Of a stretch of DNA of 64,000 bases, positions 1-64,000 are shown piece by piece. The stretch is taken from assembly GCA_035352955.1 (NCBI GenBank), contig DAOPYQ010000002.1, forward strand, positions 140,518 through 204,517, read 5' to 3'. This DNA is from Candidatus Omnitrophota bacterium (GTDB lineage Bacteria > Omnitrophota > Omnitrophia > Omnitrophales > Aquincolibacteriaceae). The position numbers and the translations under genes were made by a program. How positions within the stretch are numbered: position 1 is the first letter of the stretch; the number at the start of each line of letters is the position of its first letter. The notes beneath the pieces were generated by a model, which searched no databases, was not told the origin of the DNA, and saw nothing but the letters and a program-made list of their open reading frames with translations.

Positions 1-2006
1 GACCATGTTGTGGAATTGTCAGCCGGCGCAACGAGCACCCCGTTCACGTAGACCGAGCTATAGGCGTCCTTGGCGCCCGAGATCGTCACGCTTTTCCCGT
101 TGAAGACCGCCGGAGTCGCAGGATCCAGCGCCGGCATCGCCGGAGCCACCGTTCCCGCGAGGGCCCTCGTCGCCCCGATCCGATAAACTTCAACTTCGCT
201 GTTTTGAAGGCGCGTGAGGCTTGGAATATCAGCCGTGCTCATCGAAACAGGCGATAGACTGATCCAAATATCGGGCGCTCCGCTCCAGGTAAAATAGACA
301 TGCGTTTTCACGGGAACGAACATGACCCCTTCCTGCACGAGAACTTTAGCCACTGTCGACCGACGCGCAAATTCGTTATACCGCGTTTCCATCGTCGCCA
401 TCGCCCAGCTTTGAGAAGCCCAGGTCGTATAGGGATTGGCCGTGGAGAAATGAGGCGTTGCCAAAAGACCGGCAAAAGCCATGACGCTCTGAGGGTCCAT
501 CCCCTCCAAGACCGCCAGATTATTTTTAAAATCCGCAGCATCAAATCCCGTCCCGACGCTCGGTTTGTTCGCCGCGTAGGATGTTAGCTGAGCATCCGAA
601 ATCGTCGGAGCGATGACCTGGCTTGTGGCAAAAAGCATCTTGGCAAGCGCTTGATCCCGAGCGCTCAGTCCGGAAAGCAAAATCGTCCGTTGCGCCGTGG
701 TATAGGTGGAGAGAGCCCATTGAAACGCCGCGCGCGACTGAAATAACGCATCATAAAAATTAGCCGGCATCGCAGGTTTCGTCAAAAGATCCTCAAGCGT
801 CCTGGAAAACTCCCGCGCGGCCGCGACGCCATCATTGTTGATGATGGTATCTTTATAAGTCGCCGTATTTCCCAATTGATCCCGGACTTGGTAAGAGACT
901 TCATTCGTCCCGAGGCGCGAGGGCAGCGTCACCGCACGCGTGGCGGCAAAGGCTTCCCACTCGGTCCAGGTCGTCCCGCCGTCCATTGAAAAACGCATCG
1001 CGTCAACCCCGGATCCGGAATCCGCGGCTTTTAAATTCAAAGTGACGGAGACAGAACTCGTGGACGCGGCGCCGTTATTGATCGCGACGGAGCCGGTCGG
1101 AGCGGTGGTATCACGGGTGATCTTAACGTACTGGGTCGCGGAGGAAATCCCAAGCGCGCTTTTCGCGACCAGAGAGATCGAATTGACCCCTTCCGATGAC
1201 AACTTAACACCCGAAGCCGTCCATGTGGTCGAAGCATCCGCCAAAGCGACCAGAATACCTTTCACATACACGGAACTATAGGCTTCCTTGGTTCCCGTAA
1301 GCGTCACAGTTGTCTGGTTCGTCAAAAGCGATGTCGCGGGGTCTGCCTGAGGCAATGCCGGCGCCGCAAGATCCAATCCGTTGAGTTTTACATAGAATGT
1401 TCCGCTCCGGTAAGTCGAGGTAGTATCGGTCTGATCCACAAAAAAATGGATCGCTTTGATGCGGGAACGGTCCAAGGCCGGATCGAGAAGCGATAAATCC
1501 ATGCTCCAATAGCGCTGGGACGAAGAAGACACCTGGGTTAGCTCAAACGTGCCGAAGTTCCCGTTTGCGTCTTCGAAACGAACATTCACCGTCTGCGCGT
1601 AGCCTAAAAGCCCTACGGTAATTTTCGCGAGGGAAGAAAGATCCCCTGTTTCCTGACCCGCGGTGCCGTAATTATCAAAATCCACGGTCATCCCCGACAC
1701 GGCACCCGCCGGCCTGACATCGTATTTTACCCCGATCGTTGTTGCCGAAAGGCTCAGGGAGCTGGTGCTGCTCGATCCCGCCATAACATACGGCAGCGGC
1801 GTCCCCGGAAGCGTCGTCACATTCGTACTGGTGAGACCCGGCGTGTAAGGAACTGTCACCGGCGCTGCGGCCGATTCGGCAACAAAAGCCTTCTCCGGGA
1901 CAGGATCATAAAGAGGAGCGTTGGGGTTGATCGGATCCGCGTAAAGAACAGGCATAGAAAAAAAGGCCATCGTAACGGCAAGCATCAACGCAAATGCAGA
2001 TCGCAT
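1..2006 (-). CDS. Secreted Ig-like repeat surface protein, partial (C-terminus lies beyond the window start). The N-terminus has signal peptide MRSAFALMLAVTMAFFSMPVLYA.
   Basis: Hand translation of the minus strand from ATG 2006..2004 gives an uninterrupted ~668-codon frame to position 1. RBS AAGGGGAG sits upstream. Internal repeats (…GxKxAYSSVYVxGxLVAxADxSTTW… twice) and a Big-like segment (TTAPTGSVAINNGAASTSSVSVTLNLKAADSGSGVDAMRFSMDGGTTWTEW) are present. Absent from the ORF track because it has no in-window stop. Confidence 0.7.
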   Translation of the reverse strand, partial: MRSAFALMLAVTMAFFSMPVLYADPINPNAPLYDPVPEKAFVAESAAAPVTVPYTPGLTSTNVTTLPGTPLPYVMAGSSSTSSLSLSATTIGVKYDVRPAGAVSGMTVDFDNYGTAGQETGDLSSLAKITVGLLGYAQTVNVRFEDANGNFGTFELTQVSSSSQRYWSMDLSLLDPALDRSRIKAIHFFVDQTDTTSTYRSGTFYVKLNGLDLAAPALPQADPATSLLTNQTTVTLTGTKEAYSSVYVKGILVALADASTTWTASGVKLSSEGVNSISLVAKSALGISSATQYVKITRDTTAPTGSVAINNGAASTSSVSVTLNLKAADSGSGVDAMRFSMDGGTTWTEWEAFAATRAVTLPSRLGTNEVSYQVRDQLGNTATYKDTIINNDGVAAAREFSRTLEDLLTKPAMPANFYDALFQSRAAFQWALSTYTTAQRTILLSGLSARDQALAKMLFATSQVIAPTISDAQLTSYAANKPSVGTGFDAADFKNNLAVLEGMDPQSVMAFAGLLATPHFSTANPYTTWASQSWAMATMETRYNEFARRSTVAKVLVQEGVMFVPVKTHVYFTWSGAPDIWISLSPVSMSTADIPSLTRLQNSEVEVYRIGATRALAGTVAPAMPALDPATPAVFNGKSVTISGAKDAYSSVYVNGVLVAPADNSTTW

Positions 2007-2175
2007 AGGTTCTCCCCTTGAAGAGTTTCAGGATTCGTGAGGTTAAAAAAGATGCCAAAAGATAACAGACGAACCTTGATCAGGCAAGGGAAACAGCGGT
2101 GCCTTTGTAGAGAGAAACCCGCTTTAAAAAGGGGCTAACAGAAACGCTATGGGAAAGACAGGAATGCTAGAAAAA

Positions 2176-2215
2176 GCACAAAAAAAAAGGGACGGTTCTC
2201 TGTGAGAACCGTCCC
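2176..2215 (-). terminator. Rho-independent terminator downstream of the autotransporter gene
   Basis: Perfect hairpin gggacggttctc-tgt-gagaaccgtccc (2189..2215), followed on the minus strand by a T-run (A-run 2176..2188 on the plus strand), directly 3' of the stop at 2228. Confidence 0.6.
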
Positions 2216-2227
2216 TTCATGGTGCTA

Positions 2228-5200
2228 TTAGAAATCGAAACGCGCGGTAGCGTAGTAGGTATTGCTCGCGTACTCGTCCTTGAGCTCCAGATCGTAGTTT
2301 GCCGTCAAGGTCATGTTCCCTTTGTTCAGGAACGCGAGTTCGCTGCCGAGCAACAAACCGCTCTTCGCCGGCTTGGCGCCCTGCGTGTTAAACGCAGGAC
2401 CACCGCCCTGGAACGATGCCGTGCTCTCGAACTGATCGCCGATGTAATCGTACATCCAGGCGGCTTTCAGCGCCGGGATGAACGTTCCCATCTTCTTCGA
2501 CACGATCGGGTACGCGAACCGGGTACCGAGAGCCTGCAAGAGCTCATTATAACCTTCCCCGTTCACGTTCAAATTCAACGCGTCCGCGCCCTTCTCCTTG
2601 TACTCGTTCATGCGGAGATAGCTGTATTGCAATGACGCAAACGGCGTCACCTCAAGGTTTTTCGTCTCCTTAAAGACGAAGGTGTAACCTGATTCCAACT
2701 TCGTCGTGTACTGCTGGCCGTGGTGATCCGCTTTGGCCAAGCGCCTCGTCGTAGGCGTCAGCCAGATCTCGCGACGGCTATCGTAGTTATTTTCCGTGAA
2801 CGCGATCGTCCCATCTACGTACCAGTTATCCTCAACCTGGTTACGCACCGCTTCCCGGGAATTCTTATTGCTGTGCCGGGCTTTGCAAAGATCCGTGGAA
2901 TCATAGCTTCCATAGATCGCGGCCTGCCAGCTGTCGATCGTGTTCGACGGACTCCCCGGAGTCTTGGAATTCACTTTCGCAAGACCATAACCGCCGGCAA
3001 GCCCCAGGCGAACGTGATTGTCCAACATCTTGTCCGTACCGAGAGTGGTCCCGAACAGATTGGCCTTGTAACCTTCAATGCCTTTCCGGGCATCCTGCTT
3101 CACGTGACTGCCAAGGCCCTGGATCCAGACCCCCATTCCCTCGATCATGTCCCCCGTCGAGACACCTCCCATACTATTCCTCGCGTTACCAAGACGGTTG
3201 CTCACGCTTCCCATGAAGAGATCGGTAGCCGCGAGACTGCCCTGTTCCGCGCCTCCGCTCGGATCGGGATTCATCGTATCGAGGGCGTTCCCGATTTGAT
3301 CGGGAGGAAGGGTGTCCAAGGTGTTGAGGACGTTCAACATATCCCCTGTCGCTCCGTTCTGGCCGGCCTGTTCAAGCGCGGCTCCAGCTGCCTGACCGTT
3401 CGAGTTCGCGGTCGTATTCTGGTTGTAGGCTCCCGAACGCACCGCCGTCAGGATCAGGTCTCCGCCGGACGCGGAACCCGTGAAAGTAACGATGGAACTG
3501 CTTGAGTTGATCGTCAAATTCGCCGGAGTAATCGTGCCTCCCGCCGCGCCGTCCACAATCTTGAACGTCGTACCGCCGGCAATGTACTCACTGCCCACGG
3601 TAACATTAATGGTGCTCGCGGCAGTCATCGTCGCGTTCCCCGCCGTCGCCACAATGTTCCCGAACACCGACGCACTGTCGATGTTCAGATTCAGCGACGC
3701 ACCGGCACCCTGCGTGTAAGCCCCCGTCAGAAGGGTCAGGGTGTTAGAGCCGAGCGTCAGACCCGCGTTGTTGGTCACCGCACCGCCCGTTGAAAGAGAA
3801 TTGTTGTACGAAAGAGTCCCGGCGCTCACTAACGTCGTGCCATCATACGTGTTGGCATTCCCGAACGTCAAAGTTCCGGTACCGACCTTCGTAATCCCCC
3901 CAGTCCCGCTGATCACACCGGAGTAAGTCGTGCTTGTTGCATCGCCCACCGTCAGCGTTCCGCTTCCGAGCGTCACGTTACCGCCCGTGGTTCCGCCTCC
4001 GGAAAGAGATCCGACCGTCTGGTTAAAATCGTCCAGATCAAGGGCCGCCGAACCGACATTCGCAAGCGTTACCGCGGAACCGGAGCCAAAAGCCTTGCCC
4101 CCGGCCGCCGCGCCGGCCCTTAAGATACCGGCCGTGACCGTCGTAGTTCCGGTATAAAGATTGGTCCCCGAAAGCACAAGCGCCGATGTCGCGCTATTCT
4201 GGACAACGCCCGTGACGTTCGTCCCGATCACACCCGTGACCGCGCTTGTGCCGGTGCTGGTCCCCGAATTCGTGACCGTCCCGGTATTGTTGACCGCCCC
4301 CAACGTTACGCCCGAGGCAAGGTTGCTGTTGTTTTTCAGGGTCAGATTACCGGTCCCCGCGACGGCGCTGGAAACCGTCAATGCCGCACCACCGGCAGCG
4401 TTCGTAAGCGTCGTACCGGCCGTGTTCACGGTTAAGGCTGTCGTTTGGACCGTCAAGCCTGAGGTCGTGCTATTCTGAGTGATCCCCGTCACATTCGCGC
4501 CCACGCCGCCACTAATGATATTAGTGGCATTTCCAGCGCCTGAGTTTGTGATTGTGCCGGTGTTATTGACGCTCGTTCCGGACAGAGTGATCGCGTTACC
4601 CGCGGTAGCGTCCAGGGTGAGATTGCCTGCTCCGGTGATCCCACCCGTGAGCTCGAGTGTCGAACCGGCGGTGGACAAGGTAAGGGCGTGAGTGTTGAGC
4701 CCCACCGCGCCGCTAAAGATGCTGGCCGCGCTTGAGGTGATCGTTGCCGTGCCCGTGTTCCCGCCTGCGATCGAGATCGCGTTAGCAAACGTTCCGGCAA
4801 GACCCCCGTTCAACGTAGCGTTGTTCGCGCCGGCAGAGTCACCCACCGTGATCGTACCCGTGCCAAAAGCGGCCGCATTGGTGGTTCCCGAAAGCGTCCC
4901 CGCCTTGATCGTGGTGCCACCACCATAGGTGTTGTTCCCGGAAAGAACTGTAGTCCCGGCACCTTCTTTCGTAACGGCACTGCTGGCACCGGCAAGGACG
5001 GCGCTGACCGTCCCGGTATTCGTCAGGGAATAGGAACTCCCCGTAAGTTTTCCCGCGCCGCTGACCGTACCACCTGAAATCGTAACAGCGCCGACCGTTT
5101 CGTCTGTCGCAACATCAAGCGTGCCTCCGGTAACTACCACCGCCGAGGTGTCCTTAATGGCAGCTCCGTCCGAGAGAGTTAACGTTCCTTCTTCAACGGT

Positions 5201-5830
5201 GGTCGTTCCGCCATAGGTATTTGTCCCGGAAAGGACCCAAGTCCCGATTCCGTTCTTTCTCACGTGCAGCGAAGCCCCGCTAATGTCACCGCTGATCGTG
5301 TTGCTCCCGGTATCCGAGCCATTCAACGTAAGCTGGCCCATCCCCGAACCAGTGACCGAGCCCGTAACATTCATCACAAAAGCATCATTGGCGCTGTTAT
5401 TCGTAAAGGTCGCACTTCCGGCTAACGTGACATCCGCCGCGATCGTTTGGGTGGTAACCACATTGTCATTCATGACGATCGATCCGCCGTCATCGATCGT
5501 AAGCGTGTCCGTTCCCGCGCGTCCTATCGTGTAGCTCGCAAGATCCGCCGCTGAATTGTCAAATTGGATGTCCCTTATCGTTTTCGCCCCAGGGGTACCC
5601 GGAGGATCAAACCGGTTATCAAGAGAAATCAAAGTATGTCCGCTTCCGTCTGAGCTAAATGTCGCCTTCTCGCCTGTGCCAGGAATGGTGTTGTTCAGCC
5701 AGTTTCCCGTACTTCCCCAAACGCCATCGCCTCCGCCACCGGTCCAAACACTACCGTCTCCCGCAAGCGCCGAAACCGCGGGAAAAAGAAAACAAAAAGA
5801 TACCAACGCGATCAATAAGTTCTTTTTCAT
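2228..5830 (-). CDS. Autotransporter adhesin: signal peptide, long Gly/Thr/Ser-rich passenger with autotransporter-associated beta-strand (PATR-like) repeats, and a C-terminal beta-barrel translocator.
   Basis: 1200-aa ORF with N-terminal MKKNLLIALVSFCFLFPAVSALA. Repeated motifs xNTYxGGTTVxxGTLxL. C-terminal ~280 aa resemble an autotransporter beta-domain and end in an aromatic residue (…ATARFDF). RBS AGGAG. Confidence 0.8.
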   Translation of the reverse strand: MKKNLLIALVSFCFLFPAVSALAGDGSVWTGGGGDGVWGSTGNWLNNTIPGTGEKATFSSDGSGHTLISLDNRFDPPGTPGAKTIRDIQFDNSAADLASYTIGRAGTDTLTIDDGGSIVMNDNVVTTQTIAADVTLAGSATFTNNSANDAFVMNVTGSVTGSGMGQLTLNGSDTGSNTISGDISGASLHVRKNGIGTWVLSGTNTYGGTTTVEEGTLTLSDGAAIKDTSAVVVTGGTLDVATDETVGAVTISGGTVSGAGKLTGSSYSLTNTGTVSAVLAGASSAVTKEGAGTTVLSGNNTYGGGTTIKAGTLSGTTNAAAFGTGTITVGDSAGANNATLNGGLAGTFANAISIAGGNTGTATITSSAASIFSGAVGLNTHALTLSTAGSTLELTGGITGAGNLTLDATAGNAITLSGTSVNNTGTITNSGAGNATNIISGGVGANVTGITQNSTTSGLTVQTTALTVNTAGTTLTNAAGGAALTVSSAVAGTGNLTLKNNSNLASGVTLGAVNNTGTVTNSGTSTGTSAVTGVIGTNVTGVVQNSATSALVLSGTNLYTGTTTVTAGILRAGAAAGGKAFGSGSAVTLANVGSAALDLDDFNQTVGSLSGGGTTGGNVTLGSGTLTVGDATSTTYSGVISGTGGITKVGTGTLTFGNANTYDGTTLVSAGTLSYNNSLSTGGAVTNNAGLTLGSNTLTLLTGAYTQGAGASLNLNIDSASVFGNIVATAGNATMTAASTINVTVGSEYIAGGTTFKIVDGAAGGTITPANLTINSSSSIVTFTGSASGGDLILTAVRSGAYNQNTTANSNGQAAGAALEQAGQNGATGDMLNVLNTLDTLPPDQIGNALDTMNPDPSGGAEQGSLAATDLFMGSVSNRLGNARNSMGGVSTGDMIEGMGVWIQGLGSHVKQDARKGIEGYKANLFGTTLGTDKMLDNHVRLGLAGGYGLAKVNSKTPGSPSNTIDSWQAAIYGSYDSTDLCKARHSNKNSREAVRNQVEDNWYVDGTIAFTENNYDSRREIWLTPTTRRLAKADHHGQQYTTKLESGYTFVFKETKNLEVTPFASLQYSYLRMNEYKEKGADALNLNVNGEGYNELLQALGTRFAYPIVSKKMGTFIPALKAAWMYDYIGDQFESTASFQGGGPAFNTQGAKPAKSGLLLGSELAFLNKGNMTLTANYDLELKDEYASNTYYATARFDF

Positions 5831-6077
5831 GAGGAGACTCCTAAGTTGTTGTTCAAAATCTCACTTAAGAAAAGGCTTGGGACCCGGCGTAAATTCAGCC
5901 TGCCCGAAACCCCTTAAAGACACCTAAAAAACCAAAAAAGGGCTCTGAGACCTATCGTAATTTACGGCCAATCTTCCAAAAACTCAAGGAGAAAGCCTCG
6001 CTTGAAGAAATTTCTGTTTGGAGGATGACCCCAGCGTTATAAGATATCCGCGAAGTTAGAATTCGGAGCTTTTCCCT

Positions 6078-7211
6078 ATGGACGAAAAACCGGTATTAAG
6101 CGTGATTCTCCCCTGCCTTAACGAAGAGGCCGGCTTGGAATTCTGCCTCCCCAGGATCAAATCCGTCCTCTCCCGGGTCAACGTCCCTTCGGAAATGATC
6201 GTGATCGACAACGGGTCTAGCGACCGAAGCGCCGAAATCGCCTTGAGAAGCGGTGCACGGGTCGTGCAGGAACCCGTGCCAGGATATGGCGCGGCGTGCA
6301 TGAAAGGGCTTGAAAGCGCCCGGGGAGAATATTGCTTTATCGCCGACGCGGACGGTTCTTACGATTTTGAGGAAATTCCTAAATTTCTGGCGGCACTCGC
6401 CGGAGGGTGGGACTTTGTCATCGGGAACCGGTTTAAGGGCAGAATCGATCCGGGGGCCATGCCTTGGTCACACCGCCACATCGGCAACCCGGTGCTTTCC
6501 TCCGTTCTGAGACTTTTTTTCAATACCAAGATCCACGACACGCACTGCGGTATGCGCGCGATCACCCAAAAAGCGTACCAAAACCTCGGTTTGATGACGA
6601 CCGGCATGGAATTCGCCTCAGAAATGATCGTGATGGCCTTGAAAAAAAATCTCCGGATCTTCGAGATTCCCGTCAATTACCATGTCAGGAAAGGCATTTC
6701 GAAGCTAAAGCGGATCTCCGACGGATGGCGGCACCTCCGGTTCATGCTCCTCTACAAACCCTTTTTTCTGTTCTTTGTCCCCGGGATATTGATGCTTTCC
6801 TTGGGATTGATCTCCCTGCCTCTTTTTTATTTCGATGCCGTCAGCCTTCCCGGGATCCGGTTCTATTATCACCCGATGTTCCTTTCTTCGCTTTTTATCA
6901 TCACGGGATTCCAGCTGGTCCTCTTCGCGCTCTTTGCAAAAACCTACGCGATCACCCATCTAGACGACACTCCGGTCCTCGAAAGATTTTACCGGCATAT
7001 GAACATCGAACGGGCCAGCCTTGTAGGGCTAGCCTGCATAGGGCTTGGAGGATTCGTCTACTTGGCGATTTTTGTGAAATGGGTGGGGACCAACCTGGGA
7101 GCCCTTAATGAAGTTAAGAACGCGATCCTGGCTCTCACGCTCATGGTGCTTGGGATCCAAACGGTTTTCTCCGCTTTCATGCTCAGCATCCTCGGGATCA
7201 AACGGAAATAA
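6078..7211 (+). CDS. Family-2 glycosyltransferase with C-terminal transmembrane helices (polyprenyl-phosphate sugar transferase-like, DPM1/GtrB/ArnC class)
   Basis: N-terminal LSVILPCLNEE…VIDNGSSD…DADGSY GT-A motifs and 3-4 C-terminal hydrophobic helices. Confidence 0.75.
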   Translation: MDEKPVLSVILPCLNEEAGLEFCLPRIKSVLSRVNVPSEMIVIDNGSSDRSAEIALRSGARVVQEPVPGYGAACMKGLESARGEYCFIADADGSYDFEEIPKFLAALAGGWDFVIGNRFKGRIDPGAMPWSHRHIGNPVLSSVLRLFFNTKIHDTHCGMRAITQKAYQNLGLMTTGMEFASEMIVMALKKNLRIFEIPVNYHVRKGISKLKRISDGWRHLRFMLLYKPFFLFFVPGILMLSLGLISLPLFYFDAVSLPGIRFYYHPMFLSSLFIITGFQLVLFALFAKTYAITHLDDTPVLERFYRHMNIERASLVGLACIGLGGFVYLAIFVKWVGTNLGALNEVKNAILALTLMVLGIQTVFSAFMLSILGIKRK

Positions 7212-7234
7212 CGATCCCGCGGGCCGGAAAAGGC

Positions 7235-8254
7235 TTATACGTTCCCTGGAAAAAACTTCCGCCACCGGCTGATCACCCTGGTAAAGGGAACGGTCCGGAA
7301 ACAACGCTTTCGGAAATTCAGAAGCCCCTCCGCGGCAGCGATCAATTTCAAACCCAGCTCCGGCTTCCCCCGGTAATACCGCGCCAGGTCCTCCTTTATA
7401 AAATGAAGGATTTCGTCAAAGGGCTTTTCTGACAGCAACAAGACCTCGCCGAAACCGAAAAGATGCTCCGGAAGTTTTTCGGGAAAATGCTTGGCGAGAA
7501 ACCTCAACCGGTTCTTCAAAATAAGCGCCGGTCTCAAAACGCTTTTCTTCCGGGATCCATGTAACCGGTGCCGCACAAGACTGCGCGGCGCGAAAATCAC
7601 TTTGTATCCGAGTCCTCGTAACCGGTAATTCATGTCCAGATCTTCCGAATACATGCGAAAATCCTCATCAAACAACCCAGCTTCTTCCAATGCCTCTTTT
7701 TTATAAAGCACCGCAACATTGGAAACGCTGATCACTTCTTCGGTCTCGGAATATTGCCCCCGATCGCGTTCTCCAAGACCGCGGTCGCCCCAATGATAAT
7801 TGGGAAGCTGTTCATGTCCGCAACTTTGGATCCTTCCGTCCATGAAAAGCACTTTGCTGCCCACCGCCCCGACATCTTCTAAAGATTGAGCCGCCCGGAC
7901 AAGTTCGATCAGCCATCGCCGGTCGACCTTCGTATCGTTGTTCAGTAACGCGACATACTCCCCGCGCGTTTCCCGGATCCCGAGATTGTTCGCGCGGCAA
8001 TAGTTGTTGCACTCATTCTGAAGGAGCCGAACCTCCGGATAATTCCGGCGAAGATACTTCAACGAACCGTCTGTGGAACCGTTATCGATCACAAACACTT
8101 CGCGCCGGTCGCCGGGATAATCCAGTTTCCGCAGTTCCTCCAGGCATTCTTTCAGCAAACGCTTCCCGTTGTAATGAACGATAAGGATCGTTACGAACGG
8201 AAGCGCTTTCTCCTGTTTCGGATCCTCAGCTCGCATGAACCGGATTCCTTTCAC
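7235..8254 (-). CDS. Family-2 glycosyltransferase
   Basis: VTILIVHYNGKRLLKECL…FVIDNGSTDGS… GT-A fold motifs and a DxD-like LNNDT. Its 5' end overlaps the upstream gene by 29 nt (8226..8254). Confidence 0.75.
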   Translation of the reverse strand: MKGIRFMRAEDPKQEKALPFVTILIVHYNGKRLLKECLEELRKLDYPGDRREVFVIDNGSTDGSLKYLRRNYPEVRLLQNECNNYCRANNLGIRETRGEYVALLNNDTKVDRRWLIELVRAAQSLEDVGAVGSKVLFMDGRIQSCGHEQLPNYHWGDRGLGERDRGQYSETEEVISVSNVAVLYKKEALEEAGLFDEDFRMYSEDLDMNYRLRGLGYKVIFAPRSLVRHRLHGSRKKSVLRPALILKNRLRFLAKHFPEKLPEHLFGFGEVLLLSEKPFDEILHFIKEDLARYYRGKPELGLKLIAAAEGLLNFRKRCFRTVPFTRVISRWRKFFPGNV

Positions 8255-9368
8255 ACCCCGGCGCGGGGCTCAAAGATATTTGTTCTTTGATCTTTTCAAT
8301 AAACACTGCCGTGTCAAATTCCCGGGCGCGCACCCGGCAGGCCTCGCGGTATTTCGCGGGATCCGCATCCAATTCTTTTCCGAGCATTTGGATCGTCCCG
8401 CGAAGTTTGTCTTCATCAATATCCCGGATCAAAACACCCGTTTTAGCGTGAACCACCGTCTCACGGTAACCACCTTCCTCCGGGGCAATGACCGGCTTGC
8501 CCGAAGCCATCGCCTCCACGACATTCATGCCAAAGTCCTCGTCCTGCGCAGTCGTAATAAAACCCTTACAATGTGCGTACAATTCTACCAGTTCTTCGTG
8601 AGAGACCCAGCTTTTGATCTCGACATTCTCCGGTTTTATCCTCGTACAATAGGCCGCATAGTCAAGAAAATGGTTCGACTGCTCGTAGCTCCCGACAATG
8701 ATCAGCCGCTCCCCGGGAAGTCCCGCAAAAGCATTCATCTGAAGGTCGATCCTCTTGTGCCGGATAAGCCGGTTCACCGAAAGCCAGTAACCCTCCGGCG
8801 GCGCATAGCGGAATTTTGAAGTCTCGACCGGCGGATGAATCACAACGGCTTCTTTGCCGAGAAATTTCGCCACTCTTTTTTTTGTATTTTCCGAATTGCA
8901 AACCACCCGCTCCACGGCTTTGACATATTTCCGGTTAAGATAACGGTTCACAATAACCCAAAGATCAAAAAATAACCGCCCCCAGAATGGAACCATTGTT
9001 TTTCTCACGTACGAATAAAGGTCCCATATCTCGCGGATCGGCGAATGGACATACCAGAGATTGGAACGGTTCTTCACCGCTCCCGACATGGCCCAGTCGC
9101 CGGCGATAACAAAAAAGTCGTATTTCTTTTTCAGGTCCAACCGCCGGAACTTCCCCAGGGCGATCTGCTGCCGCCAAGGCGGGTTGAGCGGGATCTTTCC
9201 GATCGAGAAAATCCTCGGGAGCACGTCGGCGAACCCCATGCTGCGGATCTTCTCGGGATCCGTGTTGGTCGTATAAATATCGGCGTTCAATTCCCGGGCA
9301 AGCGTCAGAGAAACGATCTCCGCCCCTCCGATGTTATCGATAAAATTGTGGAAGATCGCGATCCTCAT
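8226..9368 (-). CDS. Family-4 (GT-B) glycosyltransferase
   Basis: Start chosen at MRIAIFHNF (ATG 9368..9366), which forms an ATGA overlap with the stop of the upstream TMTC-like gene. C-terminal EAMASGKPVIAPEEGGYRETV retaining-GT4 motif. Confidence 0.7.
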   Translation of the reverse strand: MRIAIFHNFIDNIGGAEIVSLTLARELNADIYTTNTDPEKIRSMGFADVLPRIFSIGKIPLNPPWRQQIALGKFRRLDLKKKYDFFVIAGDWAMSGAVKNRSNLWYVHSPIREIWDLYSYVRKTMVPFWGRLFFDLWVIVNRYLNRKYVKAVERVVCNSENTKKRVAKFLGKEAVVIHPPVETSKFRYAPPEGYWLSVNRLIRHKRIDLQMNAFAGLPGERLIIVGSYEQSNHFLDYAAYCTRIKPENVEIKSWVSHEELVELYAHCKGFITTAQDEDFGMNVVEAMASGKPVIAPEEGGYRETVVHAKTGVLIRDIDEDKLRGTIQMLGKELDADPAKYREACRVRAREFDTAVFIEKIKEQISLSPAPGCERNPVHAS

Positions 9369-11212
9369 GAAGAATGCCGCTCCCGTTTCTTTTTTTTTGC
9401 CAATCGCAAATTCCTCTGGGCTGCCCCATAGCAAGGGTTGATCCGGACAGCCGTCTGGAACGCATTCCCGGCTTTTTCGTATTGCCCCATCATGCCGTAG
9501 GTCACTCCAAGATTGTTCCACGCTTCACCAAACAGGGGGGCTCTTTTGATAGCTTTTGTACCATAACGAATGGCATTTTCCATATCTCCGACCATTGCGT
9601 AGGCGTATCCCAGATTGCTGTACGCTTGAGCCCTTGTCGGATCCAACTCGATCGCTTGATGGCAATACCGGATTTCCCGGACATAATCCCCCATTTGTCC
9701 GTAAACCGCTCCCAAATTCGTATAAAGCTGTGCCAACGGTTCCTTGTACCCAGGCTGATATTTTAACGCCGTTTCATAAGCCGTGATTGCCTGCCTGTAG
9801 GCCCCCCTCTTTCGATAAGCGACCCCAAGGTTCACGTAAGGCCTGGCCTTATGCGGCGATTTTTTAATACAGTCCTTCCAAAACCGGATCTCATGGCCCC
9901 AGACATCGTTCCGCAAGAACGTCAGCCATGAAAAAACAAGAATCCATCCCGTCATGATCAAAAAAAAGATCCTTCGGTTCCGCAAAATATCATAAAGACC
10001 CGCACAAAGAGCCATGAGAAAACCGATCGAAGGAAGATAAAGCCGGTGTTCCATCATCGGGTCCTTCAACGGGATAAAACTCGACGTCACGGAAAGTGTC
10101 AGAAAAAACCACAGAACCCCGAAAGCGACCAGCGGGAAACGACGCGCCGCCCATACCGCGCTGCAAAGAACCGAGAAAAGGACAATAGCATTAACAAGGA
10201 CCGGGCCGTCGAACCATCCGGAAACCCATCGGATATCCGGATCGAAATTCTGCCTTAAAGGCACGAGCAACAGCCCGATATAGCGCGGGATCACTTCAAG
10301 CTGCGTCAGAAAATATTTCCCGCTCGTAATACCCATGCGCGCATGGGATTCGAATAGAGCATTAAATTTCACCGGCAAAAACCACAGAACTACCAAAAAC
10401 AAAAAACAAACGCCCGCCATCGAGATCCAGAACGTTTTTCTGGACGCCCTTGGTTCGCTCAAAGCGTTCGCTGAAACCGGCTCTTTCAGAAAAACCCATT
10501 CCACCAGAAAAATCGCCCCCGGCAACGTGAAGACCGTTTCTTTGGTAAACGCCCCCAACAGCGCCGACACCGTCGCAAGAATAAAACAAAACGCTTTTGA
10601 AAAACCGCGCGACGCATCCAATCGTCCTTTCAAATACAGGCAAAGCGACAGCATATAAAAAAAGCCGGCAAGGCATTCGAACCGCTGACTGATATAAGTC
10701 ACCGCCTGCGTCTGGATCGGATGGACCGCGAACAGCGCGCCCGTCAAAAAGGCAAACTTTCTCCCGTGCTCCGCGATCCCGCTTCCCCGCATGCGGGGCG
10801 TTTTAAAAATCAGCAAGAGCAACACTATCACCAATAGAGAGACCGCCGTATGGATCGCGACATTGACCAGGTGATAGCCGATCACCCTATACCGGCCCAC
10901 ACGATAGTTCATCGCGAACGAAGTAAATCCCACGATCCTCGCGCGATAGCTTTGAATCTTCCAGAGCTCCGGAGAGCCGATCTGGCGGATCGCGGGATTC
11001 TTGAGGATGTACTCTTCGTCATCGAATAAAAACGGCGCCCGCAGAGTATTGGAGTAAAGTAGGAACCCCCAAACACAAAGACTGATCAACGAGATCAGGA
11101 CCATCCCATTCTTTTTTTTCAGCTCCAAAAGGCCCTTCGCTTTCCCGAAAAGGACACTCCCCGCTTCTAAGGTCCCCTTCGGCTCTAAATGATTCCGGAA
11201 TTCCTTTTCCAA
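9365..11212 (-). CDS. TMTC-like GT-C membrane protein: N-terminal DUF1736/PMT-like multi-TM domain plus C-terminal TPR repeats (putative O-mannosyl/glycosyl-transferase)
   Basis: FLFDDEEYILKNP and GYHLVNVAIH motifs characteristic of DUF1736/TMTC. Around 10 TM helices. C-terminal ~200 aa consist of TPR repeats (…NLGVAYRKRGAYRQAITAYETALKYQP…). Confidence 0.65.
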   Translation of the reverse strand: MEKEFRNHLEPKGTLEAGSVLFGKAKGLLELKKKNGMVLISLISLCVWGFLLYSNTLRAPFLFDDEEYILKNPAIRQIGSPELWKIQSYRARIVGFTSFAMNYRVGRYRVIGYHLVNVAIHTAVSLLVIVLLLLIFKTPRMRGSGIAEHGRKFAFLTGALFAVHPIQTQAVTYISQRFECLAGFFYMLSLCLYLKGRLDASRGFSKAFCFILATVSALLGAFTKETVFTLPGAIFLVEWVFLKEPVSANALSEPRASRKTFWISMAGVCFLFLVVLWFLPVKFNALFESHARMGITSGKYFLTQLEVIPRYIGLLLVPLRQNFDPDIRWVSGWFDGPVLVNAIVLFSVLCSAVWAARRFPLVAFGVLWFFLTLSVTSSFIPLKDPMMEHRLYLPSIGFLMALCAGLYDILRNRRIFFLIMTGWILVFSWLTFLRNDVWGHEIRFWKDCIKKSPHKARPYVNLGVAYRKRGAYRQAITAYETALKYQPGYKEPLAQLYTNLGAVYGQMGDYVREIRYCHQAIELDPTRAQAYSNLGYAYAMVGDMENAIRYGTKAIKRAPLFGEAWNNLGVTYGMMGQYEKAGNAFQTAVRINPCYGAAQRNLRLAKKKKRERHSS

Positions 11213-11362
11213 TTGGTCACTTCACCCAAAGAGGATATCGCTTAAAAAATTTATTCGGCGCCGTACCGCTCCGCCACGCTTCAGATCTCTGCGCCGACGA
11301 TCGTTTTTTTCTGAAAAAATGCCCGTCAGCAAGCAAGTCTTCTTCACCGATAATTTCTTTTT

Positions 11363-12103
11363 CTATTCATATCGCGTCGGATCTTGTTTCAGTCGCGCCA
11401 AAACTTTTGGGACATCTTGAGGTTCATCCACCGAAATCGAGTCGGTGGAAAGCTCGATCATCCTGACCCTGACTCCCATCTCAAGAAATCTCAAGATCTC
11501 TATATCCTCGATCCGTTCCAGGGGAGTTTTAGCGGAAGCTCCCCCGAACCGCAAAAGCACCTCTTTGGGGAAAGCATAAACGCACACCTGTCTCCAGGCA
11601 TTGAGAAGCCCTACCTTTCCACTCGCGGGGATCGGTGCTCGCGACATATAAAGGAGCTGACCATCTTTTCCGAAAGCAACTTTGGGGATGTTCCGGCTGA
11701 GGAATAAGCCTTCCTCTTTTATCGGGCAATATCCGTTCAAAATTTCCCCGGGAAATTTGGGGAGAATTTCCAGGATCTTAGAGATATCCTTCGGATTGAA
11801 CACCGGTTCATCCCCCTGGACATTGATATAGTAGTCAGCCTCAACCGCCCTACTGGCTTCAGCAACACGATCTGTTCCCGTCAAACAACTCGCGGACGTC
11901 ATAATAACATTCATCCCATGCTCCCGGCAGTGAGACGCGATCCGCTCATCGTCCGTCGCAACAAAAATATCCCGCCGATCGAAAGCCTTGGCGCATTGCC
12001 CAAATGTTCGCTGGATCATTGTTTTCCCCATCAGATCGATCAGCGGTTTTCCGGGCAACCGGGAGGATTGGAATCTAACCGGGATCACCAAAACAATTTT
12101 CAT
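11363..12103 (-). CDS. kdsB: 3-deoxy-manno-octulosonate cytidylyltransferase (CMP-Kdo synthetase, KdsB/KpsU family)
   Basis: IPVRFQSSRLPGKPL and INVQGDEP motifs match the CMP-Kdo synthetase family; 246 aa. Confidence 0.6.
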   Translation of the reverse strand: MKIVLVIPVRFQSSRLPGKPLIDLMGKTMIQRTFGQCAKAFDRRDIFVATDDERIASHCREHGMNVIMTSASCLTGTDRVAEASRAVEADYYINVQGDEPVFNPKDISKILEILPKFPGEILNGYCPIKEEGLFLSRNIPKVAFGKDGQLLYMSRAPIPASGKVGLLNAWRQVCVYAFPKEVLLRFGGASAKTPLERIEDIEILRFLEMGVRVRMIELSTDSISVDEPQDVPKVLARLKQDPTRYE

Positions 12104-12653
12104 CGGTCGGCCATGTCTCTTTTCGTTTGAAGTGGCTTTGCATCTTCCCGAACCGGCTTTGTCTTATCTAAAATGCCGGCACTTTTAAAAGTTCGCACTT
12201 TTTTCCGAATCTCTCATGAAACCACAGCGCAAGAATCTGGCGCCCCGCCTTGCCATGGCAACAATCTTCCTTCGCAAACAATCCCCGGGAATCACAAACC
12301 ATCGGACCGCTCAGATTGGAAGACTCCGCTTTCCGTAAACGCATCTCAATCCACAAGCATCGCCCTTGGCCCAGCATCTTCGAACTGATGTTTTCCGAAA
12401 ACTCTTGCGACGCAAATGCCATTGACAACGAAAATGGCCCTCGCAAAACTCTTAGCCAAGTCAACTACGCCCTCTTTGTTGATAGACTCTAGGGTGAACC
12501 CGTTCATTAACTTAAATCCAGAGAGTAAAACAAGGGTTCTCGGCTAAGATGTTACACAGGAAATCGCACCTAAGCTGGAAATCCTCTCCTGAACCTTTCG
12601 GAGAATATTTCCCAAAAGATTTGCGAGGGAAGAACCCGTGCCGCAGCAACTCT

Positions 12654-14474
12654 TCATAATTTTTGAGCCTGCCATTGCTTATAAAACAACCCTTTCCGAT
12701 CGATCAGCTCTGTCAAGGTCCCTGACTCCGCAACCCGTCCTTTATCCAGATAAATGATCTTATTGGCTTTCCGAATGGTCGAAAGCCTGTGGGCGATTAC
12801 GATCAGTGTTTTTTCACGGCTTGTTTCCAAGATAAATTCATTAATACGGGCCTCGGTCCCGGAGTCCAGAGCGCTGGTCGCCTCATCCATGATCAAGATC
12901 TCCGGATCTTTAATCAGCGCCCGCGCGATCGACAACCTCTGGCGCTCCCCGCCGGAAAGGCGGGTCCCCCGTTCTCCGACAAGCGTCTCATATTTTTGAG
13001 GCATTTTTCCCACAAAATCCTGGATCTGGACCTTTCCCCCAAGCTCATGAAGCCGTTCTTCCGAGATTTCTCCGGAAACCCCGTAAACGATGTTGTTCCG
13101 GATCGTATCATTGAAAAGAAGGACCTCCTGGCTTATGAGCGCCATGCGCCCTCGGAGTGACGCTATCTCGTAGTCGCGGATATCCCGCCCGTCCACAAAA
13201 ATGGCCTCCGGCGGGCAATCGTAGAACCTCAACAGCAGGTTCACAAGCGTGCTCTTCCCGGAACCCGAGGGCCCCACGATCGCAACGACCGACTGCCGGG
13301 GGATCGAAAAATTGACCTTGTCCAGGACGTACGCCTCCTTTTCTCCGTACCGGAAAGAAAGCTCCCTGAACTCGATCGCCTTCTTGAGTCCCGTGAATTC
13401 CACGGAACCACTTTCGACACCGGCATGGCCCTTGTGATAAAGGACCTGCTCAATATCATGAATGGCCGAAGCGGCGTTCGCGGACCCAAGCTTGAATGTG
13501 TTGATCGCATTGAATCCCGGAATCACCCGCATCGCAAGATAGAAAAAGACGAATGCCTGCGACGGGTCCGGAGCATGATCAAACTTCATCACGATCGCCA
13601 ACCCGAAGGCGAGACACAGAATCCCGGTCACGGAACCAAGATCCGACACAGGCCCCGCCAAGCTGGTCAACCGCTGCGTCTTAAAGGAATGATCGACCTC
13701 CTCTTCGCTGGCTTTGGAGAACCGGGCGATCTCTTCCCGCTCTTTCACAAAACTCCGGATCACCGGCATGCAGTAGAGCATATTGAAGATCCGTTCGTGA
13801 AGGTTCTTGGCATAGCGATCGTGCTCTCGCGAGGCCTCACGAATCCTCCGAATGATGTTCTGGGTCAAAAATTCGGTCAGCGGGAAGGCCACAGCCGCCA
13901 CACAGGTCAATTTCCACGATAGATGGGCCATCATGCTGATATACGCCACAAGGAGAAGGGCCTGGACGATAAAATGCTGAAATAACTGGAACTGAGATTC
14001 GATCAGACTGGTGGCCTTGGTCAGGACGGTCTGCAGGAAAGCGGTTGTGTTCTTATCGTAAAAACTTTTGCTGTAGCTTAGGCATTTTTCAACCAACAAC
14101 CGGCGGATATTCGCCGTAGCATACCGGGCCTGGGTTTGGCTGCAAAACGACGCGAAATACAAAAAAACATTCTTCGCGATCGTAACGAGATAGAACCAGA
14201 CCACCAGCAACGCGAATAACCGCGTCGAGGTACGGAAAAGACCTGGAAACCGCATCACAAAAAAACGAAGGACCGGAAGGTGCCCTACGTGCTTAAAATC
14301 CCCGCGCAGGATCCCTCCCGTCAGCGGCAATAGCAACTGGGCGGCATAAAGCGCTAGCAAACTGAAACAGAAAGAAAAAATGACGGACAGGGCCAAAAAC
14401 CACATGTTGACCCGCCCCATTTTCAGGAACGCGATAAGCTTTTTTGTGTTCTGAAAGACTTCACTCTGCGACAT
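12654..14474 (-). CDS. ABC exporter with fused permease and ATPase (MsbA/PglK-like lipid or lipid-linked glycan flippase)
   Basis: Six N-terminal TM helices. Walker A GPSGSGKST, signature LSGGERQRLSIARAL, Walker B ILIMDEATSALD. Start taken at MSQSEV (14474); the ORF could extend to 14519. Confidence 0.75.
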   Translation of the reverse strand: MSQSEVFQNTKKLIAFLKMGRVNMWFLALSVIFSFCFSLLALYAAQLLLPLTGGILRGDFKHVGHLPVLRFFVMRFPGLFRTSTRLFALLVVWFYLVTIAKNVFLYFASFCSQTQARYATANIRRLLVEKCLSYSKSFYDKNTTAFLQTVLTKATSLIESQFQLFQHFIVQALLLVAYISMMAHLSWKLTCVAAVAFPLTEFLTQNIIRRIREASREHDRYAKNLHERIFNMLYCMPVIRSFVKEREEIARFSKASEEEVDHSFKTQRLTSLAGPVSDLGSVTGILCLAFGLAIVMKFDHAPDPSQAFVFFYLAMRVIPGFNAINTFKLGSANAASAIHDIEQVLYHKGHAGVESGSVEFTGLKKAIEFRELSFRYGEKEAYVLDKVNFSIPRQSVVAIVGPSGSGKSTLVNLLLRFYDCPPEAIFVDGRDIRDYEIASLRGRMALISQEVLLFNDTIRNNIVYGVSGEISEERLHELGGKVQIQDFVGKMPQKYETLVGERGTRLSGGERQRLSIARALIKDPEILIMDEATSALDSGTEARINEFILETSREKTLIVIAHRLSTIRKANKIIYLDKGRVAESGTLTELIDRKGLFYKQWQAQKL

Positions 14475-14527
14475 TCTTCTTGTCCTTGTTTTAGCAGAAA
14501 AGGGCCCGCCCCGTTCCACTCAGTAAC

Positions 14528-15355
14528 CTACCCCTGCATTCCCAAAAAGTCCCTCACGCGGTACTTCTCGGCATGGATTTTATCACGGACCCTTTGCCAA
14601 AACGAGCGGTCCGGTCCTTCCTGGAACGGCTCAAAACAAACCGGACGGGCAACAAACCCGCTCTTTTCCACCACCCGAGATAAAAGTCTCTCGATCGCGT
14701 GAGCCAAAGTTCCGTTACGCCGAATCGATACCTCACACGGAAAATCTTCCATACCCAAACCCAATTCATATAAAGGAGCCAAGGCCCTCGGGCGGAACCA
14801 GAACATGGATCCTGCCGGGAAAACGACGGCTTTCGTCGCCGGAAGTTCGAGCCCCAAGCGCCCCGCAAGCACCGAACAGATCTTCCAGTTGTTGCTCCAG
14901 GATTCCTTCTCAAGGCCCCCCCCGAGGATCGGGATCACTTCAGGATAGACCATCCCCAACCGTTCGTTTTCCTCGAACATCCGCAAAATCGCCGCGACTG
15001 TTCCGGCAGACCCGGCGAGATTTTCAAGAAGATAACGTCCCCATTCTTTGAGCCACAAGCGGTGAGGACTCTTTTTGGTGTGGACCTTGAGAACAAGATC
15101 ATAACCGGAATAAATTTCCCCGAATTCGCAGAGGAACGGCGCGATATCAAAACCGCGATTCAGGACGCCCTTCAAGAAGATCTTTTTCCCGGGGAACGCC
15201 TCCGACAAAACGCTTCGGACCTTCTTCACAGAAGCCGCGGGAGCTGACGCGTACAGATCGAATTCCCGGGGAATATTCTTCAAATAGCCGGCGATCATTC
15301 CAGCCTGCTCCTCGTAGAAAAAATGTCCTACGACGGCGATCCTGAAAGGGGTCAT
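14528..15355 (-). CDS. RgpF-like (rhamnan synthesis protein F family) glycosyltransferase domain protein
   Basis: MTPFRIAVVGHFFYEE… resembles the N-terminal domain of the 1203-aa protein (RIAIVVHCYYPE…). Start ATG 15355 forms an ATGA overlap with the upstream gene's stop. Confidence 0.5.
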   Translation of the reverse strand: MTPFRIAVVGHFFYEEQAGMIAGYLKNIPREFDLYASAPAASVKKVRSVLSEAFPGKKIFLKGVLNRGFDIAPFLCEFGEIYSGYDLVLKVHTKKSPHRLWLKEWGRYLLENLAGSAGTVAAILRMFEENERLGMVYPEVIPILGGGLEKESWSNNWKICSVLAGRLGLELPATKAVVFPAGSMFWFRPRALAPLYELGLGMEDFPCEVSIRRNGTLAHAIERLLSRVVEKSGFVARPVCFEPFQEGPDRSFWQRVRDKIHAEKYRVRDFLGMQG

Positions 15356-16605
15356 TGAAGATCCTTCGCGATATTCCGGCCCATCGCACGAACGAGGATG
15401 GCTACTCCCTCGTTCCCCACATGACAACAGTCGTCAACATAAAGGGGTTCCGGATGATCCGAAAAAACCCTGGTCAGATCATAGAATTTAACGCCGGCAT
15501 CAGAAAGAGCCTTCCCCATCTCTGAAAGATAGGGGTAACCTTCTTCCGCGGACTTTTTATATACATGGCGTTCGTTTATTGCAATACGGCGCTCTTGATC
15601 TCTTATAGGTTTTGTCCCTAGAACGTATTGATTGGGCTGGAGAAAGTGGTAATACCGGATCCCGTTTGCATTACAGATCCTGTGCATTTGAAGCGAACAC
15701 CGCTCCCAGAACGCTGCGAGGTCCTGATACATCGTGCGATCATCCGCATAAGACCGCTGCGGTCCCATCATAGCGTAAGAATCCCGGACCGGTCGTTCCC
15801 CGGCGCTCAGCTTCTGCATATCCTGAAAGATCTTGGCGGATAGCGACCCATCGATAAGCCGAAAGACCAACTGCATGGTAAAGCTGTAACGGAAAAGATT
15901 CATTGAAAAAACGTCCGCCACGGTTTTGCGGGTCTTCTTCAAACGAATGAGATCGGCCCTTCTCAGGATCTCCTCGGGACCGCCAACCTCCCGGAAAAGC
16001 CGCCATCTCCATCTGCGCGGAAAAAACAAACATGTTTTGTCGGGAAGATTTTCGGTTACGGGAAGAACGATATCGTTGAAGCCGTCTAGATTAATGATCA
16101 TGTCGAAGGCCCCGTCCAACGCCAACATGTAATTCAAGATCATCAATTGCTGCGGCTGTTTATATCCCCCGAAAGCGAAATTCAGAAGAACGATCTTTTT
16201 ATCCTTCAAGGCAGGGATTTTTTTCAACTCATCCCTCAAGGCCTCCATGCCCAAAAAACTAACGCTCATCGCAACCGATCCGCCGAAAACGGCAACAATA
16301 TATTGTTCGTCCGACTCGCGCTGAAAAGGGATTCCTTCGCTCTGGTGACAACGGCCCACAAAACCGTATTCGGAAGTACATGGCGCGTGTTTCGAATCCC
16401 GGGGCCCGAGAACATACCCAATATAGGGATGAGCCACCTCGTTTTGCAGAGACAATGGAAAATTCGGTCGGCCTTTTGGAAAAGGACCGTCATGAACATC
16501 CACCCGGTCGAGGAACAATTTCCCGAACGCAAAAGAAAAAAGCTCCAGGACCAACGCGCTTAAAATGATCGTGGCACAGAAAAAAACGACTTTCTTGAAT
16601 TTCAT
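15352..16605 (-). CDS. Membrane-anchored SGNH/GDSL-like hydrolase/acyltransferase (putative polysaccharide O-acyl modification)
   Basis: N-terminal TM helix. SGNH blocks FGGS (I), DGFND (III) and C-terminal DDCCH (DxxH, V). Confidence 0.5.
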   Translation of the reverse strand: MKFKKVVFFCATIILSALVLELFSFAFGKLFLDRVDVHDGPFPKGRPNFPLSLQNEVAHPYIGYVLGPRDSKHAPCTSEYGFVGRCHQSEGIPFQRESDEQYIVAVFGGSVAMSVSFLGMEALRDELKKIPALKDKKIVLLNFAFGGYKQPQQLMILNYMLALDGAFDMIINLDGFNDIVLPVTENLPDKTCLFFPRRWRWRLFREVGGPEEILRRADLIRLKKTRKTVADVFSMNLFRYSFTMQLVFRLIDGSLSAKIFQDMQKLSAGERPVRDSYAMMGPQRSYADDRTMYQDLAAFWERCSLQMHRICNANGIRYYHFLQPNQYVLGTKPIRDQERRIAINERHVYKKSAEEGYPYLSEMGKALSDAGVKFYDLTRVFSDHPEPLYVDDCCHVGNEGVAILVRAMGRNIAKDLQ

Positions 16606-16658
16606 GTTCGCTGTCTTTCTTTTAAACGATCTGGATTCCCGCGTCGCCGGGAAATAAT

Positions 16659-17729
16659 CTACGCATGAGAAGGTTCCGGCGGCTTAGCTCTTCCCTTGAT
16701 CCATCTCAAAAATTCCGGTTGGATACACTCCGCGGCAAAACGGTTGCCGGCGATGTTCCAGTGAGTATCGTTCGGTTTGTAGAAACCCGCACGATCGCGA
16801 AACGCGTTCAACAGATCCACATAAGGGACCCCTTGTTCCGAAAGATACCGGCGGAGCAACTTGTTGGGAGCGTCCCATTCCATTTTCTCAGAAAGAACAT
16901 CTTTAGGGAACTTCCTTGAGAGTTGCCGCTGCAGGTCCTGGTCGACCTGCATCTGATCGGGGATCAGGACGAAAGCGATCAAGATCCCTTTCTCACGGCA
17001 CAAAGCGATCATCTCATCCAACTGAGCGCGAACAAACGGCCATCTTGGTTTCAGCTTCCAACTTTCTTTTCCAAAGTTAATGCTTCGTTTTTTTTCGATC
17101 TCAAGAAACGCTTCTTCCTTAAATGTGGCGGCGCCATCCCGGTACACCGGAGCAGGCAAAAGCGGCTGGCGAACAGATTCAAAAAAAACTTTCCCGTTGG
17201 TGAAAAGACGGACCGTTAATAAAGCGTCCGCCCAACTACGCGGTTGGGGTATCGTGTCCAAAAAATCGTTCCCGACAAAAAAAGATACCACCACGGCATC
17301 GGGATGAAAGAACAAAGCCTCATGCCGGAGCACAGACAAATACTCCACCGGCCCGGCTCCGGGAACTCCCATATTCAGGATCTCGATATCAAGCCCCTGG
17401 GCAACACCCCACTCCTCCAACAGTGTCCAATAGTTATCTTTATGGGGCACAATCCCGTACACAAAGGAATCCCCAAGGGCTACGACACGAATACGATGTT
17501 TTTTTTGAAGCGTAAAATCGTGGTCCTTGAATCCAAGATTTTTGCGGCCCGGCTTCTTCCTCAGATGGTTTTTGATTAAAAGCTGTCGTTTCCCAAGATC
17601 GTGCAGAAGTGGCATGGGAATAAAATATTGAGCCGCACGAAGCCCCAGCTCGAATACCAGAAAACTAAAAAAGATCCCGAAAAGGAGCGCAATCCCCCGT
17701 TTGCCCCATTTGGCAGAAAATATGGACAC
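16659..17729 (-). CDS. Membrane-anchored SGNH/GDSL hydrolase (AlgX/AlgJ-like)
   Basis: N-terminal TM. Blocks VVALGDSFVYG (I), MGVPGAGP (II), GNDFLD (III), DTHWN (V). Confidence 0.6.
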   Translation of the reverse strand: MSIFSAKWGKRGIALLFGIFFSFLVFELGLRAAQYFIPMPLLHDLGKRQLLIKNHLRKKPGRKNLGFKDHDFTLQKKHRIRVVALGDSFVYGIVPHKDNYWTLLEEWGVAQGLDIEILNMGVPGAGPVEYLSVLRHEALFFHPDAVVVSFFVGNDFLDTIPQPRSWADALLTVRLFTNGKVFFESVRQPLLPAPVYRDGAATFKEEAFLEIEKKRSINFGKESWKLKPRWPFVRAQLDEMIALCREKGILIAFVLIPDQMQVDQDLQRQLSRKFPKDVLSEKMEWDAPNKLLRRYLSEQGVPYVDLLNAFRDRAGFYKPNDTHWNIAGNRFAAECIQPEFLRWIKGRAKPPEPSHA

Positions 17730-17762
17730 TTTATCAGTCTCCTTCCTCAGCTATGAAACGCT

Positions 17763-18851
17763 TCACTGCGGGACCGGACGGCGTCCTTCCGCCTCGCCAA
17801 ACCGCTTGTAATGCTCATAAGGATCCATGCCGCTCGCCGCGACATCCGGATTTTGTTCTAAATACCACTTGGCATTGAATGTCCGGCGAGGCCAAAAACG
17901 CCGCCAAAAGTTCTCCCCCGTATCTTTTTTTAATTCCGCGATGAGCCGCGCTCTGATACTAGGGGCAAACTCGAACAACCTCTCTAACTGCCGGTCATTT
18001 TCCTTTTGAATATTGTTAATCGTTCCGAGGGTAAATTCTCCGTTCCGTCTTAGTTCCCGGTCCGGATTGACATAGATCAGATCCCTGAAATTATCAGGAA
18101 CGACGCAAACCTTTGTCCCCTTCCGGACAGCCATTCCCCAAAACCACACATCATCGTTGCTGAAAGCGATCCTGTTGAACGATGCTTCGTCGAACACCCT
18201 TGCGTCGAGGCAATGCGGCGGGTACAAAACACCCCCGCTTCCCGTAAAAAAATTGAGAAAAGACGGCGACACATTCCGGACGCATTGCTGCCATCCGGCA
18301 TAAGGCCGCAACTCGTCCCGCGGGATCCATGCCACCCGATGGGCCCTGTGACAATGAATAGCGGCCGGCTCTTTTAAGTAAGAGGCGTAAAGCCGTTCCA
18401 GCCAATCCCGCGGATAAAAAATGTCATCATCCGCCGTCACAACAACATCCTCCGGGAATTCACGCAGTGCCGGGATAAGTTTCTTATATTGCCTGAGATC
18501 CTTGCACCACCGGATCGTCAGCCCGCACCGCACCAGTCCCAGAACCTGAGCGGGAACATTTTTTTCCTTGTTCGGAAACTGTTCTTCCGCCAGCCACAAA
18601 ATAACGGCGTCCGGCGAAACCGTCTGGTCCAGCAAGGAATAAAGGCAAAAGTGGATGTCATGCATTCTCTCGGGAAAGGAAGTGAGCGAAATGATCAATT
18701 TCGGTTTCCTTGGGACCGAAGTGAGGCTTTTTCCGGAAAATGCCGCGATCCGCGGAGCGACGACTTCCTTATCGATATACCGGATCGAATATCCCGGACG
18801 GATTTCCAAGTCCCGAATTGCGTCTCCACAAAGGTTTTTTTCTGCCGTCAT
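17763..18851 (-). CDS. Putative glycosyltransferase (DxD-type) with C-terminal WY..PDV..HY..G.AEGR module
   Basis: LIISLTSFPERM… and VVTADDDIFYP (DxD). The last 38 aa, FNAKWYLEQNPDVAASGMDPYEHYKRFGEAEGRRPVPQ, match the repeated module found in neighbouring enzymes. Confidence 0.5.
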   Translation of the reverse strand: MTAEKNLCGDAIRDLEIRPGYSIRYIDKEVVAPRIAAFSGKSLTSVPRKPKLIISLTSFPERMHDIHFCLYSLLDQTVSPDAVILWLAEEQFPNKEKNVPAQVLGLVRCGLTIRWCKDLRQYKKLIPALREFPEDVVVTADDDIFYPRDWLERLYASYLKEPAAIHCHRAHRVAWIPRDELRPYAGWQQCVRNVSPSFLNFFTGSGGVLYPPHCLDARVFDEASFNRIAFSNDDVWFWGMAVRKGTKVCVVPDNFRDLIYVNPDRELRRNGEFTLGTINNIQKENDRQLERLFEFAPSIRARLIAELKKDTGENFWRRFWPRRTFNAKWYLEQNPDVAASGMDPYEHYKRFGEAEGRRPVPQ

Positions 18852-21800
18852 CGAATGTTCTCCGCTTTCGTGGTCCGCTTTCCGGCTATCCGCCCGCTCA
18901 CCTGGCCATAGATCGAATCAAGCGCTTTCGCAAGGTTCTCAAGCGAATAATTTCCGACGATCTCCCGGCCCGCCTTCCCGAATTGGGCGATCAGCTCCGG
19001 ATTCTTGCAGAACTGTTCCACCCGGTCAGCCACCGCCCGAATGTTCCGGAACGGGACCAGATACCCCGACCCTTGATCCTGAACCAGTTCCGGAAGGGCG
19101 CCCCCACGATAAGCGATCACCGGACGGCGAGCAGCCATACCCTCGGCGACCGAACGGCCGAAAGATTCCGCGAAAAGCGACAGGTTCAGCACCACATTGA
19201 CCTCCGAAACCGCCGCAACGGGCGTCTCCTTATAGCCGGCAAACCGGACATTCCCAAGCATTTTCGCTCCCTGGTATTCTTTTTTTAATCGTTGTATATC
19301 TTTTCCGTCTTCGGGACCGATCAACATAAAAACGGCCTGCGGGACCGAGCCCTCGCAAAGCTTGGCGATCTCCATCAGATCAAAAATGCCTTTTTTCCGG
19401 ATATTGCTGCTGATCAGACCGAACACGATCGCTCGCGGGTCCACGGTATTGGAAATATCCAGAAGATCCGTTCGCACCACATTGGGTGCGACAAAAACCC
19501 GCTTCCCCGGGCCCAACATTTCGGCCGTTTTCCGGGAATTGGCGACCAGGAAATCGGCGTTCGCGTGGATCTGTTTTAAAACTTCTCGGGGCTTGAGACC
19601 AAATTGCAGAGCCAGCGGCTGGTCCTCCAGAATGATCTCACGAACGTGCATCAAACTGACTGTTCCCGCATTTCGCGCCGCGAGCAAAGGTTCCCGGAGC
19701 ATCAACGTGTTCACATGGACCAACCCGATCGAATGAAAATCAATGATCGAACGGAAGCGGGCGACCACGGAATTTTCCGTCGCAACTCCCCGCGTCCACA
19801 GCCTGCAACGGAAAACATAGACCCCGCTCACAAATTTCCGCACTTCCTCCAGGTAAGAAGGGCCAGGAACGGAAGGAAAGGTCACAAAAACGTTAAGGTC
19901 CAAAGAGCTCAACGCTTCCAGGACATCCAGAAAACTGCGCTCCGCCCCGAACAGTTGCTTATTCGCCGCATGAGCGCATAACAACACGGACATCCTCCCG
20001 TCTTTCAGGGCCGTTATCCCGGGCACATAGCTGTCCTCACAGGGAACATCTCCTGCGGAAAGATCCCCGACCCAGAAACGAAAAGGATGGGCGCATTCCG
20101 GCCGTTTGTTTTCTACCGGGACATCCGCACCCACCAAGACGGGCGCGTGTATCGCGACCCCGTCCTTCAGATAATCGTTCGCATCCACCGTCCATCCGGC
20201 GACCTCAAAACCGTCTTGCCGATAATAGGCCGTGTCATCTGGTTCTATTTTTCCTTGCCATCTTCCAAAAAATTCACGCCGGTTATGCAAATTGTAAAGC
20301 CCTCTCCCCGGCGTTCTTCCTTCATCATGAAGAACTGTGGAAGTCGCCTCATACCAGCACACTCTCCCGGTTCCCCGCGTTAGGCGAAGACAAAGATCGA
20401 TATCCTCATGTCCGTCGACAAAAGAGGGGTCGAAGCCTTTGACCGCGGCAAAATCCGTGGCTCTCACCGCCAAGCACGCCCCGACCACTGCCTGAAAAGC
20501 GCGGCTCCGGTCCAAAAACGGCTGCCCGTTCCTGCTCCCCTGATAGATCGGATAAGGGATCACGCTCCACTGGGAAAAAACCATCCCGACGTTCTGCACG
20601 CGCCCGTCCGAATAAATCAGTCGGGGTTGCACGGCCGCGACCTTGGGATCGGAAAAAGGCGCTATCAGACGATCTAACCATCCCGGGGTCACGATCGTAT
20701 CGTTGTTCAGAAAAATAATTGTACCTCCGCGGCTGTGCCGGAAACCGATATTGGAACCCAGCGCGAAATGGTAATTCCTTTCGTTTTCCACGAGCCGAAT
20801 CCGCGGATCACTCCCCGCAAGCGTCCTGAACACCGCCCTGTCTTTCGCGGAACTGCCGTTATCCACGAGAATGATCTCATACGGGACCGCAGCGCCCTCG
20901 CCCAGGATCGAACGGACACAACGCTCCGTCAATGCGCCCTCACCGAAGGCGGGGATCACGATCGAAACCAACCGTTCGTCTCTCGAAACTGCTCGGACCG
21001 TCTCCCAGGGAACAAGCTCACCGCCAAGGACCGCCAGGGGATAATGCGGTGCCTTTCTTTTCTCGTCTTCAAGCCGCCATCGAAAACGGACCCGATCGCG
21101 TGCGCCCCGCGTCAGATAGTCCACAAAAGGTTCAACGTCCCGTTTCACGACGTCTGGATTCAATTTTCGATATTCGTTAGGCGAGAAATAACGGTTTGGC
21201 CACAATCCCTCGTGAGTTCCATACAAAAGATAGTGAATGACCCGATTGGTGTCAGGGTGAAAGTAGCTTTCGCATTTCTGAACATAATAATTCTCATCAA
21301 AAAGACCGCTCTGACGGATTGTTGTCTCATCCTTCTCCAACCGCGCAAACTGCTGCAACACATTGGTGGTACTCGCTTTCCCAGCGGAAGATAAGATGTC
21401 GATCACCGACAAACATCCGTCGCTCGGCCGTGATGTCCTGAGATGAAGCAGCCCTACTTTTTCGTTACGATAAACAGGGATCAAGCCGAAGAACCTTTCC
21501 AAAGCGTGTTCTAGCCTTCCGTCCATCCGGTACTCTCCCACCTGTCCCTCCAGAAAAGAGTCCGCAAAACCGCTCAGCTTCTCCAATGCCTCGGGCCTGA
21601 CCCAGAACATCGTCCCCGCAAAAAATCCCCACTCTGTTTTCGGAACTGTCTGACCGTAAAGTTCTTGAGCGAGTTTTTTCAGACCCTGGTAGTTCTCGTA
21701 CATAAGTCGCGGCCCGGACTGGAACAATGGGGCAGGACCGACCATGCAAAGTGTTGGATTTTTTACAAACGCCTCAACCGCCTCTGCAAAATTCGCGTCC

Positions 21801-22459
21801 GAGCCCACCAGCATTTCCAGCATGATCTTACGCCACAGGTCCCCTCCGCCGGGCAATCGGCCGTCCCCCTTTTTGGTATGCAATTTGCACACGACCGCAT
21901 ATTTTTTTTGGATCAAGGTGGGGATCAACGACAAAAAGGGACCGATATCCATCCCGCGGTTGGCGCCAAAATAGAAATGAGCTTTGGGAAAAGATTTCGA
22001 TACGGCAGCTCTTACGAGGGCTTCGCGCTCCGAAGGCGCCGTAATGAAAAGATCAAAGCGGTAACGCAACGCCTCCAATTTCGCTCCGATCTGGGGCCAC
22101 AGCTCAGGATAATAACAATGAACCACAATGGCAATCCGCGGCGAGTGGGGCCCCTCTTCCAAAAAACAAGCAGCCTTGCCATTTTCCTCGAAGGCTGCCT
22201 CCTCAATCGAGCAAGGAGTCCGCCCTTCCGCGCGACCGCTGCAAGCATAATGATGAAAAGGGTCTCTACCACTCAACGCAATATCAGGGTTTCTCTCGAG
22301 ATACCAATCTGCATCAAAACGAAGCCCGTGGATCCGGAGGTGGATCTTTGCCCAAAGCATAAGAATTTTGACATAAAGAAACCAAAGGGCGTCTTTCACT
22401 ATGGCCGGTAATGAACCTGTTCCTTTTTTTTCTCCGATCCTCTTATGCCGGTTCTTCAC
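18848..22459 (-). CDS. Giant three-domain glycosyltransferase: N-terminal WY modules, RgpF-like domain, GT2 domain and C-terminal GT4 domain
   Basis: 1203 aa. DADWYLERNPDIALSGRDPFHHYACSGRAEGRTP near the N-terminus. RIAIVVHCYYPELW (RgpF-like). SIVIPAFGEG…ILVDNGSS (GT2). C-terminal FAESFGRSVAEGMAARRPVIAYRGGALPELV (GT4). ATGA overlaps at both ends. Confidence 0.7.
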   Translation of the reverse strand: MKNRHKRIGEKKGTGSLPAIVKDALWFLYVKILMLWAKIHLRIHGLRFDADWYLERNPDIALSGRDPFHHYACSGRAEGRTPCSIEEAAFEENGKAACFLEEGPHSPRIAIVVHCYYPELWPQIGAKLEALRYRFDLFITAPSEREALVRAAVSKSFPKAHFYFGANRGMDIGPFLSLIPTLIQKKYAVVCKLHTKKGDGRLPGGGDLWRKIMLEMLVGSDANFAEAVEAFVKNPTLCMVGPAPLFQSGPRLMYENYQGLKKLAQELYGQTVPKTEWGFFAGTMFWVRPEALEKLSGFADSFLEGQVGEYRMDGRLEHALERFFGLIPVYRNEKVGLLHLRTSRPSDGCLSVIDILSSAGKASTTNVLQQFARLEKDETTIRQSGLFDENYYVQKCESYFHPDTNRVIHYLLYGTHEGLWPNRYFSPNEYRKLNPDVVKRDVEPFVDYLTRGARDRVRFRWRLEDEKRKAPHYPLAVLGGELVPWETVRAVSRDERLVSIVIPAFGEGALTERCVRSILGEGAAVPYEIILVDNGSSAKDRAVFRTLAGSDPRIRLVENERNYHFALGSNIGFRHSRGGTIIFLNNDTIVTPGWLDRLIAPFSDPKVAAVQPRLIYSDGRVQNVGMVFSQWSVIPYPIYQGSRNGQPFLDRSRAFQAVVGACLAVRATDFAAVKGFDPSFVDGHEDIDLCLRLTRGTGRVCWYEATSTVLHDEGRTPGRGLYNLHNRREFFGRWQGKIEPDDTAYYRQDGFEVAGWTVDANDYLKDGVAIHAPVLVGADVPVENKRPECAHPFRFWVGDLSAGDVPCEDSYVPGITALKDGRMSVLLCAHAANKQLFGAERSFLDVLEALSSLDLNVFVTFPSVPGPSYLEEVRKFVSGVYVFRCRLWTRGVATENSVVARFRSIIDFHSIGLVHVNTLMLREPLLAARNAGTVSLMHVREIILEDQPLALQFGLKPREVLKQIHANADFLVANSRKTAEMLGPGKRVFVAPNVVRTDLLDISNTVDPRAIVFGLISSNIRKKGIFDLMEIAKLCEGSVPQAVFMLIGPEDGKDIQRLKKEYQGAKMLGNVRFAGYKETPVAAVSEVNVVLNLSLFAESFGRSVAEGMAARRPVIAYRGGALPELVQDQGSGYLVPFRNIRAVADRVEQFCKNPELIAQFGKAGREIVGNYSLENLAKALDSIYGQVSGRIAGKRTTKAENIR

Positions 22460-24312
22460 GCCTCTTGTTTTCCCTTCACACTAACCGTTTCAAATCCTAA
22501 AGATCTGCATCCCTGAAAGGGCTCGGAAATAACATGTTCAACGGGAACATGTTTATAAGAAAAAACAGGGCACCGTTCCTCTCGCCCTCCTTTTTTCGTC
22601 AGAACAAGATCGATCGTTCCGCTGCCCCATCCGAAAGGGTCCCCGTCAAAAGCGAACCGGTCGGGACTTCTTAGATAAAGACTGGGCCATGCCACCGGTT
22701 TCAAAAATAGCCGAAGCGCGGCACGCCGCCCAAAGATTTTTTCTACAAAACCTCTTTCATCGACGACGCTCGCCGCTAAAACAGTGCTTCCCGCGATAGT
22801 TACGAGAAAATGCTTCGCCCCGCGAGGGATCTTTTTCAGGATCTCCGGATCCCTGACATCCAGCAAAAGATCGTAGCTCTCTTGACCAGCATATCGGACG
22901 GTCAGCACGACACCCTCCGAAAAAACGCTTTCTCCGAGAATTTTTGAGGGGGCGCGAACCGATCCTACGGGTATTCTTTTTTGTTGTCCGTTTTCTGTAA
23001 ACGTTAAAAAAACTCTCCTGAAATCCTCGATCGGGAATGACAGCGGCAAAAACACGACGTTGAACGGATCCGCAGATGCCAAAAGAAAAAAACCTCTGAC
23101 ATTCCGTCGGCCAAGTCGCCCTTCTTTCAGAAAAGGCCTCGCTTGGTCTGCGAATAATTCCGCGACGATTCTTCCTCCCGCGTTGAAAGAAAGCTTTTCA
23201 TAATCGGAAAGCGCCCCCGTAAAACAGCCCCGAGGGGCCTTATTGAGCAAAGGCGTCAATCTCAGGGAAGAAAACCCCCATTTCCCCCTTCCTGTCAGAT
23301 AAGAAAACAGCTCCTCCGCAACGATCCGATTTCCCCATGCATTGGCATGATCAATATGCTCGTTGAAATACAAAAAGGAACCTAAAGAAGAGGGTCCCTG
23401 CGGAGCAAAAAAACTCACGTTCGGCAACGGAGTGAGCTTGCGTAATCCTTGTATCCAGTCTTCCTGAGCTAAAACAATCACATGCTTTGTCTTTGCGGCC
23501 GTTTCCTTAAAAATAGCCGCATAAATAGGCAAAAGTTCTTCCTGGGAGGAACTGGACCATTGATAGTAAAATGGGTTTCGTCTCGAATGAAGATTCGAGG
23601 GCAACACAGCCCGCAAAGCCATGGGCATTCCCTGGTCATACCTCAAATACTGCAGCGGGCACAGGACTTGATTGTAAATTCTGGAAGCCTGGTTACGATC
23701 GCTCCCAAAAACAGACAGAAGGGTAAGCTGGTCATTCTTAAGAATATAGCGCGCATGAAGCGGTCCGTACGAAAAAGGGTGCTGAAAAGAGAGGTCCCTA
23801 TCATAAGGGATGTCATGAATGGTCAGGATCACGCAGTCCAGATCCCGGGAACGGCTGATCAGCTTCCACAACAGAAACTCCTGAAACAATCCGTAGCGGT
23901 TCCCGCCCAAATTAATGACCTTCACACGCGTCAACCCGGCCGCCTTGAACCTTTCTTGAAGAAGTCCCGGATAGGTATAAGCGTCCTGCCCCAGACGCCC
24001 CCCGCTCCGCGTCATTGATCCTCCGAAAATCCCTATCTTGACCGTTCCAGGACCCTCTTGTTCGAGAAGATCCTTAAGATAAGTTGGTTCCATGCTTCCG
24101 TCTTTGGAATCGCCTTGATAGTTGAACCAACCGAGATCGAGATACTCCTGCTGGCTGACGGCGAATTCTTTCCTGAAGGTCGTCGCCAAACTCTCCTGAA
24201 AGACCTTGGGACCCTTTAAACTGCGAAACGCCGCGCGGTATCCGGCGACATACCCCATCCCAAGTAAGGTCACGAGGAGCCCGGCCAGCAATACAGAAAT
24301 AATCTTCTTCAT
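22456..24312 (-). CDS. Membrane-anchored SGNH-like hydrolase/acyltransferase with large C-terminal extension
   Basis: Start at MKKIISVLLAGLLVTLLG (TM/signal). VKIGIFGGSMTRSGG (block I-like GGS) and a DHANAWGNR region. C-terminal ~300 aa have unknown function. Confidence 0.4.
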   Translation of the reverse strand: MKKIISVLLAGLLVTLLGMGYVAGYRAAFRSLKGPKVFQESLATTFRKEFAVSQQEYLDLGWFNYQGDSKDGSMEPTYLKDLLEQEGPGTVKIGIFGGSMTRSGGRLGQDAYTYPGLLQERFKAAGLTRVKVINLGGNRYGLFQEFLLWKLISRSRDLDCVILTIHDIPYDRDLSFQHPFSYGPLHARYILKNDQLTLLSVFGSDRNQASRIYNQVLCPLQYLRYDQGMPMALRAVLPSNLHSRRNPFYYQWSSSSQEELLPIYAAIFKETAAKTKHVIVLAQEDWIQGLRKLTPLPNVSFFAPQGPSSLGSFLYFNEHIDHANAWGNRIVAEELFSYLTGRGKWGFSSLRLTPLLNKAPRGCFTGALSDYEKLSFNAGGRIVAELFADQARPFLKEGRLGRRNVRGFFLLASADPFNVVFLPLSFPIEDFRRVFLTFTENGQQKRIPVGSVRAPSKILGESVFSEGVVLTVRYAGQESYDLLLDVRDPEILKKIPRGAKHFLVTIAGSTVLAASVVDERGFVEKIFGRRAALRLFLKPVAWPSLYLRSPDRFAFDGDPFGWGSGTIDLVLTKKGGREERCPVFSYKHVPVEHVISEPFQGCRSLGFETVSVKGKQEA

Positions 24313-24457
24313 AGAATTCCAAATCAGTTGATCTGATAGATGAAACCGCCCTCCTGAGGGCCGCTTGTGATGATCATAAGGAACAACGTCAGCAAAAAGA
24401 GCGCCATCAAAAGAATAGCGCCCCACAGCACATATTTCCCGAAAGAGATCTTTCCCA

Positions 24458-25438
24458 TTATTTCGTTCCTTGAGAGGAGCCGTTAATGAATTCCCAAGAA
24501 TGCTCGGCGATCAATCGGTGTCCTTCCTTATTGGGATGCGCATCATCACGGGCAACCCAAAGGTCCATGGGCTTTACAATGCCGGAAAAGCGGGGGGCCA
24601 GGTCCAAAACATCGATATGATGGGATCTTAAAAAATCCGCGATCATTTGGTGTTCTTTTTGAAAAGGATAACGGACCAGCTCATGAAGCTCGGGCAGCAA
24701 TACCACCTGCAGTTCGATGTGATTCTTACGGCAGACATCCTGAAGCAAAAGAAAAGCATCCTGAGCACGGGAAAGCCCGGGGTTATTTTTCTGATACAAG
24801 CTGGCATAGTACGCCTGGTATCCTCCGCGAGAAGGAAACAATCTCTCCGCCAAAAGATGCCCGCGGGACCAATAAAGCGTCGCGAGCTGGGAATACCCCA
24901 TGAACCACCATCGGGATTTCCGGGGAGTGATCTCCGCATCATTGATAAAATAAAAAACAACCACTTTGTCGGGCCTGTATTTCAATCCCCTTTCAAGGAA
25001 AAGGTGGACTTCCTGCTCCGTATTATAGTTCCCGGCCCCGAAATTGAGGATCTCGGTCGGTGTGATACGGTTCAATTTTTCTTCCAGAAGACTCTTGAAG
25101 CTGTCCCCCTCTTCGACGCCCCAGCCCAACGTCAGAGAATCTCCGAGCAAAGCGATCCTCCGTTCCGGCCCCCGCGCAACCGTATGCTCCCGGTCCCGAA
25201 GTCCTTCCGAATTGGTCCGGACCTGCACCCCCATCAACTGGAGACTCTTGTCCGGACGGTGGACGTGACCGATCCTGGGATCCGGAGAATCTTTCTTCAA
25301 TTCCAGGGAATAACGGGCCATCTCCACGTCATAGACTGTCCGGGTTTTCAAAAAGACCCGTATGAAAACCTCTCCGGCAACAAGGCAGAGCAATACCAGA
25401 ACACCTATCATGAAAAGATTTTTTAAAAATAGCTTCAT
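24458..25438 (-). CDS. Membrane-anchored SGNH/GDSL hydrolase
   Basis: N-terminal TM. IALLGDSLTLGWG (I), FGAGNYN (II), FYFINDAE (III), DDAHPN (V). Confidence 0.6.
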   Translation of the reverse strand: MKLFLKNLFMIGVLVLLCLVAGEVFIRVFLKTRTVYDVEMARYSLELKKDSPDPRIGHVHRPDKSLQLMGVQVRTNSEGLRDREHTVARGPERRIALLGDSLTLGWGVEEGDSFKSLLEEKLNRITPTEILNFGAGNYNTEQEVHLFLERGLKYRPDKVVVFYFINDAEITPRKSRWWFMGYSQLATLYWSRGHLLAERLFPSRGGYQAYYASLYQKNNPGLSRAQDAFLLLQDVCRKNHIELQVVLLPELHELVRYPFQKEHQMIADFLRSHHIDVLDLAPRFSGIVKPMDLWVARDDAHPNKEGHRLIAEHSWEFINGSSQGTK

Positions 25439-25457
25439 CGATCGTCTTTCCCCGGTC

Positions 25458-27089
25458 TCAGGAATGGATCTTCCGGCGTTCTTTTTTCCCGAACCTTAAA
25501 TAATGCGCTTCCGCTTTTTCTTTCGTGTTGATCCCCGCTCTTTGCAGATCCGGATAGTGACCGACATAGAACTGCCAATCAAAAGAATGAAGTCCATCCC
25601 CGGGATCGATCGTCAAAACCGCTGTAACCGGATCCCCACGGAGCGCCATCCGCAACGGAAAAAGCCCCATAGGCTCCCTCCGCTCGTTGACGATCCGCAA
25701 CACATATTCCGACGAATATTCTTTTTTGATGACCGGAACTTCGTTCAAATCCCAATCCTGGGGATACTGGTATTTGTCCATATAAGGAACAAAAAGGGGC
25801 CGGAAGAATTCCACATCCGCCGGAGTAAACCAGTCCTTCCATCCTCCGTAAGTCTTGCTGCGGACCACCCTCCGCCAGGCAGCGCTCACCTGCGCGTCAG
25901 GATCCACCTTCAATTCCAGAAAATCCTCCAGAGGCCGCACCTTCTTATCCACAAAATCCTCATATTTCATGATAAACGCCGGCCGCAAGAACTCCTGGAC
26001 TTCCTGAAACATCCGAATCCCTTCGGGGATCCGGTGAAGGCGGATGCGCTCTGCCCAAAGGCTTTTTACCGGAACGGAGTGCGGATCTTTTTCTTTCCTG
26101 ACGAGCAAAGTCAGCAGCCGCTGCAAGGCTCCAAGGTTTTCACAGATCAGAAGCGAATCGAACAGCAGATTGCTCAGGATCCTGTCCCGGGGATCCCTCG
26201 TGATCAGCACTTTCTTGTCGAATCCCGCGAACGACGGAAGGTCGAGCCCGGGATTAAAAACGATCTTGGCAAGCACCCCGGAGTCCCGGTCCTTCTCCTC
26301 GGGAATGTATTGATGAGGCTCGAACAGCGCCCGGGCATCCGCCGGCATCCCGGATTTCACGGCAAAAAAGAGAGCCGTGGTCCCCGATTTGCTTTGACCG
26401 ACCAGCAAGATCTTCGGAACGCGGGATCGGCTGGCCGCCAACGCGGGATCGATCACTTCGTGGAATAAATTTCCGTAGACCTTCCGCTCGATCGCCGCCC
26501 ATCGCGGATTTTGATCGTACATTCTTTTGATGTCCTGGGGGCTGAAGCACCGCAAGACCACGCTTTCCGCACTCACGTATCCGGTGCCGAGAAAATCCTT
26601 GGCTGCATGCAACGCGATATCCGCTCCGCGGTTCAACCGTATTTCCCGTATCTTGATCTTGACAGAATCGGGGATTGAAATGAACTTCTGCAGGGTCTTG
26701 ATAAAATCCTCAGCAAGATACTCCACCCGCAACCAATGATCAATCCCCGAATCCAGGAACGGTGCCAGCACCTGATCGGCAGACGCCTTCCCGGTCATTC
26801 CGACAAGACCTTCCGTGATCCGCTCCCGGTCGATCTTCTGAAGATGATCCCGCCGGTACAAATGGTTCCAACGGCTCACAAGCCACATCGGCAACCGCCG
26901 GATGTTCAGGATTCTTGGCTTGCCGGCGCAAAGATCCGGATGATCCGAAAAGAATTTGTGTTTATCGGGATCTTCCTTGCCGTGGGCCAACAGAATATCC
27001 TTGAGCCCTAGAAGATCGAACATGGCCTTCGTGCTGTCGCCGCCCGTTTTTCCCAGATGTCCCCAGCAAAATCTTTCCGTAATGAACAT
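25458..27089 (-). CDS. Di-domain sulfotransferase with C-terminal WY..PDL..HY module
   Basis: N-terminal GHLGKTGGDST matches the 5'-PSB KTGG(T/S) motif of carbohydrate sulfotransferases (HS6ST-like). Second domain LLVGQSKSGTTALF (5'-PSB PKSGTT-like) plus ITRDPRDRILS (3'-PB RDP(R/K)D). C-terminus FDWQFYVGHYPDLQRAGINTKEKAEAHYLRFG. Confidence 0.65.
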   Translation of the reverse strand: MFITERFCWGHLGKTGGDSTKAMFDLLGLKDILLAHGKEDPDKHKFFSDHPDLCAGKPRILNIRRLPMWLVSRWNHLYRRDHLQKIDRERITEGLVGMTGKASADQVLAPFLDSGIDHWLRVEYLAEDFIKTLQKFISIPDSVKIKIREIRLNRGADIALHAAKDFLGTGYVSAESVVLRCFSPQDIKRMYDQNPRWAAIERKVYGNLFHEVIDPALAASRSRVPKILLVGQSKSGTTALFFAVKSGMPADARALFEPHQYIPEEKDRDSGVLAKIVFNPGLDLPSFAGFDKKVLITRDPRDRILSNLLFDSLLICENLGALQRLLTLLVRKEKDPHSVPVKSLWAERIRLHRIPEGIRMFQEVQEFLRPAFIMKYEDFVDKKVRPLEDFLELKVDPDAQVSAAWRRVVRSKTYGGWKDWFTPADVEFFRPLFVPYMDKYQYPQDWDLNEVPVIKKEYSSEYVLRIVNERREPMGLFPLRMALRGDPVTAVLTIDPGDGLHSFDWQFYVGHYPDLQRAGINTKEKAEAHYLRFGKKERRKIHS

Positions 27090-27109
27090 ACCCGATCCTT
27101 GACCGTCGT

Positions 27110-30100
27110 TCAGGCGTTAGCCGGAACGGAACTCCCGCATTGTTTTTCAACCGTTCCGCGCGGCGGCCAAGCAAGCCGATAATCCGCGCTATCAAGCGTC
27201 AAATTGGGATTGTAGGCAGGATCCTTCAACAGCAGATCCCCCCAGGTTTTTTTCATGTAATCACACTCGGAAATAAACCGCGTTTGCGTCTCCGGAGAAC
27301 GATCGTTCCCGCGCGTCGCGGCCTCCCTGTGCCAAAGCTCCGCATACGGCGTCCAGACGTTCCGATATCCCGCTTCACGAATGCGAATGCAAAGGTCTAC
27401 ATCGTTATAAGCAATGGGAAGATCGTATTCATTAAATCCTCCCATCCTCTCGAACAGAGATTTCCGGATCATAAGGCAGGCCGCCGTCACGGCCGAAAAA
27501 GACTGCAGCAGCTCCGCCCGGCCGAGATAACCGGGCGCCCCGCGCCGCAACCCGCGATGAGAATGTGAAGCGATCCCGCCAAGCCCGAGAATGACACCCC
27601 CGTGCTGGAGGGTACGATCGAGATACCACAACCTCGCCCCGACCGCGCCCACCCCGGGCTGAACTGCCAGGCTCACAAGCTCCGAGAGCCATCCGGAAGA
27701 GATCACTTCGATATCATTGTTGAGAAAACAGACCAATTCTCCGGCGGCAGCCCGGACGGCCGCGTTGTTGAGCGCCGAATAATTAAAAGGCCTCCCGTCA
27801 CGGATCACCCGGATTTTTTTGTTGTGCGCAAGATGCTCAAGATACCGAAGCGTTCCGGGATCGTCCGAACCGTTATCAATGATAAGAATCTCATAATGGG
27901 AATAGAGTGTTTTCCGAAGAATACTTTTGACGCATTTTTGGATCAAGGGTAACCCGTTCCGTGTAAGAATCATCAAGCTCACAAACGGTAAGGGAGCCGG
28001 AAGATCGTAACGCACACGGTACCCGTGATCTTTCATCATCTTCGCGCGGGCCCCGATCTTCCGCCTCTGAAGAAATTCATTTAAGGCCTTTTCTCCGGCT
28101 AGGCGGGCATAGGGCTTGGACCCTCCGGATCTCGCGGCCTCGCTCGCCTTATGAATACGCCAATGATAGAGCACCTGCGGGATATGCCGGATCTTGTCGC
28201 CGCCGATCACCTCCAGACAACGCAAGGCCAGATCATAGTCTTGGGATCCTTCCATGCCGACCCGGAGCCCTCCGATCTCGCGGAGCAGTTGCGTTTGGTA
28301 AACCCCGAGATGAGAAATCATGTTATGCGACAGGAACAGATCATAATTCCAGTCGCTTTTAAAATAAGGCTCCACCCGCCGCGATTCTTCATCGATCTTG
28401 TCTTCGTCGGAATAGATCAGACAAGTTTCGGGGTGCTGTTGAAGAACCTCCGCGACCCGGAACAGGGCGCACTCGGACAGCAGATCATCATGATCAAGCA
28501 AAGCAACCCATTTCCCTTCAGCCAGTTGCAGAGCGCTGTTGGACGCGGCTGAAATGTGACCGTTCTTTTCGCGAAAGACGACCTTGATGCGCGGGTCTTT
28601 TTTGATATAGCGTTCCAAAAGCGTCCGGACCTCGGGATCCGTGGATGCGTCGTCGGCAATGCAGAGTTCCCAGTCGGGATAGATCTGGCTCCGCACAGAT
28701 TCGATCGCTTCCTGGAGCCAGAGGATCTTCGGGTTATAGACAGGCATCAAAACAGAAAGCAGGGGGCGGAACTTGAACGCTTCGGCCGCACGACGCATCC
28801 GCCCGCGCGTTTCGTCGGTCAGCGTATCGTACAAAGCGATCCAGCGGCCGTAACCGTACACATCCCAGGTCATGTCCTCAAAGGTCCGTCCCTCTTTTTT
28901 CCCCTTCCGGAGATAGTGCAACAGCGGATTTTCCCCGGAAGCCACAACATCGGGATAATCTTTCAGATACTTGCCGCCGTCAAAACGAAGGCTTGGAGAA
29001 CGCCCTTCGGTCCCTCCGATCGTCAGATAATGTTCGAGGGGATCCCTGCCGGCCCGGGCAACGTCTGAATAGGTTTTCAAATACCATTCGCGATCGAAAA
29101 ACCCCGAATATTTCACGCAATGCATGTCGGAAAGATTTTGCAAGAAGGGGTCTCCCAAAGCCCCGTAGATCCGTAACGCGAGATTTCTGAGCTTGCCGGG
29201 CCGCAGCCGGTTGATCCCCATCAACAACGGACACAACTTCTTTCCCTGCGGAAACGGCCGGTACCCTTTCTTTTTCCCGTCACGCAGATAATGCTCCAAC
29301 GGATTGACCCCGGCCCCGGCAACTTCCGGATATTCTTTCAGATACCACACGCCGTCAAAATATGGCCCCGGCAGACGGCCTTCGCGCCAACCGTGCGTAA
29401 GATAATGTTCCAAGGGATCTCTTTTGGCACGGGCCACATCGGGATATTTTGTGAGATACCATTCCCCGTCAAAAAAACCGGAGCGCTGAATGACCTCTGT
29501 GTGAGAAAGTCCCCATCCCATCGTTTTACCGAACCAGACGCCAAGCCTTTTCATCCACGCCGGAACCCAACGCCCCGCGACCGTGAAAAAATACCAATCC
29601 TCCGAAGCCCGGATCGCTTGTATTTCGTCCCGAAGACTCCGGACTTCCTGATCGCTTTTCGCCGCGGCCGATTCAAACTCTACCGCTCTTTGTTGTTGTT
29701 CGGCGGCGGCTTGCTGGTAGAAGCAAAGATGTTTCTTAAGATAGGCGCCATCGATCCCCCAGCTCAAAAGATCTTCCGCCATACGCGGGGACCGGGTACA
29801 TAATCTTTCATACTCGCCTCTCTTGGACGCGCAACCCGAGGACAAAACCGAACGGATCCGTTCCCAATGATATCGGTAAGCGGCCGTCACTTCTTCGGAA
29901 AGACGGATAGGAACCGGCACCTTTTCGATCCCCGCCAGTTGTCCCCATGAATCCAGAAAATGTTTTTCCGGCGTCTCTTTCTGCCCGATCGTCCCGAGAA
30001 AACTCTGATATTTGTGAGCGGGATACGGCGGAATCATGATTGCCGGGATCCCGTAGGAAACGGCCGTGATGAATCCGTGCAGTGAATTACCAAAATAACC

Positions 30101-30907
30101 GGCGGCATGGGCGATCAACCCGGCCGCGCGCCGGACCGAACCGGGATGGGGGATCGTCACGCAATCCCTGAAATGCGCCGCAAGACGTTCATACAGCGCG
30201 TTTTCCATGATCCACGGCGTCAACGAAAGCAGGACAGGGCGGGCGCGGCGGAGAGAAAGAACCCGTTCAATGCCTTTCCGGATCGCATCCCCCTGAGACA
30301 AAGAGCACTGTCCATTGATCTCGAAAATAAAATAGGTCCCGTCGATCTCCCGGGGATGCTTGGGCCACATTTGCGAGATCCCAAGCGCCGAATCGGGCGT
30401 CACGCGGATCTCACGCCCGGCGGCAAAGTCAAAGAGATACCGGGTGCTCTCTTCATCGCGAACTGAAAGATACTCCGAAACCTTCAGGCAATGCCGGACA
30501 AATTCTACCGAAACTTCGTCGACTGCCCACGGGCATCCCGGCGCGTTCCAGGCTAAAGGAACGGAAAGACGGGACGCCATCACCCCGGCCCCCAGCCACA
30601 ATCCCGGTAAAGCGGCCACGGACGCCATCTCATTTTGCGCCCAGGAACCGATCCTCCAGGGGACAGTCTGGAGAATATCCCCGCCGCCGATCAGGATCCC
30701 GTCCCAGACCTTATCCTTCGCTTTTTCGAAGGAAAGGATCCGGCAGGCATCCTTCCAGGGAGGCGCCGCATCCTCTGGAGCAATGTGGATCAGCGAAAAA
30801 TCCTTCCCTAAAAAATGCTCCGCAATGTGCGGGAGCAACAGATCGCCGTAACTGTCGTGATTAAAAGCTCCCAGATGGGCGATGGTCTTCATGGTTGGAT
30901 CTTCCAT
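27110..30907 (-). CDS. Giant multidomain enzyme: polysaccharide pyruvyl transferase domain, four tandem WY..PDV..HY..G..EGR modules and two GT2 glycosyltransferase domains
   Basis: 1265 aa. N-terminal HLGAFNHDSYGDLLLPHI…ILIGGGDILQ (PS_pyruv_trans/CsaB-like). GFFDGEWYLTKYPDVARAKRDPLEHYLTHGWREGRLPG, plus three further copies. LLSVLMPVYNPK…IADDASTD (GT2 #1). VSLMILTRNG…IIDNGSDD (GT2 #2). Confidence 0.7.
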   Translation of the reverse strand: MEDPTMKTIAHLGAFNHDSYGDLLLPHIAEHFLGKDFSLIHIAPEDAAPPWKDACRILSFEKAKDKVWDGILIGGGDILQTVPWRIGSWAQNEMASVAALPGLWLGAGVMASRLSVPLAWNAPGCPWAVDEVSVEFVRHCLKVSEYLSVRDEESTRYLFDFAAGREIRVTPDSALGISQMWPKHPREIDGTYFIFEINGQCSLSQGDAIRKGIERVLSLRRARPVLLSLTPWIMENALYERLAAHFRDCVTIPHPGSVRRAAGLIAHAAGYFGNSLHGFITAVSYGIPAIMIPPYPAHKYQSFLGTIGQKETPEKHFLDSWGQLAGIEKVPVPIRLSEEVTAAYRYHWERIRSVLSSGCASKRGEYERLCTRSPRMAEDLLSWGIDGAYLKKHLCFYQQAAAEQQQRAVEFESAAAKSDQEVRSLRDEIQAIRASEDWYFFTVAGRWVPAWMKRLGVWFGKTMGWGLSHTEVIQRSGFFDGEWYLTKYPDVARAKRDPLEHYLTHGWREGRLPGPYFDGVWYLKEYPEVAGAGVNPLEHYLRDGKKKGYRPFPQGKKLCPLLMGINRLRPGKLRNLALRIYGALGDPFLQNLSDMHCVKYSGFFDREWYLKTYSDVARAGRDPLEHYLTIGGTEGRSPSLRFDGGKYLKDYPDVVASGENPLLHYLRKGKKEGRTFEDMTWDVYGYGRWIALYDTLTDETRGRMRRAAEAFKFRPLLSVLMPVYNPKILWLQEAIESVRSQIYPDWELCIADDASTDPEVRTLLERYIKKDPRIKVVFREKNGHISAASNSALQLAEGKWVALLDHDDLLSECALFRVAEVLQQHPETCLIYSDEDKIDEESRRVEPYFKSDWNYDLFLSHNMISHLGVYQTQLLREIGGLRVGMEGSQDYDLALRCLEVIGGDKIRHIPQVLYHWRIHKASEAARSGGSKPYARLAGEKALNEFLQRRKIGARAKMMKDHGYRVRYDLPAPLPFVSLMILTRNGLPLIQKCVKSILRKTLYSHYEILIIDNGSDDPGTLRYLEHLAHNKKIRVIRDGRPFNYSALNNAAVRAAAGELVCFLNNDIEVISSGWLSELVSLAVQPGVGAVGARLWYLDRTLQHGGVILGLGGIASHSHRGLRRGAPGYLGRAELLQSFSAVTAACLMIRKSLFERMGGFNEYDLPIAYNDVDLCIRIREAGYRNVWTPYAELWHREAATRGNDRSPETQTRFISECDYMKKTWGDLLLKDPAYNPNLTLDSADYRLAWPPRGTVEKQCGSSVPANA

Positions 30908-30958
30908 TTCATGGGCTTTATTGGCGTCGCAAAATTCCTGAACAATGTGAGGGGCATT

Positions 30959-32881
30959 CTAGCCCAAAAATCCGCCCCGGGCGAGATAACGTATGATCTG
31001 GTCGGCGGCAATATCCGCGGACAGAACCGCCGTATCCAAGAGTAAGGCGGGAGCTTCAGGGACTTCATAGGGAGCATTCACGCCGGTGAACTCCGTGATC
31101 AAGCCGGCGCGGGCCTTTTCATAGAGGCCCTTCGGGTCTCGCTTCTCGCAGACTTCCACCGGCGCATCAAGAAAAATCTCTATGAATCGGTCCCGTCCGA
31201 TGATCTCCCCGGCTTTGGCCCGGTCCTCCCGGTACGGCGAGATAAACGCCGTGATCACGATCACGCCGGCTTCATTTAAAAGCCGTGCCACTTCGGCCAC
31301 ACGACGGATATTCTCGCTCCGGTCTTGCGGCGAGAACCCGAGGTCCCGATTAAGTCCATGCCTCACATTGTCGCCGTCCAGGACGTAACACAAATGCCCT
31401 GCCGCCATGAGCTTCTTCTCAACTTCATAAGCTACGGTAGATTTCCCGGAACCACTCAGCCCGGTCAGCCACAATGTCGCCGGTTTTTGTTTCAGGAGCC
31501 GTTCCCGCTCCTGATGGGGAACGTCCCCTTCCTGTCGGTGGATCAAAGCGCTTTGAGAAACAGCCGTATCGTCCGGACGAACCATGGAAGACAACCGTCC
31601 CCGTTCAATGATCATACCGGCCGCGACCGTTGCGTGCGTCATCGGATCGATCAGGATGAAACTTCCGGTCTGCCGGTTCCGGGTATATTCATCGCAAAAC
31701 ACGGACCGGAAACACTGCACGGTCACCCGACCGATCTCGTTCAGTTTCAGTTCCGCCGCCTTCTTGCGGCTCAAGGTCCCGGGATCGATCCGGAACGGAA
31801 GACGCGTGATCGAACACTTAAAAAGTTGCGTGGTGTGTTTGATCCAGTAGACTTTTCCGAGAGCAAGCGGCGACGGATCCATCCAGACCAGGATCGATTC
31901 GATTTCGCGGCGGATCTGCGGCAAGTTCCCCGAATGGACCAGCATGTCGCCGCGCGTGATATCGATCTCGTCTTCGAGCGTGACCGTGACCGACTGCGGC
32001 GCGAAAGCGTACGGCACCGCGCCGTCCGGACCGCGAATCGAACGGATGCGCGTCCGCCTCTGGGACGGAAGCGCGAGAACTTCATCCCCTTTCCGGATCA
32101 CTCCCGACGCGATCCGCCCGGCATAACCGCGAAAATCCTGCCCCGGCCTTAACACATATTGCACGGGGAACCGGAGATCGATCAGGTTCCGGTCGCTTAA
32201 GACATGTACGTTCTCAAGATGGTTCAAAAGCGCCGGGCCGTCATACCATTTCATGTGCCGGCTTTTCCGGACGACATTATCGCCTTTCAACGCGCTAACC
32301 GGAATATAGACCGTGTCCGGAACATTGAGCTTTTCCGCGAATCCTTCGAAATCGCGTGCGATCTTCCGGAAAACTTTTTCCGAATAACCCACGAGGTCCA
32401 TTTTATTGACCGCGATCACCATATGTTTGATGCCGAGGAGCGACGCGATGAACGCGTGCCGTTTGGATTGGAGAAGCACGCCCCGCCGCGCATCGATCAG
32501 AATAACGGCAAGGTCCGCCGTGGACGCGCCGGTCGCCATGTTCCGCGTGTACTGTTCGTGCCCCGGCGTGTCCGCAATAATAAAATGCCGTTGGGGGGTT
32601 GAAAAATAGCGGTAGGCAACGTCGATCGTGATCGCCTGCTCGCGTTCGGCTTTCAGACCGTCCATCACGAGCGAAAGATCGAGGGCTTCACGCTTCAGCC
32701 GCGCGGAATCTTTCCGAACCGCGGCCAGCTGGTCCTCATAAAGACCATGCGCCTCGTAAAGCAACCGGCCGATCAGCGTGGATTTTCCATCATCCACGCT
32801 CCCTGCCGTCGAAAACCGCAAGAGATCCGCTTCCCGGCCTTGCTTAAGAACCTTTTCTTTTCTGCGGGAGGCCTTTTTCAT
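30959..32881 (-). CDS. cysNC: Bifunctional sulfate adenylyltransferase subunit 1 / adenylylsulfate (APS) kinase
   Basis: N-terminal GTPase GSVDDGKSTLIGRLL…DTPGHEQY. C-terminal APS kinase P-loop LWLTGLSGSGKSTVA. TGATG overlap with cysD. Confidence 0.9.
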   Translation of the reverse strand: MKKASRRKEKVLKQGREADLLRFSTAGSVDDGKSTLIGRLLYEAHGLYEDQLAAVRKDSARLKREALDLSLVMDGLKAEREQAITIDVAYRYFSTPQRHFIIADTPGHEQYTRNMATGASTADLAVILIDARRGVLLQSKRHAFIASLLGIKHMVIAVNKMDLVGYSEKVFRKIARDFEGFAEKLNVPDTVYIPVSALKGDNVVRKSRHMKWYDGPALLNHLENVHVLSDRNLIDLRFPVQYVLRPGQDFRGYAGRIASGVIRKGDEVLALPSQRRTRIRSIRGPDGAVPYAFAPQSVTVTLEDEIDITRGDMLVHSGNLPQIRREIESILVWMDPSPLALGKVYWIKHTTQLFKCSITRLPFRIDPGTLSRKKAAELKLNEIGRVTVQCFRSVFCDEYTRNRQTGSFILIDPMTHATVAAGMIIERGRLSSMVRPDDTAVSQSALIHRQEGDVPHQERERLLKQKPATLWLTGLSGSGKSTVAYEVEKKLMAAGHLCYVLDGDNVRHGLNRDLGFSPQDRSENIRRVAEVARLLNEAGVIVITAFISPYREDRAKAGEIIGRDRFIEIFLDAPVEVCEKRDPKGLYEKARAGLITEFTGVNAPYEVPEAPALLLDTAVLSADIAADQIIRYLARGGFLG

Positions 32882-33786
32882 CAGAAATATCCTTCCCGTT
32901 TTTTCTGTTCCATGGACGCATCCTGGTCATGGTCGATCAGCCGCGTGATCCGCTCGGAATGATTCACAGCCATGATCTCTTCGATGATCGCGGGCACCGT
33001 CGCCGCCGTCGACCGGACCGCTCCCGTACAGGGATAGCACCCTAGCGTCCGGAACCGGCACATGACTTTTTGCGGCTTTTCACCCTTCCGCAGAGGGACG
33101 GGCCCATCCAGCGGGATCAGCTGTCCTTCCCGGACGATCATCTCGCGAAGCTTGGCAAAATACATGGGAACCACGGGGATCTTTTCCTGATGGATGTACT
33201 GCCAGACATCCAGTTCGATCCAGTTGGAAAGCGGGAACACGCGAATGCTTTCCCCCTGATTGACCTTCGTGTTGTAGAGGTTCCAAAGCTCCGGCCGCTG
33301 GTTCTTCGGGTCCCATTGCCCGAATTCATCGCGAAAGGAAAACACGCGTTCTTTCGCGCGGGATTTTTCTTCATCCCGCCGAGCGCCGCCGAACGCGGCG
33401 TCGAATCCGCCTTCCTTGATCGCGTTCAGAAGCGCCTGCGTCTTCAGGAGCGAGCAACATTTCACCGTCCCCAGGTCCCAGGGATTCGCCCCCTGATCGA
33501 GCGCTTCGCGAAAAATATAGACGCGGAGATCGGCGCCGATCTTCCGGGCGAACCGGTCGCGGAAAGCGATCATCTCCTTGAATTTCATCGTGGTGTCGAC
33601 ATGCAAAAGCGGGAATGGGATCGGCCCGGGAGCGAAGGCTTTCTGCGCGAGACGGACCATGACAGAAGAATCTTTCCCGACCGAATAGAGCATGACCGGG
33701 CGCTCAAAAGACGCGGCCACTTCCCGCAGGATGTGAATACTCTCCGCCTCAAGAAGCCGGAGTTTGCTGAGCCGATAGTTTTCCAT
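32881..33786 (-). CDS. cysD: Sulfate adenylyltransferase subunit 2
   Basis: PAPS-reductase-fold motif [17 protein letters not shown]; 301 aa; translationally coupled to cysNC. Confidence 0.9.
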
Positions 33787-33815
33787 GATCTCTTACGAGC
33801 CGGAGGAGAGTTCGG

Positions 33816-34676
33816 TTAGAAACTTTTCATTGTCTTGATCAACGTAAAAACCCCGAGAATAATGGTCAGCGTTGCGATAAGTCCCTTGAGGAGCTTCGGG
33901 CTCATGATCTTGACGTTCTTCGCGGCAAGCGGCGTCGCGCAAACCGCCCCGCTGATGATCATGGCCGCCACTCGCCAATCGATGCTGTTTTTTGCCGTCA
34001 GAAGATAGATCGTGACTCCCAAAGCGCAAGTGATGCCCTCCGCCATGGACGTGATCCCGACAGCGTTCTTTCCTTCCACGCCGGAAAGCATTTGTCCGCT
34101 CACCACCAAAGGCCCGTATCCTCCGCCCGTTAGCCCCTTGTTGAAAGACGCCAGCAATCCGAGCCCGACGATCTTTTTCCAGGAATACGCGAATTGTTTA
34201 TTGAAACAGACCACGATCAGGATCCCCATCGCGATCACCATGACACTGATATAGAGGGAAGTCCATTTTTGCGGCAAAACCTTCGCCGTAAAGACCGCGC
34301 CGGACGATCCGAGAATCGTCGCGGACAAGAGCAGAAGAACGACTTTCAGATGAGAAGAGATCTGGATCCCGTACGTGTGGTGATCGGGATTCACCGGCCC
34401 CGGAAGCCGGAGACTGTCTTTCATACGCTGAAAATCCAGGACCTTGAAATGAAAATCCACGTTCCCTTCCCGATGGTGGAACGCGCCCGAAAGAACCCCC
34501 GTGATCAGCTCGGAAAGCAGGACTGCCGGGACGATCTGGATGGGCGTGAAACCGAAAAGCATCAGGACCGGCGTCATGGTCGTACCGTATCCCATCCCTA
34601 GCGTGGAGTCCATGTATTCGCAGCAAAATGCAATGAGAACTATAACGGCGATCATTTGCAATGTTATGTCCGGCAT
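33816..34676 (-). CDS. TSUP (TauE/SafE) family anion permease, probable sulfate/sulfite transporter
   Basis: 8 TM helices with an internal duplication and Gly-rich helices typical of PF01925. Sits immediately upstream of cysD in the same orientation. Confidence 0.65.
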   Translation of the reverse strand: MPDITLQMIAVIVLIAFCCEYMDSTLGMGYGTTMTPVLMLFGFTPIQIVPAVLLSELITGVLSGAFHHREGNVDFHFKVLDFQRMKDSLRLPGPVNPDHHTYGIQISSHLKVVLLLLSATILGSSGAVFTAKVLPQKWTSLYISVMVIAMGILIVVCFNKQFAYSWKKIVGLGLLASFNKGLTGGGYGPLVVSGQMLSGVEGKNAVGITSMAEGITCALGVTIYLLTAKNSIDWRVAAMIISGAVCATPLAAKNVKIMSPKLLKGLIATLTIILGVFTLIKTMKSF

Positions 34677-34736
34677 AATCCCTCCTTATGGGTTAAAGAG
34701 GGATTAGATTATCAAATTTAGAGGGGAGGGTCTAAT

Positions 34737-36476
34737 TCAATCGCTGGAGAGACAGGTCTGGTTCTTGCCGGCAGCTTTGGCTTTGAGGAGGGCTTCCTGG
34801 GCGCGCTCGATGACTTTGTTGGGATTCCGTTCACCCGGCTTCAGGACGGAAACACCGGCGCTGACGCTCACGGAAAAACCCTTGGGGCCGCCCTCGAACG
34901 TCACTTTCTCGATCGCCTTCCGGATACGCTCGGCGATCCCGAATGTCGCCGTCGCAAGATTAAATCCCACGAGCAAAACGATGAATTCTTCATCTCCGTA
35001 CCTTCCTGCCACATCCGGAAGGGCACGTCCCTTCGTGCGGATCGAGTTGTGAATCACTTCGGCAACTTTCTTGAGAACAATGTTTCCCGTCCGGTAACCG
35101 TAAGTATCATTGATCTGTTTAAAATCATCCAGATCGAACAGGATCACCGCGAAAGGCTTCCGGAACGTCTGGGCATAATGCATGGCCTGCGCAAGGAACG
35201 TGGACACATAGCGCATGACATAAAGCCCCGTCAGCTCATCCCGCAACGCAAGATTCAGAAAATAGAGCCGTTCCCGGTACTCAGCGACCCGGGTCAGGAG
35301 AAAGGACAAAAGGAAAAAAGCAAAAACCAGCGTCAGCGGCACCGCCACCCCGAGCCACAATCCGCTCACCGCAAAAACCAGGTACGAGAAAACGATCCAG
35401 ACAAGTCCCAGAACGATCCCCCCGGTCACGGAAAAAACGAGCCGAAAAGGAATGAACAGCCATCCCGCTAGGATCCCGAGGACAAGCAACAGGAAGGCCT
35501 GGAACCAGGGCGACGGCACCCGGATGAATTGCCGGGTCAAGATCGTATTGATGATGTTGCCCACGACGCCGATCCCCGGGCTGCTTTGATCCAAGGGGGT
35601 CATTTTGCTGTCAGAAACCGTTAACCCGATCAAACAGATCTTGCCTTTAATATCTTCCGCACCGATCGAAGCGGGCTGCCCCTTCGTGCCCAGCGCGTAA
35701 CTGTTGAGGATATCGCTGTAGGAATAATAGCCGACGACATCGTTCCATTTTTTCGCCCAATGGATCATCAGGTTGTTCCTGGCATCGCGTGGAAAATCAC
35801 ATTTTTCGGGCGTTGGAACCGGCTTGCCGAGATAATCGTAAGCGACCAGGATCCCGAGGTGCGGCACGAGTTTCTGGTTGAATTTTACAAAAGGATAGAT
35901 CCGGCGAATGACATTGTCCGCGTCCTGGCTGTAATTGATGTGCCCGATCCCCTTGACCTTCCCGCTGAACACCGCGTCAGACTGGTTCACATAATAGTAA
36001 TTCTTGAATCCTTCGGATTCGAAAGAGATCGGCAAGTAGACATTCGGCGTCTTTTGGAGCTCCTCGACAAGCGCCTGATCATCCTCAGCCGCGCCCCCTC
36101 CCTGTGTCAGGAAAAGATTAAAAACGATCGCCTTCGCTCCCCATTCCCTCAGGATCCGCGTCATGGCCGCGTAATACCTTTTCGGCCAGGGGAAAGCCTT
36201 AACGGTCTGGAGGCTTTTTTTGTCGATCCCGATGTAAACGATCCCGGGATCCGTGGCCGGCTGGGGCTGGCGTTTCAAATACTGATCATAAAAATAATTA
36301 TCGACGGGCTGGAAAAAAGGGGCCTTGGAAAAGTTCAGGCAAAGGGCCAGGATCAGGACGAACCCGAGGAGTTGGATCAGCCGGAGCGGCGTGAAGAAAA
36401 CGACAAGCCGGCGCAGAGGCTCCGTCGCGGAACCCCGACGCTTCTGGACAAGACCTTCCGGTGTTTTCGACATAGA
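34737..36476 (-). CDS. CHASE2 sensor domain / GGDEF-domain membrane protein (diguanylate cyclase-like, non-canonical GDEEF active-site motif)
   Basis: Periplasmic CHASE2-like region followed by TM helices. C-terminal GGDEF domain with …DVAGRYGDEEFIVLL (RYG-D-EEF instead of RYGG(D/E)EF). Start taken at MSKTPEG (36476). Confidence 0.65.
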   Translation of the reverse strand, partial: SMSKTPEGLVQKRRGSATEPLRRLVVFFTPLRLIQLLGFVLILALCLNFSKAPFFQPVDNYFYDQYLKRQPQPATDPGIVYIGIDKKSLQTVKAFPWPKRYYAAMTRILREWGAKAIVFNLFLTQGGGAAEDDQALVEELQKTPNVYLPISFESEGFKNYYYVNQSDAVFSGKVKGIGHINYSQDADNVIRRIYPFVKFNQKLVPHLGILVAYDYLGKPVPTPEKCDFPRDARNNLMIHWAKKWNDVVGYYSYSDILNSYALGTKGQPASIGAEDIKGKICLIGLTVSDSKMTPLDQSSPGIGVVGNIINTILTRQFIRVPSPWFQAFLLLVLGILAGWLFIPFRLVFSVTGGIVLGLVWIVFSYLVFAVSGLWLGVAVPLTLVFAFFLLSFLLTRVAEYRERLYFLNLALRDELTGLYVMRYVSTFLAQAMHYAQTFRKPFAVILFDLDDFKQINDTYGYRTGNIVLKKVAEVIHNSIRTKGRALPDVAGRYGDEEFIVLLVGFNLATATFGIAERIRKAIEKVTFEGGPKGFSVSVSAGVSVLKPGERNPNKVIERAQEALLKAKAAGKNQTCLSSD

Positions 36477-36662
36477 CACGCCCTTATGGTAAAACTCTAA
36501 GCAGAACAGGTCAATAGAAGTAACGACCATCTACGGCCAAACCTGACAAAAAATCTCTTCATCTTCTGAAAAAACCACGGCTCAGAGCCTCGTCTGAAAA
36601 ATATCCGGTAACCTTTTAAGATTCTCACGGTATAATCCTTTTCCCTAAAGGAGGGATTAATC

Positions 36663-37367
36663 GTGATAAGAAAAGAATGGTTTCGTCCTAAAAAGTTGCG
36701 CGTCCTGCTGGCGTGGATCGGAGCTCCGCTGCTCATCTATTTTTCCAGAATGACCGACTTCAGTTACCGGTGGGGTGCCGTGCTCATGATCCTCGGCGAA
36801 TTGATCCGCATCTGGTCCCTCGGCTTCATGGAAAAAAAAGAAGCGAAACTCGCCACAAGCGGCCCTTATGCCTTTGTCCGCAACCCTCTCTATATAGGAA
36901 ATTTCTTCCTGGGACTCGGCGTCATTGTCATCACCGCCAACTGGATCATGACACTCGTCTTCCTCATCGGCTTTTTTGCGATCTACCTGGGAACGATCCG
37001 CCATGAGGAAGAGGCCCTCCGGAAATTGCTCGGGAAACCTTATGAAGAGTATTGCAAAAACGTCCCCGCATTATTCCCCCGGCTGACACCTTACGTAGCG
37101 CCGGAAAAAACGTCTTTTGACTGGAAGCGCGCTTTCAAACACCACGAGTACGTCACGCTCCTCGGGGTCGCCCTGGCCCTGTGCGGCATCCATCTTTACG
37201 ACGAACTGCTGATCGAGAAAGACACCGTCGTCTCACAGTCGGGACTGATCGCCGTCATTTCGATCCTCGGCCTCATGCTCGCGTTCGAACGGTTGTTCAT
37301 CAGCAACTTCAATAAAATGTTCGCGGAAGGGCTCCCCAATCTTTTTCACAAAAAAAGCAATAAGTGA
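36663..37367 (+). CDS. Isoprenylcysteine carboxyl methyltransferase (ICMT)/phospholipid methyltransferase family membrane protein
   Basis: SGPYAFVRNPLYIGNFF motif and multi-TM topology. Confidence 0.6.
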   Translation: MIRKEWFRPKKLRVLLAWIGAPLLIYFSRMTDFSYRWGAVLMILGELIRIWSLGFMEKKEAKLATSGPYAFVRNPLYIGNFFLGLGVIVITANWIMTLVFLIGFFAIYLGTIRHEEEALRKLLGKPYEEYCKNVPALFPRLTPYVAPEKTSFDWKRAFKHHEYVTLLGVALALCGIHLYDELLIEKDTVVSQSGLIAVISILGLMLAFERLFISNFNKMFAEGLPNLFHKKSNK

Positions 37368-37405
37368 TTGACCAACGCTCCGGGGAAAAAATATAATCCC
37401 TTATC

Positions 37406-38857
37406 ATGATCGATTTTAAAAATAAGGTTCTGATAATCGGCTTCGGCTCCGTCGGAAAATGCACGCTGCCGATCCTCCTGAAACACCTCCGCATTCCCTT
37501 CAAGAATATCACCGTTATCGATTTCGCCGACAAGCGCAAAGAACTTGCCCCCTGGATCAAAAAAGGCATCCGCTACTCGCAGGAACGGCTCAACCCCGTC
37601 AATGTCGCGCGCACGCTTTCTAAATATGTCTCCCCGGGAGGGATGGTGATCGACCTCGCCTGGAACATCGACTCGCTCGACATGCTCGCCTGGTGCCACG
37701 ACAACAAGGTGCTCTACATAAACACCTCCGTCGAAGAATGGGACCCCTACGCGAACATCGAAAAAAAGACCCCCCTCGAAAAATCGCTTTATTTCAAGCA
37801 GATGGAGATCCGGAAAATGACCGCCAAATGGAACGGCGATTCCACGACGGCGGTGCTCGACCACGGCGCAAACCCCGGTCTCATCTCCCATTTCACGAAA
37901 CAGGCCCTGCTCGACATCGCTGAAAAGATCGTCCACGAAAAATCGACGCGGAAAGCGGAACGCGGGATCCTGGAACGGCTGATCCGCGAAGAAAAATTCC
38001 ATCATCTTTCCATGAAGCTCGGCGTCAAGACCATCCATGTAAGTGAGCGCGACACCCAGATCACGGACCGGCCGAAAGAAGTCGATGAATTCGTCGGGAC
38101 CTGGTCGATCGAAGGCCTCCGCGAAGAAGGGACCTCCCCCGTCGAGATCGGCTGGGGAACGCATGAAAAAGAACTGCCGCCGCTTGCGACCATTCCCGAC
38201 TACGGACCGCAGAACCAGATCTTCCTCTCCCAGATGGGCATGAACACCTGGGTCCGCTCGTGGGTGCCGAATTACGAGATCGTCGGCATGGTCATCCGCC
38301 ACGGCGAGGCCTTCAGTATTTCCGAAAAGCTCACCGTCTGGAAAAAAGGACGTCCGGTCTACCGCCCGACCGTCCATTATGTCTACATGCCTTGCAACGA
38401 AACCCTTTCGTCCCTTCATGAACTTCGCTGCCGCAACTACGAACTCCAGCCGAAATGCCGCATTATGTCGGATGAGATCATCAAGGGTGCGGACATCCTC
38501 GGTTCGCTCGTGATGGGCCACCGCTACAATTCCTGGTGGACCGGAAGTATCCTGACGATCGAAGAATCCCGCGAACTCGTCCCGCACCAGAACGCCACCA
38601 CGATCCAGGTCGCGATCGGCGTCGTATCGGCGATCTGCTGGATGGTCAAAAACACGAATAAAGGCGCCTGCGTTCCGGACGATCTTCCGCATAAGGAGAT
38701 CCTCGAAACCGCAAAACCTTATCTCGGCACTTTCGTTTCCGAGGCCAACGACTGGACGCCCTTTGAAAATTACCAGGTCTTTTTCAGGGAAAATCCGGAC
38801 GCATTCCTCGATAAGAAAAACCCCTGGTGTTGCAAGAACTTCAAGTTCAAGCAGTAA
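37406..38857 (+). CDS. hss: Homospermidine synthase (saccharopine dehydrogenase superfamily)
   Basis: IIGFGSVGKCTLPIL Rossmann. Also IHVSERDTQ, TWSIEGL, EIGWGTH, WVRSW, RPTVHYVYMPCNETLSSLHE, QNATTIQV and DWTP, all collinear with bacterial homospermidine synthase hallmarks. 483 aa. Confidence 0.8.
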   Translation: MIDFKNKVLIIGFGSVGKCTLPILLKHLRIPFKNITVIDFADKRKELAPWIKKGIRYSQERLNPVNVARTLSKYVSPGGMVIDLAWNIDSLDMLAWCHDNKVLYINTSVEEWDPYANIEKKTPLEKSLYFKQMEIRKMTAKWNGDSTTAVLDHGANPGLISHFTKQALLDIAEKIVHEKSTRKAERGILERLIREEKFHHLSMKLGVKTIHVSERDTQITDRPKEVDEFVGTWSIEGLREEGTSPVEIGWGTHEKELPPLATIPDYGPQNQIFLSQMGMNTWVRSWVPNYEIVGMVIRHGEAFSISEKLTVWKKGRPVYRPTVHYVYMPCNETLSSLHELRCRNYELQPKCRIMSDEIIKGADILGSLVMGHRYNSWWTGSILTIEESRELVPHQNATTIQVAIGVVSAICWMVKNTNKGACVPDDLPHKEILETAKPYLGTFVSEANDWTPFENYQVFFRENPDAFLDKKNPWCCKNFKFKQ

Positions 38858-38868
38858 CGCCAAATTTA

Positions 38869-39215
38869 TGATCAAAAAAAGATCCCGACAGGAAATCGAG
38901 ACGAGAAAGAACATGCGCGGCGGGACCGGCGAAGTCACGATCCGGAATTATTTCAAGCCGGAGGAGATCAAAGCCCGCACCCGACTTTGCGCGGAAATGA
39001 CTCTTCCCCCCGGCGCCAGCATCGGCCTCCACGATCATGTCGAAGAAGACGAAATCTACCTCATCCAGAAAGGCACCGGCATCATGACGGATGGCGGCAA
39101 AGAAGTCACGGTCGAAGCCGGAGACGCGATCCTTACGGGCCAGGGAGCCTCTCACTCGATCCGGAACTCCGGAACCGAAGATCTCGTCGTCACCGCCATC
39201 ATCATCAAATACTAA
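38869..39215 (+). CDS. Cupin-domain protein
   Basis: GASIGLHDHVEEDEIYLIQKG…VTVEAGDAI cupin_2 motifs. Start taken at MIKKRSRQ. Confidence 0.55.
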
Positions 39216-39244
39216 AAAACCCGTCACACCGTATCAGGGACCCT

Positions 39245-40357
39245 ATGAACTCTCTTTTTCCGGCGAATGTCTTCACCCCGCCAAAAATTCTTTTCCGGAA
39301 AGGCTCCGTCGTTGAACTCTTAAAGGAGGCCGCCGAATTCGGCCCTCGGGGGATCCTCGTCCACGGCGCCTCGTTTGAAAGATCCGGTGTCCGGGAAAAG
39401 GTCCTCGAAACTTCCGCCGCGGCTCAGCTCCGGCTTGATTTTTTTTGCCGCTCCGCCGCAGAGCCCACGCTCGAGGAGATCAGTGCCATCATTCAAAAAG
39501 GCCGTTTCCTGAAAGCGGACTGGATCGCGGGCATCGGCGGCGGAAGCGTGCTCGACCTCGCCAAAGCGGCCGCGGGGCTTTTCCACGCGAAAGAAGCGCC
39601 GGGTTATTATCAGGAAGGCGGCGCACTGGCCGAAAAAGGGATCCCCTGGATCGCCGTCCCCACCACCGCCGGAAGCGGCTCGGAAGCGACACTGAATTCC
39701 GTCATCATCAACCCGGAAAAAAAAGTGAAGCTTTCGATCCGGCATACTAATTTCCTCGCCGCGAAAGTCATTCTGGACCCGGAGCTGCTCCGCGGAGCTC
39801 CGTTCCAGGTCCTCTGCCACTCCGGCATGGACGCACTGGTTCAGGCCTATGAATCCTTCATCTCGAAAAATTCCACCTGGTTCAGTGAAAATTACGCGTT
39901 GAAGGCCATCCAGTTGATCAACCGCCACATCGTTCCGGCCCTGACGAACGGCAAAGACGAAGACCTTGAGGCGATGATGCTGGGAAGCTTTCTTTCCGGT
40001 CTGGCCTTTTCTCACTCGCGCCTCGGAGTGATCCACGGCATCGCGCACCCGCTCGGCGTCCTCTACGGCCTTCCGCACGGGCTGATCTGCTCGGTCTGCT
40101 TTGCGCCTTCGATCAAACTGAATCTCCCGGTCATCCGCCAGAAATACGACATTATGAGCCGGGCCGTCGGCATGGATTTCCTGGTCAGGATCACGGAACT
40201 CGTCACAACGCTGAAGATCGTTTCCCCCTTCAAAGGCAAACCGGTCCTCGAAAAAGAAACGATCGTCTCCGAAACCCTCAGGTCCGGCTCCACCGCCGCA
40301 AACCCAAAGACCGTTACCCGCGAAGACGTGGAATTCCTTCTGCGGGAGATCTTTTAA
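39245..40357 (+). CDS. Iron-containing alcohol dehydrogenase family protein
   Basis: GIGGGSVLDLAKAAAG and metal-binding His motifs (HGIAHPLG); 370 aa. Start at MNSLFPANV. Confidence 0.75.
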   Translation: MNSLFPANVFTPPKILFRKGSVVELLKEAAEFGPRGILVHGASFERSGVREKVLETSAAAQLRLDFFCRSAAEPTLEEISAIIQKGRFLKADWIAGIGGGSVLDLAKAAAGLFHAKEAPGYYQEGGALAEKGIPWIAVPTTAGSGSEATLNSVIINPEKKVKLSIRHTNFLAAKVILDPELLRGAPFQVLCHSGMDALVQAYESFISKNSTWFSENYALKAIQLINRHIVPALTNGKDEDLEAMMLGSFLSGLAFSHSRLGVIHGIAHPLGVLYGLPHGLICSVCFAPSIKLNLPVIRQKYDIMSRAVGMDFLVRITELVTTLKIVSPFKGKPVLEKETIVSETLRSGSTAANPKTVTREDVEFLLREIF

Positions 40358-40380
40358 AAGAAGGGCGACCTCCATTCTTG

Positions 40381-40452
40381 AGCGCAACGCTCAACGGACA
40401 ACGCACAACGTCAAAACCTTTTAAAATCGTTGCGCGTTGTGCGCCATACGTT
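40381..40452. repeat. CAACG/CGTTG-rich element forming an imperfect 12-bp-stem hairpin (caacgcacaacg …17 nt… cgttgcgcgttg); probable terminator/regulatory element. Related to the elements at 52276 and 54062.
   Basis: Seven CAACG/CGTTG pentamers in ~75 nt; followed by a T-rich tract. Confidence 0.4.
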
Positions 40453-40500
40453 GCGCGCAAAAATATTCTTTTATTTTTGCATTTATGTTAGCATGAATTT

Positions 40501-41385
40501 ATGAACCATTTTTTTCAGTACATGGCTGTTTTGCTCCTGACGCTGCTTGCCAAAGCCCTCCCGGTGGAAATCTCGACCTGGATCGCCCGCCGCGTCGGCG
40601 ACCTTTCTTATCTGATCCTCGCAAAACGGCGGAAGATCGCCCTTGAGAACGTCACCCGCGCCTTTGGCGACTCGATGCCTCTTGCCCGGAAAAAACAGAT
40701 CGTCCATTCAGCCTTCGAGAGCGCCTCGCTTTCCATGATGGAACTTTTCATCGTCGAAAAGATCAAGAAGGACGTCGAAAAACGGATCACGCTCCACGGC
40801 AATGAGTTCATGGAAAAAGCCTTTTCCGGAAACAAAGGCGTGGTTCTTGTGATCTCGCACCTGGGCTCGTGGGAATATCTTTCTTTCCTTCCTTATTTCA
40901 CCAAGCGTCCTTGGGCCGTCGTGGTCAAGGATATCAAGAACCCCTATCTGGACAAAGCCATCGACGCCATGCGCCGCATCATGACCGTGGTCCCGATCCC
41001 CAAAAACAGTTCGATCCGGACCATTCTCAAAGAACTCAAAAGCGGCCACGGCGTGGCGATCCTGATCGACCAGTGGGCCGGCGACCAGGGGATCTGGAGC
41101 GACTTCTTCAATATCGGCACGTCGACCACGTCGATCCCCGCACGCTTGGCAGAAAAGACGGGATGCGCGCTGGTCCCCGCTTATTGCCTTCGGAAGAGCA
41201 GCGGACGCTACGAGATCCATATTGATCCGGCGCTTCCGGTCAACACCTGCGAGGCCGGTTGGGAAAGCCTGATCACAAAACAGCTGAATGAGGTCCTGGA
41301 AAACCAGATCCGGAAATATCCCGAGCAATGGCTTTGGGGGCACCGGCGGTGGAAGGACCGGAGCATTTCGAGAACGGCTGAATGA
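40501..41385 (+). CDS. lpxL: Lipid A biosynthesis lauroyl/myristoyl acyltransferase (LpxL/HtrB family)
   Basis: N-terminal TM helix, HLGSWE (HX4E-like) motif and C-terminal QWLWGHRRWK hallmark. Confidence 0.75.
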   Translation: MNHFFQYMAVLLLTLLAKALPVEISTWIARRVGDLSYLILAKRRKIALENVTRAFGDSMPLARKKQIVHSAFESASLSMMELFIVEKIKKDVEKRITLHGNEFMEKAFSGNKGVVLVISHLGSWEYLSFLPYFTKRPWAVVVKDIKNPYLDKAIDAMRRIMTVVPIPKNSSIRTILKELKSGHGVAILIDQWAGDQGIWSDFFNIGTSTTSIPARLAEKTGCALVPAYCLRKSSGRYEIHIDPALPVNTCEAGWESLITKQLNEVLENQIRKYPEQWLWGHRRWKDRSISRTAE

Positions 41386-42548
41386 ACCTTGAGATCAAGA
41401 TCGAAAAACTCGTCTTTGGCGGCGACGGTCTCGGTTTCGTCGACGGCAAGGCCTGCTTCGTCGCGGGCGCGGTCCCCGGAGAAAAGGTCCTCGCCCGCGT
41501 CTCGAACGACAAACCGAACTACTGCAAAGCGTCGCTTTTGCGCGTCCTCGAACCCGCCCCCGAACGCATCATCCCCCCCTGTCCGTACGTCGAACGCTGC
41601 GGCGGCTGCCAATACCAGCACCTCCCCTACGCGGAAGAGCTTCGCTGGAAAGAAAACCAGGTCCGCGAAAGTTTTCAGCAGGCGTTCCGCGAGCATTGCC
41701 CGCCGATCGAACCGATCCAGCGCGGCGCGAACGATTACACCTACCGCACGAGCATCACGCTCCACCGGACTCAGCAAAAGGGCCACAAACCCCAGCGCCT
41801 CGGTTTCATCGGCCGCGACAACCGCTCGGTCATCCTGATCGACCGCTGCCTGCTCGCGGACGAAACGCTGAAGAACGTTTTTACAGCGGAACATATGCTG
41901 ACGAAGAACGAGGAAAAACGCGTGTTCAAGGCCGGCGAAGGCGGGCGTGTCTACACGAGCGAGAACGAAAAGCTTTATCGCGTGATCGTCGGCGAAATCC
42001 CGTTCTGGACGGATTCGCTCGGATTTTTCCAAAACAATCTCGGCGTGACGGACCTGATCGGACGCAAGCTCGGCGAATGGGTGCGGGAGATCCAACCCGC
42101 TCGATTTCTGGACCTTTACTCGGGCGTGGGAACGTTCTCATTGCTTGCGGCACCGGAAGTGCAGGAGATCCACTGTTTCGAGGAGAACCCGTACAGCATG
42201 ACGTGCGTAGAGAAGAACTTCAAGGCGCTCGGCGTGACGCTCGCGGGGATCCACCCGGGCAAAGTGGAAAAACGTTTCCCTCACTTCATGGTCCACAACC
42301 ACAAGGAGCGGACATTGATTTTTCTCGACCCGCCGCGCCAGGGTATCGCCTCATCGCTCGCGGAATTCCTGGCAAAAGAAGAGGTTGCGGAGAATATCGC
42401 TTTTCTTGCCTGCGATCTCCCGATCCTGATCCGCGATCTCCGGCTCCTGCTCACGCAGGGCCGCTACGCCATCCGGACCGTCATTCCGTTCGACATGTTC
42501 CCCCGCACCAAACACATCGAGATCCTCTGCTGGCTGCAAAAGATCTAA
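41382..42548 (+). CDS. rlmD: 23S rRNA (uracil-5)-methyltransferase RlmD/RumA family (TRAM domain, 4Fe-4S Cys cluster, SAM methyltransferase)
   Basis: TRAM-like N-terminus (GDGLGFVDGKACFVAGAVPGEKV). CPYVERCGGCQYQHL Fe-S cysteines. C-terminal methyltransferase fold. ATGA overlap with lpxL. Confidence 0.75.
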   Translation: MNLEIKIEKLVFGGDGLGFVDGKACFVAGAVPGEKVLARVSNDKPNYCKASLLRVLEPAPERIIPPCPYVERCGGCQYQHLPYAEELRWKENQVRESFQQAFREHCPPIEPIQRGANDYTYRTSITLHRTQQKGHKPQRLGFIGRDNRSVILIDRCLLADETLKNVFTAEHMLTKNEEKRVFKAGEGGRVYTSENEKLYRVIVGEIPFWTDSLGFFQNNLGVTDLIGRKLGEWVREIQPARFLDLYSGVGTFSLLAAPEVQEIHCFEENPYSMTCVEKNFKALGVTLAGIHPGKVEKRFPHFMVHNHKERTLIFLDPPRQGIASSLAEFLAKEEVAENIAFLACDLPILIRDLRLLLTQGRYAIRTVIPFDMFPRTKHIEILCWLQKI

Positions 42549-42640
42549 CCGCAAACAACAATCCACAGACTGCAGACCACAAAAACTCGGGTCCCAAGCT
42601 CCAATCGAGGCCCGGGGATTTGAGAACCTAGGACCGTTGT

Positions 42641-43465
42641 TTATCCAGCTTTAAGAAATGCATCCACGGCTTTAACGAACGCTTCACGCTCTTCGATGTG
42701 AATGTTATGAGCCGCGCCCGGGACGGGCTGAAAAATGCCTCCGGGGAGCTCCCGGGCAAGCGCTTCGGCTTCTTCGGGGAGGATCAGAACATCTTCCGCT
42801 CCTTCCAAAACAAGCGTTCTGGCCTTGACCCTGTTCAGGCGGTCACGCGTGTCAAAGGCGGAGATGGCATCGATCTGCCCCTTGAATCCGGGGAGCTGCT
42901 GTTTGTAGCGGTTCCGAAGTCCCTTTTTGATGAGAGCCGCGATAAAAGTTTCGCGGGCAAGCGAACTCTTGGCAAAAAGCCAGGGTGTCCATTCGCGGAG
43001 CCAGGCTTCCGGATCGGTCCCCTCCTGCAATTCCCTGTAGAATTTCAGAAAAAGCTCATTGTTCCGTGCGGAGGAAACGGCAGCCGTGCTCGCCAGCACA
43101 AGCCGGTCGAGACGTTCGGGATAGCGGATCGCGAATTCCTGCGCGACGTACCCGCCCAGCGAATGCCCCAGGATATGCGCCTTGGGGACCTTCAAATGAT
43201 CGAGAAGCCGCAGGACATCCTCGGCCATGGCCGCCACCGTGTACGGCTTCTCGGGGATCTTGCTCCGGCCCGCGCCGCGGTTATCGATCGTGATCGTCTG
43301 ATAATGTTTCGGAAGCCTCGCGATCACCCCGCTCCAGCTCGCGCCGTCGGCCCCGAGGCCTGCGATCAGAACCAGCGGCGTCCCCTCCCCGCACACCTCA
43401 TAATAAAGAGGCACCTCGCCCGCAAGCATCGCCCCATGACTTTGTCGCCTATCGTGTATGATCAT
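42641..43465 (-). CDS. Alpha/beta-fold hydrolase
   Basis: GHSLGGYVA nucleophile elbow and LVLIAGLGADGASW. Confidence 0.65.
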   Translation of the reverse strand: MIIHDRRQSHGAMLAGEVPLYYEVCGEGTPLVLIAGLGADGASWSGVIARLPKHYQTITIDNRGAGRSKIPEKPYTVAAMAEDVLRLLDHLKVPKAHILGHSLGGYVAQEFAIRYPERLDRLVLASTAAVSSARNNELFLKFYRELQEGTDPEAWLREWTPWLFAKSSLARETFIAALIKKGLRNRYKQQLPGFKGQIDAISAFDTRDRLNRVKARTLVLEGAEDVLILPEEAEALARELPGGIFQPVPGAAHNIHIEEREAFVKAVDAFLKAG

Positions 43466-43534
43466 CGTCTCCGTCTCAATGAAAGCTCTGAATGTCCGTC
43501 ACATGTTTCTTCTTGTAGAGGAACTCTTTCTCGA

Positions 43535-44272
43535 TCAACGGCCGCGCGATTTCAGCCCGCCAAAGATCGACAACTCAAAGATCTTGAAAAAACAATCCAC
43601 CTGGCGGAATCCGATCTTGCGGAGCCACCGGCATTGCGCTTCCACCGGCGCGAGGATATTCGTGTCCAGAAGCTGGTTGTGATAAAAATCCCGGCTGACC
43701 TTCTCCCGGGTGAAGGAGCGGTCCAGGCGCCGAAGCCGCGCGTAAAGAGCATCGATGAAGTATTCGCTGAAGATCTTCTGGATCTCCGGGGTCGCGGACT
43801 GCACGTGCTCCAGGTTCAGAAAAAGCCCTCCCGGCGCGAGCAGATCATAGATCTGCCGATAGATCTCCTTTTTCTTCCGGTCGGTCTGATGATGGATCGA
43901 AAGCCCGGAAACGATCAGATCGAACCGGCCGTGACCGGCCACCGACCGCGGCCAGGCGGATTTTCCGTAGTCCCCTTGAATGAAGGAAAGGTGCTTGTGG
44001 TTCCGGGGCGCCTTCTTCCGCGCGGCCTCGATCATCGTCTTGGAAAAATCGAGGAACACCCCCTTCGCCCGCGGGTATTCGTCCAGGACCGCCCAGCCCA
44101 AATGCCCGTCGCCGCAACCCAGGTCGAGAAAGCTCGTCACTTTCTTACGCATTTTACGGATTAAAGTAAGAAGCACTTCCGTCTGGACTTTCGCGAGGGG
44201 GATCGCCGCGCGAACGATCTTCAAATACCGCTTCCCCAGTTTCTCATCTTTCCACAGATCCACTTTTTTCAT
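43535..44272 (-). CDS. Class I SAM-dependent methyltransferase
   Basis: LDLGCGDGHLG motif I, and LAPGGLFL. Confidence 0.65.
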   Translation of the reverse strand: MKKVDLWKDEKLGKRYLKIVRAAIPLAKVQTEVLLTLIRKMRKKVTSFLDLGCGDGHLGWAVLDEYPRAKGVFLDFSKTMIEAARKKAPRNHKHLSFIQGDYGKSAWPRSVAGHGRFDLIVSGLSIHHQTDRKKKEIYRQIYDLLAPGGLFLNLEHVQSATPEIQKIFSEYFIDALYARLRRLDRSFTREKVSRDFYHNQLLDTNILAPVEAQCRWLRKIGFRQVDCFFKIFELSIFGGLKSRGR

Positions 44273-44363
44273 AGCGCCCTTCCTTCACTCGAATTTATGA
44301 ATACTTACCAGGACGATCGATCCGCGGCAACCCGGCCCATTTTACCAATAACTTATTTTCGGC

Positions 44364-44585
44364 TTATTTGACCCGAAGGTGAAGACGAAGATCCAGAACA
44401 TGGCTCAGCCGGAGAAGGAGGTCGAGTGAAAGATTCTGAAGCCCCCGCTCAATTCTGGAAATATTGGCCTGCCGCGTACCTAACTCCCGGGCCAAACCCT
44501 GCTGCGTCAGCCCCTGCCTGAGCCTCGCCTTCGCCACAGCCCTTCCGATCTCTCTCTGTAATGCTACAAGCGACGTCTTTGCCAT
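44364..44585 (-). CDS. XRE-family helix-turn-helix transcriptional regulator
   Basis: LRQGLTQQGLARELGTRQANISRIERG HTH_3 motif; 73 aa. Confidence 0.7.
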   Translation of the reverse strand: MAKTSLVALQREIGRAVAKARLRQGLTQQGLARELGTRQANISRIERGLQNLSLDLLLRLSHVLDLRLHLRVK

Positions 44586-44619
44586 AGCTAACAGCCTCCG
44601 GGACTTCCCCCTTTTGCCG

Positions 44620-45085
44620 GAACTCTTCGCCCCACACTAACTCTACGACCGACACTAACTTTACGGCCGACACGAACCCTTCAACCGAAGCGAACTCTTC
44701 GACCCACACTAACTCTCCGTCCTACACAACTCTCCGGCCTACGCAACTCTCCGACCAGCGCTAATTCTCCGCCTACACGAACTCTGCAGCCGGCACGAAC
44801 CCTTCAACCGAAGCGAACTCTTCGACCAGAACTAACTTTCCGACCCACACTAACTCTCCGTCCCACACGACTCTCCGGCCTACGCAACTCTCCGACCAGC
44901 GCTAATTCTCCGCCTACACGAACTCTGCCGCCGGCACGAACACCTCAACCGAAGCGAACTCTCCGGCCAGAACTGACTTTCCGGCCCACACTAACTCGTC
45001 CGTCAACACCAGTTCTCCAGCCAACTCAAATTCTCCGTCTTACACAACTTTCTGTCCCACACGGTTCTCCGCACCACACCCCCAC
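44620..45085. repeat. Array of ~26 tandem degenerate 17-18-bp repeats (consensus ~YACACNAACTCTYCGRCC) with a higher-order ~123-141-bp periodicity (~3.5 copies)
   Basis: Read directly. The landmark cacgaac(c/a)c(c/t)tcaaccgaagcgaactc recurs at 44671, 44794 and 44935. One frame is open across the array but has no start codon. Confidence 0.85.
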
Positions 45086-45092
45086 GGCTATT

Positions 45093-45122
45093 TTGCCGTA
45101 TATCATATATGATATACGGCAA
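45093..45122. promoter_or_regulatory. 30-bp perfect palindrome TTGCCGTATATCATATATGATATACGGCAA (candidate operator for a dimeric HTH regulator, or hairpin)
   Basis: Checked base by base: the reverse complement equals the sequence itself. Lies between the repeat array and the 3' end of the minus-strand island genes, ~500 bp upstream of the XRE gene start. Confidence 0.8.
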
Positions 45123-45252
45123 GAAACCCATGGAATTGAACTCGGTCGGCTTATGAGTGTCCGGGCTACAGACTTCGAACGGACTGAGACCTGGCGGTGT
45201 CGTAGAAAGAACGTTGGCCTCCCTGCCGGGGGCCAAACGGAGGTCCGCGGTC

Positions 45253-45441
45253 CTATTTTGCGGCGGATTTGAACATCCAGAGCGCGAGGAGGAACGCCAC
45301 CGCCGCTCCCACAAAACTCAATTCCACGGGAATCGCGGTTTGCCCCACCGTTACCGGCGTTTTCAACAAATACCTCACGGCATGCGCCAGCGCCACCGCG
45401 AGAAAGATGACTCCCGAAACCATCAACGGCCTTTTCTGCAT
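45253..45441 (-). CDS. Small two-helix membrane protein (hypothetical)
   Basis: MQKRPLMVSGVIFLAVALAHAVRYLL…VGAAVAFLLALWMF; RBS GGGG upstream of ATG 45441. Confidence 0.35.
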   Translation of the reverse strand: MQKRPLMVSGVIFLAVALAHAVRYLLKTPVTVGQTAIPVELSFVGAAVAFLLALWMFKSAAK

Positions 45442-45556
45442 GTTTCCCCTCCCGCTGTTAACCTCTCGATGTCGTGTACGGCACACCTTGAGAAGTGACG
45501 GCATCACATTTGATTAACCGAATCAAATGCCTCCCGGACGACGTTCGATCCACAAG

Positions 45557-47635
45557 CTACTTTTTTTTACCACTAGGTGTCGCTCCGAGTCGGAAGTACA
45601 ACCGCTCATAAGTGTCGAGCAACTTATCCATCATTTTGTCAGCAGCATCCACTCTTTCAGGGCTTCGCAATTTAGAAAGCAGGTCGATCAACGCCTTTGC
45701 TGGCAACTTGATCACTACGGTTCTTTCATGCTCGTGATATATTTCACGAACCCAATCCAATTCCTTACCTTTTTCCAAATTCACGCTCTCAGCTCGATTA
45801 ACAATAAAACCAAGGCGTCCATACTCTCCCGTCAAGTAAGATAACATTTGCCTATATTCTTGAGGCCCCAGATCAGCTGAGAAATTTTTAATCTCAAATA
45901 TTACTTGGCGAACGCCATAGTCATGGAGAATCCGCTGCCACGCATCTGTTTTCCCGTTATTTCGCGCAACAACATCCCTACGTTGCGTCGCGTTTTTATT
46001 AGGATGCAGCTCGGCGCTCACTAGCCCCCCAGCAAATACAATTTTTAATACTGTCAAACACCACTCCTCAAACTCTGTTGCGCCGGTGTCGCCATGAGGA
46101 ATTTTTGCCAGCTCCGCCATTAGTTGGCCCAATTTCTTTTTTCTGATTTCGGGGGTTTCAGACGACACTTCGATATCGTACTCATCGTGGATTTCATCAA
46201 CTTCCGCCGCTGGCAGTTTTTCCTCTTCGAGATTCAACGCGATCCAATAGCATGGATGCACAAGCAATTCCGTCTCTCTAACAACCAAAAAATCAGGATC
46301 TTTCCCATCGTGACAAAAAACAAAACTCGAGGCATCGTTCTTCCACACCCCTAAAAAACCAACGCTAAAAAGACACTTAACAATTTCTTCTGGCCTCTGA
46401 AATATTTTTAAGGTTTGAATTTCAACAGGCTTGAGGCTCTCATTGTTTATAATGTCATAAAGCAATTTTTCTATACTTCCAAAGGTGTTTTTTGCGCTGG
46501 CACCCGCAAACGCGTGTACGCAAAGACTCAAGCCTGGCACTATCCCTTCATATTCTTTCTTCAGGTCATCAAGACGCGAACAAGAAATTTCTCTAGCAGA
46601 CACATCAATATCATCTTCGTAGATTTCATTTCGTTTGTTCGACAGAGCATGGTTAAAAGCTCTATTCATTAAAACGATCAGATCTCTCGGCCGATATAGC
46701 GTCTGACGTAAGCATCGTCTGAAGCCCGTCATGCCACTCAATTCGCGAAAAGCTATTGCATTCCACACTTTAATGCTTTTATCATTCTCGATATTAAAAA
46801 CTTTTTGTATTCGGCTGCAAATCATATCGAGCAAATGTTGCTCATCCCAATGCAATCTCAAAACATCACCTTCGATATTTCGGGAATAATCAGGATCCTG
46901 CAACTGAATTGCTCTAAAAATATTGTCGCGTAGAAATGCGGTCGCTGTCGTCCTGGGCAAACTCGTACTAAGCTGGTCCAGGGCATAAAGCAGCCCTGTC
47001 AAAATAGCAACCCCCAACGAATCCGGCTCATACCCATCGTCTAATCTGTCAGCTAGAATTTTTACGGAGTAGTGTGCGCCATCAAGCACATTTGCTGCCA
47101 TTTTTTGGAGAGAGGTAATACCCAACGACGTTGTTAACGCGGCTATTCTCCGTTCAACAGGAACGGAGGTATCTACTTTTTCTTCTAAGGCCGAATATAG
47201 CCGTGCCGTTAGACTTTCCCCGCGGCGAGACCAACCTTGCGCCAAGATACGGATATCTGCTTTCTGCTCAGAATTTAATTTGTAATTATTCATACAAGCT
47301 ACAAGAATTTCATTCAGAACAGCATATTGCCACGCAATGTTACATGCCGCGCGCAAATAATTTTGTTTTTCTCCAAACAAAGAAACGAGACTGCGTAAAC
47401 CTATAACGTCTGCTTCTCCAGGGGTTAGATCAATTACTGTAGTCTTGACCGCATCATGCAAATAGCTCTTTAGCTTATAGTGAAGAGCACTCTTCCCCGT
47501 TCCTCTCCGGCCAACGACAATACGCCTTTTACTTTCTTCAATCAGCGATCTGTATTCGGAGGTTTCATAGAAAGCATGGTCTAGCATGTATTGATCTAAT
47601 TCTGCCCGTAAGTCACCCAATGGATTAGTTTTCAT
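45557..47635 (-). CDS. P-loop NTPase fused to a C-terminal Mrr-like PD-(D/E)xK restriction-endonuclease domain (candidate defence/toxin protein) in a low-GC island
   Basis: Walker A VGRRGTGKSAL and Walker B ILADRLDDGY. C-terminus FEEWCLTVLKIVFAGG…RRDVVARN…VIFEIKNFS fits Mrr_cat (E…D…(E)xK). Gene GC ~43% versus ~58% for the surrounding genes. Confidence 0.6.
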   Translation of the reverse strand: MKTNPLGDLRAELDQYMLDHAFYETSEYRSLIEESKRRIVVGRRGTGKSALHYKLKSYLHDAVKTTVIDLTPGEADVIGLRSLVSLFGEKQNYLRAACNIAWQYAVLNEILVACMNNYKLNSEQKADIRILAQGWSRRGESLTARLYSALEEKVDTSVPVERRIAALTTSLGITSLQKMAANVLDGAHYSVKILADRLDDGYEPDSLGVAILTGLLYALDQLSTSLPRTTATAFLRDNIFRAIQLQDPDYSRNIEGDVLRLHWDEQHLLDMICSRIQKVFNIENDKSIKVWNAIAFRELSGMTGFRRCLRQTLYRPRDLIVLMNRAFNHALSNKRNEIYEDDIDVSAREISCSRLDDLKKEYEGIVPGLSLCVHAFAGASAKNTFGSIEKLLYDIINNESLKPVEIQTLKIFQRPEEIVKCLFSVGFLGVWKNDASSFVFCHDGKDPDFLVVRETELLVHPCYWIALNLEEEKLPAAEVDEIHDEYDIEVSSETPEIRKKKLGQLMAELAKIPHGDTGATEFEEWCLTVLKIVFAGGLVSAELHPNKNATQRRDVVARNNGKTDAWQRILHDYGVRQVIFEIKNFSADLGPQEYRQMLSYLTGEYGRLGFIVNRAESVNLEKGKELDWVREIYHEHERTVVIKLPAKALIDLLSKLRSPERVDAADKMMDKLLDTYERLYFRLGATPSGKKK

Positions 47636-47844
47636 GTCAATCCTTCCTTTTTAAAATCACCGCACAATACAAGTAATAGCCCCTTCGAACGAATAATTAC
47701 TCGCTAACGCGAACCACTGAATTCCGGGGGCACATTACTTAATGCTATTCCCTCACCCGAACTGCGAGACCTTTTCGCAAGAGTTCGTTATTGAGATAAT
47801 CACCTCGCCAAGCTGAGATTCTTCGCTTTGCTCAGAATGACGAA

Positions 47845-47880
47845 AACAAAAAAGGCGGTTTCCCTTTTGAGGAAACCGCC
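47845..47880 (-). terminator. Rho-independent terminator-like hairpin (minus-strand orientation) inside the island's non-coding remnant
   Basis: ggcggtttcc-cttttga-ggaaaccgcc perfect 10-bp stem, preceded on the plus strand by aacaaaaaa (U-run on the minus strand). Confidence 0.5.
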
Positions 47881-48293
47881 TCAGACAATGCAAAAAGACG
47901 AGAATCCCACCGCCCCAAGCTGATAGCCTGGAGCGTACCCGGCTCTCGCGCTGTTCGCTCGTGTCCGGTTACGGGCACTCGATCAAAAAAAACACTGCGT
48001 GAATTCTCTGCTCCTACATCCCAAGTTTCAAGGAAAATTAGCGATTTTTTTCGGAAAATTCTTTTACTCGCTTCCCCGAACGGGAAAAGTTTCAAGGGAT
48101 ATTACGGCCGCAGTCCACGGACTGCAGACTGAAGACCGGAGACGGAAAATCTGTGTTCTCGGATCTGACAGACTCTTTCCTAAAATGTTCCTCGAACACG
48201 CCGATCAATTTCGTTCAATTTATAGCATTCATGGAATTCTTTTTAAATCATATTTTATTTGATTAATCGTGAATCTCATGATATCCTTTCCTT

Positions 48294-48842
48294 ATGAGAA
48301 ACAAATCGGAACTCATAAAGCTTGAGAAAGTCACCCGAAGAATCTTCCTTATCCGTGGCCAGCGCGTAATCATGGACTCCGACCTGGCCGGGGTCTACGG
48401 CGTTAAGACCAAATCTCTGAACTTGGCCGTCAAACGTAACGGCGCGAAATTCCCCGCCGATTTCATGTTCCAGTTGACCCGCAAGGAGGACGAAACTTTG
48501 AGGTTTCAAATTGAAACCTCAAAAAAGACACGGGGCGGCAGACGTTACCTGCCCTACGCCTTCACCGAACACGGGGCCATCATGGCAGCGAATGTCCTGA
48601 ACAGCCCCCACGCGATACAAATGAGCGTTTTTGTGGTGAGAGCTTTTATCAAAATGCGGTCTTTGTTATCGGACAACAAAAAACTCGCCGAAGAACTGAG
48701 GGCGCTGGAAAAGAAGCTGACCGGACGGCTGAATGTTCATGAAATCGCGATCGTGGATGTTTTGCGAAAGCTCATGAAATTACTCGAGCCCCCACCCGAA
48801 GTCCCCATTCCCGAGAAGCCGCCCATTGGGTTCCAACCGTAG
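48294..48842 (+). CDS. ORF6N-domain protein (phage/mobile-element associated KilA-N-like DNA-binding protein)
   Basis: IRGQRVIMDSDLAGVYGVKTKSLNLAVKRNGAKFPADFMFQLT…GGRRYLPYAFTEHGAIMAANVL is collinear with ORF6N family proteins. Confidence 0.7.
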   Translation: MRNKSELIKLEKVTRRIFLIRGQRVIMDSDLAGVYGVKTKSLNLAVKRNGAKFPADFMFQLTRKEDETLRFQIETSKKTRGGRRYLPYAFTEHGAIMAANVLNSPHAIQMSVFVVRAFIKMRSLLSDNKKLAEELRALEKKLTGRLNVHEIAIVDVLRKLMKLLEPPPEVPIPEKPPIGFQP

Positions 48843-48876
48843 ACCTACCCCGCAGGGACGATAAAAAGCATCGAGG

Positions 48877-50049
48877 TCAGCTCTGTACTTTGACGGCTAG
48901 TCCCTTTTGCAAAAGTTCGTTGTTGAGGTAGAGCTGTTTGCCGTCCTTTGAGGTTACCCAGACGTCGGCTAAGTACCTGTCATATTTGTCGGACTTGGTG
49001 GTTTTAATCAATATTGCGGGACACGGGCCACGGTCCACGGAACACGCCAGGACCTGCTCGACAAAGGCTTTGGCTTCCTTCCCTTCCTTGCTGATCAGTT
49101 CCGGGCAGTCAATAGCGCGAAGGCGCAGGGTCTGGACACTGCGGACGCCAAAGCCGAGGTCGACCACGGCTTCCAGCGTGTCTCCGTCGAGCACCCTTTT
49201 CACCCAGGCGCGGTAAGTGTAAAGGTCCCCTTCCGTGCGTTTGGAAAGACGGATCAAATCCGCGGGCGCGGAGCCTCCTCCCGCGAACGGAGGCGTGGAT
49301 TCGATCAGAGCGCCTTCTTTGAAACGGAGATCCTTGGAGGTCTTGTAATAATTGGAAAACCCAAGATCAATCACCACCTTACCGGTCTCGGGACCCGACA
49401 GGGCTTTGACGACGCGGTACGTCCCGGGCTTCCCGGGTTCGGCTTTGAGCGAGGGAGAAGATTCCACCGGCTCTGCGGCGGCGCGGGCTTCGGCCTTCGC
49501 CTTCCCGACCTTGACCTTCTTCACTTCCTCGCGGGTTTGGTCGCGGTTCCATTTCTCTTTCACCGCTTTTGCGGCAAGGGTTTCCCTTTCTTTGGGATCG
49601 TTGACCGCAAGAAGGGCCTGGTACTGGCTCCAGCTCAATTCATCGGCCGGCCGATGAATTGGGTACGTCCGCGCGAATTGGAGCATGTAGCGTAGTTCGG
49701 TCTCACTCTGGCCAAGGTCCGCGGCAAGACGCTTCATAACCTGTTGGCCGTAGTCCGCGCGCTCTTTGTGCTGGAGGACATGCGTGTCAATGAGCTTGCC
49801 GATCTCCCACGCTTCGCGGACCTTCTCCTGGTCGACGGCCTTCTCGACACGGGCCACGCTCTGCGCCCGGGCGTCTCTCACGGCCGTCAGGAGTTCCTCA
49901 TAAGTCGTCACGGACGCCGCGGCGGGCGCAGCGCCCGGGCCGGCGACTTCTTTGGGAGTTTCTTTTTTCCCGGGGGTTTCGGCAAAGACAAGCGCGGGTG
50001 AAACAAGAAGCAACGCGAGGGATAAAGCGGAGAGAGCTGTCCTTTTCAT
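48877..50049 (-). CDS. Secreted nuclease: signal peptide + DUF1016_N (YhcG N-terminal-like) domain + C-terminal staphylococcal-nuclease (SNase/thermonuclease) domain
   Basis: Start MKRTALSALSLALLLVSPALVFA (RBS AGGAAAGG). REAWEIGKLI…ADYGQQVMKRLAADLG…LSWSQYQALL resembles DUF1016_N. C-terminal VLDGDTLEAV…RLRAIDCPE…DKYDRYLADV matches SNase catalytic motifs. Confidence 0.65.
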   Translation of the reverse strand: MKRTALSALSLALLLVSPALVFAETPGKKETPKEVAGPGAAPAAASVTTYEELLTAVRDARAQSVARVEKAVDQEKVREAWEIGKLIDTHVLQHKERADYGQQVMKRLAADLGQSETELRYMLQFARTYPIHRPADELSWSQYQALLAVNDPKERETLAAKAVKEKWNRDQTREEVKKVKVGKAKAEARAAAEPVESSPSLKAEPGKPGTYRVVKALSGPETGKVVIDLGFSNYYKTSKDLRFKEGALIESTPPFAGGGSAPADLIRLSKRTEGDLYTYRAWVKRVLDGDTLEAVVDLGFGVRSVQTLRLRAIDCPELISKEGKEAKAFVEQVLACSVDRGPCPAILIKTTKSDKYDRYLADVWVTSKDGKQLYLNNELLQKGLAVKVQS

Positions 50050-50232
50050 GGAGAACCTTTCCTTAATGAGAGACCGGCTTCCAAAGAATGAGAAACCGAG
50101 GTGAGAATATTCTTCCCCGCCCCGCCTTGCAACACTTTTTATGGGGCTTCCCCCCGGGGCAGAAAATGCGGCCAAAACTTGCAATATGTGTGCGCACATA
50201 TTATACTTGTATTAGAAAATAAGGAGGACCCT

Positions 50233-50457
50233 ATGCCGAACATGACACTCTCGATCCCTGCCGACCTGAAGGCAAAAATGGACCGTTTCAGGGAGATCAA
50301 CTGGTCCGAGGTCGCGAGACAGGCGATCTTTCAAAAGACCCTTGTCATGGACCGAATGAATCAGCTGATGTCCTCCAGTAAGATCAGTGAGCCGGAAACC
50401 GTCTACGAAGCCCGCAAGATCAGCCGCAAGGTCGCGAAAAAACACAAAGCATCCTGA
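50233..50457 (+). CDS. Putative antitoxin (small RHH/VapB-like protein)
   Basis: 74-aa ORF with strong RBS AAGGAGG. Its stop overlaps the downstream PIN gene start (TGATATGG). Confidence 0.45.
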   Translation: MPNMTLSIPADLKAKMDRFREINWSEVARQAIFQKTLVMDRMNQLMSSSKISEPETVYEARKISRKVAKKHKAS

Positions 50458-50458
50458 T

Positions 50459-50872
50459 ATGGAGCTGGTGGTCGACGCCAACATTCTTCTGGCGGGCTTC
50501 ATGAAAACCGCCGTGACGCGGGAACTTCTTCTGGACTCCCGGCTAAAGCTGCACGCGCCGGAATATTTGGTCTATGAAACCCGAAAACACCTTCTCGGAA
50601 ATTCCGACCTGAAACGCCGCATCGGTCTTTCCGCCAGTGAGATCGATAAGATATGGTTCCTTCTTACCCAGAATATCGAATCCCACGCACAGGGAGACTA
50701 CCAAAAAGCCCACGCAACGGCACTCAAACTTGCGCCCCATGCCGAGGATGCTCCTTACCTCGCATTGGCGCTGAGCATGAACATACCCGTGTGGTCGAAT
50801 GACAAGGCGATGGCCATGCAGCCCAGGATCCGAATCCTGACGACACGCGACATTCTTGTCATGCTCCGTTAG
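50459..50872 (+). CDS. PIN-domain toxin (VapC-like)
   Basis: MELVVDANILLAGFM… N-terminal PIN acidic-residue pattern; 137 aa; tightly coupled to the preceding small ORF. Confidence 0.55.
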   Translation: MELVVDANILLAGFMKTAVTRELLLDSRLKLHAPEYLVYETRKHLLGNSDLKRRIGLSASEIDKIWFLLTQNIESHAQGDYQKAHATALKLAPHAEDAPYLALALSMNIPVWSNDKAMAMQPRIRILTTRDILVMLR

Positions 50873-51041
50873 CCTCTGTGAATGGACGAATACCGGCAGG
50901 ACATAGTTTCAAAAGAAGTGGATCGATCCTCTCCCGTCCCCTCTCCATGGAAATCCAGGATCGGTTTCTATTTCTGATTTTATCCTGAATCTGGAAACCT
51001 CAACGGGAAGACCGGGCTGAAGATCGGGGGAAAAGAGTCGT

Positions 51042-52238
51042 CTAGACCGCGGAACCAACAACAGCGCCGCTGGCCCAGGCCCAGGCGAGCTGGTAGCCGC
51101 CGCGGGCGCCCTGGAGATCGAGCATCTCTCCCGCAAAATAAAGGCCTTTCTGCAATTTCGATCCGAGCGTTACGGGGTCGATTTCATCCAGCGCGACGCC
51201 GCCGGCCGTGAATTCCGCTTCGTTCCAGCCGCGCGTGCCGTTCACTTTGAATTCCTTGTGTTTCAATAAGGGGGACAGTCCCCTTAAAGTCGTCAGGGGG
51301 ACCGTCCCCTTTAAGCCAAGAGCCATCGAGAGCTTATGCGGCAGGATCCCTTCGAGAAGATGTTCGGCCGGCATTCCGCGCGCAAGCCGCCTTTCAAGTT
51401 CTTTCGCAAGTTCTTCCTCCGTCATGAACGGCACAAGGTCCGCGATCACCGACACTTTGTTGATCCTGTCGCGATTCATGGCGATCGAGATCTCTTCACT
51501 CACGTCAAGGACCGCCGTGCCCGAAAGCCCGTACTGCGTGAAAAGGAGTTCGCCCGAGGCCGTCCGGAAATTCTTGTTCTGAATGCGGCTCGTCACCGTC
51601 GCGCGGACTTTCTGCCCCTGCAGAAAATGACACCACGGGTCCTTCACAAGGAGCGGCACCGTGCTCGGCACCGGCTCCGTGATCGAATGGCCGAACTTTT
51701 TCGCGAGCGCGTAGGCCTCACCGTCGGAACCGAGCGCCGGATACGATTTCCCGCCGGCACAAAGGATCACTTTTTTCGCTCCAAAACGTTCCTCGCCCGC
51801 GGTCCTCAGCTCAAAACCTCCCGCCACCGCGCGGATATCCCGCACATGACAATCGAGTTTGACCGGAACCTCCAACCGCGAGATTTCAAGTTCCAGCACT
51901 TTCAGGACCGACGCCGCCTGGTTCGTCACCGGGAAAATGCGACCGTCCGGTTCCGTATAGACCTCAAGGCCGAGCTCCTTGAAAAAACCAAGAATGGCCT
52001 CTTTGCCGAATTTTTCAAACACGGAAGCGACGAGCTTTTGCGCGTCCGGGTTATAAAAAGAAGGGTCCGTCTTTTCATTCAGAAGATTGCAGCGGCCGGC
52101 GCCGGTCACGAGGAGTTTTTTCCCGAGCTTCGGCATTTTCTCGCAAAGGAGTACGGAATCGCCTTTCCGCTTCGCAAAAATGGCGGCGACCATGCCCGCC
52201 GCCCCGCCCCCCACAATGATCACATCGTAAGATTTCAT
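51042..52238 (-). CDS. HI0933/BaiN-like FAD-dependent flavoprotein (aminoacetone oxidase family)
   Basis: YDVIIVGGGAAGMVAAIFAKRKG Rossmann motif and NAD/FAD-binding GAGRCNL; 398 aa. Confidence 0.8.
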   Translation of the reverse strand: MKSYDVIIVGGGAAGMVAAIFAKRKGDSVLLCEKMPKLGKKLLVTGAGRCNLLNEKTDPSFYNPDAQKLVASVFEKFGKEAILGFFKELGLEVYTEPDGRIFPVTNQAASVLKVLELEISRLEVPVKLDCHVRDIRAVAGGFELRTAGEERFGAKKVILCAGGKSYPALGSDGEAYALAKKFGHSITEPVPSTVPLLVKDPWCHFLQGQKVRATVTSRIQNKNFRTASGELLFTQYGLSGTAVLDVSEEISIAMNRDRINKVSVIADLVPFMTEEELAKELERRLARGMPAEHLLEGILPHKLSMALGLKGTVPLTTLRGLSPLLKHKEFKVNGTRGWNEAEFTAGGVALDEIDPVTLGSKLQKGLYFAGEMLDLQGARGGYQLAWAWASGAVVGSAV

Positions 52239-52268
52239 CTTTACTCCATTCGCGTAACGAACCCGTTT

Positions 52269-54041
52269 TTAGTTTTTGCGTTGCGCGTTGCCCGTTCTCC
52301 GTTGTGCGAGCTTCGGTTGCACCATCAGGCGCTGCGCCTCGCGCTCTTTATAAGTTTTGGCCGAGGCCACCGCCTCGCCCGTAAAAGGATGCTTCCCCGT
52401 ATAATACATGCAGGATGAAACAGTCATCGGCAACGGCATAAAATCCTGTACTTGTTCCGGGTGCAGGCGGTGCTCTTTCAAGTACGCCGCAAGCTCGCGC
52501 GCCTCCCGGACCCCGGACCCCGGATGCGAGCAGATCCAGTAATTCACGAGGTATTGTTCCTTGCCGGCGCGGGCGCTGAAAGTCCTGAAACGCTCCCTGA
52601 ATTTTTCGTAAACTTTCATCGACGGCTTATTCATCAATTTAAGGAGCGGTTCGGACGCATGTTCCGGCGCAACCTTGAGCTGACCGCTCACATGGTTCCG
52701 GCACAGCGCTTCGAGATACCCGTCGGATGTTTTGTCGACCAAAAGATCGTAGCGCAACCCGCTCTGGACAAAAAGATGCTTCACGTTCGGGATCTTAAGG
52801 ACCTCGTTCCATAATGCAACCGTCTTCTCATAGCCGAGTTTGAGACTCCCGCATTTCGAGGGCATCATGCACTGTTTGTTCCGGCAAGCCCCGGCGATGC
52901 CCCATTGATCGCACTCAGCGCCGTAAAGGTTCGCGGTCGGCCCGCCGATGTCGGTAATCGTTCCTTTGAATTCTTTCATCCCCGCAAGCAACCGCACTTC
53001 TTTCAGGATCGACTCCTTGCTCCGGCTCTGGATCATCCGGCCCTGGTGCGCGAAAAGCGAACAAAAACTGCACTCCCCCGCGCAACCGCGATGGGCCGTG
53101 ATCGAAAACCGTACTGTCTCAAAACCGGGGACGCCGCCTTGCTTGTCATACAGAGGATGCCAGGCCCTGACAAAGGGTAATTGATAAATATGATCGAGTT
53201 CGGCCGTGGTGAGCGGGAACGGGGGCGGCTGCTGGATCAAAAACCGGTTCCCATATTTTTGTACGACCGGCCGGCCCCGGACCGGATCGCCCTCAAGATA
53301 CGCCAGACGAAAGGCCTCATTGAATTTATCGGGATTCGCGCTCACCTCGTCAAAGGAAGGAAGCATGACGGCATCCTCGAACCCTTCGAGACCGTTCCGT
53401 AAAACGGCCGTGCCACGGATATTGTCCAGACCCTTTTCAAGGGCCGGCCTTGAAATTCCGGGACCGGATTTCAGAAGGGTGTCCATACGCCGGGCAACCT
53501 CGACGATCTGCTTTTCGGCCATCCCGTAGATCAGCATGTCGGCTTTTGAATCAACAAGAACGGAGCGCCGTACCGCTTCGTCCCAATAATCAAAATGCGC
53601 GAGACGGCGAAGGCTCGCCTCGATCCCACCGATCACGACCGGAACGCCGGGGAAAAGGCCTTTGATCTTGCTGGTATAAACGATCGTTGCGCGGTTCGGC
53701 CGGAGTCCGGGCTTCCCGCCGGGAGAATAGTCGTCTTTGCGGCGGGGTTTTTTGCTGGCGGTATAATTGCTGACCATCGAATCCATATTTCCGGCCGCGA
53801 CGCTGAAAAAAAGCCGCGGCCGCCCGAGTTTTTGAAAATCCGAGGAAGTTTTCCAATCCGGCTGGGCCATGACCCCGACCCTGAACCCGGCGTCCTCCAA
53901 CACCCGGCCGATAAGGGCCGTTCCGTAGGAAGGATGGTCCACGTAAGCGTCGCCGGTCACCAGGATGATGTCACATTCTTTCCAGCCCCGGCGGGCCATG
54001 TCTTCTTGGGAAACAGGCAAAAACTTCGAACGATCACTCAT
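52269..54041 (-). CDS. ygiQ: YgiQ-family (UPF0313) radical SAM protein
   Basis: N-terminal MSDRSKFLPVSQEDMARRGWKECDIILVTGDAYVDHPSYG. CxxxCxxC cluster (CAGECSFCSL); ~590 aa. Start taken at MSDRSK (54041). The 3'-terminal codons overlap the CAACG element at 52276. Confidence 0.8.
   Translation of the reverse strand: MSDRSKFLPVSQEDMARRGWKECDIILVTGDAYVDHPSYGTALIGRVLEDAGFRVGVMAQPDWKTSSDFQKLGRPRLFFSVAAGNMDSMVSNYTASKKPRRKDDYSPGGKPGLRPNRATIVYTSKIKGLFPGVPVVIGGIEASLRRLAHFDYWDEAVRRSVLVDSKADMLIYGMAEKQIVEVARRMDTLLKSGPGISRPALEKGLDNIRGTAVLRNGLEGFEDAVMLPSFDEVSANPDKFNEAFRLAYLEGDPVRGRPVVQKYGNRFLIQQPPPFPLTTAELDHIYQLPFVRAWHPLYDKQGGVPGFETVRFSITAHRGCAGECSFCSLFAHQGRMIQSRSKESILKEVRLLAGMKEFKGTITDIGGPTANLYGAECDQWGIAGACRNKQCMMPSKCGSLKLGYEKTVALWNEVLKIPNVKHLFVQSGLRYDLLVDKTSDGYLEALCRNHVSGQLKVAPEHASEPLLKLMNKPSMKVYEKFRERFRTFSARAGKEQYLVNYWICSHPGSGVREARELAAYLKEHRLHPEQVQDFMPLPMTVSSCMYYTGKHPFTGEAVASAKTYKEREAQRLMVQPKLAQRRTGNAQRKN
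52276..52323. repeat. CAACG/CGTTG-rich element overlapping the last ~15 codons of ygiQ
   Basis: ttgcgttgcgcgttgcccgttctccgttgtgcgagcttcggttgcacc; related to the elements at 40381 and 54062. Confidence 0.35.
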
Positions 54042-54061
54042 GCGGTGATTATACCTTTTAA

Positions 54062-54152
54062 TCAGCGCAGCGCACAACGCGCAAAGAACAACGTCTTCGT
54101 TGAACGCAAGTCGTTCTCCAACCAACGCCCCGGAAATTTTGACCGTTGCGCG
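54062..54152. repeat. CAACG/CGTTG-rich element in the divergent ygiQ / permease promoter region
   Basis: cagcgcagcgcacaacgcgcaaagaacaacgtcttcgttgaacgcaag…gaccgttgcgcgcc. Confidence 0.35.
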
Positions 54153-54154
54153 CC

Positions 54155-54170
54155 TGCCTGCCGGCAGGCA
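54155..54170. promoter_or_regulatory. 16-bp perfect GC-rich palindrome TGCCTGCCGGCAGGCA in the divergent promoter region
   Basis: Reverse complement identical to the sequence; ~80 bp upstream of the 54246 start. Confidence 0.6.
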
Positions 54171-54245
54171 AGTTGCACTCTAGTGATTGATTTCTCCTAG
54201 AGGCGCGATTAAGATGGCACGTCTGGAAAAGGAGTCTGTGCAAAA

Positions 54246-55121
54246 ATGATGGAAGCATTCTGGGAAGCCTGGAACGAAACCCTCGCCATGATCCCATGGC
54301 TGGTGGGGATCTACGTCCTTCTCGAGATCGTCGAACGGAAGTACGAGCACTTGATCACGGGACGGCTCAGCAAAGCTTCCCGAGGCGGACCGCTCCTCGG
54401 CGCTCTGTTCGGTTGTATCCCGCAATGCGGTTTTTCAGTGATCGCCGCCGCCCTTTACGGACAACGCACGATCTCGCTCGGGACACTGCTCGCCGTCTTT
54501 CTCTCAACCTCCGACGAAGCCGTCCCGATCCTTATGACTCAATCCGCTCAATGGGGCATCGTCGTCCGGCTTTTACTGACAAAGGTTCTGATCGCCACGA
54601 TTGCCGGATACGCCATAGATTTCTTTCTCCGGAGTTCGTCCCGCGAAAAGAAAGCGGCCCTACATGATCCCGTGGTCTGCGAGTCCAGTCACAGCCACTG
54701 CTGCGGCCGCGATCATTCCTGCAAAGAAACCTGGTGGAAATCTTTTATTCTTTTCCCCCTGAAACATGCCTTTCAGGTCTTTCTTTTCATCCTCGTAGCC
54801 TCGTGGATCCTCAACGGGATCGTCCTTGTCGCCGGTCAGGAGCGACTGACCAACATTTTACTTGCTCATAATCCGTTTCAACCTATCATATCCGTACTTG
54901 TTGGCCTAATCCCCACCTGCGCGGCCTCGGTCACCATCACCGAGCTCTTTCTCAAAGGCGGGATCAGCTTTGGCTCGGCAGTCGCCGGCCTTTGCGCAGG
55001 GGCCGGCCTCGGCACTTTGGTCCTGATCCGGGAGAACAAAGATCACCGGGAGACCCTCAAGATCATCGGCCTCCTTGCGGGCATAAGTCTCCTGGCCGGT
55101 TTTATTCTCAATCTTTTCTAA
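54246..55121 (+). CDS. Cys-motif polytopic membrane permease (putative ArsP_2-like 10-TM heavy-metal exporter) with internal duplication
   Basis: Two repeats carrying GCIPQCGFSVIAAAL and GLIPTCAASVTITEL, plus a His/Cys-rich loop (HSHCCGRDHSC). Confidence 0.4.
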   Translation: MMEAFWEAWNETLAMIPWLVGIYVLLEIVERKYEHLITGRLSKASRGGPLLGALFGCIPQCGFSVIAAALYGQRTISLGTLLAVFLSTSDEAVPILMTQSAQWGIVVRLLLTKVLIATIAGYAIDFFLRSSSREKKAALHDPVVCESSHSHCCGRDHSCKETWWKSFILFPLKHAFQVFLFILVASWILNGIVLVAGQERLTNILLAHNPFQPIISVLVGLIPTCAASVTITELFLKGGISFGSAVAGLCAGAGLGTLVLIRENKDHRETLKIIGLLAGISLLAGFILNLF

Positions 55122-55141
55122 AAAATCACGGAATCCGCATT

Positions 55142-56062
55142 ATGGAACAGAAGCAAAAAGGCTCCGTTGTCGCTGCGGAGGGACATTCCCAACGGGAAAA
55201 ACAATGGGCCGCCAATAGCTCCGTCCTCGCGGCCGTCGGCCTGACCAGTTTCAAGATCATCGTCGGCATTTCGACCGGCAGCCTCGGTATTCTTGCGGAA
55301 GCTGCCCACTCCGCCCTTGATTTCGTGGCGGCCGCCATGACCGCCGTAGCCGTCAAAATTTCCGGCAAACCGGCAGACCCGGAACATCCGTACGGCCACG
55401 GAAAAGTTGAGAACCTTTCGGCCCTCTTTGAAACCCTCCTCCTTTTGATCACGTGTTTCTGGATCATTTCGAGCGCCGTCCGGCGTGTTTTCTCGGGAAA
55501 GGTCGAGATCGTCGTGAACCTCTGGTCGTTCCTCGTGATCTTCATTTCGATCGTGGTAGATATCTCGCGCTCCCGGATGCTTTCCAAAGCGGCTAAAAAG
55601 TACAACAGCCAGGCCCTCGAGGCGGACGCCCTGCATTTCGGCACGGACATCTGGAGTTCTCTCGTGGTTCTCGTGGGGCTCCTTTGCGTCAAACTGGGCG
55701 AATGGCTAAAAGGCTATGACTGGCTGAACTACGCGGATTCGGTGGCCGCGATCGGCGTCGGGCTGATCGTGATCGTGCTATGCGCCAAGCTGGGCATGGA
55801 AACGATCCATGCACTTCTGGATTCCGCGCCGAAAGGGCTGGACCAAAAGATCATCACCGCGGTGGAGGCCCTGCCCGCGGTCGTCGATTGCCACCATGTC
55901 CGTATCCGCCACTCCGGCCCGCAGATCTTCATCGATTTTCATGTCCTTCTGAATGGCGATCAAACCCTGCGAGACGCCCACAAACTTACGGAAGAGATCG
56001 AAGCGGTCGTGCGCGGCCTCGTACCGAACGCCGACGTCACGGTCCATCCCGAACCTGACTAA
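55142..56062 (+). CDS. Cation diffusion facilitator (CDF) family metal efflux transporter
   Basis: HSALDFVAAAMTAVAVK…HPYGHGKVENLSALFE CDF signature. Start taken at MEQKQKG. Confidence 0.8.
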   Translation: MEQKQKGSVVAAEGHSQREKQWAANSSVLAAVGLTSFKIIVGISTGSLGILAEAAHSALDFVAAAMTAVAVKISGKPADPEHPYGHGKVENLSALFETLLLLITCFWIISSAVRRVFSGKVEIVVNLWSFLVIFISIVVDISRSRMLSKAAKKYNSQALEADALHFGTDIWSSLVVLVGLLCVKLGEWLKGYDWLNYADSVAAIGVGLIVIVLCAKLGMETIHALLDSAPKGLDQKIITAVEALPAVVDCHHVRIRHSGPQIFIDFHVLLNGDQTLRDAHKLTEEIEAVVRGLVPNADVTVHPEPD

Positions 56063-56094
56063 CGCCAAAACACGAGACTCTTCAAAGAGATATC

Positions 56095-57372
56095 ATGAAT
56101 TTCTGGGCAAATCTTTTCTATAAGTACCGGCGCTGGTGGAAGGCCTTCAAGATGTACCTCATCCTTGCAGGCCCCGGTCTGATCGTCATGATCGCCGACA
56201 ATGACGCCGGTGGGATCACAACCTACGCCGCCACCGGTGCGAAGTACGGCTACCACCTTCTGTGGTTCCTCGTCATCCTTGGCCCCATCGCCTACTATGT
56301 CCAGGAAATGACGGTGCGGCTCGGCGCGGTCACAAAGCGTGGCCACGCGGAAGCTATCTTTTTCGCGTTCGGTTCTTTTTGGGGCTGGTTCTCGCTTCTC
56401 GATCTGATCCTGACCGACTGGCTCACGCTCATCACCGAATTCATCGGCATGACCGCGGCCATGAGCATCTTCCACGTCCCGGGTTGGCTCACTGTCACCG
56501 TAGTCTGCGGGATCATGGGATTCATGGTTTTGCAGGGACGCTATTGGACCTGGGAGAAGATCGCTATCCTTTTTTGCACCGTCAATCTGATCTACATCCC
56601 AGCCGCGTTCATGGTCCACCCCTCTGTGGGCAACGTCCTCAAGAACTGCGTGGTCCCCCACCTGCCTCCCGGAGGCTTTACGAACGAACTTTTCTTTTTA
56701 CTGATGGCCAACGTCGGGACCACGATCGCTCCCTGGATGGTCTTTTTCCAGCAAAGTGCCGTCGTCGACAAAGGCATGCAGGAAAAAGATATCGGGATGG
56801 GGCGGCTAGACACGGCCCTGGGCTCTCTTTTTACGATTTTAATCGCCACATTTGTGATTATCGTGACCGGAACGGTTCTCCGCGGAATGAACATTGAAAG
56901 TGCGGGGCAAGCGGCCATTGAGCTCATGAAAACCAACAAGTATCTCGGTACGTTCCTGGCGATCGGTCTTTTTGACGCAGGATTCCTCGGCGCAATCTGC
57001 ATTTCGCTGGCAAGTTCCTGGGCGTTCGGAGAGGTGTTCGGCTGGGCGCATTCCCTGAACAAGAACGTGAAGGAAGCCCCCTGGTTTTATGCGTTCTATT
57101 TCTTCGCCATTATTTCGGCGGGGGTCGTGGTCCTGATTCCCGGCGCACCGTTGGTCTTGATCACCCTCTTCGTCCAGGTGATCGCCGTCACCCTCCTTCC
57201 GGCCGCGCTTGTCTTTTTGATCATCCTCCTGAACGATGAAGCTTCCATGGGAAAATACAAAAATACGTTGTGGCAGAACATCATTAATATTACGATTGTG
57301 ACCGCGATCATCGCGCTGTCGACCGCGTACGGCATCAGCGCCCTTTTCCCGAACCTTTTCAAGGGGTCTTAA
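56095..57372 (+). CDS. mntH: NRAMP-family divalent metal (Mn2+/Fe2+) transporter
   Basis: GPGLIVMIADNDAGGITTYAATGAKYGYHLLW matches the NRAMP DPGN/consensus-transport motif region; ~11 TM helices. Confidence 0.8.
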   Translation: MNFWANLFYKYRRWWKAFKMYLILAGPGLIVMIADNDAGGITTYAATGAKYGYHLLWFLVILGPIAYYVQEMTVRLGAVTKRGHAEAIFFAFGSFWGWFSLLDLILTDWLTLITEFIGMTAAMSIFHVPGWLTVTVVCGIMGFMVLQGRYWTWEKIAILFCTVNLIYIPAAFMVHPSVGNVLKNCVVPHLPPGGFTNELFFLLMANVGTTIAPWMVFFQQSAVVDKGMQEKDIGMGRLDTALGSLFTILIATFVIIVTGTVLRGMNIESAGQAAIELMKTNKYLGTFLAIGLFDAGFLGAICISLASSWAFGEVFGWAHSLNKNVKEAPWFYAFYFFAIISAGVVVLIPGAPLVLITLFVQVIAVTLLPAALVFLIILLNDEASMGKYKNTLWQNIINITIVTAIIALSTAYGISALFPNLFKGS

Positions 57373-57375
57373 GCC

Positions 57376-57585
57376 ATGGGATCTTTCCTGTATGAATTTT
57401 TCATCAATGGGATCAAAAAATTCTTCGAAAACACTTTCGCCCAGATCGCAGAGATCAACCGGAAATACGCCGTCCCGCAGGTCAAAACCAACAAGTGGAC
57501 AAACTTCGCGCTTTTGATGCTTCGCGGTTATCTGATCTTGCTGATCGCAATCCTGTTTTTAAAATTCTTCACGCTTTTAAAGTAA
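57376..57585 (+). CDS. Small hypothetical membrane protein
   Basis: 69 aa with a C-terminal TM helix; starts 4 nt after the mntH stop. Confidence 0.3.
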   Translation: MGSFLYEFFINGIKKFFENTFAQIAEINRKYAVPQVKTNKWTNFALLMLRGYLILLIAILFLKFFTLLK

Positions 57586-57594
57586 GAGGCCTCC

Positions 57595-58944
57595 ATGAAC
57601 AGTTCCATTCCGTTGAGGGACGAACCCGAGCATGTTCATTTCCTAAGCGAGATCGTCGGGACTAAGGTCTTTTGGGGCGACCGGAAGATCGGCAAGCTAG
57701 CGGACTTTGTGATCGTCGACAAGGACAAGGTCGCCGAGGTCACGCATTTCTATATTGCCCGCCCGTTCGGCGACCCCTCCCTTCTGATCCCGTGGGAAAA
57801 GATCGAATCCATCACCTACAAGGGGATCCAGGTCGACATCGAGGATATGAAGAACTATGAGACCAATCCTCCGGAAGGCGCGATCCTCCTCAAGGATTAC
57901 ATCCTCGACAAGAAGGTCCTGGATATCGAAGGACGCGAGGTCGAGGTCGTTTACGACGTCCGGATGGTCCTGCGGAACAAAAAATTCTATATCAGTGGCG
58001 TGGATCTGAGCCGCTACGGTTTCCTGCGGCGGATCGGTCTGAAAGGATTCGCCAATTTCGTCCATTCGCTCGCCTTCAGCATCGGCGCGCGGAGTCTTTA
58101 TTCCGAACACATGAAAGGTTTCGCCAATTTCCTGTACGGTCTCGCCAATAAGGTGAAGGACCGCACGCTTCCCTGGACCTACATCCAGCCACTGCCGGAA
58201 CAGATCAGCAGTTTCAAAGGAGACGTCAAGCTGAAGGTCCTGAAGGAAAAACTCGCCGACATGCCTCCGGTGGACCTTGCCGATATCCTCGAGGAACTCG
58301 ACCACGATCAGCGTGTGACGCTTTTTGACCAATTGGATATGGAACACGCTTCGGACACACTCGAAGAGATCGATCCCAACGTCCAAAGAGCTCTCGTTTC
58401 TTCGATGAAAAAAGAGAAGGTCGCCCAGTTGATCAATGACATGACCCCGGGGCAGGCCGCCGATATTCTCTCCGCGCTTCCGCTTTCCGAAGCGCACGCG
58501 ATCCTGAAACTGCTCGACAAGGAACAATTCGAAAAAGTCAGTTCCATCGTGGAAAAACAGGACGAGAAAGCGCTGAATTACGCTACGATGGATATTCTAA
58601 AATTCCGGCCGGAGACCACCACGGCAGCGGCCCTGGACGAATATCAGAAGATCGCTAAGGGCAAGAATGTGATCATGTACCTCTATGTTGTCGATAGCGA
58701 CGACAGGATCCTGGGTATTATCGACCTCACGCAATTATTACTGGCTCAGGACAACACCCCGCTGAAAGACGTGATGATCGACCAGATCATCGCTTTGAAA
58801 CCCGACAGCACGCTGAAGGAAGCTTCGGCAATGTTCATCCGCTACGGGTTCCGCGCTCTTCCCATCATTGATGAGGACCGGAAAATCCTCGGCGTAGTTC
58901 CCTATCGCGACGTGATGAACCTGAAACACCGTTTCGTCGACTGA
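57595..58944 (+). CDS. Soluble PRC-barrel / MgtE-N domain / tandem CBS domain protein (MgtE-like regulatory module without the membrane domain)
   Basis: N-terminal PRC-barrel-like segment. MgtE_N region (…DLADILEELDHDQRVTLFDQL…AADILSALP…) and a C-terminal CBS pair (ILGIIDLTQLL…ILGVVPYRDV). Confidence 0.6.
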   Translation: MNSSIPLRDEPEHVHFLSEIVGTKVFWGDRKIGKLADFVIVDKDKVAEVTHFYIARPFGDPSLLIPWEKIESITYKGIQVDIEDMKNYETNPPEGAILLKDYILDKKVLDIEGREVEVVYDVRMVLRNKKFYISGVDLSRYGFLRRIGLKGFANFVHSLAFSIGARSLYSEHMKGFANFLYGLANKVKDRTLPWTYIQPLPEQISSFKGDVKLKVLKEKLADMPPVDLADILEELDHDQRVTLFDQLDMEHASDTLEEIDPNVQRALVSSMKKEKVAQLINDMTPGQAADILSALPLSEAHAILKLLDKEQFEKVSSIVEKQDEKALNYATMDILKFRPETTTAAALDEYQKIAKGKNVIMYLYVVDSDDRILGIIDLTQLLLAQDNTPLKDVMIDQIIALKPDSTLKEASAMFIRYGFRALPIIDEDRKILGVVPYRDVMNLKHRFVD

Positions 58945-59021
58945 CGCGCCGCTTTCAAAGTTCCTCTTTCCCCCGATTTAAGATACAATCTCCTCGCCTA
59001 TCCAACCTTGAGGAGATTTCT

Positions 59022-59294
59022 ATGGATCTGAAAGTATTTTTAGCGACACTCTCTGCTATTTTTTTCGCGGAACTCGCGGATAAAACCCAACTCGTCGGGA
59101 TCGCAATGTCCTCCAAGACGGGAAAACCGGTCTCGGTCTTCCTCGGCTCGATCGCCGGCTACGCGCTTGTCACATTGATCTCCGTCATTCTCGGTTCGGT
59201 GCTTGCGAAATACATCCGTCCGGAATGGATCCGCTATGCCGGCGCAACCGCATTTGTGGTCGTCGGCTTTTTAATGTTTTTCAACAAAATCTAA
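59022..59294 (+). CDS. UPF0016 (GDT1/TMEM165) family single-repeat membrane protein, putative Mn2+/Ca2+:H+ transporter
   Basis: ELADKTQL matches the E-x-G-D-(K/R)-(T/S) family motif; 3 TM helices; 90 aa. Confidence 0.65.
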   Translation: MDLKVFLATLSAIFFAELADKTQLVGIAMSSKTGKPVSVFLGSIAGYALVTLISVILGSVLAKYIRPEWIRYAGATAFVVVGFLMFFNKI

Positions 59295-59311
59295 CTCGAG
59301 AAAGGAGTACT

Positions 59312-59401
59312 CATGGCCAAGAAAGCAAAGAAAGCGCCCAAGAAGGCTAAAAAGGCGAAGAAATCCTCCAAAAAATCCAGTTGCGGTTGCTGCTGCCGCT
59401 A
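59312..59401 (+). CDS. Tiny Lys-rich peptide with Cys-rich tail (MAKKAKKAPKKAKKAKKSSKKSSCGCCCR, 29 aa)
   Basis: Strong RBS AAGGAG 6 nt upstream. Frame verified codon by codon. Too short to appear in the ORF track. Confidence 0.45.
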
Positions 59402-59414
59402 GATCCGAGAGTTT

Positions 59415-59570
59415 TATGAACGACCGCAACAAAAAAACAGAAACGAAAAAAGGTTTCTTTTCGAAGCTCATGGAAAAACTCGATAAGAGACTCGAAGAAA
59501 AATCGAAAAAGACCGGCTGTGGCTGCAAACCTAAGGGCCCTGAAGCAGGCGGGGATTCATGCTGCAACTA
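59415..59570 (+). CDS. Small basic peptide with CGC…CC tail (MNDRNKKTETKKGFFSKLMEKLDKRLEEKSKKTGCGCKPKGPEAGGDSCCN, 51 aa)
   Basis: Follows the first peptide after 13 nt. Its 3' end overlaps the start of the ArsP-like permease gene in another frame. Confidence 0.4.
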
Positions 59571-60521
59571 GCCGTCGACCGGTGGGTCTACGGGATCTTA
59601 CGGCTTCCGCCCGGAACAAAATGGGCGGAAGCCGTCGATTTTTTCATTTACGACTCGATCAAAATCCTCGTCCTTCTTTTCGTCATGATCGCAGCGATCG
59701 GCATCCTCCGCTCTTACCTTCCGCAGGAAAAGATCAAGGGATGGATCGGCGAAAAAAAGAACTGGGGGAATTTTTTCGCGTCACTTTTCGGAGCCGTCAC
59801 CCCGTTCTGTTCGTGCTCTTCGATCCCGCTCTTTCTGAGCTTCCTGAAAGCCGGCATTCCTCTCGGCATCACGTTCTCGTTCCTGATCACTTCCCCGCTC
59901 ATTAATGAATATCTCGTGGTCCTGATGCTCGGGTTCTTCGGCTGGAAGATCACCCTCGCCTATATCTTGAGCGGGATGGCGATCGGCATCGTCTGCGGGA
60001 TCATGCTTGGAAAAATGAACCTGGAAATCCACCTCGTGGAAGACCTGCTGCCGGGGAATTCCGAGGCCGCCCAAGGGCTCCCTCTCCGCGGGTTCAAAGA
60101 CCGGGTTGTGTTCGGCGTTCGCGAGGCGTCTTCCATCCTGAAAAAACTCTGGCTCTGGGTCCTCGCGGGCGTTGGGATCGGAGCGCTGATCCACAATTAC
60201 GTCCCGGCACAAACGATCCAGGGGATCATCGCTAAGACGGGATTTTTGTCGGTTCCCATCGCAACGATCATCGGCGTGCCGATGTATGGAAGTTGCGCCA
60301 CGATTGTCCCTATCGCGGTCGTGCTTTTCCAAAAAGGCGTCCCCCTCGGAACCGCACTTTCTTTCATGATGGCAGTTTCGGCGCTAAGCCTTCCCGAAGC
60401 GATCATGTTGCGCCGCGCTATGAAGTTGCCTTTGATCGCGATCTTTTTCGGGATCACAACGCTCGGCATTATTTTCACAGGCTATCTGATCAACTTTCTT
60501 CAGCCGGTGCTCGTCCGATGA
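59559..60521 (+). CDS. ArsP-like permease (DUF318 predicted permease with TPFCSCS motif)
   Basis: FGAVTPFCSCSSIPLF conserved Cys motif; 8-10 TM helices; 320 aa. Confidence 0.7.
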   Translation: MLQLAVDRWVYGILRLPPGTKWAEAVDFFIYDSIKILVLLFVMIAAIGILRSYLPQEKIKGWIGEKKNWGNFFASLFGAVTPFCSCSSIPLFLSFLKAGIPLGITFSFLITSPLINEYLVVLMLGFFGWKITLAYILSGMAIGIVCGIMLGKMNLEIHLVEDLLPGNSEAAQGLPLRGFKDRVVFGVREASSILKKLWLWVLAGVGIGALIHNYVPAQTIQGIIAKTGFLSVPIATIIGVPMYGSCATIVPIAVVLFQKGVPLGTALSFMMAVSALSLPEAIMLRRAMKLPLIAIFFGITTLGIIFTGYLINFLQPVLVR

Positions 60522-61240
60522 CAAACCATCGCATGACCCGTTGTCCCGTCCTCTTCGAAGACGAACATCTGATCGTGATCAATAAACCCGAAGGGGTCCT
60601 CTCTCATCCGAACCCGGGGCACCCGGGCGCTACTTCCGCGTTTGAAGGAAATTACGATCTAGCCGAACGAAAGTTTGAAATCCCCGGAAGTCCGCTCTGG
60701 CTCATCCACCGCTTGGACCAGGATACTTCGGGGATCCTTCTTGCCGCGAAGAACGGTAAGAGCGCCAAGATCTGCCGCGAGGCTTTTGAAAAACGGGAAG
60801 TGGAAAAAGATTATGTCGCACTGGTTTCAAGAAAACCGATGCCTCCGCAGGGGCAGTGGCGGGATTCGCTCGTCGAACGCCGGATGGGAAGCAGCGTCCG
60901 GACGGCCATCGGTCGATCCGGCCCCCCCAACGCATTTCTGACTTACAAGATGAAAGAGTTTTTTCCGAAGTTCAATCTCTCGCTCACCGAATTCAGGCTC
61001 GTGACCGGGAAAACGCACCAGATCCGCGTGCAATCGGTTTATCACGGCCATCCGATCGCCGGCGACCGGATCTACGGGAATTTCGGTTTAAACAAAGAAC
61101 TGCGGGACGCCCTCGGCCTGAAACGGCTCTTCCTCCACGCCTGGCGCCTTCTGATCAAACATCCCGCCAGCGGTCAACTCCTCGAGATCGAATCCCTGCT
61201 GCCCGACGATCTTGAAAATTGTTTTCTAAGGTTAAAATAA
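60518..61240 (+). CDS. RluA-family pseudouridine synthase
   Basis: HLIVINKPEGVLSHP, HRLDQDTSGILLAAK (catalytic Asp), and KTHQIRVQ. ATGA overlap with the permease stop. Confidence 0.7.
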   Translation: MTNHRMTRCPVLFEDEHLIVINKPEGVLSHPNPGHPGATSAFEGNYDLAERKFEIPGSPLWLIHRLDQDTSGILLAAKNGKSAKICREAFEKREVEKDYVALVSRKPMPPQGQWRDSLVERRMGSSVRTAIGRSGPPNAFLTYKMKEFFPKFNLSLTEFRLVTGKTHQIRVQSVYHGHPIAGDRIYGNFGLNKELRDALGLKRLFLHAWRLLIKHPASGQLLEIESLLPDDLENCFLRLK

Positions 61241-61293
61241 AAGACTCTGCCCCATTTTTCAAAAAATAAGCTCTAAGAGATCAGCCCAAGCAG

Positions 61294-61782
61294 CTATTCC
61301 ACGTCTTCCCAGCCGGTCGGAGAAGTGTGAAGTGTTCCTCCCCCGATCCTTCCCGGAAGATCTTCGCGCCACCAGTAATATTTAATCGCCGGAGCTCCGT
61401 TTTCCATAATCATGTCGATCCCGATTTTATGATTCCAGTCATTGGCCGGACTGCTCGCGGGATTAAATCCGAGTCCGAACCCGACCCAGGCCGCCGTCCC
61501 CTGCACATACCATCCGTAATAACTTCCCCCGGGAAAAGCATTGGAATAATTCACTTTAATATCGAGTTTGCTCAAATCCGGCGTGAACTCCCCATAGAGG
61601 GAAGCATACCGCGCTTCCGACCTCGCGATCACTCCGCAAATTTGCATAGCTTCGGCAAGCTTGGCCTTTTTCGTTTGCGCGAACATCCTCGGAAGGGTCA
61701 ATCCAGCGAGTACGGCGATGATGACCACGACGATCAGCACCTCAATAAGCGTAAATCCTCTCATCTTTCTCTTCCCTGTCAT
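61294..61782 (-). CDS. Prepilin-type N-terminal cleavage/methylation domain protein (type IV pilin / pseudopilin-like)
   Basis: MTGKRKMRG|FTLIEVLIVVVIIAVLAGL class III signal peptide. Confidence 0.7.
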   Translation of the reverse strand: MTGKRKMRGFTLIEVLIVVVIIAVLAGLTLPRMFAQTKKAKLAEAMQICGVIARSEARYASLYGEFTPDLSKLDIKVNYSNAFPGGSYYGWYVQGTAAWVGFGLGFNPASSPANDWNHKIGIDMIMENGAPAIKYYWWREDLPGRIGGGTLHTSPTGWEDVE

Positions 61783-61891
61783 AGCCCGCGGTCCTCGCCT
61801 CCTCACACAACATCCTTAGAAAGTAGTTTGAAACACTAGTATCCGCCTTTATTATCGTACTTTTATGGGAAAATCTTCTCGGGAGAATTCA

Positions 61892-63529
61892 ATGAAAATT
61901 CTGCTGCTCCAGCCGCCGGTCCGGGACTTTTATGATACGGACATCCGTCTCCAGCCGATCGGTTTGGCTTATCTGAAAGCTGCCGTCCAAAAGCATTTTC
62001 CGTCCATCGAGATCATAATCAAAGCCTACCACCACAGCCGCCACCGCAGAACGATCCCGCTCCCCAAAGAACTTTCTTATCTGAAAGACTTTTACGCAAA
62101 AGATGATAAAAGCCCGTTCTCTTCGTTCCATCATTTCTACCATTTCGGCACTGACTTTGAAACGATCGCAGAAGAGGTTGCGAAAGAAAAACCGGATCTC
62201 GTAGGGATCTCGGCTCTTTTTGCCCCGTATTACCGTGAAGCACTGGCATGCGCCGCTGCGATCAAGAAAAGATGGCCGGCCCCTGTCATCCTCGGCGGGT
62301 CTTTTGTCTCCACCCTGCCCGAGCTCATGCTATCGCATCCGGCGGTCGATTTCGTGATCCGAGGCGAAGGCGAACGGGCCTTTATTGAATTCCTCAAAGC
62401 TTTTAAGGCGCCTGGCACCCTTTCAAAGATTCCGAACTTGGGTTTCAAGAAGAACGGAAAAATGATTTTTAATCCTCTTGAAGAAACCTTCCCGCTCAAA
62501 GACCTCCCCTTCCCCGATCTGTCGGATCTTCCGAAAGAGGACTATCTTTTCGAACGCAAACCACTTTGTTTCATCATTACGTCACGCGGCTGCCCTTACC
62601 GCTGCTCTTTCTGCTCGGTCCGACAGACTTTCGGCCATCATTACCGCCGGCGTTCCACCGAAAACATCCTCGCGGAAATGACGCGGCGTTACGCGGAAGG
62701 ATACCGTGTTTTTGACTTTGAAGACGATAATTTCGCCTTCGACAAAAAAGAAACCCTGCGGCTTTGTGAAAAGATCGCGAAGGCCTTTCCTCTCAAGGAC
62801 GTCCAGCTCCTCGCGATGAATGGGATCTGTTACTGGACGCTCGACGATGAAATCCTGGAAGGGATGCGAAAGGCGGGGTTCACCCACTTGAATTTGTCGC
62901 TGGTTAGCACGAATGCGAAACTTTTGAAAACGGCGCGCCGGCCGCTCCACAAGAAAAAGTATCTGGCGGTCGTCCGGAAAGCCTCCGGACTCGGTTTCAA
63001 GATCGTTTCGTACCAGATCCTCGGCCTGCCGGGAGATACCGTACCCTCAATGATCAGAACGCTTGTCTTCAACGCCGGGCTGCCTATCCTTATAGGTGCA
63101 TCCCCCTTTTATCTGATCCCCTGTTCCCCCGTTGCGGAATCGTTCGGAGCACCGGATGAAACGGATCTTGTAAAAGCACGCCTCACGGCCATGGCGATCG
63201 AAACCCAAGCATTCACCCGTGACGATATTTACACGCTCTTCATTACGACCCGGATCCTGAACTTTCTGAAGGGTCTCCCGCTGAAAGCAACGAAAGTCCC
63301 GCTCAAAAAAGCCCTGGCCGCGGCGGAAAAACAGGATCCGCGCTCCTTCAAAGGAGCCGAAATCCTCCGCAAGTTGTTCTTAGAAAAGAAGTTCTACGCC
63401 GCAACTTCAAAAGGGTTCGAGGTCCTCCCGAAATTTAAACCGAAACTCTTCTTTCAATTGTGGCGCCAACTGGATAGCATCCAAACCCAAGAGAACAAAA
63501 CTATCCAAACCCGGGGAGGTGTTTTATGA
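61892..63529 (+). CDS. B12-binding-domain radical SAM enzyme
   Basis: N-terminal B12-binding-like MKILLLQPP…IGLAYL. CxxxCxxC (SRGCPYRCSFCS). Start taken at MKILLL (61892). ATGA overlap with downstream tspO. Confidence 0.7.
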   Translation: MKILLLQPPVRDFYDTDIRLQPIGLAYLKAAVQKHFPSIEIIIKAYHHSRHRRTIPLPKELSYLKDFYAKDDKSPFSSFHHFYHFGTDFETIAEEVAKEKPDLVGISALFAPYYREALACAAAIKKRWPAPVILGGSFVSTLPELMLSHPAVDFVIRGEGERAFIEFLKAFKAPGTLSKIPNLGFKKNGKMIFNPLEETFPLKDLPFPDLSDLPKEDYLFERKPLCFIITSRGCPYRCSFCSVRQTFGHHYRRRSTENILAEMTRRYAEGYRVFDFEDDNFAFDKKETLRLCEKIAKAFPLKDVQLLAMNGICYWTLDDEILEGMRKAGFTHLNLSLVSTNAKLLKTARRPLHKKKYLAVVRKASGLGFKIVSYQILGLPGDTVPSMIRTLVFNAGLPILIGASPFYLIPCSPVAESFGAPDETDLVKARLTAMAIETQAFTRDDIYTLFITTRILNFLKGLPLKATKVPLKKALAAAEKQDPRSFKGAEILRKLFLEKKFYAATSKGFEVLPKFKPKLFFQLWRQLDSIQTQENKTIQTRGGVL

Positions 63530-64000
63530 AACTGACACATCTGATGAAATTCCTTTTCGCGCTCGTGCTCTGCCAGGGGGCCGGCATGGTAGGAGCGGTG
63601 TACACGATCCCTGCGATCCCCGGTTGGTACGCCCAGCTGCAAAAACCGTTCTTTTCTCCGCCGAATTGGATCTTCGGACCCGTGTGGACACTGCTTTTCA
63701 CCCTGATGGCGATCGCCGCCTATCTTGTCTGGAGCAAAGGCCTGGGCGAACCGGCGGTCAGGAAAGCCCTCGTCAGCTTCCTTCTTCAGCTCGCTCTGAA
63801 CAGTCTCTGGTGCTTCCTCTTTTTTGGCCTCCGTTCTCCCCTCTACGGACTGGCCGAGATTCTTCTTCTCTGGGCCATGATTTTGGTTACAATACTCCAA
63901 TTCTTCAGAATCTCAAGGCCGGCCGGCTGGCTCCTCATTCCTTATCTTCTTTGGGTGAGCTTCGCGACCAGCCTGAATCTCGGGATTTTCATTTTAAATA
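63527..64000 (+). CDS. tspO: TspO/MBR tryptophan-rich sensory protein (translocator protein), partial; 3' end lies beyond the window
   Basis: WYAQLQKPFFSPPNWIFGPVWTLLFTLMAIAAYLVW matches the TspO signature. Not in the ORF track because it has no in-window stop. Confidence 0.8.

Follow-up and report, generated by a model that had tools for sequence, protein, structure and literature searches.

A co-oriented gene cluster in an uncultured Candidatus Omnitrophota bacterium, probably for a sulfated and pyruvylated heteropolysaccharide, encloses a conserved DltX-like microprotein

Among bacteria, sulfated exopolysaccharides have been described as a cyanobacterial speciality, and sulfotransferase genes also occur in cyanobacterial exopolysaccharide clusters of the ABC type (PMC8205485). 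The synechan (xss) cluster of Synechocystis sp. PCC 6803 combines many glycosyltransferases with PAPS-type sulfotransferases related to PF00685/PF13469 (PMC8205485), as does the locus described here. Synechan production is Wzx/Wzy/PCP-dependent, employs single-domain glycosyltransferases and is under two-component control in a cyanobacterial host, whereas the present locus, from an Omnitrophota host, is accompanied by a GGDEF sensor and contains adjacent cysDNC, a pyruvyl-transferase fusion, an ABC exporter and a set of SGNH genes, all of which xss lacks. The Wzk pathway of Helicobacter pylori is an ABC-flippase route for which no dedicated outer-membrane exporter is needed (PMC2841628). As with Wzk, PglK and HepA, a fused TMD-NBD half-transporter is found here together with cytoplasmic glycosyltransferases and without Wzy, PCP or OPX, and a complete lipid-linked glycan presumably crosses the inner membrane; unlike in that route, however, neither a WecA-type initiator nor a WaaL ligase lies near the locus, and the equivalog cut-offs for PglK, HepA and MsbA are not reached by the exporter.

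Very large polypeptides that fuse two or three glycosyltransferase modules at the cytoplasmic face are familiar from ABC-transporter-dependent O-antigen and capsule systems with multidomain polymerases (WbdA, WbbB, KpsC), some of which (WbbB, KpsC/S) are accompanied by Kdo metabolism genes. Export there relies on two-component transporters, Wzm/Wzt or KpsM/T, and Kdo transferases can be recognised; the present locus has neither. In rhizobia, the NodP/NodQ-NodH system places a dedicated CysD/CysN-APS-kinase pair beside a sulfotransferase, supplying PAPS for a glycoconjugate, the Nod factor, and not for assimilation. Its acceptor is a lipo-chitooligosaccharide, whereas the genes here stand in a large heteropolysaccharide cluster; their sulfotransferase also differs from that of the NodH system in carrying an extra N-terminal domain.

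We propose, with a probability of roughly 0.6, that this locus makes, exports and tailors a heteropolysaccharide of the cell surface that bears sulfate and pyruvate. In the window, the whole 64-kb stretch that was analysed, positions 7235-34676 hold 18 minus-strand genes if a 44-codon ORF is counted; the same-strand run starts one gene earlier, and from 36530 to 7235 it comprises 19 genes over 29.3 kb, 96% of which is coding. The sequence-only reading, of about 20 genes over some 27 kb on one strand, is correct for the most part. The run is also not uninterrupted, as had been stated, since kdsB is flanked on both sides by non-coding gaps, one of 550 nt (12104-12653) and one of 150 or 258 nt, depending on whether the following gene starts at TTG 11212 or ATG 11104. 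The longer spacer has no match in Rfam, and convincing ORFs are likewise lacking, the gene caller placing there only ORFs of 53 and 69 aa without Pfam matches. Upstream of it, from 36530 to 12654, 15 genes form a tight unit with gaps of at most 60 nt and five overlaps. Judging by the spacers on either side of kdsB, the run may consist of three or more units; kdsB and the genes downstream of it are probably transcribed separately, and the single polycistron envisaged earlier probably does not exist.

Five of the six overlaps cited previously are as described. Junction letters verify ATGA at 9365-9368, 15352-15355 and 18848-18851 and the 1-nt TGATG overlap of cysD and cysNC at 32881; the overlap at 22456-22459 is indeed 4 nt long, but reads GTGA rather than ATGA since the gene for a 1203-aa protein starts with GTG. 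At 8226-8254, an overlap of 29 nt requires the GTG at 8254 as start; ATG 8236, which has AAGGA 9 nt upstream and was the start chosen by the gene caller on an independent contig (333 aa), gives 11 nt. A further overlap, TAATG at 24458, was not on that list, and the last three genes of the run overlap one another. Bacterial operons normally show short overlaps of stop and start codons and dense packing on one strand, and these features, although real, are not statistically remarkable in themselves. Nor are the domain fusions unusual, as had been claimed; similar ones occur among metagenomic homologues.

Sulfation is the best-supported modification at the locus, and the earlier reading, which treated it as a side item, underplayed it. 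The run is headed by a CHASE2-GGDEF membrane sensor and putative diguanylate cyclase (34737-36530, minus strand, as are all genes below unless noted; CHASE2 152.9 and GGDEF 122.6 bits), whose degenerate motif reads GDEEF instead of GG[DE]EF and which may link the locus to c-di-GMP signalling. Its gene lies 60 nt upstream of that for a TauE/SafE (TSUP-family) anion permease (33816-34676; Pfam TauE 101.6 bits) with at least five hydrophobic helices, which we infer to provide the sulfation branch with sulfate or sulfite. Next come CysD, the sulfate adenylyltransferase small subunit (32881-33786; NF003587, 467 bits against a cut-off of 195), and CysNC, a fusion of the large subunit with APS kinase (30959-32881; NF004035, 919 bits against 715), the product of which is PAPS. 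Together with the permease, these enzymes would supply PAPS, and their adjacency to a sulfotransferase gene suggests that the supply is dedicated to the glycan. This 543-aa protein (25458-27089) consists of an N-domain (1-225), a C-domain (226-472) predicted to adopt the PAPS-sulfotransferase fold (AF2 pLDDT 80-95 there) and one C-terminal copy of a 35-aa repeat. The 50 best Foldseek matches in the PDB are all sulfotransferases, the motifs KSGTT (234) and RDPRD...S (298) are conserved in the family, with R298 and S306 invariant, and homologues carry PF00685/PF13469. Pfam alone remains sub-threshold (20.9 bits against 22); by predicted fold, motifs and homologues, the protein is a PAPS sulfotransferase.

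Two polypeptides had been read as fusions of several catalytic domains, and Pfam bears out both. The longer (27110-30907; 1265 or 1260 aa) joins a pyruvyl-transferase domain (PS_pyruv_trans, 20-292, 79 bits) to two GT2 domains (718-878 and 976-1197), with four copies of the 35-aa repeat at residues ~479-675 according to the repeat HMM. The other, the 1203-aa protein (18848-22459), carries one repeat copy (48-82) followed by RgpF-like (106-328), GT2 (499-641) and GT4 (838-1166) domains. The GT2, GT4 and RgpF domains of the fusions all exceed the Pfam cut-off, and their nearest homologues include metagenomic PvT+GT2+GT4 and RgpF+GT2+GT4 proteins of 1035-1792 aa. A 362-aa protein (17763-18851) is a probable GT-A-type glycosyltransferase, weakly assigned by a GT2 score below the cut-off (20.4 bits) and a PDB match to KfiA (E 0.036), and has a C-terminal repeat copy (76.6 bits). 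The 275-aa RgpF-like glycosyltransferase (14528-15355; 155.6 bits) aligns only to profile positions 268-502 of 503, the C-terminal half, and shares 35% identity with the RgpF domain in the 1203-aa protein. Among all six-frame ORFs of the window, the repeat occurs in four cytoplasmic enzymes only and may tether them into one complex. We envisage that about ten cytoplasmic glycosyltransferase modules, five of them residing in the two giant polypeptides, would assemble the chain, attached to a lipid carrier, at the membrane's inner face, with the fused pyruvyl-transferase adding pyruvate ketals and the 543-aa enzyme sulfate; the domains are recognised directly, while what they act on, and in which order, is our conjecture.

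The tight unit closes with a gene (12654-14474) for a fused TMD-NBD ABC exporter of 606 aa, a length also called by NCBI, and Pfam matches to ABC_membrane and ABC_tran agree with its earlier assignment to the MsbA/PglK type. Its best NCBIfam matches are to exporters of glycans and lipids, a glucan exporter model among them, and the scores for HepA (408.6 bits), MsbA (371.1 bits) and PglK (230.6 bits) are all below the cut-offs. The lipid-linked glycan may cross the inner membrane by means of this exporter, which would then resemble H. pylori Wzk. CMP-Kdo synthetase, KdsB (11363-12103; NF009905, 269.6 bits against a cut-off of 255), was correctly identified before, but it can hardly be said to complete the pathway, as it is set apart by the spacers and neither Pfam nor NCBIfam finds a Kdo transferase domain in the cluster; it may be a housekeeping gene for LPS. 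In the window, no initiating phosphoglycosyl transferase, Wzx/Wzy, PCP/OPX, outer-membrane exporter or WaaL-type ligase and, kdsB aside, no gene for nucleotide-sugar synthesis was detected, and hence the pathway as encoded there is incomplete.

Downstream of kdsB lies a gene (9365-11212) for a protein with at least seven hydrophobic helices over residues ~1-400, counted from ATG 11104, and C-terminal TPR matches in Pfam. Its N-domain has no match in Pfam, NCBIfam, PDB or plasmid searches. We suspect a putative GT-C/TMTC-like periplasmic glycosyltransferase, solely on account of FLFDDEEY, GYHLVNV and FAVHPIQTQAV, which we take to be motifs of that class. This protein, the 35-aa repeat and the 44-aa microprotein described below were all absent from the sequence-only reading. 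A GT4 glycosyltransferase of 380 aa (8226-9368; Glycos_transf_1 86.7, Glyco_transf_4 34.8 bits) and a GT2 glycosyltransferase of 333 aa (7235-8236; Glycos_transf_2 77.3 bits) end the run. Convergent to them, on the plus strand, is a further GT2 (6078-7211; 86.3 bits, GT2_TM_C), the best NCBIfam matches of which (AglJ, dolichyl-P hexose transferase, PpgS and ArnC) are all below cut-off; resembling polyprenyl-phosphate sugar synthases, it could possibly supply the donor for the multi-TM protein.

All four proteins that had been read as membrane-anchored SGNH/GDSL enzymes have one N-terminal hydrophobic helix each, and the assignment was confirmed in every case. A 326-aa protein (24458-25438; 317 aa from ATG 25411) matches Lipase_GDSL_2 (54 bits) and, below cut-off, the LA_2486 family of NCBIfam (E 2e-15), with blocks GDS 99-101, G, IND and DDAH 298-301. 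The 356-aa SGNH/AlgX-like protein (16659-17729; Lipase_GDSL_2 37.6, ALGX 32.3, Lipase_GDSL 31.6 bits) has GDS 86-88, GND and NDTHW 320. The other two have no Pfam match. In the 618-aa protein (22456-24312), the predicted structure comprises an SGNH fold (~90-340) with GGS 98-100 and a family-invariant His322, followed by a C-terminal beta-sandwich (~345-595). The 417-aa protein (15352-16605) belongs to a family of 3912 representatives at E<=1e-3 that has no Pfam model, although 5 of 35 members match ALGX and 5 of 35 Lipase_GDSL_2; GGS 108-110, DGxN 174-177 and D391/H395 are invariant in the family, and hhalign relates the protein to the 326-aa SGNH protein (probability 89%, E 2.4e-6). Anchored in this way, the four would modify the glycan in the periplasm. 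Multiple O-acyl modifications, as suggested earlier, are plausible, but no MBOAT/AT3 acyl translocase or cytoplasmic acetyltransferase was found in the window or within ~8 kb past its left end. With neither an acyl-translocating enzyme nor a Kdo transferase found, O-acylation by way of the SGNH proteins and Kdo can be put forward only as possible features of the product.

Newly found here is a single-TM microprotein of 44 aa, MGKISFGKYVLWGAILLMALFLLTLFLMIITSGPQEGGFIYQIN (24324-24458), which from its sequence resembles DltX and DUF5989. Called by NCBI as a hypothetical protein (HNX68300.1), it is translationally coupled through the TAATG junction to the 326-aa SGNH gene, the first member of a triad of which the 618-aa gene is the third, so that the genes of two of the four SGNH proteins bracket it. 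Its C-terminus, FIYQIN with Tyr41, resembles the FxYxxF hexapeptide of the DltX/MBOAT acyl shuttle, and B. thuringiensis DltX ends in FIYNEF, giving a shared F-I-Y-x-x-x (PMC12148441, PMC5541007). The closest comparison is with the MBOAT-SGNH acyl relays Dlt (DltX-DltB-DltD) and PatA/PatB. Like DltX, the protein is shorter than 50 aa and consists of a basic N-terminus, a single TM helix and an outer tail of ~13 residues, and its gene adjoins genes for membrane-anchored SGNH proteins. Unlike in Dlt, however, it is flanked by two of these instead of one, no MBOAT (DltB/PatA) or carrier protein is encoded nearby, and the host is Gram-negative (Omnitrophota/Planctomycetales); according to the literature, pathways other than Dlt have no such microprotein. 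Both Omnitrophota and Planctomycetales conserve the SGNH-microprotein-SGNH triad: in L004, an Omnitrophota MAG, and in L020/L032, the orthologous microproteins share the GGFIYQIN tail without a change. The L004 orthologue has a weak match to DUF5989 (E 1.2e-3). In L032, a Planctomycetales contig, a carbamoyltransferase-SxtJ-DUF5989 trio, of which the window has no bona fide member, stands immediately upstream of the triad; it is SxtI/J/K-like, and SxtJ and SxtK are uncharacterised (PMC2885083).

We have weighed several other explanations. That chimeric assembly or frameshifts produced the giant ORFs, as might be argued from an NCBI annotation covering only residues 704-1265 (the C-terminal 562) of the longer one and from 1076-aa versions of the other in some databases, is so improbable that we give it almost no credence. 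These shorter versions are 100% identical sub-sequences, which fits differing start calls, and the window holds unbroken ORFs of 1265 and 1203 codons, tiled end to end by Pfam domains and with a structured repeat in the linker. Identical full-length products recur in separate ENA, Logan, JGI and NCBI assemblies, on seven contigs (1260/1265 aa) and at least six (1203 aa), and all domain assignments made by eye held up on testing. The ABC protein, below every equivalog cut-off, could be the housekeeping MsbA flippase for lipid A-core, with the polysaccharide exported by machinery encoded elsewhere. In enterobacteria msbA sits near kdsB, which is also the next gene here, the cluster has no other export component, and the MsbA model TIGR02203 covers residues 107-613. 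Yet its 371 bits are far under the cut-off of 602, the glycan exporter HepA outscores it, and the gene follows that for RgpF at a distance of 9-53 nt and closes the tight glycosyltransferase unit, with 550 nt between it and kdsB; we hold this reading to be improbable. A stronger contender, which we rate at somewhat under an even chance, is a composite locus in which a sulfated-glycan operon (36530-12654) and a housekeeping kdsB share a strand with a separate periplasmic glycosylation module. That module (the putative GT-C TM+TPR protein, the GT4, the GT2 and the convergent synthase) would target proteins or LPS and not the sulfated polymer. The spacers, the missing Kdo transferase domain and a lipid A acyltransferase (40501-41385), which shows that the organism makes LPS, speak for it, as do the four C-terminal TM helices of the plus-strand GT2 and its dolichyl/polyprenyl-phosphate sugar synthase matches. 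On the other hand, the genes of the run are all co-oriented and glycan-related, and the assignment of the TM+TPR protein to GT-C is only a candidate one. A hairpin with a T-run follows the last gene (7229-7215), but no terminator stands out, with 38 terminator-like sites observed against 30.6 +/- 5.9 expected. This explanation overlaps in part with the sulfated heteropolysaccharide reading and does not exclude it.

The SGNH proteins, for their part, might be periplasmic esterases or lipases, or an unrelated portable module, and not O-acyltransferases, the likeness of FIYQIN to DltX having arisen by chance. Structurally, the 618-aa protein comes closest to carbohydrate esterases and lipolytic enzymes, genes for an MBOAT, AT3 or acetyltransferase are lacking near the SGNH genes, the triad in L004 is located outside any glycan cluster, and the microprotein ends its motif in N rather than F and does not match the DltX Pfam family. 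An esterase, however, would lack an obvious substrate for de-acylation, since the locus encodes no enzyme that adds acyl groups. Moreover, conservation is 100% over the last eight residues of the microprotein, against only 33-60% identity left in its neighbours, and the DUF5989 protein directly preceding the triad in L032 ends in APFIYTLF, a perfect FxYxxF. We consider this alternative rather doubtful, and retain the view that the anchored SGNH proteins may tailor the glycan.

The cluster is, in our view, real but fairly ordinary among large gene clusters; its one unexpected part is the conserved 44-residue DltX-like membrane protein encoded between two esterase-like genes.

The model with the best support is that the locus makes a sulfated, pyruvylated heteroglycan by a pathway of the ABC-exporter type. 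It builds on demonstrated protein identities, and from these we infer the carrier lipid, the substrates, the sequence of reactions and the role in export. The TauE-like permease, CysD and CysNC would supply PAPS, and approximately ten cytoplasmic glycosyltransferase (GT) modules, together with a pyruvyl transferase and a sulfotransferase, would carry out chain assembly and modification at the inner membrane face. The fused ABC protein encoded at the end of the tightly packed unit would then export the glycan, the anchored SGNH proteins would tailor it in the periplasm, and the GGDEF sensor at the head of the run may provide a link to c-di-GMP. Pfam and NCBIfam support the CHASE2-GGDEF protein, the TauE-like permease, CysD and CysNC, the last two above curated cut-offs, and the remaining identities from these collections are KdsB, a TPR protein, one GT4 and one GT2; the 362-aa protein (17763-18851) is weakly GT-A-like. 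In the CHASE2-GGDEF protein (34737-36530, minus strand) GDEEF (…GRYGDEEFIVLL…) replaces the canonical GG[DE]EF and an RxxD I-site is not evident; we regard its cyclase activity as uncertain.

Pfam agrees with the two large fusions proposed from sequence alone, PS_pyruv_trans+GT2+GT2 in the 1265-aa protein (27110-30907) and RgpF+GT2+GT4 in the 1203-aa protein (18848-22459). The pyruvyl transferase match (PF04230) reaches 79.1 bits against a cut-off of 25.3 and spans profile positions 2-276 of 280. RgpF-like matches (PF05045; 155.6 and 102.9 bits) occur in the 1203-aa protein and in a second one and are confined to the profile's C-terminal half (positions ~268-502 out of 503); no dTDP-rhamnose genes were found in the window. 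The fusions had also been described as unusual, and this we do not uphold, because metagenomic proteins among the nearest homologues show the comparable architectures PvT+GT2+GT4 and RgpF+GT2+GT4. For the multidomain glycosyltransferases, the closest systems are the WbdA/WbbB-type polymerases.

The concern that the giant ORFs could be assembly chimeras was dispelled by public records, since the same full-length products recur across several archives. The largest ORF occurs in a 1260-aa form on contigs of ENA (ERZ795026), Logan (SRR4236661), JGI and NCBI assemblies, seven in all, and identical sequences from several archives exist for the majority of the other cluster proteins, the 1203-aa and 44-aa ORFs among them; a 579-aa form of the TM+TPR protein had no record among public protein collections. 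Cluster members are labelled by NCBI as 'MAG TPA: Candidatus Omnitrophota bacterium', and its annotation of the same MAGs covers only residues 704-1265 of the 1265-codon ORF (562 residues, HNX68303.1). This shorter product reflects another choice of start, the ORF being open throughout in the window, and since only the C-terminal 562 residues are called, the pyruvyl-transferase half may be unannotated in public records. A genome-contig scan using the 1265-aa protein returned no relatives.

Four of the cytoplasmic enzymes share a repeat of ~35 aa, FDxxWYLxxNPDVxxxGxDPxxHYxxxGxxEGRxP, in seven clear copies: four in the 1265-aa protein, one strong copy in the 1203-aa protein, and one C-terminal copy each in the 362-aa protein and the sulfotransferase. 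It corresponds to no Pfam family and has no further copy among the six-frame ORFs of the window. It may be a docking module of a cytoplasmic enzyme complex.

The ABC exporter claimed in the sequence-only reading is well founded, with ABC_membrane (PF00664, 75.5 bits) and the nucleotide-binding domain (PF00005, 111.7 bits) fused in one protein. Its best NCBIfam matches are HepA, MsbA, a glucan exporter and PglK, every one below cut-off, with scores against the equivalog thresholds of 408.6/725 for HepA, 371.1/602 for MsbA and 230.6/1000 for PglK. By Pfam, the window encodes no Wzx flippase, Wzy polymerase, PCP/OPX protein or membrane-embedded synthase, and initiating transferase, ligase and sugar-nucleotide genes are likewise absent from it. 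The closest systems for export are Wzk, PglK and HepA, and the absence of OPX/PCP fits, without proving, a Wzk-like, LPS-linked route (PMC2841628).

Sulfation is assigned to the C-terminal domain of the 543-aa protein (25458-27089, minus strand), a predicted PAPS-dependent sulfotransferase. The protein carries KSGTT at residue 234, corresponding to the phosphosulfate-binding loop, and RDPRDRILS at 298, corresponding to the 3'-phosphate-binding R...S; among 13 homologues R298 and S306 are invariant, and G236, T237 and T238 nearly so. Its own Pfam sulfotransferase score is 20.9 bits, under the 22-bit cut-off, and its homologues carry PF00685/PF13469. An AlphaFold (AF2) model built from 13 sequences is confident over residues 226-472 (pLDDT 80-95), and PAPS sulfotransferases make up the entire top 50 when this domain is compared with the PDB by Foldseek. 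Residues 1-225, shared with one homologue (P0037), contain a GKTGGDST motif at residue 13; a second sulfotransferase-like domain in this segment was considered and set aside, given a pLDDT of <60 and a single covering homologue. The closest characterised sulfation system is that of synechan, and sulfated EPS has been portrayed as a cyanobacterial speciality among bacteria (PMC8205485). Synechan synthesis is of the Wzx/Wzy type, whereas the Omnitrophota locus is without Wzx/Wzy by Pfam, and our literature search found no paper connecting Omnitrophota to sulfotransferases. On the contig L034, which covers the DNA to the left of the window, positions 13825-23603 lie beyond the autotransporter described below and encode MFS and SDF transporters, a 2126-aa protein containing a glycoside-hydrolase-2-like domain, and a SulP sulfate permease (Sulfate_transp+STAS) that could be an extra feeder of sulfation.

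From 36530 to 7235 we count 19 minus-strand genes over 29.3 kb, 96% of it coding according to the ORF listing, junction reading and gap table. Genes packed this tightly on one strand, with overlaps of 1 and 4 nt, are what operons typically show. At 9365-9368, 15352-15355 and 18848-18851 the DNA reads ATGA, as previously noted, and TGATG at 32881 is likewise confirmed by junction reading; at 22456-22459, where ATGA had also been reported, it reads GTGA and the gene has a GTG start. A reported overlap of 29 nt at 8226-8254 shrinks to 11 nt if the gene starts at the better-supported ATG at 8236, and an additional TAATG overlap lies at 24458. The description of the run as uninterrupted does not hold: after fifteen genes with gaps of at most 60 nt, it is broken by a 550-nt spacer (12104-12653) between the ABC exporter gene and kdsB, and beyond kdsB follow a spacer of 150-258 nt and three mutually overlapping genes. 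The 550-nt spacer contains neither a credible ORF nor an Rfam match, and Rfam gave zero matches across the window and in its spacers. A search for DNA tandem repeats found none, and scans for consensus promoters and terminators gave the same result as for shuffled sequence.

These spacers bear on the proposal that a CMP-Kdo synthetase completes the pathway. KdsB passes the NF009905 subfamily cut-off (269.6 versus 255) and falls short of the TIGR00466 equivalog (132 versus 155), and Pfam and NCBIfam identify no Kdo transferase of the WaaA, KpsC/S or GT99 type in any cluster protein. With no such partner and with spacers on both sides of kdsB, the presence of Kdo in the product is unsupported, and we reject it, the closeness of kdsB being all that speaks for it.

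Four SGNH proteins had been recognised from their motifs, and each is borne out by these together with a fold or significant profile match. Block I is GDS in the 326-aa (24458-25438; residues 99-101) and 356-aa (16659-17729; residues 86-88) proteins, and GGS in the 417-aa (15352-16605; residues 108-110) and 618-aa (22456-24312; residues 98-100) proteins, being invariant in the family of the former and either GDS or GGS in homologues of the latter. As a group the four fit the pattern of a block II Gly, a block III Asn (GxN[D]) and a block V His (DxxH). Blocks III and V read IND and DDAH in the 326-aa protein, GND and NDTHW in the 356-aa protein, and DGFND and DDCCH in the 417-aa protein, in which N177 and H395 are invariant. 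In the 618-aa protein His322 is invariant, and conservation is not clear for the Asn of block III or for the DxxH Asp. This protein has only eight homologues, and the two that bear organism names come from Omnitrophota. Pfam directly supports two of the four, one also matching AlgX. The 417-aa protein belongs to an unannotated family of 3912 representatives with invariant GGS, DGxN and D...H, of which 10 of 35 members match ALGX or Lipase_GDSL_2 weakly, and hhalign relates it to the 326-aa protein with a probability of 89%. Searches against PDB sequences were uninformative, both by phmmer for the 543-, 417-, 618- and 362-aa proteins and the TM domain, and with the 417-aa family profile. Because all four SGNH proteins have basic residues and then a single hydrophobic helix at the N-terminus, their catalytic domains are probably periplasmic.

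A 44-aa ORF (24324-24458, minus strand) that the sequence-only reading missed is flanked by the genes for the 326-aa SGNH protein and the 618-aa protein. The microprotein has K3 and K8, one hydrophobic helix at residues ~10-31 and a 13-residue tail ending in GGFIYQIN, a predicted DltX-type build; DltX of B. thuringiensis (11+22+15 residues, tail TSTFIYNEF) is alike in size, topology and F-I-Y tail. In the FxYxxF 'acyl shuttle' hexapeptide, Tyr takes over the acyl group at an MBOAT and hands it to an SGNH transferase, and non-Dlt pathways are stated to have no free shuttle microprotein of this kind (PMC12148441). The order SGNH-microprotein-618-aa homologue recurs in another Omnitrophota MAG (L004, identical to L023) and in a Planctomycetales MAG (L020/L032), and on a fourth contig a 59-aa ORF occupies the position of the microprotein. 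Among these lineages identity is 57-60% for the SGNH proteins and 33-36% for the 618-aa homologues; in three lineages the last eight residues of the microprotein are 100% the same. In FIYQIN the F and Y of FxYxxF are kept and the final residue is N instead of F. A scan of genome contigs for GFIYQIN* gave 26 matches: L020 and L023 alone are genuine microproteins, one on an Omnitrophota contig (L009) is ambiguous and the rest are due to chance; a stricter tail pattern had a single match in metagenome contigs, L032. Both patterns match this exact tail alone and therefore miss diverged shuttles.

The locus departs from the Dlt system in its partners: Dlt combines an MBOAT (DltB) with an SGNH protein (DltD), whereas the microprotein gene here has SGNH genes on both sides, and Pfam finds no MBOAT/AT3 protein in the 64-kb window, in ~8 kb leftward or in the examined parts of L004, L020 and L032. 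The window microprotein has no Pfam or NCBIfam match, including to the DltX profile (DUF3687), and the sole match of its L004 orthologue is to DUF5989 (E 1.2e-3, under cut-off). On the Planctomycetales contig Ga0265336_10010103 (L032, 11-2810), the genes directly upstream of the triad encode the C-terminal part of a carbamoyltransferase, SxtJ and a DUF5989 protein, the last a genuine family member with the C-terminus APFIYTLF. This synteny suggests that DUF5989/SxtK-type microproteins are linked to periplasmic SGNH enzymes. SxtJ and SxtK have been described as uncharacterised carbamoyltransferase partners (PMC2885083), and we found no paper on DUF5989. We tentatively propose, with a probability of roughly one in four, that the triad, whose 618-aa SGNH member also has a beta-sandwich domain, is a new type of tyrosine-shuttle relay, akin to DltX, the MBOAT C-terminal hexapeptides and DUF5989/SxtK, that decorates envelope glycans in Omnitrophota and Planctomycetales with no adjacent MBOAT. 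Tyr41 would be loaded by one SGNH enzyme from a periplasmic or lipid donor, and the second would unload it onto the polymer; alternatively, a carbamoyltransferase-SxtJ module might supply the relay, a possibility hinted at by the L032 synteny. The L004 triad is located outside any glycan cluster.

Several features border the cluster or its distal end. The TM+TPR protein (9365-11212, minus strand) has at least seven TM helices ahead of its TPR repeats; its N-domain matched nothing in Pfam, NCBIfam, PDB sequences or, by tblastn, plasmids, and its motifs are, we assume, reminiscent of TMTC/PMT-type GT-C enzymes. A convergent GT2 (6078-7211, plus strand) has four C-terminal TM helices and polyprenyl-phosphate sugar synthases as best matches, and the two may form a periplasmic glycosylation pair. 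This GT2 gene alone separates the cluster from a 1200-aa autotransporter with PATR repeats (2228-5830, minus strand). Elsewhere, ~44000-50200 is a low-GC stretch (GC 0.44-0.47 versus ~0.55 in the rest of the window) and a candidate for a defence or mobile island. It encodes a 692-aa protein that matches PADLOC PDC-M36A, together with a match to PDC-S05 and a protein of DUF1016+SNase architecture that matches PDC-S02.

Overall, the sequence-only reading was largely right in its observation, and its pathway interpretation holds only in part. Apart from sulfation and the triad, the locus is an ordinary, well-packed polysaccharide cluster, and its appeal lies in sulfation in an uncultured phylum and in the conserved triad rather than in gene density or fusions. 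A self-contained locus for PAPS supply, sulfotransfer and pyruvyl transfer would carry the sulfated-glycan trait into a little-understood phylum, and would also provide new enzymes for sulfated glycan synthesis. A functional triad would place a DltX-like shuttle in Gram-negative lineages, would challenge the view that a free shuttle microprotein is exclusive to the Dlt pathway and would hand the uncharacterised DUF5989/SxtK family a testable function; if the relay is real, DUF5989/SxtK proteins would generally be group-shuttling microproteins.

What the first reader, a model, noticed from the sequence alone, without database searches (positions are those of the whole stretch)
17763..30907. Recurrent ~35-aa module WY(L)xxYPDV(A)xxGxDPLxHY(L)xxGxxEGRxP present at least 9 times across four adjacent glycan enzymes
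The module occurs in the following places.
- C-terminus of the 362-aa glycosyltransferase: FNAKWYLEQNPDVAASGMDPYEHYKRFGEAEGRRP.
- N-terminus of the 1203-aa glycosyltransferase: DADWYLERNPDIALSGRDPFHHYACSGRAEGRTP, followed by two degenerate copies.
- C-terminus of the di-sulfotransferase: FDWQFYVGHYPDLQRAG…AHYLRFG.
- Four tandem copies between the pyruvyl-transferase and GT2 domains of the 1265-aa protein: FDGEWYLTKYPDVARAKRDPLEHYLTHGWREGRLP, FDGVWYLKEYPEVAGAGVNPLEHYLRDGKKKGYRP, FDREWYLKTYSDVARAGRDPLEHYLTIGGTEGRSP and DGGKYLKDYPDVVASGENPLLHYLRKGKKEGRT.

A short conserved module shared by otherwise unrelated catalytic domains, always at termini or interdomain linkers, looks like a docking, oligomerisation or localisation domain that could assemble these enzymes into one complex. 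I do not recognise it as a named family.
Basis: seen in the sequence. Interest (0 to 1): 0.7.

Follow-up and report, generated by a model that had tools for sequence, protein, structure and literature searches.

The report
Unnamed 38-residue repeat on glycan enzymes
Four neighbouring polysaccharide-building enzymes of an Omnitrophota bacterium carry nine copies of a short three-helix repeat that is very common in bacteria and some archaea, has no name in Pfam or NCBIfam and no solved structure, and probably spaces or docks enzymes rather than catalysing anything.

Summary
A profile built only from other organisms' proteins finds exactly nine copies in the six-frame translation of the window. 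All nine lie in the four named ORFs, and nothing else scores above 3.3 bits. The three tandem pairs each have an exact 38-residue period.

The family occurs in three settings: between methyltransferase and glycosyltransferase domains; at the termini of glycosyltransferases and sulfotransferases; and at the extreme C-terminus of RTX-type, presumably secreted proteins.

At three gene junctions elsewhere an array is split two-plus-one across adjacent genes, while fused versions exist. However, most related loci hold only one module-bearing protein, and long arrays look more like spacers.

The mechanism is inferred, not shown. I rate this a moderately interesting, apparently undescribed repeat family.

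The parts
27110..30907 (-). Pv1265: polysaccharide pyruvyl transferase domain (res 20-292), a charged helical segment (about res 395-445), a Trp-rich amphipathic segment, four repeats, then two GT2 domains (res 718-878 and 976-1197)
   Evidence: ORF; Pfam domains. The helical and amphipathic segments are read from the sequence only and were not tested.
29363..29473 (-). Repeat copy 1 of Pv1265 (res 479-515), first of di-module A
   Evidence: 62.8 bits with the independent profile. AF2 pLDDT 93-97, three short helices.
29249..29359 (-). Repeat copy 2 of Pv1265 (res 517-553), exactly 38 residues after copy 1
   Evidence: 53.0 bits; AF2 pLDDT above 90.
29099..29248 (-). Linker between the two di-modules (res 554-603). 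It aligns with a degenerate di-module in stand-alone homologues.
   Evidence: Alignment A4. AF2 pLDDT 56-72. No significant repeat score.
28991..29098 (-). Repeat copy 3 of Pv1265 (res 604-639), first of di-module B
   Evidence: 57.3 bits. Di-module B is 64% identical to di-module A.
28886..28984 (-). Repeat copy 4 of Pv1265 (res 642-674), exactly 38 residues after copy 3
   Evidence: 47.6 bits.
29474..29572 (-). Trp/Phe/Lys/Arg-rich segment just upstream of the array (res 446-478, WYFFTVAGRWVPAWMKRLGVWFGKTMGWGL...). Possibly a membrane-interface helix.
   Evidence: Read from the sequence; inference only. Similar hydrophobic segments precede arrays in a minority of other proteins (7% against 2% in controls).
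25458..27089 (-). ST543: sulfotransferase-like protein with a C-terminal variant repeat
   Evidence: ORF. Sulfotransfer_1 hit E 2.7e-4, below the gathering cut-off.
25464..25583 (-). Variant repeat of ST543 (res 503-542) with a 4-residue insertion before the H-Y motif
   Evidence: 27.7 bits, iE 1.3e-7. The same insertion subtype is seen in stand-alone protein P0005.
18848..22459 (-). GT1203: N-terminal repeat, RgpF domain (res 106-328), a degenerate di-module, GT2 (res 499-641), then GT4 (res 838-1166)
22211..22318 (-). N-terminal repeat of GT1203 (res 48-83), preceded by a hydrophobic/amphipathic segment (res 19-46)
   Evidence: 53.1 bits.
21191..21301 (-). Degenerate repeat of GT1203 (res 387-423)
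   Evidence: 20.7 bits, iE 1.9e-5.
21095..21187 (-). Degenerate repeat of GT1203 (res 425-455), exactly 38 residues after the previous copy
   Evidence: 20.2 bits, iE 2.6e-5.
17763..18851 (-). GT362: GT-A-like glycosyltransferase with a C-terminal repeat. Its start overlaps the GT1203 stop by 4 bases.
17769..17879 (-). C-terminal repeat of GT362 (res 325-361), preceded by the aromatic/basic motif FWRRFWPRR
   Evidence: 60.5 bits. It is 74% identical in the 61%-identical orthologue P0212, including positions that vary family-wide.

Best explanation
**What it is (well supported).** Each module is one unit of a widespread, so far unnamed 38-residue tandem repeat. The consensus is F-D-x-x-[WYF]-Y-L-x-x-[NY]-P-D-V-A-x-[AS]-G-x-[ND]-P-L-x-H-[YF]-L-x-x-G-x-x-E-G-R-x-P-x-P-L. 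AlphaFold2 folds each unit into three short helices plus an extended loop. Consecutive units pack into a confident, continuous structure. About 24 of the 38 positions are framework residues: helix N-caps D2, N10 and N/D19, each of the latter two followed by Pro; Gly turns; and an aromatic or aliphatic core. About 10 positions, mostly on one face of helices 1 and 3, vary freely. This is the pattern of a repeat scaffold, not of an enzyme.

**How it most likely works here (inferred).** The repeats act as a self-associating structural scaffold.
- In cis: the two di-modules of Pv1265 and the decayed di-module of GT1203 hold catalytic domains at a fixed distance.
- In trans: the single terminal copies on GT362, GT1203 and ST543 stack onto a di-module, or onto each other. 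This would bring the glycosyltransferases and the sulfotransferase to the same membrane-proximal assembly site as the pyruvyltransferase-polymerase protein.
- In relatives with 10-24 copies between a methyltransferase and glycosyltransferases, the array would serve as a length-setting spacer.
For: **Family size and regularity.** 29,146 representatives match at E<=1e-3 and 3,882 at E<=1e-30. A period of 38 accounts for 1,032 spacings among the top hits, and arrays reach 24 copies. The consensus and per-position information content come from 859 repeats.

**Structure.** In two AF2 models the repeats have pLDDT 88-97, each with three helices, and the junction inside a di-module is also above 90.

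**Accessory nature.** 111 of the 120 closest homologues of GT362 lack the module. The rest carry it at either terminus.

**Selection on the surface.** The GT362 module is 74% identical in an orthologue that is 61% identical overall, including positions that vary family-wide. Third-codon-position identity between window copies is 0.29-0.51, so the copies are old and maintained.

**Docking (Rosetta-stone type evidence).** Arrays are split as [2 modules at the extreme C-end] | [1 module at the extreme N-end] of adjacent genes in three places:
- an E. coli plasmid: methyltransferase | GT2. This split is conserved in at least 16 E. coli genomes.
- an Enterobacter plasmid: hypothetical protein | glycosyltransferase.
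- a Salipiger plasmid: hypothetical protein | glycosyltransferase.

Fused methyltransferase-array-glycosyltransferase proteins exist elsewhere (P0011; 5 of 8 proteins).

**Other support.**
- Stand-alone repeat-only proteins exist (P0161-P0165, P0001-P0007).
- The array occupies the same position as the coiled-coil ruler between terminator and polymerase in WbdD/WbbB-type systems, where multiprotein complexes are established (PMC11231755).
- Some arrays have near-identical repeats (within-array identity up to 0.96), so copy number is evolutionarily labile.
Against: - No interaction was tested. The tools could not run multimer predictions and gave no 3D coordinates or predicted aligned error (PAE), so stacking in trans is pure inference.
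- 27 of 33 related loci hold only one module-bearing ORF within about 10 kb. Hetero-docking is therefore not the general function, although homo-oligomerisation is not excluded.
- The repeat also sits at the extreme C-terminus of RTX/M10 and beta-rich, presumably secreted proteins. There an enzyme-assembly role makes no sense.
- None of the window's own gene junctions shows a split array.
- The attempt to type the single copies as first-of-pair or second-of-pair was inconclusive.
Confidence: 0.42

Rival explanations
1. Polysaccharide-binding repeat. Each unit offers conserved aromatic and polar residues (W5, Y6, H23, Y24, D, N, E, R) to a sugar chain. In biosynthetic enzymes the repeats would hold the nascent polymer, aiding processivity or presenting the substrate to modifying enzymes. 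In secreted RTX-type proteins they would anchor the protein to the cell's own surface glycan.
For: Polysaccharide is the one factor common to the two very different host classes. One class is cytoplasmic glycosyl-, methyl-, sulfo- and pyruvyl-transferases. The other is RTX/M10/beta-rich exoprotein-like proteins with a conserved 6- or 9-repeat block at the extreme C-terminus. That placement matches how cell-surface anchoring repeats are usually deployed (general knowledge). Tandem multivalency suits a repeating polymer. The consensus is rich in aromatic and H-bonding residues.
Against: The framework is almost invariant from Archaea to Proteobacteria, while surface glycans differ enormously. Nearly every conserved residue can be explained structurally as a helix cap, turn or core residue (inference). 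There is no similarity to any carbohydrate-binding or cell-wall-binding family in Pfam or the PDB. No binding was tested.
Confidence: 0.25
2. Passive rigid spacer or molecular ruler only. The repeats bind nothing specific. They simply set the distance between catalytic domains, or between a domain and the membrane. Repeat number would tune glycan chain length or reach.
For: - Arrays of 10-24 copies lie between an N-terminal methyltransferase and C-terminal glycosyltransferases. This is the position of the coiled-coil ruler in WbdD/WbbB (PMC11231755).
- Some arrays co-occur with coiled-coil segments (P0060).
- Near-identical repeats in some arrays indicate recent changes in copy number.
Against: - Single terminal copies, as on three of the four window proteins, cannot act as a spacer between anything.
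- Stand-alone repeat proteins and split arrays imply binding.
- Variable positions are conserved between orthologues.
Confidence: 0.15
3. Membrane-proximal, lipid-carrier, cation-binding or secretion-related element. The module would tether enzymes to the inner-membrane surface or to undecaprenyl-pyrophosphate. In RTX proteins it would take part in Ca2+-dependent folding or in type I secretion.
For: - In the window, aromatic/basic or hydrophobic segments directly precede the modules of Pv1265, GT1203 and GT362, and the GT362 segment is conserved in the orthologue.
- A few other proteins have a transmembrane-like helix just upstream of the array.
- In RTX proteins the array follows the RTX repeats and reaches the C-terminus, where type I secretion signals lie (the signal location is general knowledge).
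Against: - The upstream hydrophobic segment is not general: 7% of arrays against 2% of control segments.
- The module itself is polar and is predicted to be a soluble helical fold.
- It has no EF-hand, RTX-like or dockerin-like Ca2+ loop.
- A function tied to cytoplasmic lipid carriers does not fit exported proteins.
Confidence: 0.08

Closest known systems
Coiled-coil molecular rulers and recruitment regions of ABC-transporter-dependent O-antigen assembly proteins (WbdD of E. coli O9a / K. pneumoniae O3; WbbB of K. pneumoniae O12)
   Same: Both are non-catalytic elements placed between a chain-modifying or terminating domain and polymerising glycosyltransferases. Both occur in systems that work as membrane-associated multiprotein complexes (PMC11231755). 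The methyltransferase-array-glycosyltransferase architecture recurs here. Pv1265 has the order pyruvyltransferase, helical segment, amphipathic segment, repeats, 2x GT2.
   Different: The structure is a 38-residue three-helix repeat, not a coiled coil. No effect on chain length has been shown. The window copies number only 1-4 per protein. The family also occurs in exoprotein-like proteins.
Classical helical repeat scaffolds (ankyrin 33 aa, TPR 34 aa, Sel1-like, armadillo/PUF three-helix repeats)
   Same: Shared features are tandem short helical units, a conserved framework with variable surface positions, helix N-cap-Pro motifs (N-P-L-x-H here, T-P-L-H in ankyrin), variable copy number, and use as interaction platforms fused to many kinds of enzyme.
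   Different: - The period is 38 aa, with three very short helices and a 10-12 residue loop.
- No Pfam repeat family matches.
- The only sequence resemblance is a non-significant E=0.32 to a designed ankyrin.
Dockerin-type and other enzyme docking modules (cellulosome dockerins, PKS/NRPS docking domains)
   Same: All are small, duplicated, non-catalytic modules at enzyme termini, proposed to assemble enzymes. The di-module here (about 76 aa) is of similar size to a dockerin.
   Different: There are no Ca2+-binding F-hand loops and no Pfam Dockerin hit. No cohesin-like partner is known. Unlike docking modules, this repeat forms long tandem arrays.
DUF4214 (PF13946)
   Same: From memory only: DUF4214 is another helical domain of unknown function seen both in glycosyl- and methyltransferases and in RTX-type or S-layer-like secreted proteins of Alphaproteobacteria and cyanobacteria. 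That is a similar dual distribution.
   Different: No DUF4214 hit appeared on any window protein or on 31 multi-repeat proteins. Length and consensus also differ.

Membership tests
Unnamed 38-residue repeat family (defined here) | Significant match to a profile built from repeats of unrelated organisms | tested here: met
   All nine window copies match: six at 47.6-62.8 bits, one at 27.7 bits, two at about 20 bits. The next hit in the window scores 3.3 bits.
Unnamed 38-residue repeat family (defined here) | Tandem spacing of 38 residues | tested here: met
   The window pairs 479/517, 604/642 and 387/425 are all exactly 38 residues apart. The family-wide mode is 38, with 1,032 spacings.
Unnamed 38-residue repeat family (defined here) | Three short helices plus a loop per unit, with confident inter-unit packing | tested here: met
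   AF2 models give pLDDT 88-97 in the repeats. These are predictions, not experiments.
Any Pfam-A or NCBIfam family | A hit over the module at or near the curated cut-off | tested here: not met
   No family covers the module in the four window proteins, in 31 multi-repeat proteins, or in repeat-only sequences at E<=10. The best hits are sub-threshold noise: LPD23 at 22 bits against a cut-off of 27, and NTP_transf_5 at 20 bits against 31.
Ankyrin repeat | 33-residue period, TPLH/GH framework, Pfam Ank hit, L-shaped helix-loop-helix fold | tested here: not met
TPR / Sel1-like repeats | 34-44 residue units of two antiparallel helices; Pfam TPR or Sel1 hit | tested here: not met
   Each unit has three helices. 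There are no TPR or Sel1 hits on the modules. The TPR protein at 9365-11212 is a separate gene.
Dockerin / cohesin-type docking system | Duplicated 22-residue Ca2+-binding loop-helix segments and a cognate cohesin partner | tested here: not met
Coiled-coil molecular ruler (WbdD/WbbB type) | An extended coiled coil between terminator and polymerase whose length sets glycan chain length | tested here: inconclusive
   The position in multidomain relatives matches, but the structure is not a coiled coil. The effect on chain length cannot be tested with these tools.
RTX nonapeptide repeats | GGxGxDxUx nonapeptides forming a Ca2+-bound beta-roll; Pfam HemolysinCabind | tested here: not met
   HemolysinCabind hits lie upstream of the module arrays in the RTX-class proteins, not on them. 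There are none in the window proteins.
Carbohydrate-binding or cell-wall-binding repeats (SLH, LysM, CW_binding, PG_binding) | Match to a known binding-module family, or demonstrated glycan binding | tested here: not met
   There are no Pfam hits and no structural match. Glycan binding itself cannot be tested with these tools.

The most novel reading that the evidence does not exclude
The 38-residue unit defines a new fold class of helical repeat that self-associates. Di-modules would accept single modules from other polypeptides, as in the two-plus-one split arrays. Polysaccharide assembly lines across Bacteria and methanogenic Archaea would use it both as 'velcro' to build multi-enzyme complexes and, in long arrays, as an alternative to the coiled-coil ruler that sets glycan chain length. 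The same unit would tether RTX-type exoproteins at the cell surface.
Probability: 0.22. Interest if true: 0.75.

Novelty: new variant of a known kind. Interest (0 to 1): 0.55.

Why it matters
If these searches are representative, one of the commoner accessory elements of prokaryotic polysaccharide-assembly enzymes has no name, no structure and no assigned role. It matches tens of thousands of 50%-identity clusters across many bacterial phyla and some archaea.

- **Annotation.** Naming it would improve annotation of thousands of 'hypothetical' or partly annotated proteins.
- **Chain-length control.** It gives a concrete handle on how multi-enzyme glycan assembly lines are held together, and on how chain length is set in systems that lack the coiled-coil ruler. 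Repeat number is an easily engineered variable.
- **Exoproteins.** It may also explain how a class of RTX-type exoproteins is retained or assembled.
- **This genome.** The repeats mark four enzymes of a sulfated, pyruvylated and probably acetylated polysaccharide pathway as likely physical partners.

Tried and rejected
1. **Named-family search.** Pfam-A, NCBIfam and PDB sequence searches on the window proteins, on multi-repeat proteins and on a synthetic consensus array gave nothing.
2. **Ankyrin relationship.** This was suggested by G-x-[ND]-P-L-x-H-Y. I rejected it on period, E=0.32, and the absence of ankyrins among the fold matches.
3. **Fold search.**
   - Foldseek against the PDB gave no hit below E=2.9.
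   - The afdb50 library was unavailable.
4. **Short profile in the search for homologous proteins.** The 73-aa di-module profile returned only short proteins, because of the way the tool collects candidates.
5. **Literature.** Searches by motif strings, by '38-residue repeat' and by glycan, RTX and repeat keywords found no description. The 38-aa octatricopeptide (OPR) repeats of organellar RNA-binding proteins surfaced. They share only the period: from my own knowledge they are two-helix units with a different consensus.
6. **Membrane-anchor helix before arrays.** A general hydrophobic helix upstream of arrays is only weakly enriched, 7% against 2%.
7. **Typing the single window copies as first-of-pair or second-of-pair.** Scores of +6.9 and -6.4, against about +/-25 for the training pairs, are inconclusive. 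Much of the signal comes trivially from the tail positions.
8. **'Singles always co-occur with another module protein'.** I discarded this because the loci were ascertained through a di-module query.
9. **Recent duplication or gene conversion among window copies.** Rejected on third-position identity of 0.29-0.51.
Full report
**1. The observation**

The four minus-strand ORFs are present exactly as described. Pfam assigns them as follows:

| Protein | Coordinates | Length | Pfam content |
|---|---|---|---|
| GT362 | 17763-18851 | 362 aa | Only sub-threshold GT2 hits |
| GT1203 | 18848-22459 | 1203 aa | RgpF + GT2 + GT4 |
| ST543 | 25458-27089 | 543 aa | A sub-threshold sulfotransferase hit |
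| Pv1265 | 27110-30907 | 1265 aa | Polysaccharide pyruvyl transferase + two GT2 domains |

A profile seeded on six window copies scored each seed at 65-75 bits and also recovered the non-seed copies. To avoid circularity I built a second profile, rep38, from 859 repeats of other organisms' proteins. I searched it against all 1,222 stop-to-stop segments of the six-frame translation. It finds exactly nine copies:
- Pv1265 at residues 479, 517, 604 and 642 (47.6-62.8 bits).
- GT362 at residue 325 (60.5 bits).
- GT1203 at residue 48 (53.1 bits).
- ST543 at residue 503 (27.7 bits, with a 4-residue insertion).
- GT1203 at residues 387 and 425 (20.7 and 20.2 bits).

The next best hit in the window scores 3.3 bits. 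The three tandem pairs each have an exact 38-residue period. Third-codon-position identity between copies is 0.29-0.51, so these are old copies kept by selection on the protein.

**2. What the module is**

*Family size.* A profile of the seven clearest copies was run against 1.84 billion cluster representatives. It matched 29,146 proteins at E<=1e-3, 17,043 at E<=1e-10 and 3,882 at E<=1e-30. Individual proteins carry up to 24 matched stretches.

*Period.* In the best 150 proteins the spacing between successive copies is 38 residues in 1,032 cases. The next most frequent values are 36 (36 cases) and 76 (35 cases). Many arrays alternate 38 with about 50-66, which means di-modules joined by linkers.

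*Consensus.* From 859 non-identical repeats the consensus is F-D-[TSA]-x-[WYF]-Y-L-x-x-[NY]-P-D-V-A-x-[AS]-G-x-[ND]-P-L-x-H-[YF]-L-x-x-G-x-x-E-G-R-[DN]-P-x-P-L. About 24 positions carry more than 2.3 bits of information. About 10 positions (3, 4, 8, 9, 15, 18, 22, 26, 27, 30) are nearly free.

*Not in the curated libraries.*
- No Pfam-A (2025 copy) or NCBIfam model covers the repeat in the window proteins, in 31 multi-repeat proteins, or in repeat-only sequences scanned at E<=10.
- Repeat-only proteins are labelled 'hypothetical protein' by NCBI and JGI and have no precomputed Pfam domain.
- PDB sequence searches give nothing better than E=0.32, to a designed ankyrin.

*Predicted structure.* AlphaFold2 on Pv1265 residues 470-700, using an alignment of 22 sequences, gave mean pLDDT 82.6. 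The four repeats scored 90-97. Each repeat is three short helices (about 7, 5 and 9 residues) followed by a 10-12 residue loop. The loop inside a di-module is also above 90, while the 552-603 linker scored 56-72. A second model, of a protein with five contiguous C-terminal repeats, showed the same pattern at pLDDT 88-97.

*Reading of the conserved positions (my inference).* D2, N10 and N/D19 are helix N-caps, the latter two followed by Pro. G17, G28 and G32 are turns. F1, W5, Y6, L7, V13, L21, Y24, L25 and L38 form the core. This is a conserved framework with a variable surface, which is typical of repeat scaffolds.

**3. Where it occurs**

*Taxa.* The window itself comes from a Candidatus Omnitrophota MAG; P0211 is a 100%-identity match. 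Elsewhere:
- Plasmids: many Alphaproteobacteria, Ralstonia, E. coli and Enterobacter, Bacteroides, Desulfolutivibrio.
- Genomes, found with a deliberately narrow pattern: Alpha-, Beta- and Gammaproteobacteria, Ruminococcus, Mycobacteriaceae, a cyanobacterium, and two Methanobacteriaceae archaea.

*Class 1: polysaccharide enzymes.* Host domains include GT2, GT4, RgpF, WbsX/GH99-like, WsaF, several methyltransferase families, sulfotransferases, FkbM, GT61 and DUF616. Of eight proteins with an internal array, five have the order N-terminal methyltransferase, array, C-terminal glycosyltransferase(s). P0011 has the same order.

*Class 2: proteins that look exported.*
- M10 metallopeptidases and HemolysinCabind (RTX) proteins with six repeats reaching the last residues.
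- Beta-rich proteins of 800-1,500 aa with no Pfam domain and a conserved nine-repeat C-terminal block.
- Plasmid genes annotated as Ig-like, trypsin-like, Hint or DUF4347.

*Class 3: stand-alone repeat proteins.* These are 100-400 aa long.

*The module is optional for catalysis.* Of the 120 closest homologues of GT362, 111 lack it. Two orthologues carry it at the C-terminus, and seven relatives carry an N-terminal di-module.

**4. How it most likely works**

*Shown.* The repeat is a non-catalytic, autonomous, copy-number-variable helical unit that has been attached to many unrelated domains. Some arrays have near-identical units, with within-array identity up to 0.96 against 0.44 between proteins.

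*Inferred: the repeats associate with each other.* They would do so in cis, forming a rigid spacer, and in trans, forming a docking handle.

The best indirect evidence is of the Rosetta-stone type. At three gene junctions the upstream protein ends with a di-module at its extreme C-terminus, and the next gene, 2-18 nt downstream, begins with a single repeat:

| Locus | Upstream protein (repeat position) | Downstream protein (repeat position) |
|---|---|---|
| E. coli plasmid | Methyltransferase (833-907 of 912) | GT2 (14-51 of 805) |
| Enterobacter plasmid | Hypothetical protein (219-290 of 291) | Glycosyltransferase (4-40 of 736) |
| Salipiger plasmid | Hypothetical protein (115-187 of 188) | Glycosyltransferase (16-53 of 935) |

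The E. coli split is conserved in at least 16 genomes. Fused methyltransferase-array-GT2 proteins exist elsewhere.

Two further points fit this reading:
- In the GT362 orthologue, which is 61% identical overall, the module is 74% identical, including positions that vary family-wide. This suggests a protein-specific binding surface.
- ABC-transporter-dependent O-antigen synthesis uses multiprotein complexes. [quoted passage not shown]

Pv1265 has an analogous order: pyruvyltransferase, charged helical segment, Trp-rich amphipathic segment, four repeats, two GT2 domains. This is read from the sequence and was not tested.

*Against a general hetero-docking role.*
- 27 of 33 related loci contain a single module-bearing ORF within about 10 kb.
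- The exoprotein class cannot be explained by enzyme assembly.
- No window gene junction shows a split array.

*Confidence.* I give the scaffold/self-association reading about 0.42, glycan binding about 0.25, a purely passive spacer about 0.15, and a membrane, cation or secretion role about 0.08.

**5. Locus context**

The repeats sit in a glycan cluster of about 28 kb, roughly 6078-33786. It contains:
- two further GT2 enzymes and a GT4, a TPR protein, a CMP-sugar cytidylyltransferase, a fused ABC exporter, a second RgpF and two SGNH/GDSL-type proteins;
- CysNC and CysD directly upstream of Pv1265, which would supply PAPS to the sulfotransferase. That role is an inference.

A TauE-family transporter and a CHASE2-GGDEF protein follow. 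The product is probably a sulfated, pyruvylated and acylated heteropolysaccharide (inference).

**6. Comparison with what is known, and novelty**

Functionally, the closest analogues are the coiled-coil ruler and recruitment regions of WbdD/WbbB-type proteins and generic helical repeat scaffolds such as ankyrin, TPR and armadillo. Membership of each was tested and not met, on period, Pfam hits and fold.

Seven literature searches, including motif strings and '38-residue repeat', found no description. I cannot exclude a mention in papers outside the held library, or in InterPro member databases that were not available here.

I rate it a new variant of a known kind: a new sequence family, and apparently a new fold, of helical tandem repeat used as an accessory element. 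Interest is 0.55. It is real, very widespread and unannotated, and it makes questions about enzyme assembly and chain-length control testable. Its mechanism remains inferred, and an uncharacterised repeat domain is not in itself surprising.

Noticed in passing
window 30959-33786: CysNC (fused sulfate adenylyltransferase subunit 1 / APS kinase, 640 aa) and CysD (301 aa) lie directly upstream of the pyruvyltransferase-GT2 gene. A TauE/SafE-family transporter sits at 33816-34676. Together with ST543 this suggests dedicated PAPS supply for a sulfated polysaccharide.
   Followed up: partly
window 16659-17729, 24458-25438 (and possibly 15352-16605): Two SGNH/GDSL-type proteins with N-terminal membrane anchors each sit immediately downstream of an enzyme that ends in a repeat (GT362 and ST543). 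One of them has an AlgX-like hit. A third ORF, with no Pfam hit but a similar N-terminal anchor, follows at 15352-16605. They are possibly O-acyl-modifying enzymes.
   Followed up: partly
window 29099-29248 (Pv1265 res 554-603): In stand-alone homologues such as P0161, the linker between the two di-modules aligns with a degenerate di-module. Pv1265 may therefore descend from a six-repeat array whose middle pair decayed.
   Followed up: partly
window 29474-29572, 22319-22405, 17880-17910: Aromatic/basic or hydrophobic segments lie directly upstream of the repeats: WYFFTVAGRWVPAWMKRLGVWFGK in Pv1265, AIVKDALWFLYVKILMLWAKIHL in GT1203, and FWRRFWPRR in GT362. The GT362 segment is conserved in orthologue P0212. 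They may be membrane-interface helices. The feature is not general across the family.
   Followed up: partly
window 18848-18851 and 22456-22459: Four-base start/stop overlaps link the 656-aa ORF, GT1203 and GT362. This suggests translational coupling of these three genes.
   Followed up: no
window 22456-24426 and 15352-16605: Two sizeable ORFs inside the glycan cluster (656 aa and 417 aa) have no Pfam family at E<=1e-3.
   Followed up: no
window 2228-5830: A 1200-aa autotransporter (beta-domain plus four PATR repeats) flanks the glycan cluster. It confirms a diderm envelope for this Omnitrophota genome.
   Followed up: no
window 44001-48000: There is a compositional anomaly: GC falls to 0.44 at 46-48 kb and GC skew reaches -0.26 at 44-46 kb. 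The 692-aa ORF at 45557-47635 has no Pfam hit, and a DUF1016/nuclease-like gene lies at 48877-50199. This may be acquired DNA.
   Followed up: no
window 34737-36530: A CHASE2-GGDEF diguanylate cyclase sits next to the polysaccharide and sulfate genes. It may regulate the cluster through c-di-GMP.
   Followed up: no
L008 5071-18011 (uncultured alphaproteobacterium MAG): Four paralogous genes within 13 kb each end in an identical-format block of six repeats. N-terminal parts differ: the first three contain RTX repeats (the first with a serralysin-type Peptidase_M10_C hit) and the fourth has no hit outside the repeat block. This looks like a family of exoproteins that share the repeat block as a common C-terminal module.
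   Followed up: partly
L034 205-8439 and L028 (Methanobacteriaceae MAGs): Archaeal giant proteins carry 9-17 copies of the same repeat; one is 2,745 aa with 17 copies. Either the repeat has crossed domains of life or it is very old.
   Followed up: no

Follow-up and report, generated by a model that had tools for sequence, protein, structure and literature searches.

To our knowledge, sulfated polysaccharides have long been held to be rare in bacteria outside the cyanobacteria, and only a handful of gene clusters can be matched to a structure that has been verified. In the rhizobial nodPQ/nodH system, a second, pathway-linked ATP sulfurylase/APS kinase, made up of NodP, homologous to CysD, and NodQ, a CysNC fusion, gives PAPS to a carbohydrate sulfotransferase encoded nearby. 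The capsule cluster of Vibrio sp. KMM 8419 combines second copies of cysN, cysD and cysC with sulfotransferases and an ABC transporter, the sulfation of its glycan was verified experimentally by structure, and the presence of PAPS genes and sulfotransferases in one cluster is considered by the authors a hallmark of sulfated polysaccharide synthesis (PMC11641403). The synechan (xss) cluster of Synechocystis PCC 6803 encodes XssA and XssE, sulfotransferases of different subfamilies, along with many glycosyltransferases, and its product was shown genetically to be a sulfated EPS; neither PAPS nor sulfate adenylyltransferase is mentioned in the text of that paper (PMC8205485). Sulfate importers of the TauE family have been described as well, namely, TK06_RS10770 of Pseudomonas fluorescens and Ac3H11_578 of Acidovorax, and the Pseudomonas protein restores the growth of E. 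coli delta-cysA (PMC11535334).

The locus analyzed here lies in a 64-kb stretch of Omnitrophota DNA (hereinafter, the window) and, in our estimate, probably represents the sulfation arm of a ~30-kb cell-surface glycan biosynthesis locus (Table 1). Given that the cluster has its own predicted sulfate importer, PAPS-making enzymes and a predicted double-headed sulfotransferase, sulfation of the glycan is very probable. Clusters of this type have precedents elsewhere among bacteria, namely, Vibrio KMM 8419 and nodPQ/nodH; what is new here is an unannotated, compact sulfotransferase family, unnamed in the databases, to which the N-terminal domain of the sulfotransferase belongs. The Vibrio cluster comes from Gammaproteobacteria and the present one from Omnitrophota; furthermore, the present locus has a cysN-cysC fusion with a TauE permease gene ahead of it, the transporter is a fused MsbA/HepA-like half-transporter rather than KpsMT, and the sulfotransferase is a two-domain fusion that includes one domain of the unnamed family. 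By analogy, the locus would share with nodPQ/nodH a pathway-linked PAPS supply and a carbohydrate sulfotransferase, but in rhizobia sulfate is transferred to a lipo-chitooligosaccharide signal instead of a polymer, NodH consists of one domain, and that system includes neither a permease gene nor glycan export machinery. As in xss, two distinct sulfotransferases are encoded in one glycan cluster, except that those of xss are separate, Pfam-matching proteins and that the xss cluster employs the Wzx/Wzy pathway. The resemblance to the transporters described in PMC11535334, that is, a TauE/TSUP protein encoded with sulfate-activation genes, is one of family and context.

Table 1. Features of the putative glycan sulfation locus (positions in the window; aa, amino acids)
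Feature	Coordinates	Strand	Evidence
Fused TMD-NBD ABC exporter, 621 aa, HepA/MsbA/PglK-like	12654..14519	-	PF00664 and PF00005
GDSL/SGNH family protein, 326 aa	24458..25438	-	PF13472, 54 bits
Tail of 543-aa protein (aa 501-543)	25461..25589	-	Regex match, degenerate short motif
C-terminal sulfotransferase domain of 543-aa protein (aa 223-480)	25650..26423	-	Sulfotransfer_1 match; family profile vs PDB
N-terminal domain of 543-aa protein (aa 1-222), predicted compact sulfotransferase fold, unannotated family	26424..27089	-	Predicted structure, conserved residues
1265-aa glycan enzyme	27110..30907	-	PF04230, 79 bits; PF00535, 163 bits (two stretches); PF13641, 68 bits
cysNC, fused sulfate adenylyltransferase GTPase subunit and APS kinase, 640 aa	30959..32881	-	NF004035, 919.5 bits (cutoff 715); TIGR02034, 568 bits (cutoff 336)
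cysD, sulfate adenylyltransferase small subunit, 301 aa	32881..33786	-	NF003587, 467 bits (cutoff 195); TIGR02039, 452 bits (cutoff 396.6); PF01507
TauE/SafE (TSUP) membrane permease, 286 aa	33816..34676	-	PF01925, 101.6 bits (cutoff 32.6), two stretches
CHASE2-GGDEF diguanylate cyclase	34737..36530	-	PF05226, 153 bits; PF00990, 123 bits

The TauE/TSUP, cysD, cysNC and 543-aa protein genes singled out in the preliminary description were all recovered at the positions given there, on the minus strand. The distance between cysNC and the gene for the 543-aa protein (25458-27089), however, is 3.87 kb (27089 to 30959), not the 2.5 kb given there, and this interval holds a single gene, whose 1265-aa product joins a polysaccharide pyruvyl transferase domain (aa 20-292) to two GT2 domains (aa 718-878 and 976-1197). 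All along the stretch that runs from the GGDEF to the GDSL gene, neighboring genes either overlap or lie 19-60 nt apart; the GDSL/SGNH gene, which starts 19 nt downstream of the sulfotransferase gene, encodes a candidate glycan O-acetyl transferase or esterase. The CHASE2-GGDEF protein, encoded 60 nt upstream of TauE, is a possible regulator of the locus; its gene was not found upstream of TauE in two related loci (L011 and L012), so this adjacency is not kept in relatives. A scan for promoters and terminators between 24 and 38 kb yielded nothing interpretable. Farther away, the ABC exporter, for which the top NCBIfam match is HepA_fam_ABC (408 bits, under the cutoff of that model), is a conserved flank gene of the glycan locus, with 73% identity in L001 and 69% in L005, and would serve as the exporter or flippase of the glycan.

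The proposed identities of cysD, cysNC and TauE hold, with HMM scores that exceed the curated cutoffs and with TauE directly upstream of cysD, which starts 29 nt beyond the TauE stop. The TGATG overlap of cysD and cysNC is likewise present, the stop and start codons having one base in common (ttcTGATGaaa), and the two genes are translationally coupled. All diagnostic motifs of CysNC are intact, both those of the GTPase (GSVDDGKST, DTPGH and NKMD, corresponding to G1, G3 and G4) and those of the APS kinase (GLSGSGKST, LDGDNVR and AFISPYR, corresponding to the P-loop, DGDN and FISP), the latter domain matching PF01583 at 2e-66 over aa 467-615. The TauE protein is hydrophobic from end to end. The TSUP family also includes sulfite and sulfoacetate exporters, so that both the direction and the substrate of the window TauE have to be deduced from context; its conserved adjacency to cysD-cysNC and the published TauE-family sulfate importer suggest that it imports sulfate, feeding CysDN. 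The 64-kb window contains no further cys genes, and cysH, sulfite reductase and cysQ genes were likewise not found in it.

The 543-aa protein had been described as carrying two sulfotransferase-like domains, and HMM searches bear this out for the C-terminal domain only. Scanned alone, this domain marginally exceeds the Sulfotransfer_1 (PF00685) threshold (25.3 bits vs the cutoff of 22), whereas in the context of the whole protein the score falls under the cutoff (20.9 bits). When the profile of the C-domain family was compared to the PDB, SULT2A8 was retrieved at E 4.6e-6, and sulfotransferases made up most of the 30 matches listed; the alignment to solved sulfotransferases spans the RDPRD 3'-phosphate site and the RxxRxKxxGxWKxWFT (GxWKxxFT) motif, with the stretch RVVRSKTYGGWKDWFT paired with RKGxxGDWKNhFT of SULTs. 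The reported xKSGTT and RDPRD motifs are indeed there, as SKSGTT at aa 233-238 (S233-K-S-G-T-T238) and RDPRD at aa 298-302 (R298-D-P-R-D302, followed by S306), and are complemented by R410...W417KDW420FT. Among the 11 members of the C-domain family alignment, R298, D302 and S306 (R76, D80 and S84 of the alignment) are invariant, K234 is conserved, and the G, T and T of the loop are conserved in at least 90%. The full 543-aa protein gave a poor single-sequence AF2 model (pLDDT 32.8), and its sole phmmer matches in the PDB, to designer PPR repeats, were judged spurious.

The N-terminal domain, which does contain the reported KTGG(D/T)S-type motif in the form of GKTGGDST (aa 13-20), is another matter. 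It has no Pfam match at E<=1, nor do 66 members of its family at E<=0.01; no match was found in NCBIfam or PHROGs, and no credible one when its sequence profile was compared to the PDB, where a weak serpin match (E 0.026) was dismissed as noise. The domain was nevertheless modeled with confidence (AF2 pLDDT 90.3), and Foldseek comparisons of this model to the PDB and to viral structures agree on a sulfotransferase fold, with alignments that span 160-181 residues for sulfotransferases and about 108 for kinases; as far as the model goes, the N-domain thus appears to adopt a sulfotransferase fold distinct from nucleotide-kinase P-loop folds. The families of the two domains are colinear in hhalign (E 4e-4, probability 35%), which pairs PKTGG with PKSGT, IRRLP with VRDPRD, and WFT with WFT; both domains are of the sulfotransferase fold, although they look unrelated. 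The consensus of the N-domain family is HxPKTGGDxT ... LNIRRLPxWxLS; R64 occurs in all of its 66 members and S72 in at least 90% of them, and K14 is shared by at least 90% of the 12 closest ones. From the colinear alignment with the C-domain family, K14 is predicted to belong to the 5'-phosphosulfate loop, and R64 and S72 to the 3'-phosphate site; K43-H44 is a candidate catalytic base. At about 200 aa, members of the N-domain family are smaller than typical PAPS-dependent sulfotransferases (250-300 aa), a superfamily (Sulfotransfer_1/2/3) with such solved representatives as SULT7A1 (5x2b), HS6ST (5t03), Stf9 (2z6v) and TPST (5wri).

The N-domain family comprises 319 clusters at 50% identity, with members in MAGs of Omnitrophota and Actinomycetota as well as in metagenome contigs that have no assignment, including one possible phage. 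Its fusion partners include other sulfotransferase domains, GT2 domains and methyltransferases, the last type being represented in L015 next to Wzm and a Wzt that has the Wzt_C domain. Because stand-alone members of about 200 aa also occur in PAPS-gene contexts, the family appears to be autonomous rather than an accessory module: one such homologue (P0014) is encoded in a cysD-cysNC-headed glycosyltransferase cluster of another Omnitrophota MAG (L007), and the gene for another homologue (P0016) follows an APS-kinase gene at a distance of 6 nt (L008 and L010). The N-domain might accordingly define a previously unrecognized, widespread family of compact glycan sulfotransferases that is invisible to Pfam, NCBIfam and PHROGs, a proposition that we put at slightly short of an even chance.

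The TauE-cysD-cysNC module is a conserved unit in Omnitrophota. Orthologues of TauE, at 75-88% identity, are numerous in this phylum, and in L011 and L012 TauE is located directly upstream of cysD-cysNC, as in the window. The linkage of PAPS genes to glycan clusters recurs in L001, L005, L007 and L011, with a C-domain homologue in the cysD-cysNC cluster of L001 (P0003) and another in the cysNC cluster of L005 (P0002); cysD is seen in four of the five loci, the window included, because the L005 contig begins inside cysNC. The flanks of L001 are 53-84% identical to those of the window (84% for cysD) and the middle differs; as a rule, the module stands at the head of a glycan locus in which the flanks are conserved and the middle varies, with sulfotransferases that differ between loci. 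A scan of the genome collection with a single protein found no relative.

Under the proposed mechanism, sulfate would be imported by the TauE-family permease and converted to APS by CysD together with the GTPase part of CysNC and then to PAPS by the fused APS kinase, two steps to which the family matches and intact motifs point. The multidomain glycosyltransferases encoded in the locus would work in the cytoplasm, where they would build the oligo- or polysaccharide chain on a carrier lipid, and the 543-aa protein would move sulfate from PAPS onto hydroxyl groups of the sugars, probably at two distinct acceptor sites. Sulfuryl transfer from PAPS is predicted for both domains, given the PAPS-synthesis genes located beside members of their families. 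The pyruvyl transferase domain and several SGNH proteins would probably add further decorations, and the product would cross the inner membrane via the HepA/MsbA/PglK-like ABC exporter, to become a strongly anionic surface or extracellular glycan.

Which parts of this scenario might have to be revised depends on three distinct considerations. It is possible, although we tend to disfavor this view, that TauE-cysD-cysNC is a general assimilatory sulfate-activation operon that merely neighbors the glycan cluster and supplies a common PAPS pool, in which case the glycan would still be sulfated. The module shows 75-88% identity across Omnitrophota and so is far more conserved than the sulfotransferase, for which 13 homologues were found; in L012, it is located behind genes for an Rrf2 regulator and for an anion porin, with unrelated, non-glycan genes after it; and a precedent for one enzyme with two purposes exists in Mycobacterium tuberculosis, where a single CysDNC serves both assimilation and sulfolipid synthesis. 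However, in five loci (the window, L001, L005, L007 and L011), the cys genes directly abut glycosyltransferase or sulfotransferase genes, and none of these five has a cysH, sulfite reductase or cysteine synthase gene adjacent to the module. The fused APS kinase, with all its motifs intact, yields PAPS, which is what sulfotransferases use as the donor. The second consideration pertains to the sulfotransferase itself, in which only one domain could be a functional sulfotransferase. The other, most likely the N-domain, would then bind PAP or a glycan without catalysis or act as a P-loop-type transferase of another sort, for instance, a sugar kinase. The N-domain family indeed matches no named sulfotransferase HMM, and hhalign found no significant similarity between this family and one Sulfotransfer_2 protein of L007 (probability 0.5%). 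Nonetheless, we regard this alternative as unlikely: the N-domain lacks the Walker A signature GxxxxGK[ST], the invariant R64 and conserved S72 are spaced as in the 3'-phosphate site of sulfotransferases, the structural alignments with sulfotransferases are the longer ones, and the stand-alone members reside next to PAPS genes. Short motifs on their own could be chance matches, but the profile, structure and gene-neighborhood evidence speaks against chance, and on the same evidence the sulfotransferase reading survives the test against the kinase-motif alternative, which the preliminary description had itself raised.

The nature of the acceptor is the third consideration. Instead of a secreted polysaccharide, the molecule that carries sulfate could be the O-antigen or core of an LPS, a glycolipid or the glycan of a glycoprotein, or else sulfate could be a non-reducing-end cap that terminates chain growth. 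The locus is flanked by kdsB and a lipid A acyltransferase gene, its exporter is similar to MsbA, PglK and HepA, its conserved flank genes encode a TMTC/PMT-like GT-C protein with TPR repeats and a GT2 protein similar to polyprenyl-phosphate hexose synthases, and the fusions beside Wzm and Wzt in L015 recall WbdD-type terminators. Genes for O-antigen ligase, Wzx, Wzy, Wza and Wzc were not found in the window, though, and the ABC exporter of the window lacks a Wzt_C domain. On balance, these options appear rather improbable, and adopting any of them would leave the core claim, that the glycan is sulfated, unchanged.

If the sulfation scenario is correct, the locus and its relatives would extend glycan sulfation to an uncultured phylum of global distribution, about whose cell-surface biology next to nothing has been learned, and a coat that is variable and strongly anionic could matter for attachment to host or prey, metal binding and phage resistance. 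Should the N-domain indeed define a sulfotransferase family, current metagenome annotation would under-count glycan sulfation, and Omnitrophota would be habitually coated with variable sulfated glycans via the conserved TauE-cysD-cysNC module. With a profile derived from the family alignment, hundreds of "hypothetical proteins" could be recognized as candidates for glycan sulfotransferases, and the family would supply new compact enzymes for the engineering of sulfated polysaccharides. In WbdD systems, methyl or phosphate caps control chain length; more speculatively, some N-domain members could add a terminal sulfate cap with a comparable effect in ABC-transporter-dependent pathways.

A minor feature of the locus is a short motif common to three of its glycosyltransferases, NPDV...HY...EGR in the 1265-aa protein (aa 640-681), a degenerate version of which is present in the C-terminal tail of the 543-aa protein; in BLAST, aa 496-540 of the latter match the N-terminus of P0004.

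We consider it likely that PAPS from adjacent genes is used at this locus to make a sulfated glycan. This interpretation, advanced in the preliminary description, is supported by PAPS genes scoring above their cutoffs, the sulfotransferase-like character of both domains of the 543-aa protein, and recurrent neighborhoods. The main new lead is the N-terminal domain of this protein, which may represent an unannotated family of compact sulfotransferases.

Features of the glycan locus (window positions) and of related loci (positions within the locus named)
Feature	Positions	Strand	Detail
CHASE2-GGDEF diguanylate cyclase	34737-36530	-	
TauE	33816-34676	-	PF01925
CysD	32881-33786	-	NCBIfam
CysNC	30959-32881	-	NCBIfam
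Pyruvyl-transferase + 2xGT2 protein	27110-30907	-	1265 aa
Polysaccharide pyruvyl-transferase domain	29972-30907		
Two-domain protein	25458-27089	-	543 aa
GDSL/SGNH protein	24458-25438	-	
Protein without family match	22456-24426	-	656 aa
RgpF+GT2+GT4 protein	18848-22459	-	1203 aa
GT-like protein	17763-18851	-	362 aa
SGNH/AlgX-like protein	16659-17729	-	
Protein without family match	15352-16605	-	417 aa
RgpF protein	14528-15427	-	
Fused ABC exporter	12654-14519	-	
KdsB	11363-12103	-	
Membrane + TPR protein	9365-11212	-	
GT4	8226-9521	-	
GT2	7235-8254	-	
Polyprenyl-phosphate hexose synthase-like GT2	6078-7211	+	
Autotransporter	2228-5830	-	1200 aa
~35-aa motif, pyruvyltransferase-GT2 protein	28867-28992		aa 640-681
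~35-aa motif, sulfotransferase tail	25461-25589		
~35-aa motif, RgpF-GT2-GT4 protein	22199-22324		aa 46-87
~35-aa motif, 362-aa GT	17766-17885		
DUF2061-fused APS kinase with the N-domain-family gene, L008	7373-8718		
DUF2061-fused APS kinase with the N-domain-family gene, L010	2439-3784		
Region of the SAM-methyltransferase fusion, L015	10001-16463		fusion of 500 aa

The substantial ORFs from ~36.5 kb down to 7.2 kb all lie on the minus strand, with 19-60 nt gaps or overlaps, and the 64-kb window contains no sulfur-metabolism genes besides those of the locus. The 543-aa protein has a 100% identical counterpart in NCBI, and TauE likewise matches a protein from an Omnitrophota MAG. The motifs reported for the 543-aa protein are present (GKTGGDST, aa 13-20; SKSGTT, aa 233-238; RDPRD, aa 298-302), the stop codon of cysD overlaps the start codon of cysNC in TGATG when the sequence is read, and the pair directly follows the TSUP permease, with TauE ending 29 nt before cysD. 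The spacing of 2.5 kb initially given between the sulfotransferase and the cys genes has to be corrected: the gap to cysNC is 3.87 kb and consists of one large glycosyltransferase gene. Just outside the locus lies an autotransporter with PATR repeats and a beta-domain.

CysD and CysNC score 467 and 919.5 bits against curated NCBIfam cutoffs of 195 and 715, respectively. In CysNC, both the GTPase motifs (GSVDDGKST, DTPGH, NKMD) and the APS-kinase motifs (GLSGSGKST, LDGDNVR, AFISPYR) are intact and, therefore, PAPS, beyond APS, is the expected product. TauE matches PF01925 (101.6 bits against 32.6), a family whose name reads "sulfite exporter"; a homologue from Pseudomonas fluorescens complements an Escherichia coli cysA mutant, and one from Acidovorax is encoded within a sulfate-assimilation operon (PMC11535334). 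The TauE in the window is best read as a putative sulfate importer. Orthologues with 75-88% identity are abundant in Omnitrophota, in the order Wzy/GT2-TauE-cysD-cysNC-Wzm-Wzt-...-Sulfotransfer_3 in one related locus (L011) and Rrf2-anion porin-TauE-cysD-cysNC, followed by unrelated genes, in another (L012), and a Planctomycetota genome has Rrf2-TauE without cys genes. Thus, TauE-cysD-cysNC is a conserved unit that usually, though not always, abuts glycan and sulfotransferase genes. It seems doubtful that the PAPS genes form a dedicated extra copy as in nodPQ; they may instead provide all of the cell's sulfate activation. The glycan might be under c-di-GMP control, given the diguanylate cyclase gene directly upstream of TauE; this adjacency is not kept in L011 or L012.

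The HMM searches by which the sulfotransferase assignment was to be checked bore it out for the C-terminal domain and not for the N-terminal one. For the whole 543-aa protein, the only Pfam match is Sulfotransfer_1, at 20.9 bits, under the gathering score of 22, and an NCBIfam scan gave no match; the C-domain scanned alone (aa 223-475) reaches 25.3 bits, over the threshold. The phmmer matches of the protein in PDB are repeat proteins and were rejected as spurious. Just 13 homologues were found in the database, most spanning aa 226-472 and several bearing additional Sulfotransfer_3/1 domains. An alignment of 11 C-domain members retains, as invariant or nearly so, GxxKSGTTAL, (I/V)RDPRDxxxS, KYEDFV, and RVxRTKxxGxWxxWFTxxD, and its profile recovers SULT2A8 (E 4.6e-6), SULT2A1, and other sulfotransferases, which make up most of the 30 matches listed among solved structures, the alignment passing through the 3'-phosphate site as well as the RKGxxGDWKNhFT motif. 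We accept the C-domain, on sequence grounds, as a sulfotransferase-family domain with intact predicted PAPS-binding residues. In one homologue (P0012, 550 aa, from a Candidatus Magasanikbacteria MAG), query-like segments (aa 2-137 and 422-521) flank a PF03567 match (aa 173-363), which looks like a C-domain-family sulfotransferase split by an inserted Sulfotransfer_2, a domain-in-domain arrangement.

The N-domain has no Pfam match even at E<=1. HMMER, run exhaustively against 1.84 billion representatives, recovered 319 relatives at E<=1e-3, 128 of them with E<=1e-10; most are stand-alone proteins of ~200 aa. One stray match excepted, none of the 66 aligned members matched a Pfam family, PDB searches by sequence with the profile returned nothing credible, and PHROGs held no match; none of the 10 members checked has a name beyond "hypothetical protein", apart from one fusion named for its methyltransferase half only. 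The consensus, MVIGxxFxWxHxPKTGGDxT ... KH ... LNIRRLPxWxLS ... DxWLRxExLxxDF ... FT...LYxxNPxWAxxExxxYG, includes invariant R64, L66, and E201 and near-invariant H11, H44, P67, S72, R121, and E123. An AlphaFold2 model built from the family alignment is confident (pLDDT 90.3, pTM 0.87), and Foldseek places sulfotransferases in 12 of the 15 top ranks against PDB (best E 2e-3, probability 0.99) and small phage and giant-virus "sulfotransferase family" proteins first among viral predicted structures. The preliminary description had named as its own refutation an origin of the motifs in unrelated kinases. The N- and C-domain families align colinearly over 172 columns (hhalign E 4e-4, probability 35%), pairing PKTGG with PKSGT, IRRLP with VRDPRD, WLRxE with KYED, and WFT with WFT, and the N-domain loop is not Walker A. 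Given these fold and alignment matches and this loop, the kinase alternative is not borne out, and the sulfotransferase reading survives. We put the chances that the two domains are both active, and at different sites, at about even.

A stand-alone protein 49% identical to the N-domain (P0014), from another Omnitrophota MAG, is encoded in a cluster that starts with cysD-cysNC and holds Capsule_synth, a Sulfotransfer_2 gene, and many GTs. Another stand-alone member of the N-domain family (P0016) has an APS-kinase gene 6 nt upstream, inside a dTDP-rhamnose/RgpF cluster (L008, L010); there, the kinase is DUF2061-fused, and the N-domain-family gene is adjoined by a muramidase/VanY protein and a 2065-aa ORF, so that the region may be phage or phage-like, with its own sulfation genes. 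The gene for P0017 sits at a contig end. Long members are fused to Sulfotransfer_3/1, GT2, or SAM methyltransferases. One methyltransferase fusion (P0162), in a Wzm/Wzt O-antigen-type cluster of a Solirubrobacterales MAG (L015), has no PAPS genes within 10 kb; annotated as a methyltransferase only, it adjoins a WsaF-type GT together with Wzm/Wzt that include a Wzt_C domain. This arrangement is reminiscent of WbdD-type terminators of O-antigen chains, and one may speculate that sulfate or methyl caps the end. P0002, a C-domain homologue, lies with cysNC, sugar-nucleotide genes, and GTs including a Sulfotransfer_3+GT2 fusion, followed by ABC (L005/L006). The P0013 gene is followed by two further sulfotransferase genes. 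The locus of another C-domain homologue, P0003 (L001), reads cysD-cysNC-GT2-GT4-[two-domain sulfotransferase]-GT92-ABC-RgpF-TPR-GT, its sulfotransferase being a different pair of domains, a C-domain-like module plus Sulfotransfer_3. Between the window (6078-36530) and L001 (1-19787), from a related organism, the flanks are conserved (on one side CysD 84% and CysNC 79% identity; on the other ABC 73%, RgpF 57%, TPR 53%, GT4 71%, GT2 70%, and plus-strand GT2 81%) and the middle is non-homologous, a pattern resembling that of serotype-variable surface-glycan loci.

Classical precedents are nodPQ/nodH and mycobacterial CysDNC with the Stf enzymes. In Vibrio sp. KMM 8419, for which the sulfated capsule structure has been solved, the ABC-type cluster carries second copies of cysC, cysN, and cysD together with sulfotransferases, a combination termed a hallmark of sulfated polysaccharide synthesis (PMC11641403), and the synechan EPS cluster encodes two distinct sulfotransferases (PMC8205485). 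Given all these precedents, the locus is, therefore, a further case of a documented type of system. Three features are less ordinary: the conservation of the TauE-headed module across a candidate phylum, the presence of two different sulfotransferase modules fused in tandem, and the N-domain family, unnamed in any database. A full-text literature search found no paper tying Omnitrophota to sulfotransferases in any substantive way.

Further features bear on the glycan itself. A ~35-aa motif, F[DN]xxWYLxxNPD[VIL]xxSGxDPxxHYxxxGxxEGR, recurs in four different locus enzymes and is also present in L006; Pfam returned no family name for it, and its role might be to dock these enzymes on a shared partner. 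In the TPR protein, an N-terminal part of ~10 transmembrane segments with an FDDEEY loop precedes the TPR repeats, resembling TMTC/PMT/ArnT-type GT-C transferases, and the divergent GT2 resembles AglJ, PpgS, and ArnC; both are kept in L001 and suggest an extra periplasmic glycosylation step. Besides two clear GDSL/SGNH proteins, the unannotated 656-aa and 417-aa proteins have GGS-type N-terminal motifs and may be SGNH or AlgJ-like. A pyruvyl-transferase domain is encoded as well. Besides its predicted sulfation, the glycan probably carries O-acetyl and pyruvyl groups.
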